DNA of 34,974 nucleotides from Guillardia theta CCMP2712 (taxonomy: Eukaryota > Protista > Cryptophyta), in NCBI RefSeq assembly GCF_000315625.1, contig NW_005434423.1, positions 1 through 34,974 of the forward strand. Direction: 5' to 3'. Positions 1 to 34,974 of the stretch are shown here, one piece after another. The position numbers were made by a program, and so were the translations under genes. Each line of letters starts with the position of its first letter. Within the stretch, counting starts at the first letter, position 1. Under the pieces are notes generated by a model. The model made no database searches. It had not been told where the DNA came from and was given only the letters and a program-made list of their open reading frames with translations.

Positions 1-1458
1 CGTGGAGGAGAGGTCGATGATGCGGATCGTGTGGTCGCGGCTGTCCGCAACGAGGAGGGACTGCCCGGCAAAGTCCACCGCCACCCCCGTAGGGTTGTAG
101 AACTTCGCCGCTGCCCCATTGACATTGTCGACCAGGCCGTTCGTCCCATCCCCCGCTAGCACGCTCAGGGTGGGAGTCGGGGTAGTCCAGTCCGCCTGCT
201 GGATCTGGTGGTCCGACTCGAAGGCGATGTACAGCTTTGGACCGAAGACATCCAATCCGAGCGGGTAGCCCGCCGTCTGGCTCGCAGATAGAGTCAAGAC
301 AAGGCTCACGGAGAGCGTCACCAGGTCGATCTTCCGCACATTATTCGTATCCACCACAATCAGCCAACCCATGTCGTCCGTGATCGCAAGGCCGCGGGGA
401 AGGTTGAAGAGGGTATCTCCCGCGTTGTTGTTGATAGTAGAGGTTGTAGCAGTAGTCGTGCAGGTGCCTGCAAAGACCACCACCGCCGCCGTCGTCAGGT
501 CAATACGTCGGATGCAGTTGTTGTTGTAGTCGGATACGTAGGCATATGACTCGGTCCAATCGAGAGTAACATCTACGGGTTTGTTGAATTGAGCAAGTAC
601 TCCAACCGCATCGTTATACCCGGCAGTCCCACTCCCTGCCAGCGTGCTCATGTAACCGCTGACAATATCCACCTTCCGTATCGCATGGTTCCCGCTGTCC
701 GCAACAAGGCAGTACACTAGCCCGCACATCAGATTATAAGGAGTGTTCAACTTGGAANNNNNNNNNNNNNNNNNNNNNNNNNNNNNNNNNNNNNNNNNNN
801 NNNNNNNNNNNNNNNNNNNNNNNNNNNNNNNNNNNNNNNNNNNNNNNNNNNNNNNNNCCGCAAATGCTGAGCTTCTGACAGTCGGAAACGCTCTGGGCAC
901 TCCACATCGGGGAAGTGTCCCCTTCAGGGCAAAGGCCATAGTCAGTCTCCGAGCCCCCAGCAAAGTAAAGCGCCGTCGGGTTCATCGCAGGCACACAGAA
1001 GTCCTCGGAAGCACTGCCGGTTTTGGCGATTTGTGTCGAAGTATAGCCAACCTCCTTGACGCGGAGGATGATGATGCCAGAACCGCCATTGCATCCATTT
1101 GAACCAAAACGTCCACCCCCACCCCCACCTCCTGTCCCCGACATACCATCGGCGCATTCGAATTGAGCAGGGTTAGCACCAGCACTAGTAGTATATCCTC
1201 CAATACCTCCACCCCCTCTCCCACCCAATCCATATGAATTGACACCACCCCCACTCCAAGAATGACCACCTCCCCCACCACCAACCCATCCAGAATCTCC
1301 GAATGAAGTAAACCCAAATACACCAGACACATCAATTCCAATGCCGCCATCACCAGCCTTCGATCCACAAACACCTGTCTTTCCATAACTTCCAGCCCCT
1401 CCACCACCACCATGAGCATGTGATGGAGCTACACCACATGCAATAACATCACCAGACC
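1..1458. repeat. Terminal direct repeat, copy 1 (matches 33518-34974); indicates circularity or tandem repetition
   Basis: 1-757 matches 33518-34274 and 858-1458 matches 34374-34974. The ORF track gives identical peptides at offset 33516 (942..1157 = 34458..34673). Confidence 0.97.
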
Positions 1459-4400
1459 CTCCATCATTGCCATACTGAAAAAAACCATCATACACCATAT
1501 TGTTTGAATTACCACCTGAACATCTACTTGCGTCACCCATAGATGCACCCCCTCCACTTCCACCATTTGCACCAGAACCACAGGTGAAAGGACTTCCATT
1601 CATTCTACCACCTCCAGCACCACCCCCCTTTGCAACATATGTAGCAAAAGTCGAATCATAACCATTGTTTCCAACGCACGGTGCTGAACCGCATATTCCC
1701 ACCCCAATACCTCCTTTACCTACATTTGAAACGAAAGTTCCTGAATTGAATGCAATATCAAGACCAAGAAGCACACCACCAGCACCACCCCCTGCTCCTC
1801 CACCTGTTGTTCCACCACCACCCCCAACAATCAAAATATCCACCACCATCGGCCTGCTGAACGTCACCGAATAAGTGGCCTGGTTTCCTGTCCCGTAGTA
1901 TGTGAGATAGTAGACGAAGCCCAGCGACCCAGCCCCGAGCTCCAGCACGGTGGGGATCGGGGAGATTATGAGCTGTGTCATCTTGCAGTCAGTACAGGGA
2001 GCGTAGCCGGTGGGGCACGACTGGCAGGTGCCCGTGGAGTCGGGGTACTGGTTGATCAGACAGGTCGAAGGTGTGTAGCAATCGTCGATGCTCCTTGCCT
2101 TGCCCGGGGCGCTGATTTTTCCAGAAGGGCAGCTCACACAGGTAGGCGTACTCAGAGTCCAATCGTAATACTGGTTCGCTTGGCAAGGATTTGTTTGGCA
2201 AAAGCACTCGTTGGTCGAGCCGGATGGGGAGATCTGGCCGTTGGTGCATTTCTGGCATGCAAAGATGTCTGCTAAACGCCATACATTCGCAACACCCGTA
2301 GAGAAATACAGCTTGGTAAAATCCTCAGAAAATGCAAGTGATTTTGGATTGGTTAAAGTGGTCGAAAGTGCATTGAAATTATCCACGTTTGTTGCAGTGC
2401 CGGTTCCTATCAACACGCTGACATACAGATCCGAAATGCGGATAGTCTTGATAAGATTGTTGCTGGCATCAGTCACAATCAAATAATTGTAACTAGGGGA
2501 AAACAAAAGGATTGCTGGATTACGGAATCTTACTGATGCTCCAAATCCATTAACATTCCCCGATGTGCCATCAAGACCAATAAAATTTGTGACTGCCAAT
2601 GTTGTAAGATCCAATCTCTTTATCACATGTCTGTCATGACAAGTGAAATAAGCATACGTTTCATCTTTATCAATGGCAATATTGTGAGCCGTGCAGGTTC
2701 CGGTAGAAATCGATGGGTTCGACTTCGTGTATGGAGAATTATAATCAATGGTCCGTATACCGTTAGATTCTGAAATGTATATCAGATTCTGCCTCTTACA
2801 AAATGCTGAACACAATGGATAATTGAATCTAGCATTCGTTCCTACTCCAGTGTTCGTTCCACTTGACCCAGACACACCAATGCGTTGTATTACTGTGGCT
2901 GTTTCTCCCCAAGATGGAATCGTCAAAATATCAACTACATGACCTGAATAATAACAGACAACCATCTTCTGATTATCGATAATACGAAGATCGATTGGCA
3001 GATTGGGCGTTGCGGACAGGAATATACTATTTGAGCTGGTATCACTTTCCCTTATCATCCGCAAATTTCCTGGGCTAGAATGTTCACACCAGTATAGTAT
3101 TCCATTAAAAACAAACGAACCATGCGGTTGAGCGGTGGTTGTACTGATACTCCTGATATTCCTTGCATATTTTACATCACCCAGACCATACAAGTTTTGT
3201 AAGCAAGGGCTTTTATCATCACATGTCCCACTGTTCGAACTCGCATACGCCGGAGACACAGTCCCCGCCGCACACGCCACGCACTGCCCACTCGTGGAAT
3301 CGTAGTAGGAGCCGGCCGCGCATGGAGTCTTACAATCACAGATCGAGAGGGAGTTGCCGGCAGAGTTCCCGGAGGGGCACGCCGCACACCCACCGTTGAC
3401 CGTGTCCTGGAAGGTGTCCACTGGGCAGCCGGCAGGGGCGGTGCAGTCCGAGGTGGAGTAGGCCTTACCCGCGGCGGATACAGTGCCGCTAGGACAGGAT
3501 TGGCAGGAGACTGTTGCGGTGTCGTAGTACTGGTTCGCGGTGCAGGGAGAGGTACAGCCGTAGAGATCGGAACCGGGTCTCGATGTGCCACCGCCGGGGC
3601 AATCCTGACACGTGTTGGAGCTGTCAAGGTACTGATTCGCAAGACAGCCCTGGCACCCATTCAGGAGATAGAAAGCGGCCTTCTTCCCTGCACTGGTCGT
3701 AGAGAACCACTGGGAGGCAGTAGCCCCGTTAGCCCCGGACTCGGCAAACGCCCCCTTCCCTGCGACGTTGAAATTGAAGTAACTCCATGCGTTATTCTTG
3801 TTGAGGTAGTCAATCTCGGAACTATACACATTGAAGTCAACCCAGGGCTTGTTCCCACTGTCAGACCAAGCATAGGCCATACTCGCAGAAACGCTAAAAG
3901 CCCCGTACGCATCCGTCACCCGCTCGTAGATCGCAAGCCAATTGTCGATGTCACAGTCATAGCACACCCTCGCAATAGCCGCGCTCCCCTGCGAGGCGAC
4001 CATCCAATTAAACAATGCGTCGAGGTCGTTGAGAGGCGATGAGATGGCAGAATTCAAGTTTGTGACTCCAGGGAAGCCACCGGATATGACCAGTTGCGGG
4101 TCAAAGTACCAGGTCTTGGCGTAAGTGCCGGGGGGACAGCCGGTGGGATAGTAGAGCGGGAAATAATGCTGGTCGACGTCGAACTGGGTGAAGCTATAGT
4201 TATAAATTCGGAAATCATCGATAGAGCCATCTGTTTTACCAGCAGCTGCCCAATTTGCCCTTGCAATATACCAATTTCTACTTGAAACAGTAGATATTGA
4301 CCCTATAACTTGCTGATTGCATCTGTCACATATAATCTCACCATTAAACCAAACAGTAAAATACGCATCCGATTGCACTGATATACAAATATGAAACCAT

Positions 4401-7400
4401 TGTGAATATATCACTGGAATATTGTTCATGATAGTCTTACCACTGTTACCATTGAATGCTTGTATCCAGACACCAACACCCGCTGCTTTCGTGTTTTGAA
4501 ACATTATATTACTGTTTGGTGCACCCCCGCCAAAATCAAAGAACCTAGAATCTGTTCCAGTTAAAGACGTCATGTAAGCCCATAAACTAAATGTTATTCC
4601 AGTAGCTTGTTGTATTCCTCCAATATCAATCGTATTCGGCACCGTCATATACTGCTGCGTTCCAGCCGCACTGAACTTCACAGCCCCATCCCCCCTCCTC
4701 CCCTGCCCCTGCGTCGCCCCGTAGTTCGTCGCATCGTTACCGTTTCCGGAACTATCCAGCCCGAGGTTGTTCGGGTCCTCGAACTGGTAGCTCACCAGCG
4801 GCGCGTACGGCTGGCAGCCATCCACGGAAGTCGCCCCGACGGAGTACGTCGTGGTCATGTGGGGGCAGCGGTCGCACCTCTTCATGCCGGATCCATCGTC
4901 GTAATGTCCATAATCGCAGCCCACACACTGGCTTGCCGTGAAGTTGGGTGTGTGGTAGTCGCCCTCGCAGTGGACGCAGTCTTTCAAGAGATAGAACAAC
5001 GCCTTCTTTGAAGATCCAACAGTGACGCCACTGGTGGAGAGAAATTGAGAACTTGCCGCCGCGGTAGGCCCACAATCCCTGAAGGCACCAGTGCTTCCGT
5101 CATAGTTGCAGTAACCCCAAGTGTTGACATCATTCAGATAGTCGTATTCAGACCCAAACAACTTAAAGTCCACCCCCATGCTGTTATCCGTAGCGCTCCA
5201 GGCATAGAGCATATTCGAAGACACGCTCCAAGTATCCTTGTACGTGATGCGCTTGTAAAAGATGAGCCAGTGTGTCAGGGCACAGTCATAACAAACCCTA
5301 ACGATAGTGCCATATCTGTTGCTCGCAACAAGGAGCTTAAAGGCATCGTCCCAGCTCGCCACCGGGGCACTCGCGGCGGCGTTCAGATCCGTCACGCCCG
5401 GGAAGCCCTTGCTGGCCACCAGCTCCGGGTAGTGGTACCCGAGCGGGTTCGGGTTGTAGCTGTCGCGGATGCAGCCGGTCGGGTAGAAGAGCGGATAGTA
5501 GTGCTGCTCGACGTCGAATTGGGTAAACGGAAAAGGATAAACGCGGAAATCATCAATGGCACCATACAATCGATAACTACCACCGTTTCCTATTCTCCAA
5601 ATTGGAGTTGTGACTGAACCCATTTTCCTTTTCGTTAATTTGTTGTGGACCAATTCACCATTAAACCAAATCATGTATGCATTTGCATTATCTGAACCAT
5701 CGTCGGGTAAAATTGACCAAACAATGTGATGCCAAGTACTATATGGGCGATTAACTTGAACGAATGAAGCACTTCCACTATCATAAGCCGCTATAGCAAA
5801 ATCTAAATTATTGCTTTGGATCAATAACCCATTCCCACCATCCCTGAAAAAAATGATATTTGAATAAAGATTGGTAGACGACGTTCTGTATAACCAGAAA
5901 GACAGCGTTATACCACCACTTTGCTGTATTGCACTGAAATCATGTATCCCATTCAGCACTAGATTTTGATTAGTAGAACTTCCATCAAAGTATGCAGCAC
6001 CGCTTCCTCTCCTTCCCATTCCAAACGTTACACCCCCTGTATTTGTTGCATGATCTCCATACCCCGAGCTATCATATCCCAAATCATTCGGATCATCAAA
6101 CTGAAGGCTGGTGAGCGGCTCATAAGCCGTGCATTGGCTTAAAGAAGTAGCCCCCACCGCAGCAGTCGTGGTCATGTGAGGGCAGCGGACGCAGGTCTGG
6201 GTGCCGGTGCCGTCATCAAAGTAACCAATTTCACACTTACATTCTGATACAGAATTTGAACCAATTGATCCTGTAGTATAGTCACCAAGACATGCCATAC
6301 ACCCAAAGTCAGGTGCTATATTTTCTAGAATTCGAAGATCGTCCCCAGTGTTCTGATAAGTCAAAAAAGCATACAAGACATTATCCATATCTTCACTACT
6401 TAATACCTGATCCCATATGTAAACCTGGGAGAAGGCAAAATTGCTAGATTGCGAAGAAATACCATCGTTGATACGCAAAGCATTGTTTCCAGATCCACCT
6501 GTAGCCAAACCTTTATCCCATATTGTAAAACCTTGCTTCAAGGAAGCCATCTTGACATTTGTTGGAATTACACCTCCGTTGGTAGCACATACACTTAACC
6601 AATCATCCGCATTATTCAGTCCCCAAAACAGACTTTCTGTATTGTAACTCGTACCAAGAAATACTATTCCTGCTTTACCATTTGTTCCACCAGCCGTGTC
6701 AATATGACCCAATGCAAAATTACTGTTTCCTTGCAAGACCCTGCTTCTAGACCCACCATTATATCGAATCATAGCACATATAGTGAAAGTACTTGGTATA
6801 CTGTTAGTAGGCCAATACATTTTTTCAGCAGTCGTCCCTTTGACGTAAGCAACAGATCCCACTGCACCGCTACCACTCTCAAATCCAGATGAAAAACCAC
6901 TGCCTACGACTGTTACTGATGCCCTACTACCAAGAGAATCAGGTATTCCCGAACCAGTCCAATCTTCAGCATGGTAAATTCCCCATGGTATTTTTGTATC
7001 TAAAAGATTACCCAACCTTTGATAAGAATTACTATAGATACTTTCGCCATTCGTAGAATATGTCCCCTTGTTGCATTGAGCCAAGTTTTCATCAGTTGAT
7101 AAAACACATTGTGTTGATGTTGTAGATCCTGTTGCTAAAGTTGTATATCCATCAGGACATCTAGTGCAACCATCTATTGTTATTTCTTGGAAAGACATGT
7201 AGTCAGCACTTGGTTTATTCCAGTAAATGAACACATATCTGCCTCTCAATGAACATCTCACTGTTAATTTTTCATTATTTGTAGAAAAGTCAAAATACCC
7301 AGTTCCACATTGTGCATTATTCAATGCCGTTGTTGAATCACCGATTAATATTCTTGAATAATCGTTCTGTTGTGGACAACAATCTACTCTGCTCCATAAA

Positions 7401-7756
7401 CTGACTTCCTGTACATCTTTCGAACTCCCGAGATCAATCCTAAACCAGAATGTTGTGTAAGTTGTTCCGACCGGGCTTGAGTGATATCCTGATGCAGTTG
7501 TATCATAATTATTATCAACAGCACCCGCAAAACTAAAACCAGTCCATGCTCCACCGCTCAGAGAAGCCAACGAACAACTACTGGGTGTTGTACCACAATC
7601 TTCTAACGACTCCATAAATCCTGATGCTCTATATGTCCCAATTGGACAAACACCAGGAACATGATTGTAGGACGTTTGCACTGAAACTGATAAAATTGAG
7701 ATGAATAAAAAACACAAATAAATTTCCACTTTTGCAATAGAGTTCCAATGCCTCAT
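1..7756 (-). CDS. Giant secreted Cys-rich repeat/multi-lectin protein, 5' part. Continues across the circle junction to 33233 (2679 aa), or to 32119 with a +1 shift (~3050 aa). Order: signal peptide, F-type lectin (FTP/F5-8C-like), ConA-like, 2x [LamG + unknown domain], NHL propeller, Gly-rich domain, second NHL propeller, all within GCC2_GCC3/ephrin-receptor-like Cys repeats
   Basis: ATG 7756 gives MRHWNSIAKVEIYLCFLFISILSVS (signal-like). Motifs: AVDNN..YHS..WFRIDLG..WSRVDCC (F-lectin); TLSFW..WHHIV..GAIDDFRVY (LamG, twice); GTNARFNYP, ASVRFRNP, AAKFYNPTGVAVD (NHL); DILIVGGGGG..GGSGIIILR (Gly-rich); recurring CxxCPxGxxSxxGSxSxxxC. Confidence 0.9.
758..857. other. Scaffold gap (100 N); true content is 99 bp
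   Basis: The same flanks in the second copy enclose 34275-34373 (99 nt). The 1-nt excess creates the false stop at 734 in the ORF track. Confidence 0.95.
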
Positions 7757-7841
7757 GCTTCCGACACCTATCTCTTGAACAACCAGCACACCAACTGATA
7801 TATGTGGCCCACCCAGACCCGCGGAACGGAGCACGGGAGTG

Positions 7842-8690
7842 ATGGAGAGCCTTTACCGCGGCGAGGACAGCGACGGGACGGGCAGGTCGGAGCCAAAAAA
7901 TGGGGGGATGGGTAACGGGGGTAACGGTTCAGCGTTCGATGTCTCGTTGGTGGGGCGGGCCCGGCAGGGGTTCCGGATGCCTGTGAGTGGGGTTCTTGGT
8001 CATAGCTCCAAGCCGCCCACCGTCGCACCTACAAAGCCGATCACACAGAGACCAGTGACAAGCGGTCCGCGGATGGTGCCGCCGCCTGACAGGGTTATTA
8101 GTCCATCTCTAAAAGATTCAGACAGTGCCTACAGCCTTGCGACCGACGACGGGGCGAGCTCGAAGCACCCGGAGATCGTCAGGACGGGATACATACTATC
8201 CTTCACTATAGTCATCATGACAACCTGCATCCTAGAGAACCGGGGCAACGTCTTTGCGCTGAACCTTGCGATGCTGGCGGCGATGCCGCTGCTGAGTGCT
8301 ACCATGGTATTGCACAGCAGCTCTCAAGGGAGGATACGGTATTCGTTGCTTGCTATGGTGGGGGTCACGTGCCTCTCGGCATCGTCTATATCTATAATCC
8401 TCTCGGACACGACGCTCTCCCTCCTGCGGCACACACCCGGCCTGCTCTGTTTGACTCTATTCTTCTACGGGATGTCGACAGCCTGGCGGCGGATGATGTC
8501 GGCGGTCTGCTCGGTGCTCATATTGCTATGTATCATAACCTCCGCAATCGTCGACGCCAACTTCGAGAACAAGCAGACCATGGTTTTAGCGACGTGCCTG
8601 ATCTTCGGTCTCTTGTTCCTAGAATCCAACGTCGCGGTGACACCGCTGGCGTGTAAGAAAGAAGAAGGGGGGTGCATGGGGATAGTATGA
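7842..8690 (+). CDS. Hypothetical membrane protein: disordered Pro/Gly/Ser N-terminus plus ~6 transmembrane helices
   Basis: Six hydrophobic segments from YILSFTIVIMTTCIL to TMVLATCLIFGLLFL; AATAAA at 8694-8699. Start codon uncertain. Confidence 0.8.
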   Translation: MESLYRGEDSDGTGRSEPKNGGMGNGGNGSAFDVSLVGRARQGFRMPVSGVLGHSSKPPTVAPTKPITQRPVTSGPRMVPPPDRVISPSLKDSDSAYSLATDDGASSKHPEIVRTGYILSFTIVIMTTCILENRGNVFALNLAMLAAMPLLSATMVLHSSSQGRIRYSLLAMVGVTCLSASSISIILSDTTLSLLRHTPGLLCLTLFFYGMSTAWRRMMSAVCSVLILLCIITSAIVDANFENKQTMVLATCLIFGLLFLESNVAVTPLACKKEEGGCMGIV

Positions 8691-8737
8691 GATAATAAAA
8701 CTAAGAACTTTACTTGTACGCAAACTAGGACCAATGA

Positions 8738-9574
8738 TTACTCCTTGCGCTGCTTCTTCTCGACAGAGCTAGCCGCGCCTTCGCTGGCTGCCCTCTTCAC
8801 TGGGAGGGCGGCACTTTTCGTGGATTTCATCATTGGTACCGTCCTCACGAGGTTGGCTGACGCGGCGTCTACCTCCTTCTGGATCCGAGGCTGCATTTTC
8901 TGGTCGACGGCGGAGGTGGTGATGATAATGCAGAGTGTCATCTTGCTCTGCATAACCGTATCGTAGATGGCATCGATTCCACCGAGGGCCTCGATCTTCT
9001 GCTTCATGCCGCGCGCCTGCAACTTATACTCGGCATCCAAACGCAGCCGTTTCCCTTGAAATTCGAGGAATTTGAGGGTTTCGGGGAGGTCGAAGAACGA
9101 GGTGTTGTTCTTCTTCTGAAACAATCTAACAAAGTCAGTAATGTTCTTGGATTCGTAGCGAATGATCTTATTGTTTTTGGGATCCTTGATTGCCTTCTCT
9201 TCGTACTGCGTGGTGAAGCTCTTGGGAAAGTTTTCCATGCTGCTGCCCTCGGCCAGGTAGAGGGAGGTGTTCACCTGCTGCACGCGGATGCATTCCCTGA
9301 TGTGATCGTGACTGCACTTCTTGCACCCCGCCAAGTGATTGCTGAAATTTTCGACCAGGAAGAAATGGATGCACTCCCCAAGCTTGTGCAAAAGGCTGTG
9401 ATGCACGAATTCGGGCGGGTTGAAGCCAGCGGGTAGCTTCCACAGATACGGAGCGACGTATGGCAACTTTAGATTCTGGTTCCAAAGCCAGGGTGCACCA
9501 AGGCGGTAGAGTCCAGTGGACGGGATATCCTTGATCCTGTAGACGCGCAAAGGTGTTGGATTTTGATCCGACAT
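8738..9574 (-). CDS. Hypothetical basic, probably nuclear protein (278 aa) with HxxxCxxCxHxH cluster and C-terminal bipartite NLS
   Basis: Start reassigned to ATG 9574 (MSDQNP), with TATAAAA at 9617-9611; the upstream extension is antisense to the 9683 gene. C-terminus VKRAASEGAASSVEKKQRKE. Confidence 0.8.
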   Translation of the reverse strand: MSDQNPTPLRVYRIKDIPSTGLYRLGAPWLWNQNLKLPYVAPYLWKLPAGFNPPEFVHHSLLHKLGECIHFFLVENFSNHLAGCKKCSHDHIRECIRVQQVNTSLYLAEGSSMENFPKSFTTQYEEKAIKDPKNNKIIRYESKNITDFVRLFQKKNNTSFFDLPETLKFLEFQGKRLRLDAEYKLQARGMKQKIEALGGIDAIYDTVMQSKMTLCIIITTSAVDQKMQPRIQKEVDAASANLVRTVPMMKSTKSAALPVKRAASEGAASSVEKKQRKE

Positions 9575-9610
9575 GACAGATTGCCTTGCCCGCCCTCCCA
9601 GCCCGCGCGC

Positions 9611-9653
9611 TTTTATATGGAAACACACGAGGGTGCGACGCCATCGATTTAAA
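9611..9653. promoter_or_regulatory. Divergent core promoters: TATAAAA (minus) and GATTTAAA (plus)
   Basis: Boxes lie 43 and 37 nt from ATG 9574 and ATG 9683. Confidence 0.6.
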
Positions 9654-9682
9654 CGTACTGAAGATCCCGCCATGCCAGAGAC

Positions 9683-10510
9683 ATGGCCTTCACGGTGCTG
9701 TTCGCGGCGCTGCAGTTCGCGGTTGCGCTGACGGCCATCGTGGTGACCTCCAAGATCGTAGGCCCGCGCCTGTACTACTACCACACGAGGATCACAACGC
9801 ACAACATGGACGCGCTTTGGTCGCGGAACGTGTCCTTCGTGGCGCTGCACCCGGGAGGGATGGACGATATGGGGATGGGGGGTGCGGGGTTTGACAGCGT
9901 CACGGCTTCGCAGGGCAACCGCATCATGCCATCGCACCTTGACTCCGTAACCTTGACCATCCTCCCTGTCCTTCTTGTGACCCTCTGGACGACGATGACG
10001 ATCTTCAAGCTGCCTGAGAGCAGGCAGTCGTGCTCGAAGATATCACCCGAAGACTCCTATTCACACGAGACCATGCAGGAGCACGCCACCTGGCACATCC
10101 TCTTCTTTGGCATCCTCTTCGTCCTGAACGCGGCCTTTGTCGTCTACGTCTGCAGCCCGGTCGACCTCCCCGTCGTCACCCTCGTCACCTGCATCCTCGT
10201 CCTGGCGGGGGAGATTGTCACGCTCCCGCGCGGGGAGGAGGAAGGGCATACGCTCGCTAACTTCCTCCGGTCTCTGTCACTATTGTTAATGCTAATTGTG
10301 TATACCTTCCTGTACTCCCAAGCCAGGAATGACGCAGAAGGGGTCATGGCAGCCGTCGCCGCCCGCTTCTTCCTAGACATGATCCTCGTCATCTGCCACA
10401 CAGGGAATGGAGTCGTCATGGAGCACATCGTGGAGTGCCGCGTCCTGTATGTCGTCTGCAACAGCGTCCTCCTGACATCGCTCTATGCCTGCTGGGGGAG
10501 GTGGAGGTGA
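9683..10510 (+). CDS. Hypothetical ~7-transmembrane protein
   Basis: Seven hydrophobic segments, GC3-rich codons, GATTTAAA 37 nt upstream. Confidence 0.85.
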   Translation: MAFTVLFAALQFAVALTAIVVTSKIVGPRLYYYHTRITTHNMDALWSRNVSFVALHPGGMDDMGMGGAGFDSVTASQGNRIMPSHLDSVTLTILPVLLVTLWTTMTIFKLPESRQSCSKISPEDSYSHETMQEHATWHILFFGILFVLNAAFVVYVCSPVDLPVVTLVTCILVLAGEIVTLPRGEEEGHTLANFLRSLSLLLMLIVYTFLYSQARNDAEGVMAAVAARFFLDMILVICHTGNGVVMEHIVECRVLYVVCNSVLLTSLYACWGRWR

Positions 10511-10553
10511 GATATTTAAAATTAGAAGAGAACCAGAGAGTCAAACATCAGGG

Positions 10554-11258
10554 ATGTCACACTGGATAAAACGAGAGGAAAAAGATATGACGGCAGAGGA
10601 GCAAATTGTTCAACTTATCGCAAATTTACTGTACGACGAACTCCTGGATAGAGGGTATGACACATTGGAAAAACGCTACCGCTATCTCACAGATGTGATA
10701 TTCGTCGAGGATGTACGCGATTTCACTGCCACCAATATTCAATGGACGAACAGAAATTTCTGGGAACGCAAAGTATGCGAGTCGGCGAAAGACAAGGAAA
10801 ACAAATCCGTATACATGAAAGTGCTCAGAAAAGCCTCTATGGTTTTAAGAAGGCACAATAATGTCCACGAAAGAAACGTATTTGCGACAAGGATGGGGTT
10901 GCTGTCCCAAAGTGTAGTATCAGGCATACTGATCGATGACGTAAAGCCAATCGACGAATTCAAAGCCATCGTCAACACTCTGAATGATCTTCTAGACAAT
11001 ATCAGCAAGCATACGATATACAAGGGGATCAAGGAAGATAGACAGGATGTAGAAAACATCGTAAAACAAATCGAAGAACACACAAGGAAACAACACGATT
11101 CGCTTTGGGGTAATCTGACAGAATCATCTCGAATCAAAACTAATACAGATAAATTTAGAAAAAAGAGAAGGATGCCCGAACAAACGAACGTTTACGATGA
11201 TGTCAGAGATGTAATCGTCATCATCCTGGACCTAGGGGTGCAGGCATACCTCATATAA
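10554..11258 (+). CDS. Hypothetical AT-rich, charged helical protein (234 aa)
   Basis: Long open frame in AT-rich DNA; TATTTAA at 10513-10519 supports ATG 10554. Confidence 0.75.
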   Translation: MSHWIKREEKDMTAEEQIVQLIANLLYDELLDRGYDTLEKRYRYLTDVIFVEDVRDFTATNIQWTNRNFWERKVCESAKDKENKSVYMKVLRKASMVLRRHNNVHERNVFATRMGLLSQSVVSGILIDDVKPIDEFKAIVNTLNDLLDNISKHTIYKGIKEDRQDVENIVKQIEEHTRKQHDSLWGNLTESSRIKTNTDKFRKKRRMPEQTNVYDDVRDVIVIILDLGVQAYLI

Positions 11259-11341
11259 AATGGACTCATACGCATTCATGGCTTGTGAGGTGGAGGTAAA
11301 GACAAATAGGATCATAAAAGCCCCTTAAACTTTAACGAGAA

Positions 11342-11461
11342 ATGGACGCAGTCAAGGAACGCATCATCTACACAGTGGTATCCTACCTCTCGGTCGGTCT
11401 GTCGCTGAACCTAGCCCTGTACTGCCTCGTCAACAACTTCAGGTTCGATTGCGGGGTGTGA
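11342..11461 (+). CDS. Small 39-aa single-pass membrane protein (below ORF-track cutoff)
   Basis: MDAVKERIIYTVVSYLSVGLSLNLALYCLVNNFRFDCGV*; GC3-biased codons; AATAAA at 11464-11469 directly after the stop. Confidence 0.6.
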   Translation: MDAVKERIIYTVVSYLSVGLSLNLALYCLVNNFRFDCGV

Positions 11462-11530
11462 GAAATAAAAAAAATGGTGTTTTTTTTTCAATAAAAAAAA
11501 TTGAAATCATCACCCTCATACCCCGACCCA

Positions 11531-11897
11531 GGTCCCCAGGGAAAGCCCCCCCCCCTTGCCAGATTTCTGAAAACCGTTAAACCGTTAAACCGTTAAAGTT
11601 AACGGTCTTTAAAACCTTTAAAGAAGGTTCGCCGGACAGTATACGTATAGTATGTATATAGTATATAGTATGTATGTATATGTATGTATATGTATGTATG
11701 TATATACATACTATGTATATGTATGTATCTATGTATGTAATATATGTATATATATATATATGTCCTGCGAACCTTATTTAAAATGATCAAAGGAGAAGAA
11801 TCGCCGGACGGTGGTTGAAGGTTTTAACGGTTTAACGGTTTAACGGTTTAACGGTTTTCAGATTCTGGCCAGGGGGGGGGCCTTTCCTGGGAGACCC
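11531..11897. repeat. Nested imperfect inverted repeat around an AT-rich core; candidate replication origin/maintenance element
   Basis: Outer arms ~11531-11597 and ~11822-11897 contain C10/G9 tracts and CCGTTAAA x3 versus TTTAACGG x4. Inner 22-bp arms 11617-11638 and 11761-11782 differ at 2 positions. The repeat is directly visible; the function is inferred. Confidence 0.9.
11639..11760. repeat. TA/TATG microsatellite-like core (~122 bp)
   Basis: Near-continuous TATG/TATA/TAG units between the inner inverted repeats. Confidence 0.95.
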
Positions 11898-12107
11898 GGC
11901 TGTATAAGTAATTATAAACCCCCCGCTTCCCCGCTCAGACCACCTCTTTTTTATTTTTTTTTAAGGGAGGGTCCGTTTCCTCCTCCTCCTCCGTTGATAG
12001 CAAGGCGGGAAGGGCGGGGAGATCGGGCGGGGAGAACCACCACAGGCGTCCTGCATCGGCCATTATTTAAGCTTGCGCGGGTGGAGAGGGGGAAAGTAGT
12101 CGCGCGC

Positions 12108-12851
12108 ATGTCCAGGAGACCGCCCGCGGACACATTCGACAGCGTCTACTCGCAGCCCGGCCCCAGTCCGGCAAATGTTTCAGCTCCCTTTCGTTCCCCC
12201 GCCGCCCAGCGGTTCAGTTCCCCGCACCCCAACTTCATGGCGTACAACTCCCCGTTCCAGGCGGTTCCTTCTCCTCAGACCTACCCGGGTGTATCCGCTT
12301 TGGTGGACTTCCGGGATGGCATCCAGATCGTTGAGGACGAGGCGGAGCTTGACCGCGACGTGCTCCCAAGTTTCCTGCAGAGGAACGGCCGCAAGGGTGT
12401 TTCTTCCAGGGGCATCGCTGGCAAGTACCATGACGACGACGATGAGCACGAGGATGCGGAGGAGGAGACGGTGAGCGCCTCCGCGGAGGATGTCCGCAGC
12501 ATGGTGGAGGAGAACCTCCGCCGGAACTGCAAGTCCCGCTATTCTTCCTTGTCTGCGCTGGCCGGCAGATCCGGCGATTCTTCTTTGAAGTCCTCCTCCG
12601 AGGGGAAGCTTGACAAGAAGGCGGACCATGAAGACATCCTGAAGAACGTCCGCGAGAGCCTGAAGGAGATCCGGTTGAAGCTGTCCGGCGAAACTCCCGG
12701 GGGTTTAAAGGAGAGCTTAAAGGATAAGGCGCCGGTGTCTTCCTCTCTTGCGACGTCATCCCTCGCGTCCTCCCTCGCATCCCCCGTCCCGGGAACGACC
12801 CGCAGCTCCCGCCTCCTGATGGGGAGCGTGGGAAGCATGATCCGTGCGTAG
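12108..12851 (+). CDS. Hypothetical Ser/Pro-rich, largely disordered protein (247 aa)
   Basis: ATG 12108 (MSRRPP) lies 44 nt after TATTTAA (12064-12070); many SP motifs and an acidic tract. Confidence 0.75.
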   Translation: MSRRPPADTFDSVYSQPGPSPANVSAPFRSPAAQRFSSPHPNFMAYNSPFQAVPSPQTYPGVSALVDFRDGIQIVEDEAELDRDVLPSFLQRNGRKGVSSRGIAGKYHDDDDEHEDAEEETVSASAEDVRSMVEENLRRNCKSRYSSLSALAGRSGDSSLKSSSEGKLDKKADHEDILKNVRESLKEIRLKLSGETPGGLKESLKDKAPVSSSLATSSLASSLASPVPGTTRSSRLLMGSVGSMIRA

Positions 12852-12888
12852 GGGTGTTTCAACCCAGAGTGTATTTAACAAAGCGTGA

Positions 12889-13521
12889 ATGTACCTGAAA
12901 ACCAAACCATCGGCTCGCACCACCCCCTCCTGCCCGCGCACCTGCATGCGAACGGTGCAGCTGCTCTTCTACCGCGCCCAGCCGCAGGACCATTGGATCA
13001 ACCGCCTCGTGTCCTGGCTGGACCCGCCGTACGTCCACGTGGAGCTGAGGTTCGAGGATGGGATGGCGTCGTCGATCTTCGCTGGCGAGGTCCTCTTTTT
13101 CCGCCCCCGCAGCTTCGCCAACCCGCACTACCACATCGAGACCCTCACCGCGGAGGAGAGGGGATATCAGGAGATGTACCTCTACTGCCAGCGCCGGGCG
13201 GCCCAGAATGTCAGGTTCGACAACCTCGGCCTTCTCCTCGCCGCGCTGCCTTTGTACACCCGGACCCCGATCGACCGCACCTTCTGCAGCCGGCACGTCG
13301 TCGAGACCCTCCAGATGGGGAACGTGCCGGAGTTTTTGCTGCTATCTCCCCACCGCACCACCCCGACGATGATCTTCAAGGCCGCGAAGAACTCCGGCAG
13401 GACGTTCTTCTCCAGCGTCCCGTTCAAGATCAGCATGCTGGAGAGGAGCCAGGCGGACCGCCCCAGGACAAAGGAGAGGACGTCGGAGGGCGTGGTGGAG
13501 GCGGTCACCTTCAGGCGATAG
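12889..13521 (+). CDS. Permuted papain-like (NlpC/P60 superfamily, YiiX/YaeF/poxvirus G6R-type) amidase/peptidase
   Basis: His-before-Cys order: PYVHVELRF ... RFD ... RTFCSRHVVETLQ ... TTPTMIF; TATTTAA at 12872-12878. Confidence 0.8.
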   Translation: MYLKTKPSARTTPSCPRTCMRTVQLLFYRAQPQDHWINRLVSWLDPPYVHVELRFEDGMASSIFAGEVLFFRPRSFANPHYHIETLTAEERGYQEMYLYCQRRAAQNVRFDNLGLLLAALPLYTRTPIDRTFCSRHVVETLQMGNVPEFLLLSPHRTTPTMIFKAAKNSGRTFFSSVPFKISMLERSQADRPRTKERTSEGVVEAVTFRR

Positions 13522-13607
13522 GCATGCTGGCCGCACTGTCGGTCATGGGGTATGGGTTGATCATATGAAACGCACAGATGGTGTGCATTACGTAGTAAAT
13601 TGGGTGT

Positions 13608-14072
13608 TTACCCCGTTTTCTTCTTCCCTGTGTCCAAACCCCCGCGCTTCCCATCGCCCTTGAGCACGCCGTTGATGCTACCCATGAAGGAGAGGTAGAG
13701 CTTGGCCATCTTTTCGTCGACGCAGCGGTGGCCGGTCTCCTGATCGACGGAAACGACGCACTCCCTCACTTCGGCGGCGATCCTGGACATCTCTCTGACG
13801 CTCCTGGCCGCCACCATGTTGGGGCAGACCATGTGGGAGTGGATGTGCAGCCTGACGCCCTCCCGGGTCATGCCGCAGTCCGGCCACTGGGCGAGAAGGT
13901 TCTCGTGCACCTGCGCGACGATCTCCTCCTCCGACATGAGCAGCGCCGAGTCCCGGATAAAGTCCATGACCGCCTGCATGTAGGAGCAGTCCGAGCTGCA
14001 GTAGCGGCAGAACCAGCAGCCTTCCTGCAAGTTTTGACTGTCCTCCATTCTCTGGTCCATCATTCCGTCCAT
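13608..14072 (-). CDS. Small putative zinc-binding helical protein (CxxC ... HxxxH)
   Basis: CWFC ... MTREGVRLHIHSHMVCP; TATAAAA at 14117-14111; GC3-rich frame. Confidence 0.8.
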   Translation of the reverse strand: MDGMMDQRMEDSQNLQEGCWFCRYCSSDCSYMQAVMDFIRDSALLMSEEEIVAQVHENLLAQWPDCGMTREGVRLHIHSHMVCPNMVAARSVREMSRIAAEVRECVVSVDQETGHRCVDEKMAKLYLSFMGSINGVLKGDGKRGGLDTGKKKTG

Positions 14073-14110
14073 GCCCGCAGGCTCCTTCCTCCCGGAAACG
14101 CGAAATCGCG

Positions 14111-14151
14111 TTTTATACTTCTGGCACGGCTGTCCACCAACCCGTATTTAG
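14111..14151. promoter_or_regulatory. Divergent core promoters: TATAAAA (minus) and TATTTAG (plus)
   Basis: Boxes lie 45 and 42 nt from ATG 14072 and ATG 14187. Confidence 0.6.
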
Positions 14152-14186
14152 GACACTGCCTTCCGCGGGATGGTAAGTACGGCCTT

Positions 14187-17100
14187 ATGACCACCCACGT
14201 TCCCTTCTACACCTACGGGCCGGTCTTTGGGCCGAGCGTGTCTGGTGGGATGGATCCCTGGGGTATGGTTCAGGTTGGTGTTTCGGTGAAAGGCAGGAAG
14301 CCGTTTGGTAGGGTTAACGGGGATAACCAAAAAGTTCATAATGTGAAACAACCAACCTTCAAGCCAAATACAGATCTCATGAAGGAAAAGAGGAAAGTAA
14401 AGAAGGATGAACACATGAATGTGACGAGAAAGGAAGATGTCAAACCAGCCAAACATGAAACAACCTTCACATTCCCCTCGAAGCCCCCCGCCCCCTCTAA
14501 GCCCCCCGTCTTCCTCCGCCCCCACCGCGAGGAGATCGACCTTCGCTTCCGGGCGATGCGGGAGAACCAGAGGTACACGCTTCTATTGACTCACAGGAGT
14601 GGGGAGCGGGATGCTTCCCAGGGGATGCCGATGGGCCCCGTCCTGCAGTACGACGACAGGCTCCTGGAGAAATCATCCCCTGCCCCGGTTCCCCCGTCCT
14701 TCAACGTGGATAGGCACTTCCTCCCCGGCTGGCGCAAGCACCGCCCTCCCCTCCACAACAAGCGGCGCTGGCTCCGGTCTTACTTTGGGTACCTGCCCTG
14801 GCGCGGTGTGAGGGATGAGCTCAAGCTCGTGGACAAGGAGGACGTCACCACGACCACTCCGCACGACCTCGCATGCTTCTTTGCCGCCCTCTTCAAGCTC
14901 CATCAGCTGTCCGTGGATGGGGAGGACCTCCCCCTGAAGGCCGCCGTGTACGGCGCTGGATGCGGTGGCAGCACCGTCCCTCTGGCGCTGCTGTCCGAGA
15001 TGGTCTACTGCGTCGAGTGGAAGCAAAAGGAGTGCAACGAGCTGCGCAAGAACATGAACACGATCCTCGGGCACTTTGGTGTCAGCCCCTCTCGGGTGGG
15101 TGTCATCCGGGACGACTTCACGCAGTTTGCCCTCCCCTTCAATACACAGTATCTGCTGGTGTCACCGACGTGGGAGGAGAACGGGGACGAGCCCAACGAC
15201 CGCGTGTATTGCGGGCTGCAGCGCACTCCCGTGGAGGAGGTTGTTTCCAATGCGTTCGAGATGAGCCAGGGTCTGAGGATGGCTGTAGTTCACCTCCCTG
15301 TCACCATCGATCGGCAGGCCCTGCAGAAGCACTTCAACGAGAAGAAGCTGAGGTGTGTCTTTCGCCCCTTCATGGGCCCCAGGGCCGTTCTGCGGACCCT
15401 GTCCTCCAGTCGAAACCCGAGTATCGGGGGTGTACAGGATGAAGGGATGGACCCACTCTTGGAGATGCTCTCGGAGATGGCCATGCCCTCGGGGGAGGAT
15501 CCGGTTGTTCCCACGGATCAGCAGTGGAAGGAGATGCAGAAGAAGATCGCGGCGACGATAGGCAACGCTGGTGACATCAATGCTGCCATCGACACCCTCG
15601 TCCGCGGCTACCAGAAGCCCGGCGGGATCATGCGAAACTACCTGCGGGCGGTGAGCAGGGGTGTCTTCCAGAAGCCGCTGACGTTGGAGAGGCTCGACCC
15701 CTCCGGCGATGACTTTGACGGCTACAGGCCGGTGAAGCGGTACCTGCATAACATCGCGATGATTGTCACCCGGGATGAACCCTACCAACTCCCGGACCGC
15801 CCTGCCTGGACCTCCCGCGAGGAGCACGCCGCCTCTGCCTCCCTCCAGGCCGTCGAGATGGAGCAGATGGCGAGGGCGCTGCAGCTCGGCTTCAAGGCGG
15901 AGCCGGAGAAAGTGCTCGCTGCCACCCACGCAGCTCGGGCGGCTTTGCCGATCGTCTGGAAGGACGACATGGATGTCGGCGAGGTCATCGGGAGCCTTAT
16001 CAAGGCGTACCAGCTCATCGGCGCCAGCAACGCCCCGTACCCTTACTCCGCCCGGTCCGACGCCGACCCCACTGAGCGCAGGGCCAGGGCGCTGTTCCGG
16101 GAAGTGAAGCGCGGGGAGAGGGAGGAGGCGAGGATGACGGCCGAGGATGCGAATGTGGTGAAGAAGCACAAGAAAGTTACCGAATCCTTGGAGGATATCA
16201 AGGCTCTTATCCAGGAAGACAACGAGGTACTGAAGCATGTAAAATTAAGGCTCAAGGAAACTAGAGAATTTTGGAATCGCCTGCAAGAAAGGGTTCCACG
16301 CGTAGCACCCAGGAAGACACCCGGGGGCAACAAAGAGAATCCATCAGCCGTGGACGGAGGGGCTGCGGACACAGACGATGCGCTCTTACAAGAGATGAAG
16401 AGAGTTAAGAACATGATCAGAGAACTGGAGAGGGAGAAAGAGCAATTGGAGAATGACATACAGGAGTCTATGGAGGAAGAGAAGGAGGTGGAAGAAGAGA
16501 TGAAATCAATCACTAGCAACCATGACGACAGGAGTATGCCAGCAACATCGGAATCCCGCATGTCCAGGGCCTACGTGTCCCCCGAGGAAGACAGCCTCTT
16601 CGCCATCACGCAGGAGGCGCTCAGCGCGGTGTCGATCCATCCGAAGCAGGAGGGCCAGGCGCTGGGTGCGACCTGGACTTCCAGGAAGGTGCGCGACAGC
16701 GATCTGGACCTGGCGATCCGGAGGGTGGACAAAGCGGTGTCGGCGCTGCAGGGAGGCACTCCTTTCCAAGTAAGTCAAACAGCATCCGCGTGCCTCCACC
16801 AGGCGCAGGCCACCCTGCAGGCCGCCGCGGAGACCTTCGCGGACACTGCCGAGTTGCAGAAGGCCCACGACGCGCTGGATGCCCTTGTGAACGACATGCA
16901 GCTGGCGTTCTCGGGTGCGCTGCGTCCCGTGGAGGTCAGGGCTGACGAGCCCGACGAGGAGGCAGCCGCGCGCTACCGGAACCTGCACGTCACGCACGCG
17001 AACAAGGCGGTGCGGGGCTTCGTGCGGGCCATCCGGGCGTACCGCTCCAAGGTCCTGCACACCGCGGAGGAGCTGTACCCGCGGGAGTGCGAAGACTGGG

Positions 17101-18554
17101 TCGACACGCTCGCCACCATCCACGAGACGGAGAACGCGGTGATCGCCGCGGGGGAGACGGCGCTCGGGGTGAGGAAGCTGGCCAGCGACCTGGCGGCCAT
17201 CGACCCTTCCCGTCCCGGCGCGGCCAGGAGGAGGGATACGCTCTCTTTGAATTTACAGAAATCCACCGCCGCGCTGAAGGAGCAGGTCGCCGCCTACCAC
17301 CGCGTCCGGCAGCCATCCTCGCAGAAACCCCAGGCCCTACTCGACGGCATGGTGGTGAACGAGATGCTCCGGACCGGTTTTGCCTGGCGAGACCCGGCGG
17401 TGAAGGCGCAGGAGGAGCGCTGCGGCCGGGCGCAGGCCTGCATCCGGCATTACTCCGCGGTGATGTCCACATTGCTGGCGGCGGGGCTGGACCCTTCTAG
17501 GATTGATGCCGGGAGGGTTGCGCTCCATGGGCAAGTAGGGCCGGAGGTGGCGGCCGGCCTCGTCCTCCGCCGCGCCACGCAGCGCAGCAACATCCAGGCG
17601 CTGGGCAGGGCCATGGCCGAGGTGCGGGACACGGGCTACTCCGGGACGGACATCGAGCGCCTCACCCTCACGGACACGGCGCTGCAGAACCTCCACGCCA
17701 TGGTCCACTGGGTGGAGACGCTGGACCCCAGGCAGGCCGCGGAGCGGGTCGGCAGCGCCCTGCACGCCCCCGGTGCCCCCTTCACGGACGAGCAGAAGCG
17801 GAGCATCGCGGAGGCCGTCAAGACCGTCCCGAGGCTGAAGCCCATCCGTTCGCGGGTCTGTGCTCTCCGGGACGCGGTCGACACGGCGCTGCAGAGGGGC
17901 GTGTGCACCGCTGACGCCCTCGAAGCCCTCGACGCCCTGTCGCACATGGGCGAGGCGGAGGACCTTGCGGAGATCGTCGCCCCCAACGCCCACCCCGCTG
18001 CCATCTCACTCAGGAGGCTGCTGCGGGTGTCGCAGGACATCCTGTCTGACTTGTCCAGTGAGGGCAGCCCCTTCGTTCCCGACACGGTGATGCAGATGTG
18101 GAGGTCGTACCTGGATGACTTCCTGTCGTCCCCCGCTGGAACCACCGACCTGGAGGTCCTGGAGGTGATGATGCAGGACAAGGCCTTCGGACCCAGCATG
18201 CTAGCCGACTGCCAGGCCCTCGTGCAGCAGCAGCAGGACCTGGCTGCCAAGGTCTTTGACGGCTACATCGCCGCCTACACCACCCTGGGCGCCCTGTACG
18301 ACGCCTACTCCCGCTGCCTCCGGATCGCTTCCACGCTCCCGGACTTTGCATCACAAGATGACTCCACCAAGTATGAAACCCTCTCCCTCGCCGACGATTG
18401 CGCCGCCGCCGCCTACGAGACGGGCCTGCTCGCAGAGGACATCCGCGAGATGCGCGGCGTGGTCGGCGAGAGCATCCGGCACATGCACGGGGTGTGCGAC
18501 GTTCGCGGGCTCATCTCCGAGCTCAAGATCAATGTCTCTGTGTTGCTGCGGTAG
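14187..18554 (+). CDS. Large (1455 aa) protein: degenerate class I SAM methyltransferase-like (Tgs1-like) domain followed by coiled-coil and long Ala-rich helical region
   Basis: Start reassigned to ATG 14187 (TATTTAG at 14145). VYGAGCGGSTVPLA..VYCVE..LRKNM..VIRDDF..LLVSPTW parallels Tgs1 CGxGGNxIxFA..VxAID..ARHN..FIxGDF..VFLSPPW. E/K-rich coiled coil at ~16180-16520. Confidence 0.75.
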   Translation: MTTHVPFYTYGPVFGPSVSGGMDPWGMVQVGVSVKGRKPFGRVNGDNQKVHNVKQPTFKPNTDLMKEKRKVKKDEHMNVTRKEDVKPAKHETTFTFPSKPPAPSKPPVFLRPHREEIDLRFRAMRENQRYTLLLTHRSGERDASQGMPMGPVLQYDDRLLEKSSPAPVPPSFNVDRHFLPGWRKHRPPLHNKRRWLRSYFGYLPWRGVRDELKLVDKEDVTTTTPHDLACFFAALFKLHQLSVDGEDLPLKAAVYGAGCGGSTVPLALLSEMVYCVEWKQKECNELRKNMNTILGHFGVSPSRVGVIRDDFTQFALPFNTQYLLVSPTWEENGDEPNDRVYCGLQRTPVEEVVSNAFEMSQGLRMAVVHLPVTIDRQALQKHFNEKKLRCVFRPFMGPRAVLRTLSSSRNPSIGGVQDEGMDPLLEMLSEMAMPSGEDPVVPTDQQWKEMQKKIAATIGNAGDINAAIDTLVRGYQKPGGIMRNYLRAVSRGVFQKPLTLERLDPSGDDFDGYRPVKRYLHNIAMIVTRDEPYQLPDRPAWTSREEHAASASLQAVEMEQMARALQLGFKAEPEKVLAATHAARAALPIVWKDDMDVGEVIGSLIKAYQLIGASNAPYPYSARSDADPTERRARALFREVKRGEREEARMTAEDANVVKKHKKVTESLEDIKALIQEDNEVLKHVKLRLKETREFWNRLQERVPRVAPRKTPGGNKENPSAVDGGAADTDDALLQEMKRVKNMIRELEREKEQLENDIQESMEEEKEVEEEMKSITSNHDDRSMPATSESRMSRAYVSPEEDSLFAITQEALSAVSIHPKQEGQALGATWTSRKVRDSDLDLAIRRVDKAVSALQGGTPFQVSQTASACLHQAQATLQAAAETFADTAELQKAHDALDALVNDMQLAFSGALRPVEVRADEPDEEAAARYRNLHVTHANKAVRGFVRAIRAYRSKVLHTAEELYPRECEDWVDTLATIHETENAVIAAGETALGVRKLASDLAAIDPSRPGAARRRDTLSLNLQKSTAALKEQVAAYHRVRQPSSQKPQALLDGMVVNEMLRTGFAWRDPAVKAQEERCGRAQACIRHYSAVMSTLLAAGLDPSRIDAGRVALHGQVGPEVAAGLVLRRATQRSNIQALGRAMAEVRDTGYSGTDIERLTLTDTALQNLHAMVHWVETLDPRQAAERVGSALHAPGAPFTDEQKRSIAEAVKTVPRLKPIRSRVCALRDAVDTALQRGVCTADALEALDALSHMGEAEDLAEIVAPNAHPAAISLRRLLRVSQDILSDLSSEGSPFVPDTVMQMWRSYLDDFLSSPAGTTDLEVLEVMMQDKAFGPSMLADCQALVQQQQDLAAKVFDGYIAAYTTLGALYDAYSRCLRIASTLPDFASQDDSTKYETLSLADDCAAAAYETGLLAEDIREMRGVVGESIRHMHGVCDVRGLISELKINVSVLLR

Positions 18555-18642
18555 ATCACTTAGCTGTCCTTACATCTACTCTTGTTTTATGATTTATTTT
18601 CATATTTAATTTGAATACATTGAATAGCGATCATAAGGGGCT

Positions 18643-20022
18643 ATGGATCGACATGCTCATGCCCAAAATGTGGATAAGAGAAAGCGACTTGTGCGAGAGC
18701 TTGCACGACTCGGCCGTGAACAACGAAAAATAGTTTATGAACAGATAAAAAGATTATTTCAGAAACAAAAAGAAAACAATAAACGTCTTTTCAGCGGCGT
18801 GGAAACAAAAGCAAGGGATGTAATTCCCGGTAACGATTTCAATTATGTAGAATTCAAATTTCAGTTTGATATACGGGGAAGACCACCATATGAGTTAAGT
18901 TTTTATTTTCCCGACATATATGATATGGCCATTCATGATCCATCTCAGGCAGTTTACATGAACTATAGAAAGACTTACTGGCTTACAATTCAATATTTTG
19001 CCATGTCGAAATTGAATGATGCAGATAAGGAATTATTACGGAGATGGACACAAACGGAAGACTATTCAATCACTACAATGTTACTGCAGATTTTCTTTAA
19101 AAAGAAATGCGAACCAAGAAAATCCATTCCCAAATCAAAAGAGGAACTCAAGTCAATCATGGATGTAATCGTAGGTGATATAATAAGGCACAAACTTTTC
19201 CCAAAATTCATTCAAGATTGGGAAGCATATGAGAAACAACAAAATGAAATACACCAAAATCCAAACGATACACCAAACCAAGATAATTCTCTCCATGGAA
19301 ATATTCTTCCGTCCACATTCAAAGACGCAACCTACAAAGAACTGAAGAAGATACTCTCGGAAAACAATTATGCTAAAGTCAGAGAGGCTGTGGTCGCCTT
19401 TATAAAGGAACTTTATAGAATCAACGGGTTGCTCAGACCCATCAAAGATAAGTTCTGTCCACCCGACTTTTGGGAAGGTGCAGACATCTATGTCTTCAGG
19501 GGACATAATGACATTGATTTCAATAATCCAGATTTTGACCATAACAATGGTATTTTTTCTACGTCTCTTGAGTTCAACGTTGCTGCTGGATTTGCCACAA
19601 CCTTGAAAGAGAGTCATATGAAGGTCAAAGGGTCAGGAAATGACGAATTCATAAAGAATACGGTGTATATCCTTAAACTTTCTTACGAATCGAATGCCCT
19701 GTTCACTATGCCGTTGTCGCGCTTTGATCATGAGATGGAAATCACGTTGTTACCAGACAATGAAGAGGCCTTTATGCAGAGCCTACAGGACTGCATGAAT
19801 CTAACAATGGAGGACGTGCTATGTAAGAACCCAACTCCTCTGGTATCGGATGACATGGTACTGGACGGGGAGATAAGGGACACGATGCGTCGCGTATACA
19901 GCATCAAGGAGCGTGATTTCAGATTCCGCGATGATAGTATCAGTTTCATACACTGCGATAGCTGGTATGTATTGAGTCCGGATACAGGTTATATTCTGAA
20001 GGTAGTTAAAGCATATGAATAG
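18643..20022 (+). CDS. ADP-ribosyltransferase, R-S-E (cholera toxin/VIP2/C3-like) clade, ExE type
   Basis: YVFRG (R286), IFSTSL (S306-T-S), HEMEITLLP (E364-x-E366) in canonical order; TATTTAA at 18603-18609; AT-rich gene. Confidence 0.85.
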   Translation: MDRHAHAQNVDKRKRLVRELARLGREQRKIVYEQIKRLFQKQKENNKRLFSGVETKARDVIPGNDFNYVEFKFQFDIRGRPPYELSFYFPDIYDMAIHDPSQAVYMNYRKTYWLTIQYFAMSKLNDADKELLRRWTQTEDYSITTMLLQIFFKKKCEPRKSIPKSKEELKSIMDVIVGDIIRHKLFPKFIQDWEAYEKQQNEIHQNPNDTPNQDNSLHGNILPSTFKDATYKELKKILSENNYAKVREAVVAFIKELYRINGLLRPIKDKFCPPDFWEGADIYVFRGHNDIDFNNPDFDHNNGIFSTSLEFNVAAGFATTLKESHMKVKGSGNDEFIKNTVYILKLSYESNALFTMPLSRFDHEMEITLLPDNEEAFMQSLQDCMNLTMEDVLCKNPTPLVSDDMVLDGEIRDTMRRVYSIKERDFRFRDDSISFIHCDSWYVLSPDTGYILKVVKAYE

Positions 20023-20042
20023 CCTAGTAATGCGGGCATGAG

Positions 20043-20801
20043 CTATTGATGAATTGCCATTGCTGCTTGTTGTTGATCCTGCGATATAAAAAAGTCTTGG
20101 AAGATCAGGGTTTGGTTGATATCAATCATGGGTATGATATCTTTCATTTTATCGTTGAAGTGCTTGGCAGCTTCCCTATATTTCATATTCAGACCATCAT
20201 AAATGTCCTCCGGGATGTTGCTGAGCTCATGCAGTGACGTCGTTAACGCCTTTTTTAGACGGTCGTGTATCGATGTTAGTTCGCCCGTTATGGTTTTCAG
20301 GCCGTCTCCTTCTCCATGGGTGCCTGTCGCTCGTGCCGCGGCCTGTTCCAGTTGATTGATGAGCGATGATGTCTTGTGCATGTTGTGCATCACGCTGTGA
20401 TCCTTCACCAGCGTGCAGAAAACCTCAGTAAAGTTTCGGAGACAGAGGTACATGTTTTTCACGCTTGCCAGCCCTGTGTCTCTTCTTGCTGCCTGGTCGT
20501 AGATAATGTACGGGGATATTATCTTGGACATTAACGTGATCCTCGACACCAGCACTCCGTGATCACCATTGTCCACAATCGCTATTTGAAAACGCGGGAG
20601 TATGTTGCTGAACGCTTCGATGGTGTCGGGGTCGTCTTCGTGTATCTCCGAACAAGCTTTCACCCACTCGTCATCGTAGTTAGATGATTGCAGCATCTCC
20701 AGCACGTCATCCTTCTTGTTGTGCAGTATGTGGTCTGAGATCAATTTCGCAATATGGTGGTATGCCATCGATGCCATCTTTCCCTCCCTGTACCTTGACA
20801 T
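20043..20801 (-). CDS. Hypothetical helical protein, relatively AT-rich; start may be ATG 20777
   Basis: 252-aa ORF convergent with the ART gene; TATTTAA on the minus strand at 20814-20808. Confidence 0.75.
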   Translation of the reverse strand: MSRYREGKMASMAYHHIAKLISDHILHNKKDDVLEMLQSSNYDDEWVKACSEIHEDDPDTIEAFSNILPRFQIAIVDNGDHGVLVSRITLMSKIISPYIIYDQAARRDTGLASVKNMYLCLRNFTEVFCTLVKDHSVMHNMHKTSSLINQLEQAAARATGTHGEGDGLKTITGELTSIHDRLKKALTTSLHELSNIPEDIYDGLNMKYREAAKHFNDKMKDIIPMIDINQTLIFQDFFISQDQQQAAMAIHQ

Positions 20802-20881
20802 TTATCCTTAAATAAGGGTGTTTTTGTGATGTATGGGTTCATTACTCTCGATCTAATTTTATTGAAACGGTACCACTCACT

Positions 20882-21559
20882 CTAGATCCCCTCCTCCTTG
20901 AACGCCATGGCGAAGTCGTTCCAGATGTCGCCCCCGATGGCGGGCGGGCGCTCGAGCTCGTCGGTCGCCCTGCGCTTGTCCCCGACCCTCGCGGCCTCGG
21001 AGCTGAAGGTCCCGTTGACGCGCTCCTTGAGCTCGTTGTTCTCGAGCCTGAGCTGGTCGAGCTCGTGGGTCTGGCGCTCGTAGAGGTTGGACGCGCACAC
21101 CATCATGCGCCACACCCCGTTGTCCTCGGCGCTGTTCTCGACAAGGCGCTTCATACCGGTGAGCAGCCTATCCTTCATGCCCTGGTCGTTGCTCTCCAGC
21201 GCGTCGCCGAACTTGGCCATGACGGTGTCGAGTACCTTCTGCATGTCGTGCCTCGTCCTCTCGCTGAGCTTGTTGTTCTTGTTCATCAGCTCCTCCATCT
21301 GCGCGCGGAGCTTCTGGTTGGCCTCCTCCAGGCTCTTGATGTGCTGCAGGACGGGGGTCATGTCGTTGAAGTTCCTGACCTCGCCCTTGGAGTCGACGAC
21401 CTTGCCCGGGCCCGGATTCCCTGGGGTCTGCGAAATGGATGACTGCTGGGTACCCTGGAAGGGCTGGCCTTGCAGGGAAGACCCCTGGAAGGAAGACCCT
21501 TGGAAGGAAGACCCCTGTAGTGCCTGCATGCCCGAATGCGTGTGGTCGCCCTCCGACAT
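20882..21559 (-). CDS. Coiled-coil protein with QGSSF repeats, basic KRR patch and amphipathic C-terminal helix (scaffold-like)
   Basis: Two heptad regions; ends GDKRRATD..DIWNDFAMAFKEEGI; TATTTAA at 21593-21587; AATAAA at 20863-20858. Confidence 0.8.
   Translation of the reverse strand: MSEGDHTHSGMQALQGSSFQGSSFQGSSLQGQPFQGTQQSSISQTPGNPGPGKVVDSKGEVRNFNDMTPVLQHIKSLEEANQKLRAQMEELMNKNNKLSERTRHDMQKVLDTVMAKFGDALESNDQGMKDRLLTGMKRLVENSAEDNGVWRMMVCASNLYERQTHELDQLRLENNELKERVNGTFSSEAARVGDKRRATDELERPPAIGGDIWNDFAMAFKEEGI
21471..21520 (-). repeat. 15-nt coding tandem repeat (QGSSF/L x3)
   Basis: GGAAGACCC(C/T)TGGAA units on the + strand. Confidence 0.85.
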
Positions 21560-21579
21560 CTCTCCTGGCGTGCGATCAC

Positions 21580-21593
21580 TTTATTCTTAAATA
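21580..21593 (-). promoter_or_regulatory. Abutting TATTTAA promoter box and AATAAA poly(A) signal
   Basis: The minus strand reads TATTTAAGAATAAA in the 48-bp intergenic gap. Confidence 0.6.
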
Positions 21594-21607
21594 TACCACC
21601 TAGCCCG

Positions 21608-22541
21608 CTACGTTGCTCTACCGCCCGCGGGAACCCGTCTCGCGTCCGCTTCCTCTTCTTCTTCTTCCTGTCTTGAATCCCTCCTGACTTCGCACTCCAC
21701 CAGACCCTTCCGGATCCCGGTGCTAACGGAGGCTCTAGGCCGCTGGGGGCGGAAGGACTGGATCACGAGCGTCACGCCGCCGCGGCAGCGTATCTCTTGC
21801 AAAGGCTCCAGCGAGATGCTCTGCGCCTCCCGCACCACCTCCCTCTCGTTCTCCGTCCTCCTCCGCGGCTTGAAGCCCACATGGAAGAGGGAGTAGCTGG
21901 ACTCAAAGAAGTTCCCCGGCGCGGCCCGCACGGGCCAGAACATCAGGTCACCCTGCAGCTGGCTCAGCGGGGTGGCACGGCGGTCCCGCTGCAGGCCCAG
22001 CGCCGCGAACACGTTGTCCTCCACCCCTCCCGTCCTCTCCGACCTGCGGTTCTCCCCGAAGACCCTCACCTCCAGGTTGGTCCTCCTTCCCGGCCTCCTC
22101 CCCGGCGTTCTTCCCGGCATCATTCCCGGCATCCTTCCCGACATCCTTCCTGATGCGCTCCTTGGTGAAGTTCTTCCCGCCCTCTTTTGTAGCCGTGTGC
22201 CTCCCGCCAGACCTCTCCACCCGGTACATCACGTCGAACCTGCGCGCCTCCTCCAGCATGTCGAGGATCGCCTCCCCCGCGTCCGACCACCCGCGGCGCA
22301 CCAGCGGAGTCACCCGTTCGCACTTCTCGCACCACGCGACCACACCCGGGCACAGCCCCTTCTCCAGGCGGTCGCTGGCCATCGACAGGATCCTCTTCCT
22401 GGCATCCGCCGCATTGAGGGGGCTGACTCCGCCGTCCAGCGCAGGGACCTGCATGAATATCTTCATCGAGATCGGTTTTTCTATCCATCCCTCGGGAGGG
22501 TCGTCCACCTCTCCCCACTTGCAGCACAGGCACTCGCGCAT
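21608..22541 (-). CDS. Probable single gene (~310 aa) split by a +1 frameshift near 22079; possibly degenerate CYTH/triphosphate-tunnel-like
   Basis: GC3 bias follows ORF 21948..22541 up to ...AGKED, then switches to ORF 21608..22144 (NLEVRVFGE...LVECEV); AATAAA at 21585-21580. Confidence 0.6.
22084..22152 (-). repeat. 12-nt coding tandem repeat (GKDA-like x5-6)
   Basis: Minus strand gggaaggatgcc-like units encoding GKDA GNDA GKNA GEEA GKED. Confidence 0.85.
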
Positions 22542-22609
22542 GTTGTCTGGGGTGCGCTCCCGTTTCCCGCGCTTTTTGTAGCCCTCGCTAAAAAAAAGAA
22601 AAAAAATTA

Positions 22610-24064
22610 ATGGCAGCCCCAGAATCGACCCGACCGCACCCCCCTCCTATTAACGCTCCTGTTGGAAGCACCCCGGAGATGGAAGAGGCGAAGCGGGAGA
22701 AGCAGCTGGCGAAGGACCGTGCGAGGGAACGGATCGCGGCGATGGAGAACCAGAGCACGGCGGACGACCGGATCAACCGTACCTTCGAGCTGTACCCTCT
22801 GACGAGAGACGAGCAGGACACCTGTGCGGCGCTGCTGGAGCCGTGCAAGCACACTTCCCTCCTTGTGATGCCGACGCACCGGATCAACGAGCTGGGGGAG
22901 TTCCAGGGCTTCCGCTTCAACGCCGGGACCCACGTTTCCGCGGGGATCCTGCCGATCTCGAGGAAGATGTTCTTCGGGACGACGATGACGGAGTGCATCT
23001 CCCCGGGGGGTGTCCAGAGTGAGCAGGGCATCAACCACAAGGCGATCGAGCTACTTTCAGATCTTCAGTCATGTAGAGAACGAATGCAGCGGGTCCTGCA
23101 AAAGATCCAAGAAGAATCGATGCATAGCAAGGCTTCCTTCCAGTGCATGCCGGTCAATGCCTACGGGGCGCACGAGGAGGGCGACGCCTACCTCTCCGAC
23201 TTCCGGAGGTACGCAGACTCCAAGTACTGGGCGCCCGAGCCCCCGGACTTCGTCGGCATCTACCACGGCTTCACCCGCGGCTTCATCAACGACATCCGTG
23301 AGCACAAGCTCTACATCGTCTGCTCCGGCGGCCTGAACTACGCCTCCCACGACTTCTACAACATGATCCTCGACATTGGGGACAGCGTCACGGCGGGGGA
23401 CGTGTACGAGAGCGAGGAGGTGCACTGGCTCCGGAAGGCGTCGCAGCGCTCCCGGTGCAAGATCATCAAGGCCGTCGCCGACGAGTTCGGGCTCGACATC
23501 CCCGTCCAGCTCGACACCCACGAGCACTCCACCCGCGGCAGCCACGTCGCCGTCCCCACCACGGAGACCCTCCACCACGACATCCAGAGGACCGCCAGGG
23601 ACGTCGTCTCCGTCTACAACCACGCCTGCAACACCGAGGCGGCGGAGAACGGCGTCCTCTGCCCCATGCACCCCTGCGAGGGCGTCTGGCTCTTCCAGGG
23701 GCCCAGGGTCAACTGCAACGGCTACCAGTCCTACGGGTCCGGGTTCGGCTCGCAGTTCATCTGCGGCGCGTTCCCCACGGGGTCGTACCCCATCGCAAGG
23801 ATGCGAAGGAACGTCAAGGGCTTCTACGAGACGCGGAAGGACCCCGTGAAGGTCTCCGCCATCTCCATGGAGATCTTCCAGCAGAACGTCGTGACGGTGC
23901 CGGGGAGCATGTTCGAGATCGAGCACCAGGCGAACCAGAACCTCGAGCTCAACCTCGAGTACTTCTCCTTCGACGAGCCCTTCATGAAGAACCTCGAGGC
24001 CATGCAGTGGAACAGGGACAACGGTGTGGTCGAGCTCATGCCGATCATTGTGGGGCTGGGGTGA
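22610..24064 (+). CDS. Divergent RtcB-fold protein, probably catalytically degenerate; start may be ATG 22679
   Basis: Ordered motif echoes: VMPTH (MPDxH), LYIVCSGG (xMIHSGSRG), LHHDI (xHN), YNHAC (HRKGAT), VLCPMHPCEGVWLFQG (VIIPGSMGxxSYxxxG), FPTGS (HGAGR), VVELMPIIVGLG-stop (VxxLxPxxxxKG-stop). Confidence 0.65.
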   Translation: MAAPESTRPHPPPINAPVGSTPEMEEAKREKQLAKDRARERIAAMENQSTADDRINRTFELYPLTRDEQDTCAALLEPCKHTSLLVMPTHRINELGEFQGFRFNAGTHVSAGILPISRKMFFGTTMTECISPGGVQSEQGINHKAIELLSDLQSCRERMQRVLQKIQEESMHSKASFQCMPVNAYGAHEEGDAYLSDFRRYADSKYWAPEPPDFVGIYHGFTRGFINDIREHKLYIVCSGGLNYASHDFYNMILDIGDSVTAGDVYESEEVHWLRKASQRSRCKIIKAVADEFGLDIPVQLDTHEHSTRGSHVAVPTTETLHHDIQRTARDVVSVYNHACNTEAAENGVLCPMHPCEGVWLFQGPRVNCNGYQSYGSGFGSQFICGAFPTGSYPIARMRRNVKGFYETRKDPVKVSAISMEIFQQNVVTVPGSMFEIEHQANQNLELNLEYFSFDEPFMKNLEAMQWNRDNGVVELMPIIVGLG

Positions 24065-24104
24065 TCGGGTAACTTATCTACACGATTTATAAGAAAGGCT
24101 TTAT

Positions 24105-27089
24105 TCAGTTATTATTGGTGAGGATATAGAGCGTCTGCCCCGACCACAGGTCGATGAACACCACCCCAATCCTCAGCGAGAGCATGTCATGCACGGGAAG
24201 CCCGATAGAGTACACCAGAGCGTCGGTGAAGCCGAAAGAGAGGTAACCACCCACGAGGTTCAGCGCCCCGCACACCCCTGACCCCATCCTTCTCTGAAGG
24301 ACGCTGCGCAGCGTGTTGGAGGTGCCGAGCATGACATCACGGAAGGAGGTGCTCCCCGGCGTGTATCCAGAGGCGCAGGTGCAGAGCGCGGGGTCGACGG
24401 TCCCAGAGGGAGAGACGGTGTTGTTCGGGCAAGGGTTGCACACGCTCCCCATGAACATCTCGATGGTCCAAGGGGAGATCTGCCCGGATGGGTTCTGGCC
24501 AATCACCCGGAAGCACTGCACATCCACGAGGTTCATAGCAATGCTGTAGGACCACGCCCCGGAGCCGGACTGGGAGTATAGGTTGTAGAAACTCTCGCAT
24601 GTCTCGCAGTCCGTACATTCCGAACCCAGCACTTCCACAGTTTCAAAGGATGCGGCTGTGAAGCTCGAGGCATATAGAAGGATGTCCGAATGCGTCTCGA
24701 TCTCCACCGTACATATGGAGAAACGCGAGTCAGTACCCCCCTGTATGACGATCTTGGACCCCACTGCTATCGCCGTGGCCGTGCAAGAACCCGTGGCGGT
24801 CACAACCGGACCCCGCGTGCTGGCGTCCTGCTTAAAAGTGTTCGGGCTGCACGCAACGCAGCTCGAACCAGAGAGGTAGTACCCAGGCGCGCAGGCACAG
24901 CGGTCGGGGTCCGAGGCAGAAAAGGCCGCGCGGTTCCAGCGGTTCGGGCCGCAGGCGACGCAATCGTTCCCACTCTGGTACGTCCCCGCGGGGCACGGCT
25001 TGCACACCCCATCTTTGACCCGAATGTAGCCTTCGCAACACGGCGCCGCCTCCCCGGAGTTCCTTCCCAGCGGACAGGGCAGGCACGGCCCGCCGTCGTT
25101 CACGGGCTGGTACGTCCCCGACCCGCAGGGGGAGCAGGCCGCCACCCCGTTGGAGGTGAAGCCGAGAGGGCAGCTGAAGCAGAAGGACGCCCCCGTCATG
25201 AGCTGGTAGGTGCCGGCGGGGCAGTCGATGCAGCCCTCTGGGATGACGGTAGACACCGACGGGGTGATGGAGGTGAGGGAAGGGCCGTACTTCCCGGCGG
25301 GGCACGCAAGGCACCCGTACCAGTCACCACCAGGGCATGAAGGGCAGTACCCCGCCCCCGCCGCAATGTACAGCCCGGGCTTGCAAGCCAGAGTGCAGGT
25401 GGACCGGTCCGCCAGGAAGTTGGTCGAGGTGCAGCTCAGACACATGTCCTGGGAGTAGGTCTCCGGGCCGCAGCTCAGCTGGTAGTAGCCCGCCGGACAG
25501 CTCAGCTCCCCCTGATCGACGGAGACGGACTCGGCGGCGCAGTGCTCGCACGTGGTCCTCCCCGTGCTGAAGGTCCACGTGCCCGCCCAGCAGTCCAGGC
25601 ACACCGACTGGCCGACCTGCTGGTTGTACTTGCCTAGCGGGCACGGCAGGCAGCTCGCCTGGCCCGCGCTCCCCTGGTACGTCCCCACCCCGCACTGGTC
25701 GCAGATGACCTGCCCCGCGCTCGGCTGCCTCTGCCCGACCGCACAGTTGGTGCAGGTGCTGGCACCCGAGATGATCGAGATCTTGCCCACCGCACAGTTA
25801 TCGCAAAAAGACCGCCCCGTGTACTGCTGGAACTTACCGGGGGTGCAGGCCGTGCAAGTGGTCGGGCCACTGGTGATCAGGAAGCACTCCTTGGGAGAGC
25901 CAGGGCAGGGATCTCCGAACACGGAGTTAAGGCACTCTATTATCCCAAAGCGCGAATCGGATGTCACCGTCCTCACTATATTGCACGACGGGTTGCTGAC
26001 GCTCTGGTACCGAATAGTGTAGACGGTGTTTAGACTCAGGTACGCGCAAGCCCAGCCTTCCGATGCACACACATAACCCGACGACTCACTGTACTGCCCC
26101 GCCGGGCAGGTGATGCAGGACGACGCGCCCGCCGAAGAGTACGACCCGGCGGAGCACATGTTGCAGTACGACTGCCCGGCGCTCCCCTGATAGAATCCCG
26201 CAGTGCAGTCCGTGCAGACCGTCAGTCCCGTGCTCGCGGCGATCTTGCCCGCGGGGCAGCTGGTACAAGAGCCCAAGCCTTGCACACCAGTGTACGTCCC
26301 GACGCTGCACGAGGTGCACACGCTGGCCCCGGAGAGGCTGTACTTCCCCGCATCGCACAGCTTGTACGTGTCCTTGCTCGTCTCATCCTGGTACGATCCG
26401 GCGGGCACGTTGCTGCAGACCCTGTTCTCCGTCACGAGGTTCAGGGTGAAGACAAACCCTGGGGGAGGGTCAACGATCCTCACGCTGTCGGGCCTCAGCT
26501 CCTGGCAGCCGCTGGTCTCGTACGTGCCCGTGCCGCAGGTGGTGCATGCCGTGCACACGGGTGCCGTGCTGGGCCCGCAGTCCGAAAGGTATTTGTCCGA
26601 GGTGCAGGGGTAATTGAAGCAGCTTGCGCAGACCCGGTTTTGCGTGACAGCCCCCTGCTTACAACCCGTGGACTCGTATTGCGTCAGGTCGCACGTAGTG
26701 CAGGCAATGCAGCTCCCGATGTTGCCATTCCCGCACCCGCTCAGGTACGTGTCACCCGAGCACGACAGGCTCGAGCAACTCCCGCACACCGTGTTGGCCG
26801 TGTCGGTGCAGCTAGATGCCGTGTATTGCCCAGCGGAGCACGAGGTGCAGATTATACAAGAGGAAACCGCGCTAAACCAGAAAAATCCCGAGTTGCACTC
26901 ACAGGAAACTGAATAGATGCCCAATAAAACTTGCACTCGTGATATTTCAAAGGAGCCCGATGGGCAGCAAGTTTGGCCTACAGTACACACTACAGTGAAC
27001 CGATACCCCGCATGGCAGTGACCCACCAACAAACAGAGCAAAAAAACAGCGAAACATTCACGAACCCACACCATCCATTTCATCCGCAT
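24105..27089 (-). CDS. Secreted Cys-rich repeat protein (TNFR-like and GCC2_GCC3-like repeats) with small lectin-like insert; C-terminal domain appears truncated
   Basis: Signal peptide CFAVFLLCLLVGHCHA; CxxCxAGxYQ repeats; CLNSVFGDPCPGSPKEC insert; TATTAAA at 27111-27105; AATAAA overlaps the stop. Confidence 0.9.
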   Translation of the reverse strand: MRMKWMVWVRECFAVFLLCLLVGHCHAGYRFTVVCTVGQTCCPSGSFEISRVQVLLGIYSVSCECNSGFFWFSAVSSCIICTSCSAGQYTASSCTDTANTVCGSCSSLSCSGDTYLSGCGNGNIGSCIACTTCDLTQYESTGCKQGAVTQNRVCASCFNYPCTSDKYLSDCGPSTAPVCTACTTCGTGTYETSGCQELRPDSVRIVDPPPGFVFTLNLVTENRVCSNVPAGSYQDETSKDTYKLCDAGKYSLSGASVCTSCSVGTYTGVQGLGSCTSCPAGKIAASTGLTVCTDCTAGFYQGSAGQSYCNMCSAGSYSSAGASSCITCPAGQYSESSGYVCASEGWACAYLSLNTVYTIRYQSVSNPSCNIVRTVTSDSRFGIIECLNSVFGDPCPGSPKECFLITSGPTTCTACTPGKFQQYTGRSFCDNCAVGKISIISGASTCTNCAVGQRQPSAGQVICDQCGVGTYQGSAGQASCLPCPLGKYNQQVGQSVCLDCWAGTWTFSTGRTTCEHCAAESVSVDQGELSCPAGYYQLSCGPETYSQDMCLSCTSTNFLADRSTCTLACKPGLYIAAGAGYCPSCPGGDWYGCLACPAGKYGPSLTSITPSVSTVIPEGCIDCPAGTYQLMTGASFCFSCPLGFTSNGVAACSPCGSGTYQPVNDGGPCLPCPLGRNSGEAAPCCEGYIRVKDGVCKPCPAGTYQSGNDCVACGPNRWNRAAFSASDPDRCACAPGYYLSGSSCVACSPNTFKQDASTRGPVVTATGSCTATAIAVGSKIVIQGGTDSRFSICTVEIETHSDILLYASSFTAASFETVEVLGSECTDCETCESFYNLYSQSGSGAWSYSIAMNLVDVQCFRVIGQNPSGQISPWTIEMFMGSVCNPCPNNTVSPSGTVDPALCTCASGYTPGSTSFRDVMLGTSNTLRSVLQRRMGSGVCGALNLVGGYLSFGFTDALVYSIGLPVHDMLSLRIGVVFIDLWSGQTLYILTNNN

Positions 27090-27128
27090 ACCCGAAACAA
27101 TGTCTTTAATAACAGTCTATACCACCAA

Positions 27129-30100
27129 TCATGCCCTCAGCACCTCGCAATAGAAGCCATCCACGCACGGCACGCACTCTCCGTCGACATCGTAGAACCC
27201 CGGCTCACACGCGCAGCCCTGCGGCAGGCTCGTGTTCACCCTGGAGCGGCGCAGCAGCGCGCAATCGTAGCAAGTAGAGAGCCCCGCCCTGTCGTTGTAC
27301 GTGCCGGGTTCGCACTGCAGGCAGCGTTCTGCCCCAAAGGTGTCCGAGTAGGTCCCGGGCCCGCAGTCCGGGCATCCGCCGGCGTCGCCGAACTGCTTGC
27401 GCTTGCCCGGGATGCAGGCCAGGCAGAAGGTCGAACCGGGAGGGGAGAAGGTGCCGTAGGGGCAGGGGGTGCAGCTCGCAGAGAGACCGATAGAAAAGGT
27501 GTCGGCGGGGCACGGCGAAAGGCAGGCACCAGAGAGGTCGGCAGCGCAGGAGGTTGATCCGGTGAGGGAGGACTGGCCGTCGCTGCAGGGGATGCATCGG
27601 TCGGACTTTTCCGGAGAGTAAGTCCCCGAGTTGCAGATGTACACACAGGAGCCATTCCATGGCGGCACGATGTCGATCTCCGGGACAGAGGAGCAGCGCT
27701 TTGACCCATCGGTGTCGGTGATTGTATGGCTTGTTGGTGGGCAGTCCTCACAGGAAACTACACCGTCAATGTAACGAAGTCCACCCGGGCATTGCACGGG
27801 GATATCCTCCAGTGGTATGCAGTAACCCGCCGAAAAACCACCACAACCAGTGCGTATCGCCGTACCAGAGCACTCTGCACAGACCGTGCAGACGCCAGGA
27901 GAATCTGTGCTACACCCCTGGTTGTATGTACCCAGAGGACACGAGGTGCAGCTCTGGCAGGTGCCCGGACCAAACCTGCCGCATCCCACCCTGTATTCTT
28001 CAACACCGCATTCCACACACGCCTCGCAGGCGCTCTGGCAATCCCTCCTGAACTGGCCGGCCGGGCACTCCGCGCACAGCTCGCAAGTACCCGGCGACGC
28101 CCCCCCACACCCAACCCTGGTCTCGAACAGAGCGCAGGAGGTACAGGGAGCGCATACCCCGTCCTGGTTCCCCCCGCACCCCGCTGCGTACTCGCCAGAA
28201 GGGCACGACTTACAGGTGGTGCAAACCCCGGCCGAAATCCCACCACACCCATTCGCGTACTGGCCGGGAGAGCACCTGTCACAGCTCTCGCACGTCCCAG
28301 GGCTGGTGTAGGTGCAGCCGGCGCGGTAGGTACCAGAAGGGCAGGATCCACAGGGGAGACATTCTCCGATGCTCGAGCCCCGGCATCCGCTGAGGTACTG
28401 ACCGGAGGGGCACTGGTTGGAAGGACACGCCACACAAGCCCCTGAGCTGTCATCAGAGCACCCGCTCCTGTAGAAATCCGGAGCGCAGGGAGGGCATCTG
28501 TCGCAGCTACCTAAAACGACCCTGTTCTCAACTCCATATACGCCATCATCGGGATGATACCACGGTATTCCACTGGATTGCCAACCGCTGGCGCTTGGCA
28601 CCGAATAGTACACGCTCAATGTGCTGCCCCCATAGTTTTCACTGAATTGGATCCTGATGGGATAGTATGTTTTCGCATGCAAGTAGATGTGCCCATAACT
28701 TGACTGTGCTGCATGCACCCCTCCATTGTTCACCACCATCACGTATTCACCGTCGGATTTGATCCACAGGTAGCTCTCGTCGTCGCTGTTCGTGTAAAAA
28801 TCGTATCTGCCTCCATAGCTGCCAGTGTAGAGATAACCCTTGTATTCCACAGAGAACAGGTCTCCCGTTGTCCACAAGTTCAGTATCTCGGTGTGCACAC
28901 CAGAATCCACCACGGTGCCAGAATACGTGCCATATGACCCCGTCCATTTGTTCCAGGCAAGACCATAACTCACTCCGGAAAGTTTGAAGTAGTATCCTTC
29001 GCAGCACGCAGATCCTTCCGACGAGGTGGTCCCCGAGGGGCAGGGATAGCAGAAGGACTGCCTTGGAACAGCCTGGTAAGTCCCTGCAGGGCACTGCTGA
29101 CAGACCCCGGGCGACGTCAGGTAATTTCCGGCCGGGCAATCCGAGCAGAAGGTCTGGGTGACGCTGCTGGCAAAGGTACCAGTCGGGCAGTCCTCACACC
29201 AATAATAGTTATGCTCTGTGTTGTACCGACTGAACATTCCCGGAGGACAGGCAACACAGGTCTGCGACGAGTCGTTGAATCTCTGCCCCTGTGGGCACGT
29301 CCTGCACGCAAAGTCCCCCGAAAGAGAGAAGGATCCGGTAGGGCACGGCTTGCAGTAGTACATGCTGGATGACACCTCGTACTTCAAACACGCAGATGGG
29401 ACCACCGAACCTCCTGGCTCGTACGCCGCGTAATAACCCGGCCTGCACTGACACGCATAGAGCATCACACCGTTGAGGTTCTGTGCAAGGGTTTGGCTTT
29501 CCAGTGACAAGTCAACACAGAAGGACGTGAAGGCCTTCATGCACGAACCCTCCTCTACCCAACGGAACACGTTGTTACTCGATACTTTGTACAACCCAGC
29601 GTTGAAGAAATCCAATTGGTTTGCATGCATACTTACACAAGAGAGCGCTGTAGTGCCATAAGCAGTGAGATCAACATAGTTCGAAGATGTACAGAAAGAT
29701 CCCGCCGTGCATGTCCCAGAGACCGAGTATCTGTTATAAGTAAATCCCTGGACACAGGATGCAACACAGGACGTACCCACAACTATCTGCTCGGCAGTGC
29801 AAGAGGTACACACCGTTGAACCAGCCGCGGAGTAGCTATTCGGGGGGCAATCCAGGCAGACCTCGTTGGTCGTATCGGAGTACTTTCCGCCCGGACATTG
29901 CGTGCAGGTGCCAGTGACCGGGTTCGAGCCAGACGTCCACGTCCATTCGTAACCGGGACAGCAGATAGCAGACGTGTAAGAGTTCGACACTGGTCCCGAG
30001 CAGGTTAGACACAAAGAAGATCCCTGTGTCGGCTGGTAAGACCCCGCCCCGCAGGCAGTGCAGGAAGTCCTCCCTACGTTCGGCTGGTGCATGCCCCTGG

Positions 30101-32015
30101 GGCAGGGGAAGCAGGATGTGTATCGATTCTGAGCCGGTGTATACGTCCCTAGAGGGCACTGGCTGCAGGCGCTGTTGGAGCAGCTGCTCCGGAAGCTCCC
30201 CGCAGGGCAGAACTCCCAATCCGTGCACTTTCCTGGGAGGGACTCTGTGAAGAACTTCAAAGCCTTGTACTGGCACACCCCCGGGCTCAGCTCCTCACAG
30301 TGCCGGAGCTCGTCCCCCTGGGTGCACTGCGTGTAGTCGCACGCCCCACATACTCTCGCTTGCCCCGACCCACAGAGCGTATGCATGTACTGGTTCGCCG
30401 GGCACATCGAGCAAGGCTGGCAGAAACCGGCCGAGCCGCCGGTGCACCCCACGCGGTTGGAGTTGCTCGGGCAGTCGCCGCAGTCCGCACAGGAACCGGG
30501 CGACGATCCGCCGCAAGCCATCGAGATGAACTTGCCCTCGGCGCAGGAGAGCACGCCGCTGCACGATTCGCAGAAGGTCTGCCCAGTCAACTGCTGGTAC
30601 GTCCCGGAGGCGCAGGGGCTGCACTCCGTCGCCCCCGTCAGCGTCGTGTACTTGCCCGCGGGGCACGCCACGCACGGGGCCATGTCGCCGCCATCCAAGG
30701 CGAAGTAGCCCGGAAGGCAGCGGCAGGCGCTGATGTCGTTGATGTACTGCGAGTTGTTCAGGCACGCCATGCAGAACCCAGGGCTCAGTCCGCCGCATCC
30801 CAGCAGGAACTTTCCCCCGCAACCCGTCAGCTCGCCGGTTGGGCTCAGGCCCGTGCACCCCACGACGGGCTCGTCCACCTTGCAGTTGTCCACGCAGTCC
30901 GTGCAGCTCCCAGTCGAGGTCCCGGAGCAGCCCGTCCTATACCGGCCGGCGCCGCAGTCCAGAACGCAGTTGGCGCAGCTCCCCGGGTTCAGGCCGCTGC
31001 AGCCCGCCAGGTACTGCCCGTTCCCGCACCACCACGTCGGGCAGTCCACGCAGCTCCCCGTGCTCAGGCCCGAGCACCCCAGGCGGTACTTACCCGAGCC
31101 GCACGCCGAGAGCGTCGAGCACGCGGTGCAGCTTCCCCCGCTCGACCCCCCGCAACTCGTGACATACTGCCCATCCAAGCAAGACACACCAGGGCATTTC
31201 AAGCAATAGGATTGACCAGTGTTAGGCTGGTAGGTCCCCGAGGGGCAGCTCCTGCAGACCGTGGCACCCAGGCCTGGCGCATAGGTACCCGCCCCGCAAG
31301 CTGTGCAGGGCGCAAATCCGGCCAGGCCGTAGGTCGTCGGTGGATACTGTATGTCCACGGCATAGTTGGTATACGAGGATATCGCGCTTGCAGCATCAAA
31401 AGAGCTCCGATATCCCCTGTCGCATATGCAGTTGAACTGTCCCGCCTCCCACCCGAAATACAACACAGCATCGAAGCCAAGGGTGCTGAAGGTTCTGGTT
31501 GACCCTGTCGGGCATGACGTGCAAGTGGCATCGACGTTGCGAACATTTGAACAATCGTAGGCCTGCTGCGGTGAGCACGAGTAGTAGGACCTCTCCGGAC
31601 ATGATTCACAGAGGACAGTGGAGGATGTGCAGAGCAAAGGGATTTTAGACTCAATCAAGAAGCCCTGCTTGTCGTAAGACAACCACATGACACCCGGGCC
31701 CAGATCGGCACACGCGGTTCTGCAGTTGGCAGCCGTGGGGTTGAAGTTATTGACCAGTGTCCATTCCTTGCAACGCACCACCTTGTGGTTGTTCTGGTCC
31801 ACCGCATCGGTCCAGGACGATTGCATCAACCTACGCGACGTTGCAACCTCAAAGTTGTTGAACTGCAGCTTTTCACATACTGTGCAGGTGCCGTACGTCA
31901 GCGAGCAGTCGCTTGCCGTGGTAGACACCCATTGTGTTCGTAAGGCAGGCTGTATTACAAATTGAGAAACGCCCAACCCCGGCCAGAAAACCAGCAAAAC
32001 CAACCACCCCCACAT
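27129..32015 (-). CDS. Secreted Cys-rich repeat protein (1628 aa) with PA14/GLEYA-like domain
   Basis: Start reassigned to ATG 32015 (MWGWLVLLVFWPGLGVS), with CATTTAA at 32051-32045. RRLM motif; many CxxCxxGxYRxGCxGxSxGxC repeats; FSVEYKGY..FYTNSDDESYLWI..YYPIRIQF (PA14, ~28560-28970). Confidence 0.9.
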   Translation of the reverse strand: MWGWLVLLVFWPGLGVSQFVIQPALRTQWVSTTASDCSLTYGTCTVCEKLQFNNFEVATSRRLMQSSWTDAVDQNNHKVVRCKEWTLVNNFNPTAANCRTACADLGPGVMWLSYDKQGFLIESKIPLLCTSSTVLCESCPERSYYSCSPQQAYDCSNVRNVDATCTSCPTGSTRTFSTLGFDAVLYFGWEAGQFNCICDRGYRSSFDAASAISSYTNYAVDIQYPPTTYGLAGFAPCTACGAGTYAPGLGATVCRSCPSGTYQPNTGQSYCLKCPGVSCLDGQYVTSCGGSSGGSCTACSTLSACGSGKYRLGCSGLSTGSCVDCPTWWCGNGQYLAGCSGLNPGSCANCVLDCGAGRYRTGCSGTSTGSCTDCVDNCKVDEPVVGCTGLSPTGELTGCGGKFLLGCGGLSPGFCMACLNNSQYINDISACRCLPGYFALDGGDMAPCVACPAGKYTTLTGATECSPCASGTYQQLTGQTFCESCSGVLSCAEGKFISMACGGSSPGSCADCGDCPSNSNRVGCTGGSAGFCQPCSMCPANQYMHTLCGSGQARVCGACDYTQCTQGDELRHCEELSPGVCQYKALKFFTESLPGKCTDWEFCPAGSFRSSCSNSACSQCPLGTYTPAQNRYTSCFPCPRGMHQPNVGRTSCTACGAGSYQPTQGSSLCLTCSGPVSNSYTSAICCPGYEWTWTSGSNPVTGTCTQCPGGKYSDTTNEVCLDCPPNSYSAAGSTVCTSCTAEQIVVGTSCVASCVQGFTYNRYSVSGTCTAGSFCTSSNYVDLTAYGTTALSCVSMHANQLDFFNAGLYKVSSNNVFRWVEEGSCMKAFTSFCVDLSLESQTLAQNLNGVMLYACQCRPGYYAAYEPGGSVVPSACLKYEVSSSMYYCKPCPTGSFSLSGDFACRTCPQGQRFNDSSQTCVACPPGMFSRYNTEHNYYWCEDCPTGTFASSVTQTFCSDCPAGNYLTSPGVCQQCPAGTYQAVPRQSFCYPCPSGTTSSEGSACCEGYYFKLSGVSYGLAWNKWTGSYGTYSGTVVDSGVHTEILNLWTTGDLFSVEYKGYLYTGSYGGRYDFYTNSDDESYLWIKSDGEYVMVVNNGGVHAAQSSYGHIYLHAKTYYPIRIQFSENYGGSTLSVYYSVPSASGWQSSGIPWYHPDDGVYGVENRVVLGSCDRCPPCAPDFYRSGCSDDSSGACVACPSNQCPSGQYLSGCRGSSIGECLPCGSCPSGTYRAGCTYTSPGTCESCDRCSPGQYANGCGGISAGVCTTCKSCPSGEYAAGCGGNQDGVCAPCTSCALFETRVGCGGASPGTCELCAECPAGQFRRDCQSACEACVECGVEEYRVGCGRFGPGTCQSCTSCPLGTYNQGCSTDSPGVCTVCAECSGTAIRTGCGGFSAGYCIPLEDIPVQCPGGLRYIDGVVSCEDCPPTSHTITDTDGSKRCSSVPEIDIVPPWNGSCVYICNSGTYSPEKSDRCIPCSDGQSSLTGSTSCAADLSGACLSPCPADTFSIGLSASCTPCPYGTFSPPGSTFCLACIPGKRKQFGDAGGCPDCGPGTYSDTFGAERCLQCEPGTYNDRAGLSTCYDCALLRRSRVNTSLPQGCACEPGFYDVDGECVPCVDGFYCEVLRA

Positions 32016-32118
32016 CTCACTCACCCAGGCAAAAACACAAGCGCTTAAATGAAGGCATTGGGATCCATGGACACAAAAAAGGAAAGAAAACACACAGTTT
32101 TATTACCACAAGGCTACG

Positions 32119-33267
32119 CTAAGTACACACGGCAGGGCAGTAGAACCCGGCGGGGCAGGCCTGGCAGCTGGTCAGGCTCGTCCGGTAGTAGCCCGGGTTG
32201 CAGGAGCACTGTGCAATGGACGTCGCGCCGGCGAAGGACGTCGAGCTGGAAGGGCAGGTCTTGCACATCACCCCGTCGTTGGAGTAGGTCGCCGCGGGGC
32301 AGGTGGAGCACTGCCCGTAGTAGACCTGCGTGCCGGGGTTGCAGTTGCTGCAGCCGGATAGAGCCTGCATCGGGTCGTAGTAGTCTGTGACGCCGTTGCC
32401 GTCCGAGTCCATCTTGTGCGCGGAGACGTGCCACTTCCGCGAGAGGTACAGCTCGATGGCCGCTGCCTGCACCGCAGAGAGAGCGATATCGAAGACGATG
32501 ATCTCTTGGATAAAACCAACGAAGTTGTACGCCGACGCCAGATCGTTGGCCGCGCCGATCACCGCGTAGCCCGTCGAGCCCGTGTCCCCCGCGGAGTGGC
32601 CCAGGCTCACAGAGGGGTTGCTAAAGCCGTTGACCCGCAGCTCCGTCACGTCCTGCACCCCGTTGTACGTCGCCGTCGAGGAGAGCACGATCCGGTCGTG
32701 GGTCACAACGGTATCCAGGAGCGGATTGGTGTTGTACGTCGTGTCTGTCGTCCCCGGGGTGAGGTCGTCGCGCAGGTAGAAGGCCTCCGTCTTGCTTTTG
32801 AAGCCAAGCGTCTGCACGGGCGTCCCACCCTGTAGAAGCCCGCTCACCACGTGACCCTGCGTGGCAGTGTCGGCCCCGGTCTTCTGAAGGACGGCAAAGA
32901 TCGTTGCAGTCTTCGCCTGAAAGGGGCTGGTGCCGGTGGTCTTGTACCCGCAGGACCCGTCGAAGCGCACCCCGACCCTGGGGAGCAGCTCGCACTGGGT
33001 GGTGTAGCGCGCGCCGTTGGAGGATGTGAGTGCCACGGCATCCCGCCCGTTGCCACTCAGGTCCTTCCACGTGGGAAGCGGGCGGTAGTCCAGAATTGTC
33101 TGGTTGATGTCCGACACGGTGTTGATCCCGGAGTTGAACGTCCCGTCCATGTTGGACGCGTCCAGCCAGAGCTGCAGGTTGCCCTCGTACCCGAGCAGGT
33201 CCCCGGCCCTCTCCGTCAGGTGCCCGACGTAATCAAGCAGCTTCGCCCCACCCCCTAGGCTCGAACC
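32119..33267 (-). CDS. LamG/ConA-like domain plus Cys repeats; probable C-terminal continuation of the giant gene in the +1 frame
   Basis: LQLWLDAS..WKDLSGNGRDA..FVGFIQEIIVFD..IELYLSRKW; no signal peptide or promoter box of its own; AATAAA at 32104-32099. Confidence 0.8.
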   Translation of the reverse strand, partial: GSSLGGGAKLLDYVGHLTERAGDLLGYEGNLQLWLDASNMDGTFNSGINTVSDINQTILDYRPLPTWKDLSGNGRDAVALTSSNGARYTTQCELLPRVGVRFDGSCGYKTTGTSPFQAKTATIFAVLQKTGADTATQGHVVSGLLQGGTPVQTLGFKSKTEAFYLRDDLTPGTTDTTYNTNPLLDTVVTHDRIVLSSTATYNGVQDVTELRVNGFSNPSVSLGHSAGDTGSTGYAVIGAANDLASAYNFVGFIQEIIVFDIALSAVQAAAIELYLSRKWHVSAHKMDSDGNGVTDYYDPMQALSGCSNCNPGTQVYYGQCSTCPAATYSNDGVMCKTCPSSSTSFAGATSIAQCSCNPGYYRTSLTSCQACPAGFYCPAVCT

Positions 33268-34974
33268 TCGGCGCGCAGAACGCCGGCAGGCAATAGTCGG
33301 TCGAAGTCGAGCCATTGACGGAGAAGGTCCCGGAAGGGCAGGCCGTGCAGCTGTCCAGCCGGAACCGCCGGATCCCGCTGTTGCCCTGGTCTGAAACGAG
33401 CCCCCACCTCCCGTCCCTTGTCACCGAAACCCCAAACGGGAGCGACAGCGTCGCGGAGTTCGGGTCGATGCTGTCCTCCCCACCCGCCACCCCGGTACCC
33501 ACCAGCGTCGAGACCGCCGTGGAGGAGAGGTCGATGATGCGGATCGTGTGGTCGCGGCTGTCCGCAACGAGGAGGGACTGCCCGGCAAAGTCCACCGCCA
33601 CCCCCGTAGGGTTGTAGAACTTCGCCGCTGCCCCATTGACATTGTCGACCAGGCCGTTCGTCCCATCCCCCGCTAGCACGCTCAGGGTGGGAGTCGGGGT
33701 AGTCCAGTCCGCCTGCTGGATCTGGTGGTCCGACTCGAAGGCGATGTACAGCTTTGGACCGAAGACATCCAATCCGAGCGGGTAGCCCGCCGTCTGGCTC
33801 GCAGATAGAGTCAAGACAAGGCTCACGGAGAGCGTCACCAGGTCGATCTTCCGCACATTATTCGTATCCACCACAATCAGCCAACCCATGTCGTCCGTGA
33901 TCGCAAGGCCGCGGGGAAGGTTGAAGAGGGTATCTCCCGCGTTGTTGTTGATAGTAGAGGTTGTAGCAGTAGTCGTGCAGGTGCCTGCAAAGACCACCAC
34001 CGCCGCCGTCGTCAGGTCAATACGTCGGATGCAGTTGTTGTTGTAGTCGGATACGTAGGCATATGACTCGGTCCAATCGAGAGTAACATCTACGGGTTTG
34101 TTGAATTGAGCAAGTACTCCAACCGCATCGTTATACCCGGCAGTCCCACTCCCTGCCAGCGTGCTCATGTAACCGCTGACAATATCCACCTTCCGTATCG
34201 CATGGTTCCCGCTGTCCGCAACAAGGCAGTACACTAGCCCGCACATCAGATTATAAGGAGTGTTCAACTTGGAAACGCCAGGGTACCCATCCGTGAAGCC
34301 AACCCCGTTTCTCCCCGCGATGGCCTCCACGTCCCATGCCGCTGAAACCCCACCAGTCCCATAGTCCCCAGCCCCGCAAATGCTGAGCTTCTGACAGTCG
34401 GAAACGCTCTGGGCACTCCACATCGGGGAAGTGTCCCCTTCAGGGCAAAGGCCATAGTCAGTCTCCGAGCCCCCAGCAAAGTAAAGCGCCGTCGGGTTCA
34501 TCGCAGGCACACAGAAGTCCTCGGAAGCACTGCCGGTTTTGGCGATTTGTGTCGAAGTATAGCCAACCTCCTTGACGCGGAGGATGATGATGCCAGAACC
34601 GCCATTGCATCCATTTGAACCAAAACGTCCACCCCCACCCCCACCTCCTGTCCCCGACATACCATCGGCGCATTCGAATTGAGCAGGGTTAGCACCAGCA
34701 CTAGTAGTATATCCTCCAATACCTCCACCCCCTCTCCCACCCAATCCATATGAATTGACACCACCCCCACTCCAAGAATGACCACCTCCCCCACCACCAA
34801 CCCATCCAGAATCTCCGAATGAAGTAAACCCAAATACACCAGACACATCAATTCCAATGCCGCCATCACCAGCCTTCGATCCACAAACACCTGTCTTTCC
34901 ATAACTTCCAGCCCCTCCACCACCACCATGAGCATGTGATGGAGCTACACCACATGCAATAACATCACCAGACC
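33233..34974 (-). CDS. Continuation of the giant Cys-rich gene (end of Gly-rich domain, NHL propeller); not an independent gene
   Basis: The peptide is identical to the end of ORF 734..7834 up to CQKLSIC, then reads through the gap-filling 99 nt in frame. Confidence 0.9.
   Translation of the reverse strand, partial: SGDVIACGVAPSHAHGGGGGAGSYGKTGVCGSKAGDGGIGIDVSGVFGFTSFGDSGWVGGGGGGHSWSGGGVNSYGLGGRGGGGIGGYTTSAGANPAQFECADGMSGTGGGGGGGRFGSNGCNGGSGIIILRVKEVGYTSTQIAKTGSASEDFCVPAMNPTALYFAGGSETDYGLCPEGDTSPMWSAQSVSDCQKLSICGAGDYGTGGVSAAWDVEAIAGRNGVGFTDGYPGVSKLNTPYNLMCGLVYCLVADSGNHAIRKVDIVSGYMSTLAGSGTAGYNDAVGVLAQFNKPVDVTLDWTESYAYVSDYNNNCIRRIDLTTAAVVVFAGTCTTTATTSTINNNAGDTLFNLPRGLAITDDMGWLIVVDTNNVRKIDLVTLSVSLVLTLSASQTAGYPLGLDVFGPKLYIAFESDHQIQQADWTTPTPTLSVLAGDGTNGLVDNVNGAAAKFYNPTGVAVDFAGQSLLVADSRDHTIRIIDLSSTAVSTLVGTGVAGGEDSIDPNSATLSLPFGVSVTRDGRWGLVSDQGNSGIRRFRLDSCTACPSGTFSVNGSTSTDYCLPAFCAPRFEPRGWGEAA
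33518..34974. repeat. Terminal direct repeat, copy 2
   Basis: Matches 1-1458. Confidence 0.97.

Follow-up and report, generated by a model that had tools for sequence, protein, structure and literature searches.

The window, the whole stretch of 34,974 nucleotides analysed here from Guillardia theta CCMP2712, contains a unit of 33,516 bp joined head to tail and likely derived from a mirusvirus, one of the plankton viruses related to herpesviruses. We favour, with a probability of roughly 0.55, the reading that it represents an endogenous mirusvirus region in which a duplicated core or a tandem repeat assembles as a circle. The unit has a ~16-kb core of viral genes, at about 7.9-24.1 kb, which includes a palindrome; giant Cys-rich genes for surface proteins account for another 17 kb. 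A sister of the core is present at about equal depth, and paralogues of core genes lie on large G. theta scaffolds.

Layout of the window and the head-to-tail join

The window is not continuous sequence but a scaffold in which 757 bp precede a run of 100 N and 34,117 bp follow it. Self-comparison with BLAST aligned positions 1-757 to 33518-34274 and positions 858-1458 to 34374-34974, in both cases at 100% identity, and these redundant ends give a unit length of 33,516 bp, the value proposed in the initial annotation. The same annotation had described ends overlapping by ~1.46 kb: both parts of the overlap are identical throughout, but it is not a single clean repeat, the 100-N run at 758-857 having a counterpart of 99 bases in the right copy. 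The reading frame that it had followed across the junction is open, with 2,679 codons by arithmetic from the coordinates. The features of the window are as follows.

1..1458, no strand: terminal redundancy, left copy (757 bp, 100 N, 601 bp), with a 100% match to 33518-34974 on either side of the N run
858..7756, minus strand: giant Cys-rich surface-type gene, 5' part, crossing the join; signal-like N-terminus, F5/8 domain, two LamG domains, ephrin-receptor-like repeats and a Gly-rich domain
7842..8690, plus strand: 282-aa membrane-type protein, left edge of the core common to the sister copy; in a >90% cluster with GUITHDRAFT_146919, with a different N-terminus
8738..9574, minus strand: 278-aa basic orphan; singleton 90% cluster, from a 63,921-bp contig
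9683..10510, plus strand: 275-aa multi-pass membrane-type protein; 4 of 275 residues differ from GUITHDRAFT_146921
10485..11258, plus strand: AT-rich orphan; no family above the cut-off in Pfam, PHROGs and NCBIfam
11528..11899, no strand: imperfect palindrome with G/C runs, 3-4 TTTAACGG repeats per arm and a TA-rich centre; BLAST E 1e-18, 27-nt perfect arms
12108..12851, plus strand: 247-aa low-complexity orphan; ORF call, no family in Pfam
12889..13521, plus strand: 210-aa protein; phrog_1128 at E 5.5e-7
13608..14072, minus strand: 154-aa conserved CxxC...HxxxH protein; C19, C22, H76 and H80 conserved in 57 aligned sequences
14187..18554, plus strand: 1,455-aa protein with a trimethylguanosine-synthase-like (cap methyltransferase) domain followed by a long helical region; Atlas features 0.95
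18643..20801, no single strand: convergent AT-rich cassette of a 459-aa ORF (plus) and a 252-aa ORF (minus); GC3 0.41 and 0.60
20882..21559, minus strand: 225-aa coiled-coil protein; 16 homologues, including Hanusia phi and G. theta
21608..22541, minus strand: gene split over two overlapping frames by either a frameshift or an intron; each frame matches the same G. theta gene model, P0099
22610..24064, plus strand: RtcB-fold protein, right edge of the shared core; predicted fold, metagenome neighbours, and a sister copy that leaves exactly at 24064
24105..27089, minus strand: 994-aa Cys-rich surface-type protein with ephrin-receptor-like and TNFR repeats (Pfam)
27129..32015, minus strand: 1,628-aa Cys-rich surface-type protein with a PA14 domain (Pfam)
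32119..34373, minus strand: giant gene, 3' part; NHL propeller (Pfam), then a LamG-like frame at 32119-33315
33518..34974, no strand: terminal redundancy, right copy, the head-to-tail join of the 33,516-bp unit; 100% match, an X2 contig and X11 depth that is not doubled

Seven of the 24 sequencing runs listed contain part of the stretch, five of them half or more of it, and they come from two studies; no RNA run containing it was found among the indexed runs listed. Reads of four runs were placed on positions 15000-34974 of the window. A 13,168-nt contig of X2 spans 28221-34974 with no substitutions, passes unbranched through the repeat and continues for 6,412 letters; projected on the unit, its far end lies at 7870, within about 60 bp of the joining point of the sister copy. 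In X11, depth was 10.9 in the repeat and 14.4 in the cargo. The unbranched contig through the repeat, together with a depth that is not doubled, shows that the units are truly joined head to tail and that each has the repeat once. A two-copy, LTR-like terminal repeat was also considered and was ruled out by these two depths.

The mapping thus upholds the junction proposed initially, but does not distinguish a free circle from a tandem or duplicated layout. The description of the window as a complete circular episome is not confirmed, as the reads over 15000-34974 cannot separate a circle from a tandem and three of the 18 window proteins looked up are recorded, without a single difference, from one contig of 63,921 bp. 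A fourth has a shorter model on that contig. The source record may therefore be longer than the window, and the figure of 63,921 bp may include gap padding or a second lap.

Gene content, coding style and palindrome

Coding sequence occupies 94.6% of the unit in 17 ORF spans, and 50.8% of the unit consists of Cys-rich surface-type genes. The motif TATTTAA occurs seven times against 1.11 expected, a count reached by 0 of 100 shuffles, and six of the seven copies lie within 70 bp upstream of an ATG. Both the dense, virus-like packing and the promoter motif noted in the initial annotation are borne out by these counts. Within the giant gene, the 858..7756 part is a patchwork of GC3 values (0.16-0.94), and GC3 along the gene revealed no single fusion point. 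The frame of the giant gene is broken near 33245-33250, and contigs of X1 and X2 carry additional letters there (33245/33250); the break likely arose in assembly, and without it the gene would come to about 3,050 aa overall.

Searches of 18 ORFs against Pfam and of 14 against PHROGs and NCBIfam returned no match to PolB, helicase/primase, Rep, integrase, packaging ATPase or capsid families, in agreement with the earlier statement that replication, integration, packaging and capsid genes are not recognisable. The same three collections gave no match for terminase, triplex 1 and 2 or the maturation protease, no recognised partition or replication gene, and no HK97-type major capsid protein, the family models used not being mirusvirus-specific. 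Neither a transposase nor a protein-primed polymerase was found in Pfam, a double-jelly-roll capsid protein had no match in sequence families, and Rfam gave no match. An HMM of the portal-fold neighbour family described below had no match in 19 window ORFs at E<=0.05. The only capsid-sized ORF in the window is the 1,455-aa ORF, which carries the methyltransferase-like domain.

The 275-aa ORF has close relatives in ENA, JGI and Logan records, and the 278-aa ORF at 8738..9574 has no usable Atlas match. The true start of the ORF at 10485..11258 likely lies after the TATTTAA at 10513. We take the 210-aa protein at 12889..13521 to be a likely, putative permuted papain-like peptidase by its His-before-Cys motif. 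The 154-aa ORF has 85 representatives at E<=0.001, among them a G. theta paralogue, and no Pfam or PDB family; its sequence suggests that it likely binds zinc. For the 1,455-aa ORF, Methyltransf_15 clusters in the Atlas provide a lead, with a weak Erm methyltransferase match at E 0.013 in the NCBIfam/PHROGs search, and residues 200-700 found no relative among proteins of 800-2,547 aa.

The cassette at 18643..20801 is absent from one related form, in which the X1 and X2 contigs join 18554 directly to 20880. Its 459-aa ORF carries an R-S-E motif that we presume to be ADP-ribosyltransferase-like. PDB and phage searches were uninformative for the 459-aa and 210-aa ORFs, with no PDB match for the former. 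Among 80 metagenome loci examined for the RtcB-fold gene, no clear relative of the other core ORFs was found, and tblastn placed relatives of the Cys-rich genes in two of them. A search of viral_contigs recovered no relative of the RtcB-like ORF (as a single sequence or as an alignment), the 225-aa ORF or the 275-aa ORF.

The palindrome at 11528-11899 is real and the only one in the window, as first reported, and its sequence makes it a candidate origin or a candidate junction of genome ends. We take its layout to resemble that of herpes-type origins (oriS/oriL). In viral_contigs the palindrome motif had no relative beyond one unrelated simple repeat.

The RtcB-fold gene and mirusvirus affinity

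The ORF at 22610-24064 has 93 homologues among 3,253 candidates. Its predicted model (pLDDT 87.9) matched RtcB RNA ligase in Foldseek at E 8e-7, and its comparison with RtcB in VIA gave a Z score of 21.2 and an rmsd of 3.8 over 309 aligned positions. The catalytic Cys and His of RtcB appear to be replaced, judging from the alignment columns against the RtcB motifs. Sequence search of the PDB missed RtcB and portal alike, and predicted folds were required for both.

In metagenomes, 240 of 389 pattern matches to this family were confirmed, and the best 80 of the 240 loci were examined. A family with a portal fold neighbours the gene in 49 of the 80 and a Snf7 family in 38; 61 carry at least one of the two, many of the 80 loci being too short to show neighbours. 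The portal-type family, modelled from 19 of its 68 ORFs (pLDDT 61.6), gave 36 PDB matches at E<=0.001, the best 30 of which are all portal or neck chains; against PHROGs it gave only a weak portal match at E 0.19. Both tested members of the second family (2/2) were identified as Snf7.

The accessible part of PMC12768974 describes Snf7 as a mirusvirus core gene that is absent from nucleocytoviruses. The portion of its supplement available lists RtcB-fold genes with the same two BFVD matches as ORF 22610-24064, in orthogroups of 384, 196 and 225 genomes, reports such genes in three structurally annotated genomes, and assigns ephrin-receptor-like genes to an orthogroup that spans 524 mirusvirus genomes. 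Together with the portal and Snf7 neighbours, these entries support the mirusvirus-like origin that the initial annotation had guessed at, and the unit is likely mirusvirus-derived. According to the same accessible text, two major mirusvirus orders lack PolB, so a missing polymerase is to be expected.

The window holds a gene of the family linked to mirusvirus-type portal and Snf7, namely the RtcB-fold ORF. Given that the HMM found no portal and that 33,516 bp compares with a mean of 265 kb in the accessible part of PMC12768974, we regard the unit as mirusvirus-derived DNA and not as a mirusvirus genome. The joint absence of capsid, portal, polymerase and integrase fits a fragment. Its earlier classification as non-autonomous is consistent with the lack of replication and virion families in Pfam, PHROGs and NCBIfam and of a portal by HMM. 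The exclusion of virophages and Polinton-like viruses likewise stands, with no pPolB, helicase, packaging ATPase, rve or tyrosine integrase in Pfam (18 ORFs) or PHROGs/NCBIfam (14 ORFs).

A sister core at equal depth and relatives in Guillardia theta

The core has a sister of ~97-99% identity at equal depth (15000-24064). In X11 raw reads, depth was 24.9 in the core (15000-24323) against 14.4 in the cargo, and 482 of 953 reads carried other alleles at the best-supported 40 of 313 sites (15000-24064). Contigs depart at 24064 into a different flank, and the stretch replaced at 22585-22648 corresponds to the N-terminus at which a G. theta protein differs. The core depth, the other letters in about half of the reads and the exit at 24064 together indicate a sister core at about 1:1. 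The same two haplotypes are present in X1 (2011) and X2 (2021).

For X11, 1,003.6 Mb of reads over a host genome size assumed to be 87.1 Mb (from the accessible part of PMC12220804) correspond to 11.5x, close to the cargo depth, ChIP depth being an uneven measure. On that assumption, the unit is present at about one copy per genome. In the RNA run X10, which may come from another strain, 40 of 19.8 million records match 15000-34974, and the unit appears to be mostly silent.

The nearest named relatives of the RtcB-like ORF are G. theta genes, the closest of which shows 100% identity across 430 aligned columns. Two more neighbours at >90% lie in the same order on a 176,329-bp G. theta scaffold, and to the left and right of the palindrome the sister core keeps the gene order on one scaffold of 176 kb (EKX34806, 34808, 34816). 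Paralogues occur on G. theta scaffolds of 655, 573, 260, 187, 176 and 67 kb, those on 655, 573, 260, 187 and 67 kb being older, and two RtcB-like paralogues are truncated. These relatives point to a Guillardia-type cryptophyte as the probable host. Mirusvirus DNA in G. theta is already known: the PMC10827195 supplement gives the assembly positive scores for MCP, Triplex2 and protease but negative ones for portal and Triplex1.

Endogenous region or free circle

Under the endogenous reading, the unit would be embedded in a longer molecule, either in the order flank-core-cargo-core-flank or as a short tandem, and host nuclear enzymes would replicate it passively, at roughly one copy per genome. 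In assembly, the former layout could collapse to a circle and a single core. If the two cores recombined, exactly the circle of the window would be released, and the integrated and circular forms would then represent one element in two states. For its capsid and packaging, the element would have to rely on mirusvirus genes elsewhere in the host. With flank, core, cargo, core and flank on one molecule, the 1:1 ratio is automatic, whereas a free circle must match the sister in some other way. The equal-depth sister, the near-single copy number and the integrated-looking paralogues on large G. theta scaffolds thus favour endogenous viral DNA, and integration in a larger molecule is likely the better description than a free circle.

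Several observations weigh against this reading. The scaffold break lies in unique cargo and not in the shared core, which would require a mis-join under the duplicated-core model and suits a circle or tandem; the dense core variants (313 sites in 15000-24064) should let an assembler phase the two copies, which also counts against a duplicated core; and the ORFs are intact, unlike those of decayed insertions. Among the 12 loose ends listed, of 25 in all, no host flank was found on the window haplotype.

The unit may instead exist as a circular episome or as one segment of a multipartite genome. In its fullest form, which we advance tentatively, this reading makes it a free 33.5-kb circular mirusvirus subgenome, the first replicon of satellite, defective or segment type in the phylum, which a cultured cryptophyte would have kept for 15 years near one copy per genome, with a palindromic origin and a giant surface-protein cargo. 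We think it doubtful that the unit is such a true low-copy, helper-dependent subgenome (satellite, defective genome or segment), in which the palindrome, one per unit, would be kept as an origin, host nuclear enzymes would replicate the DNA, a helper mirusvirus would package it and surface proteins would form the payload. The clean head-to-tail unit with an intact gene over the join, the unbranched 13,168-nt X2 contig that runs through the repeat to 7870, the break point in unique sequence and the intact ORFs all speak for it, as does the coexistence of mirusvirus episomes with integrants in Aurantiochytrium in the accessible part of PMC12606086. Against it stand a depth that is about that of the sister copy and stays close to one per genome between runs separated by years, where AurliV-1 reaches about 9x in the same accessible text, the lack of a partition or replication gene recognised by Pfam, PHROGs or NCBIfam, and the three window proteins on the 63,921-bp record.

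An improbable alternative is a linear element with terminal inverted repeats, the palindrome arms being its ends, joined in assembly through the TA-rich centre. The arms do resemble imperfect terminal repeats with TA-rich ends, and the palindrome lies outside the 15000-34974 on which reads were placed; yet the contig passes the palindrome with no gap, Pfam finds no integrase, transposase or protein-primed polymerase, and the sister core keeps its synteny on both sides of the palindrome on the 176-kb scaffold (EKX34806, 34808, 34816).

Cys-rich repeat proteins occur in protists too, the cap-methyltransferase-like domain has nucleocytoviral clusters as its nearest neighbours in the Atlas, and in the RtcB tree (37 rows from 20 of the 80 loci, with a midpoint root only) the clade of the window includes no locus long enough to show a portal neighbour of its own (L002 is 1.8 kb). 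A nucleocytovirus-derived or host gene cluster is nevertheless very unlikely, as portal and Snf7 adjoin the RtcB-like family, ephrin-receptor-like genes form the orthogroup of 524 mirusvirus genomes in the accessible part of PMC12768974, and the gene density and TATTTAA motif are virus-like.

Comparison with known systems

The endogenous cryptophyte mirusvirus regions of MCP clade E03 (Zhao et al., PMC10827195, accessible part) share the host group with the unit, which is nearly identical to named G. theta genes; scaffolds with an MCP were the subject of that survey, whereas the unit has no recognisable MCP and has a head-to-tail join. The AurliV-1 episome and AurliV-2 integrant of Aurantiochytrium limacinum, as described in the accessible parts of PMC12606086 and bioRxiv 2023.06.15.545109, likewise represent long-term mirusvirus DNA in a protist culture, with related forms side by side at a stable ratio over years. 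They differ in being about 300 kb with a virion module and PolB, against 33.5 kb and no recognisable virion module here, and AurliV-1 is expressed and stands at about 9x chromosomal depth while the unit stays near 1x. The nuclear, PolB-less Styxvirales and Okeanovirales (PMC12768974, accessible part) resemble the unit in having no DNA or RNA polymerase and in their RtcB-fold and ephrin-receptor-like genes, but they have a virion module and the phylum has a mean genome of about 265 kb, whereas the unit has no recognisable virion module and 33.5 kb. Spliceosomal introns are a feature of the nuclear orders, and the one candidate for such an intron here is the two-frame gene at 21608..22541, over which the RNA depth is too low to show splice joints.

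In the literature covered, including the accessible parts of PMC12747079 and PMC5294986 and the best 25 of 615 papers in one listing, with subscription papers outside the scope, we found no report of a segmented, multipartite, satellite or defective mirusvirus or of this unit in Guillardia. If the circle is free, it would be one tenth the size of known mirusvirus episomes and would offer a minimal culturable system for nuclear replication and segregation of polymerase-less mirusviruses, with the palindrome as a ready origin candidate. If the unit is integrated, a cultured alga carries a mirusvirus insertion that is recent and still intact and has near-identical environmental relatives; this would be a new locus of a known phenomenon and would show some 'algal' Cys-rich surface genes to be viral.

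Defective genomes and amplicons of herpes simplex consist of head-to-tail units with a palindrome (oriS/oriL) around an AT-rich centre and depend on a helper. The unit is like them in its head-to-tail layout, in its palindrome around an AT-rich centre and in a putative helper dependence. Its core has diverged from the sister by a few percent; thus it is not a fresh deletion product.

RtcB-fold family

22610-24064 (+): RtcB-fold ORF, of a family shared with 80 metagenome loci (L002-L081)

In this widespread family, represented in the window and at the metagenome loci, the positions that we take to correspond to the RtcB catalytic Cys/His appear substituted. The family is possibly a non-ligase derivative, structural or RNA-binding, kept across mirusviruses. 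Portal and Snf7 genes adjoin some of its members. At 22992-24323, read mapping revealed raised depth, an insertion of 5 letters at 23829 and two loose ends (23700 and 23920), a pattern that suggests a third, partial and broken copy of the RtcB-like gene.

Surface-type, cassette and small genes

In the giant Cys-rich surface-type gene across the head-to-tail join, 858-7756 (-) and 32119-34373 (-), GC3 varies as a mosaic, from 0.16 to 0.94 between blocks of 50 codons, and LamG blocks are duplicated within the gene, a structure that points to recurrent domain swapping. Relatives of the 275-aa membrane protein (9683-10510) at over 90% were present in ENA, JGI and Logan records, suggesting a close free-living virus population.

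18643-20022 (+): AT-rich ORF, within a cassette absent from one related form
13608-14072 (-): CxxC...HxxxH family protein, 85 representatives

Neither product had a match in Pfam or PDB. The AT-rich ORF carries R, STS and ExE motifs, which presumably resemble those of ADP-ribosyltransferases; the CxxC...HxxxH product is a candidate DNA-binding protein. At 21608-22541, a purine-rich repeat is spanned by two overlapping frames that both match a single gene model of G. theta; their split may reflect a frameshift, an intron or an assembly error.

Left part of the window

The contig on record for three window proteins measures 63,921 bp, which exceeds the two contig pieces by 29,047 bp. Speculatively, should the run of 100 N within window 1-857 conceal a larger gap, the 757-bp piece at its left would lie nearly one 33,516-bp unit upstream, hinting at a tandem array or concatemer. 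Just ahead of the imperfect palindrome (11528-11899), a 39-aa ORF (11342-11461) encodes a single hydrophobic helix and is followed by AATAAA.

Follow-up and report, generated by a model that had tools for sequence, protein, structure and literature searches.

Defective and amplicon genomes of herpes simplex virus (HSV) are small head-to-tail or circular units that carry neither replication nor virion genes and keep the cis signal, and the hrs of baculoviruses are multi-copy imperfect palindromes built as arrays of short palindromes. In the origin OriS of HSV-1, inverted boxes flank an AT-rich spacer and are accompanied by a third inverted box (excerpts of PMC12543377). Among mirusviruses, the Aurantiochytrium episome AurliV-1/CE1 is described as a complete, circular mirusvirus-type DNA of 298 kb, present at about 9x the level of the chromosomes (excerpts of 10.1101/2023.06.15.545109 and PMC12606086). 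In two major mirusvirus orders, no DNA polymerase is present and replication is left to host enzymes (excerpt of PMC12768974, section 10), which raises the issue of the sites and the means by which genomes of this size begin to replicate. Neither a mirusvirus origin, packaging signal or subgenomic circle nor the element presented here is described in the excerpted texts of PMC12768974, PMC12606086, 10.1101/2023.06.15.545109, PMC10675990, PMC11465185, PMC12911909, PMC12220804 and PMC12747079, a survey of non-subscription papers with supplements for PMC10827195 alone; likewise, no cis element is given for the cryptophyte clade E03 in excerpts of PMC10827195 and PMC11465185.

We analyzed a 34,974-nt stretch of DNA (the window) containing a mirror-symmetric intergenic element, which is real, conserved within a family of copies and probably viral. 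Like OriS, it places inverted boxes around an AT-rich spacer and holds a third box inverted relative to its neighbor; it differs in its 122-bp spacer, its added 8-bp iteron arrays, C/G tracts and GC boxes, and the weak hairpin of the third box. The inner boxes match Box 1, the UL9 site (GTTCGCAC), at 6/8 positions on the left, 7/8 on the right and 5/8 in a sibling copy from a metagenome (L015), and the window contains the GTTCGC hexamer about as often as chance would give (18 observed, 19.6 expected). Pfam returned no match to a UL9-type origin-binding protein among 18 window ORFs. Given the partial box match and the lack of a UL9-type protein in cis, we class the element, as far as its sequence goes, as origin-like in layout only and outside the alphaherpesvirus origin family. 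The resemblance to HSV-1 oriS drawn in the original prediction holds for the layout and does not extend to an initiator of the UL9 type, none of which was found.

Similar distinctions apply to the other systems. With HSV defective genomes and their “a” sequence, the carrier of the element shares a small size, the lack of replication or virion genes and one conspicuous cis signal, but no helper is identified at the genome level and the carrier is filled mostly by giant Cys-rich surface-protein genes. Provided that it is circular, it would resemble AurliV-1/CE1 as a circular mirusvirus-type DNA residing beside integrated relatives in a cultured protist, from which it differs by a size of 33.5 kb, an apparently non-autonomous nature and an abundance of about 1x. 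Baculovirus hrs are likewise a multi-copy family of imperfect palindromes in a nuclear DNA virus; here, however, one large mirror with a melting core is present per unit instead of arrays of short palindromes.

Anatomy of the mirror element

The element occupies an intergenic gap of 646 bp (11462-12107), the runner-up among the 18 gaps of a 19-ORF set measuring 114 bp, in agreement with the original prediction that this is the only long non-coding region. The coordinates proposed there were all correct on direct check, and tracts, iterons, inner arms and core are present as described (Table 1). From the outside inward, both sides lead through a GC box, a C10 or G9 tract, a linker, 8-bp iterons and a 22-nt inner arm to the 122-bp TA/TATG core. 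Start positions of CCGTTAAA on the left (11574, 11582 and 11590) and of TTTAACGG on the right (11823, 11831, 11839 and 11847), neither of which occurs elsewhere in the whole window, bear out the predicted iteron counts of three and four. The outer arms (11548-11597 and 11831-11880) display 86% complementarity across 50 nt. Local alignment of the left against the right side yields a score of 104, reached by 0 of 1,000 dinucleotide shuffles (mean 19.9, maximum 34), and the best mirror score at 671 centre positions off the element is 32. Folding of the region 11520-11905 results in z = -15.7, with 0 of 100 shuffles folding equally well. Symmetry is strongest inside the element and weaker outward, and the mirror proper spans about 11520-11905. 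A third copy of the inner box, in direct orientation and overlooked in the original prediction, renders the right side asymmetric; a hairpin between this box and its neighbor is not significant (z -1.30 and -1.57).

The outermost A/T tracts had also been counted as part of the mirror. As they barely align and carry AATAAA/TTTATT motifs, which are likewise found just beyond several other gene ends in the window, we read these tracts as probable poly(A) signals rather than mirror components. Separately, the RNA ends of five molecules in run X10 (27 reads placed, from ~6% of the run) fall at 11510, 15 nt beyond the AATAAA motif (11490-11495), and may mark a poly(A) site, seen in few reads and in a low-complexity region.

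The core shows 94% purine/pyrimidine alternation and has the lowest duplex stability of any 120-bp stretch in the unit that carries it, at -0.98 kcal/mol per step (next weakest -1.20; mean -1.48, sd 0.12). As a palindrome it is unexceptional, 190 of 200 shuffles folding at least as well. A poxvirus-type hairpin junction or protelomerase site was rejected, given a core that is not self-complementary, arms of only 83-91% complementarity and unrelated flanks. A telomere was likewise rejected, the G-rich strand being directed away from the core; we know of no telomere unit matching the 8-bp repeat.

Table 1 Features of the mirror element and its carrier, in window coordinates
Feature	Position	Strand	Remarks
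Circular-mapping or tandem unit, 33,516 bp	1..33517		Window 33518-34974 repeats 1-1458; closure within one long ORF
A/T tracts, AATAAA at 11464 and 11490, just past 39-aa ORF 11342-11461	11464..11500	+	Probable poly(A) signals, by presumed role
Left outer flank	11504..11523	+	Conserved in sibling L015
Left outer arm: GC box, C10 (11546-11555), linker	11528..11570	+	Tract G-rich, of similar length, in both L015 arms
Left 8-bp iteron array	11571..11597	+	3.4 copies, 100%; then inverted partial copy 11600-11605
Left inner arm (box)	11617..11638	+	GGACA end at core
TA/TATG core	11639..11760		Weakest duplex of unit; self-complementarity not above composition
Right inner arm	11761..11782	-	91% complementary to left inner arm
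Third box, in the same orientation as the left inner arm (84%) and inverted relative to its neighbor	11794..11812	+	Variable among copies
Right 8-bp iteron array	11823..11857	-	4.4 copies, 100%
Right outer arm: linker, G9 (11872-11880), GC box	11858..11899	-	From arm alignment
Right outer flank	11900..11917	+	Identical in L015, there in inverted position
T tract with TTTATT	11947..11962	-	Variable among copies
RtcB-fold protein ORF	22610..24064	+	Context, outside element; links unit to G. theta scaffolds and mirusvirus-like contig

The carrier unit and its affiliation

The end of the window repeats its start, delimiting a 33,516-bp unit that, judging from this overlap, is circular or else tandemly repeated. 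Two of the ten window proteins compared are identical letter for letter on a 63,921-bp contig, equivalent to 1.9 units. In run X11, the depth of a unit-specific ORF is ~10.4x versus ~10.2x expected genome-wide, a comparison made in a ChIP library with a rough genome-size proxy, and suggests about one unit copy per genome equivalent in this run and not a high-copy episome.

Searches against Pfam (18 ORFs) and PHROGs (13 ORFs) recognized giant ephrin-like, laminin-G and NHL surface proteins. No capsid, polymerase, helicase, integrase/transposase or packaging ATPase was matched in the unit by these searches, which divergent copies could escape, and no HK97 MCP, portal, triplex or terminase was recognized on it with these general, rather than mirusvirus-specific, profiles. 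The absence of a replication or virion gene match supports the original view of a cis element acted on in trans. A Polinton, PLV or virophage was rejected as identity of the unit, the same Pfam (18 ORFs) and PHROGs (13 ORFs) searches yielding no capsid, pPolB, packaging ATPase or integrase match. A sigma-70 promoter scan gave chance-level results, of no relevance here. Approximately half of the unit encodes giant, Cys-rich, surface-like proteins of ephrin-like, laminin-G, NHL and PA14 type (1-7756 joined to 33233-33517, 24105-27089, 27129-32015 and 32119-33315).

Genes of the unit match Guillardia theta proteins at up to 99.6%. For the divergent ORF at 22610-24064, Foldseek assigns an RtcB-like fold (E 6e-8 against solved RtcB), and Pfam has no match; among 93 homologues of its family, three are named Guillardia theta and lie on scaffolds of 260, 573 and 655 kb, and a fourth G. 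theta relative, 99.6% identical, is located on a scaffold of 176,329 bp. A more distant homologue (33%) on the contig G001:C3 adjoins a portal-fold protein (Foldseek E 1.9e-9), and this contig also carries Snf7 and heliorhodopsin. An NHL-repeat homologue is a further gene shared with contigs that bear mirusvirus core genes. Portal, Snf7 and heliorhodopsin are mirusvirus core genes (excerpt of PMC12768974, section 10). Moreover, contig sizes of 12,084, 24,514 and 7,100 recur in both the RtcB-like and the portal-like match sets, suggesting conserved linkage. The neighborhood of the RtcB-like family, with portal, Snf7 and heliorhodopsin elsewhere, indicates a mirusvirus lineage for the unit, which thus likely belongs, by indirect affiliation, to the mirusviruses of a cryptophyte. 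Mirusvirus MCP, triplex 2 and maturation protease are recorded for the G. theta assembly (clade E03, excerpt of PMC10827195); a search with the putative triplex of G001:C3 returned no G. theta-named protein among the best 120 of 143 homologues. In line with clade E03, G. theta encodes near-identical relatives of unit genes, and one of their families neighbors a portal gene elsewhere, whereas the unit differs in lacking a virion gene match, and no link was found between its scaffolds and the MCP-bearing ones. The contig G001:C3 (57,858 bp; L046, L048-L050), mirusvirus-like in its portal fold, Snf7, heliorhodopsin and putative triplex, is filed in a bacterial MAG.

Copies of the element beyond the window

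Part of the region is present in 7 of 24 sequencing runs. In run X2, a 190-nt contig with a depth of 235.6 covers 11571-11661 with no differing letters, one inserted base and 98 extra letters on the core side. Summed contig depth in this run amounts to 235 at the left inner arm, 380 at the right inner arm and about 560-575 at the left outer arm, window-identical contigs having depths of 32-57. In raw reads of X11, the arms are covered 3.8-4.8 times as deeply as the unit-specific ORF, and neighboring genes are present in about 2.6 copies. Collectively, these values suggest about 4-18 element copies, a rough range, as depth is no true copy number. As a ChIP run (antibody unspecified), X11 displays no excess at the element above the copy ratio seen in X2. 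Loose ends of the arms run into other flanks, and variants with different cores are found (loose ends 11606, 11607 and 11834). The right-arm contig starts ~28 letters before the end of the 190-nt contig, about the expected overlap given that 11662-11768 is masked. This fits an intact arm-core-arm path common to several copies, as reconstructed from record coordinates across the masked stretch.

A pattern scan of metagenomes yielded 33 matches, of which one (L015) is a true sibling and 32 are unrelated repeats. L015 matches the window at 120 of 143 bases over arm, iterons, inner arm and core start, and adjoins a gene absent from the window, whose family is also represented in G. theta on a scaffold of 243,622 bp. 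Its architecture is distinct, with two arms in tandem, followed by one inner arm, 32 nt of core and ~630 nt in which neither a long ORF nor a mirror arm is present. Between GC box and linker, both of its arms (400-440 and 506-535) carry a G-rich homopolymer tract in place of the C tract found on this strand of the window; from these sequences, it seems to be the length of the tract rather than its sequence that is conserved.

The 176,329-bp G. theta scaffold encodes EKX34806, EKX34808 and EKX34816, relatives of ORFs 7842, 9683 and 22610. There are 7 accession numbers between EKX34808 and EKX34816, and the window contains 8-10 ORFs in this interval, including the one at 10485-11258, which some copies leave out by joining 10508 to 11342. 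Provided that accession numbers follow position, the element is likely internal to a collinear gene block of this 176-kb sibling and would, at such a position, probably be neither a plain integration end nor a MITE. The joints that omit ORF 10485-11258 skip 833 bp in X2 and 843 bp in X6, with the flanks joined.

No copy of the element was detected on the 57.9-kb contig G001:C3, which is distant and partial. Pattern scans of viral contigs gave either no matches or 12 and at least 120 (in 43 of 64 parts) chance matches, protein-guided scans of viral contigs found no relative, and plasmids, phages and Rfam contained no match to the element. The original prediction of a shared signature of sibling circles is upheld with respect to sharing, based on depth, loose ends and L015; it is not supported with respect to circles, because close relatives of the genes sit on scaffolds of 176-655 kb.

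Possible origin function and alternative readings

We tentatively favor, at slightly less than an even chance, an oriS-like origin that responds to trans-acting factors and has been kept by a subgenomic circle dependent on a helper. The choice of an origin builds on the oriS-like layout, on the low duplex stability of the core, on conservation across copies with different genes and on retention by a unit in which no replication gene was recognized. The likely internal position in the 176-kb sibling and the mirusvirus-like gene context also speak for it. In the proposed mechanism, the head-to-head 8-bp iterons and the inner boxes would be occupied by proteins that bend the DNA and melt the 122-bp TA core, creating an entry point for the replication machinery. 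Since the 33.5-kb unit shows no replication gene, such proteins would have to be supplied in trans, by a helper virus or the host nucleus, and the unit itself would be a subgenomic, amplicon-like and helper-dependent derivative that kept the signal. Origin function, protein binding, circularity, the affiliation with mirusviruses and an internal location in the 176-kb sibling are what we infer, whereas the anatomy, its uniqueness in the window, the weak duplex, the sharing among differently flanked copies and the lack of replication or virion matches were observed directly. Two points speak against an active origin, namely the presence of only about one unit copy per genome equivalent and the lack of a skew switch: cumulative GC, AT, purine and keto skews, which had been named as a check of the original prediction, have no extreme at the element, the nearest ones lying at 7,819-10,492. 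The partial Box 1 match, the weak third-box hairpin, the lack of an initiator match on the unit and the failure to find the element on the distant, partial contig G001:C3 also weigh against an origin.

The broken mirror of L015, ending 32 nt into the core, and its tandem arms fit a genome end better than an origin. As the main rival reading, the element may represent joined genome termini, that is, a terminase cleavage and packaging signal similar to the herpesvirus “a” sequence and cut in or near the TA core, a reading that we regard as possible, if somewhat unlikely. Such a signal would be intact in circles or concatemers and split upon host capture of a linear genome, and an origin role could coexist with it. 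The ~630 nt without long ORF or mirror arm that follow the truncated core in L015 are in line with this reading, as is the homopolymer tract that keeps its length while changing from C to G, similar to a measured spacer; the C/G tract may resemble those of pac1, and there is a putative likeness to the repeated “a” sequences of herpesviruses. The contig of 1.9 units bearing window-identical proteins is as expected of a head-to-tail repeat, and a defective genome also requires a packaging signal. However, the broken copy is a single case that has perhaps merely decayed, herpesvirus packaging signals are directional while the element is a mirror, and cleavage could do without iterons and a melting core of 122 bp. 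A dispersed enhancer or nuclear tethering and segregation site, bound by host factors and present several times per virus genome like baculovirus hr or EBV FR, appears decidedly unlikely. It would account for arm copies outnumbering those of neighboring genes, for arm variants with other cores and for the clustering of YAACGG, with 8 of 38 window matches falling within a 281-bp part of the element; yet there is a single copy per 33.5-kb unit, a dedicated melting core and a strict mirror exceed the needs of an enhancer, and the co-directional flanking genes exclude a divergent promoter.

The remaining alternatives involve mobile DNA. We consider it very unlikely that the inner TG...CA marks the ends of a giant transposon-like element inserting into host (TA)n microsatellites, the mirror being a circle junction or an assembly join through a collapsed microsatellite. 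The arms do finish with TGTCC/GGACA at the TA run, L015 resembles such a junction, and variants exist in which TA runs follow straight after the iterons. Conversely, the core start is homologous in window and L015 and has a non-trivial pattern, the high-depth contig seems to run through the core without branching and to meet the right-arm contig (as deduced from coordinates, with 11662-11768 masked), the gene order of the 176-kb sibling crosses the element, and Pfam and PHROGs gave no integrase or transposase match. That the element is a MITE or foldback repeat of the host, inserted into the intergenic spacer and devoid of a viral role, is highly improbable. It is indeed an inverted repeat as long as a MITE that occurs in several copies with differing flanks, and homologous genes are found on chromosome-sized scaffolds, but its copy number, at about 4-18 by depth, seems low, no target-site duplication is visible by eye at the outer ends, and symmetry is best inside and fades outward without sharp outer TIRs. 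Furthermore, the asymmetric outer flanks are conserved in L015, and the only readable foreign flank is another intron-free, gene-like ORF.

Extending the favored origin reading, a broader scenario that we deem unlikely would have a polymerase-less cryptophyte mirusvirus exist as co-resident circles and integrants, being segments or satellites, which are licensed by one shared mirror origin. In this case, the iterons, which contain TAACGG, presumably a Myb-type binding core, would recruit a host Myb-type protein, the TA core would load the host replisome, and the 33.5-kb circle would serve as a giant surface-protein cassette. PMC5352318 contains nothing on TRF2/ORC. If a shared, host-driven origin proved true, it would provide a defined origin as well as a satellite or multipartite organization in herpes-related viruses of protists. 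Being compact, conserved across copies and accompanied by near-identical relatives in a cultured alga, the element is a directly testable candidate, and it may be used as a probe to find and delimit all sibling elements in cryptophyte genomes.

Some further ORFs of the unit deserve mention. ORF 8738-9673 had no usable match in the ESM Atlas. The low-GC ORF 18643-20022 gave no ADP-ribosyltransferase match in Pfam; its C-terminal half is, by eye, what we take to be ADP-ribosyltransferase-like. ORF 14187-18554 displays a weak match to an RNA-cap methyltransferase (Methyltransf_15, E 0.053), and ORF 12889-13521 matches phrog_1128 (E 5.5e-7) and resembles, by eye, a permuted papain-type amidase.
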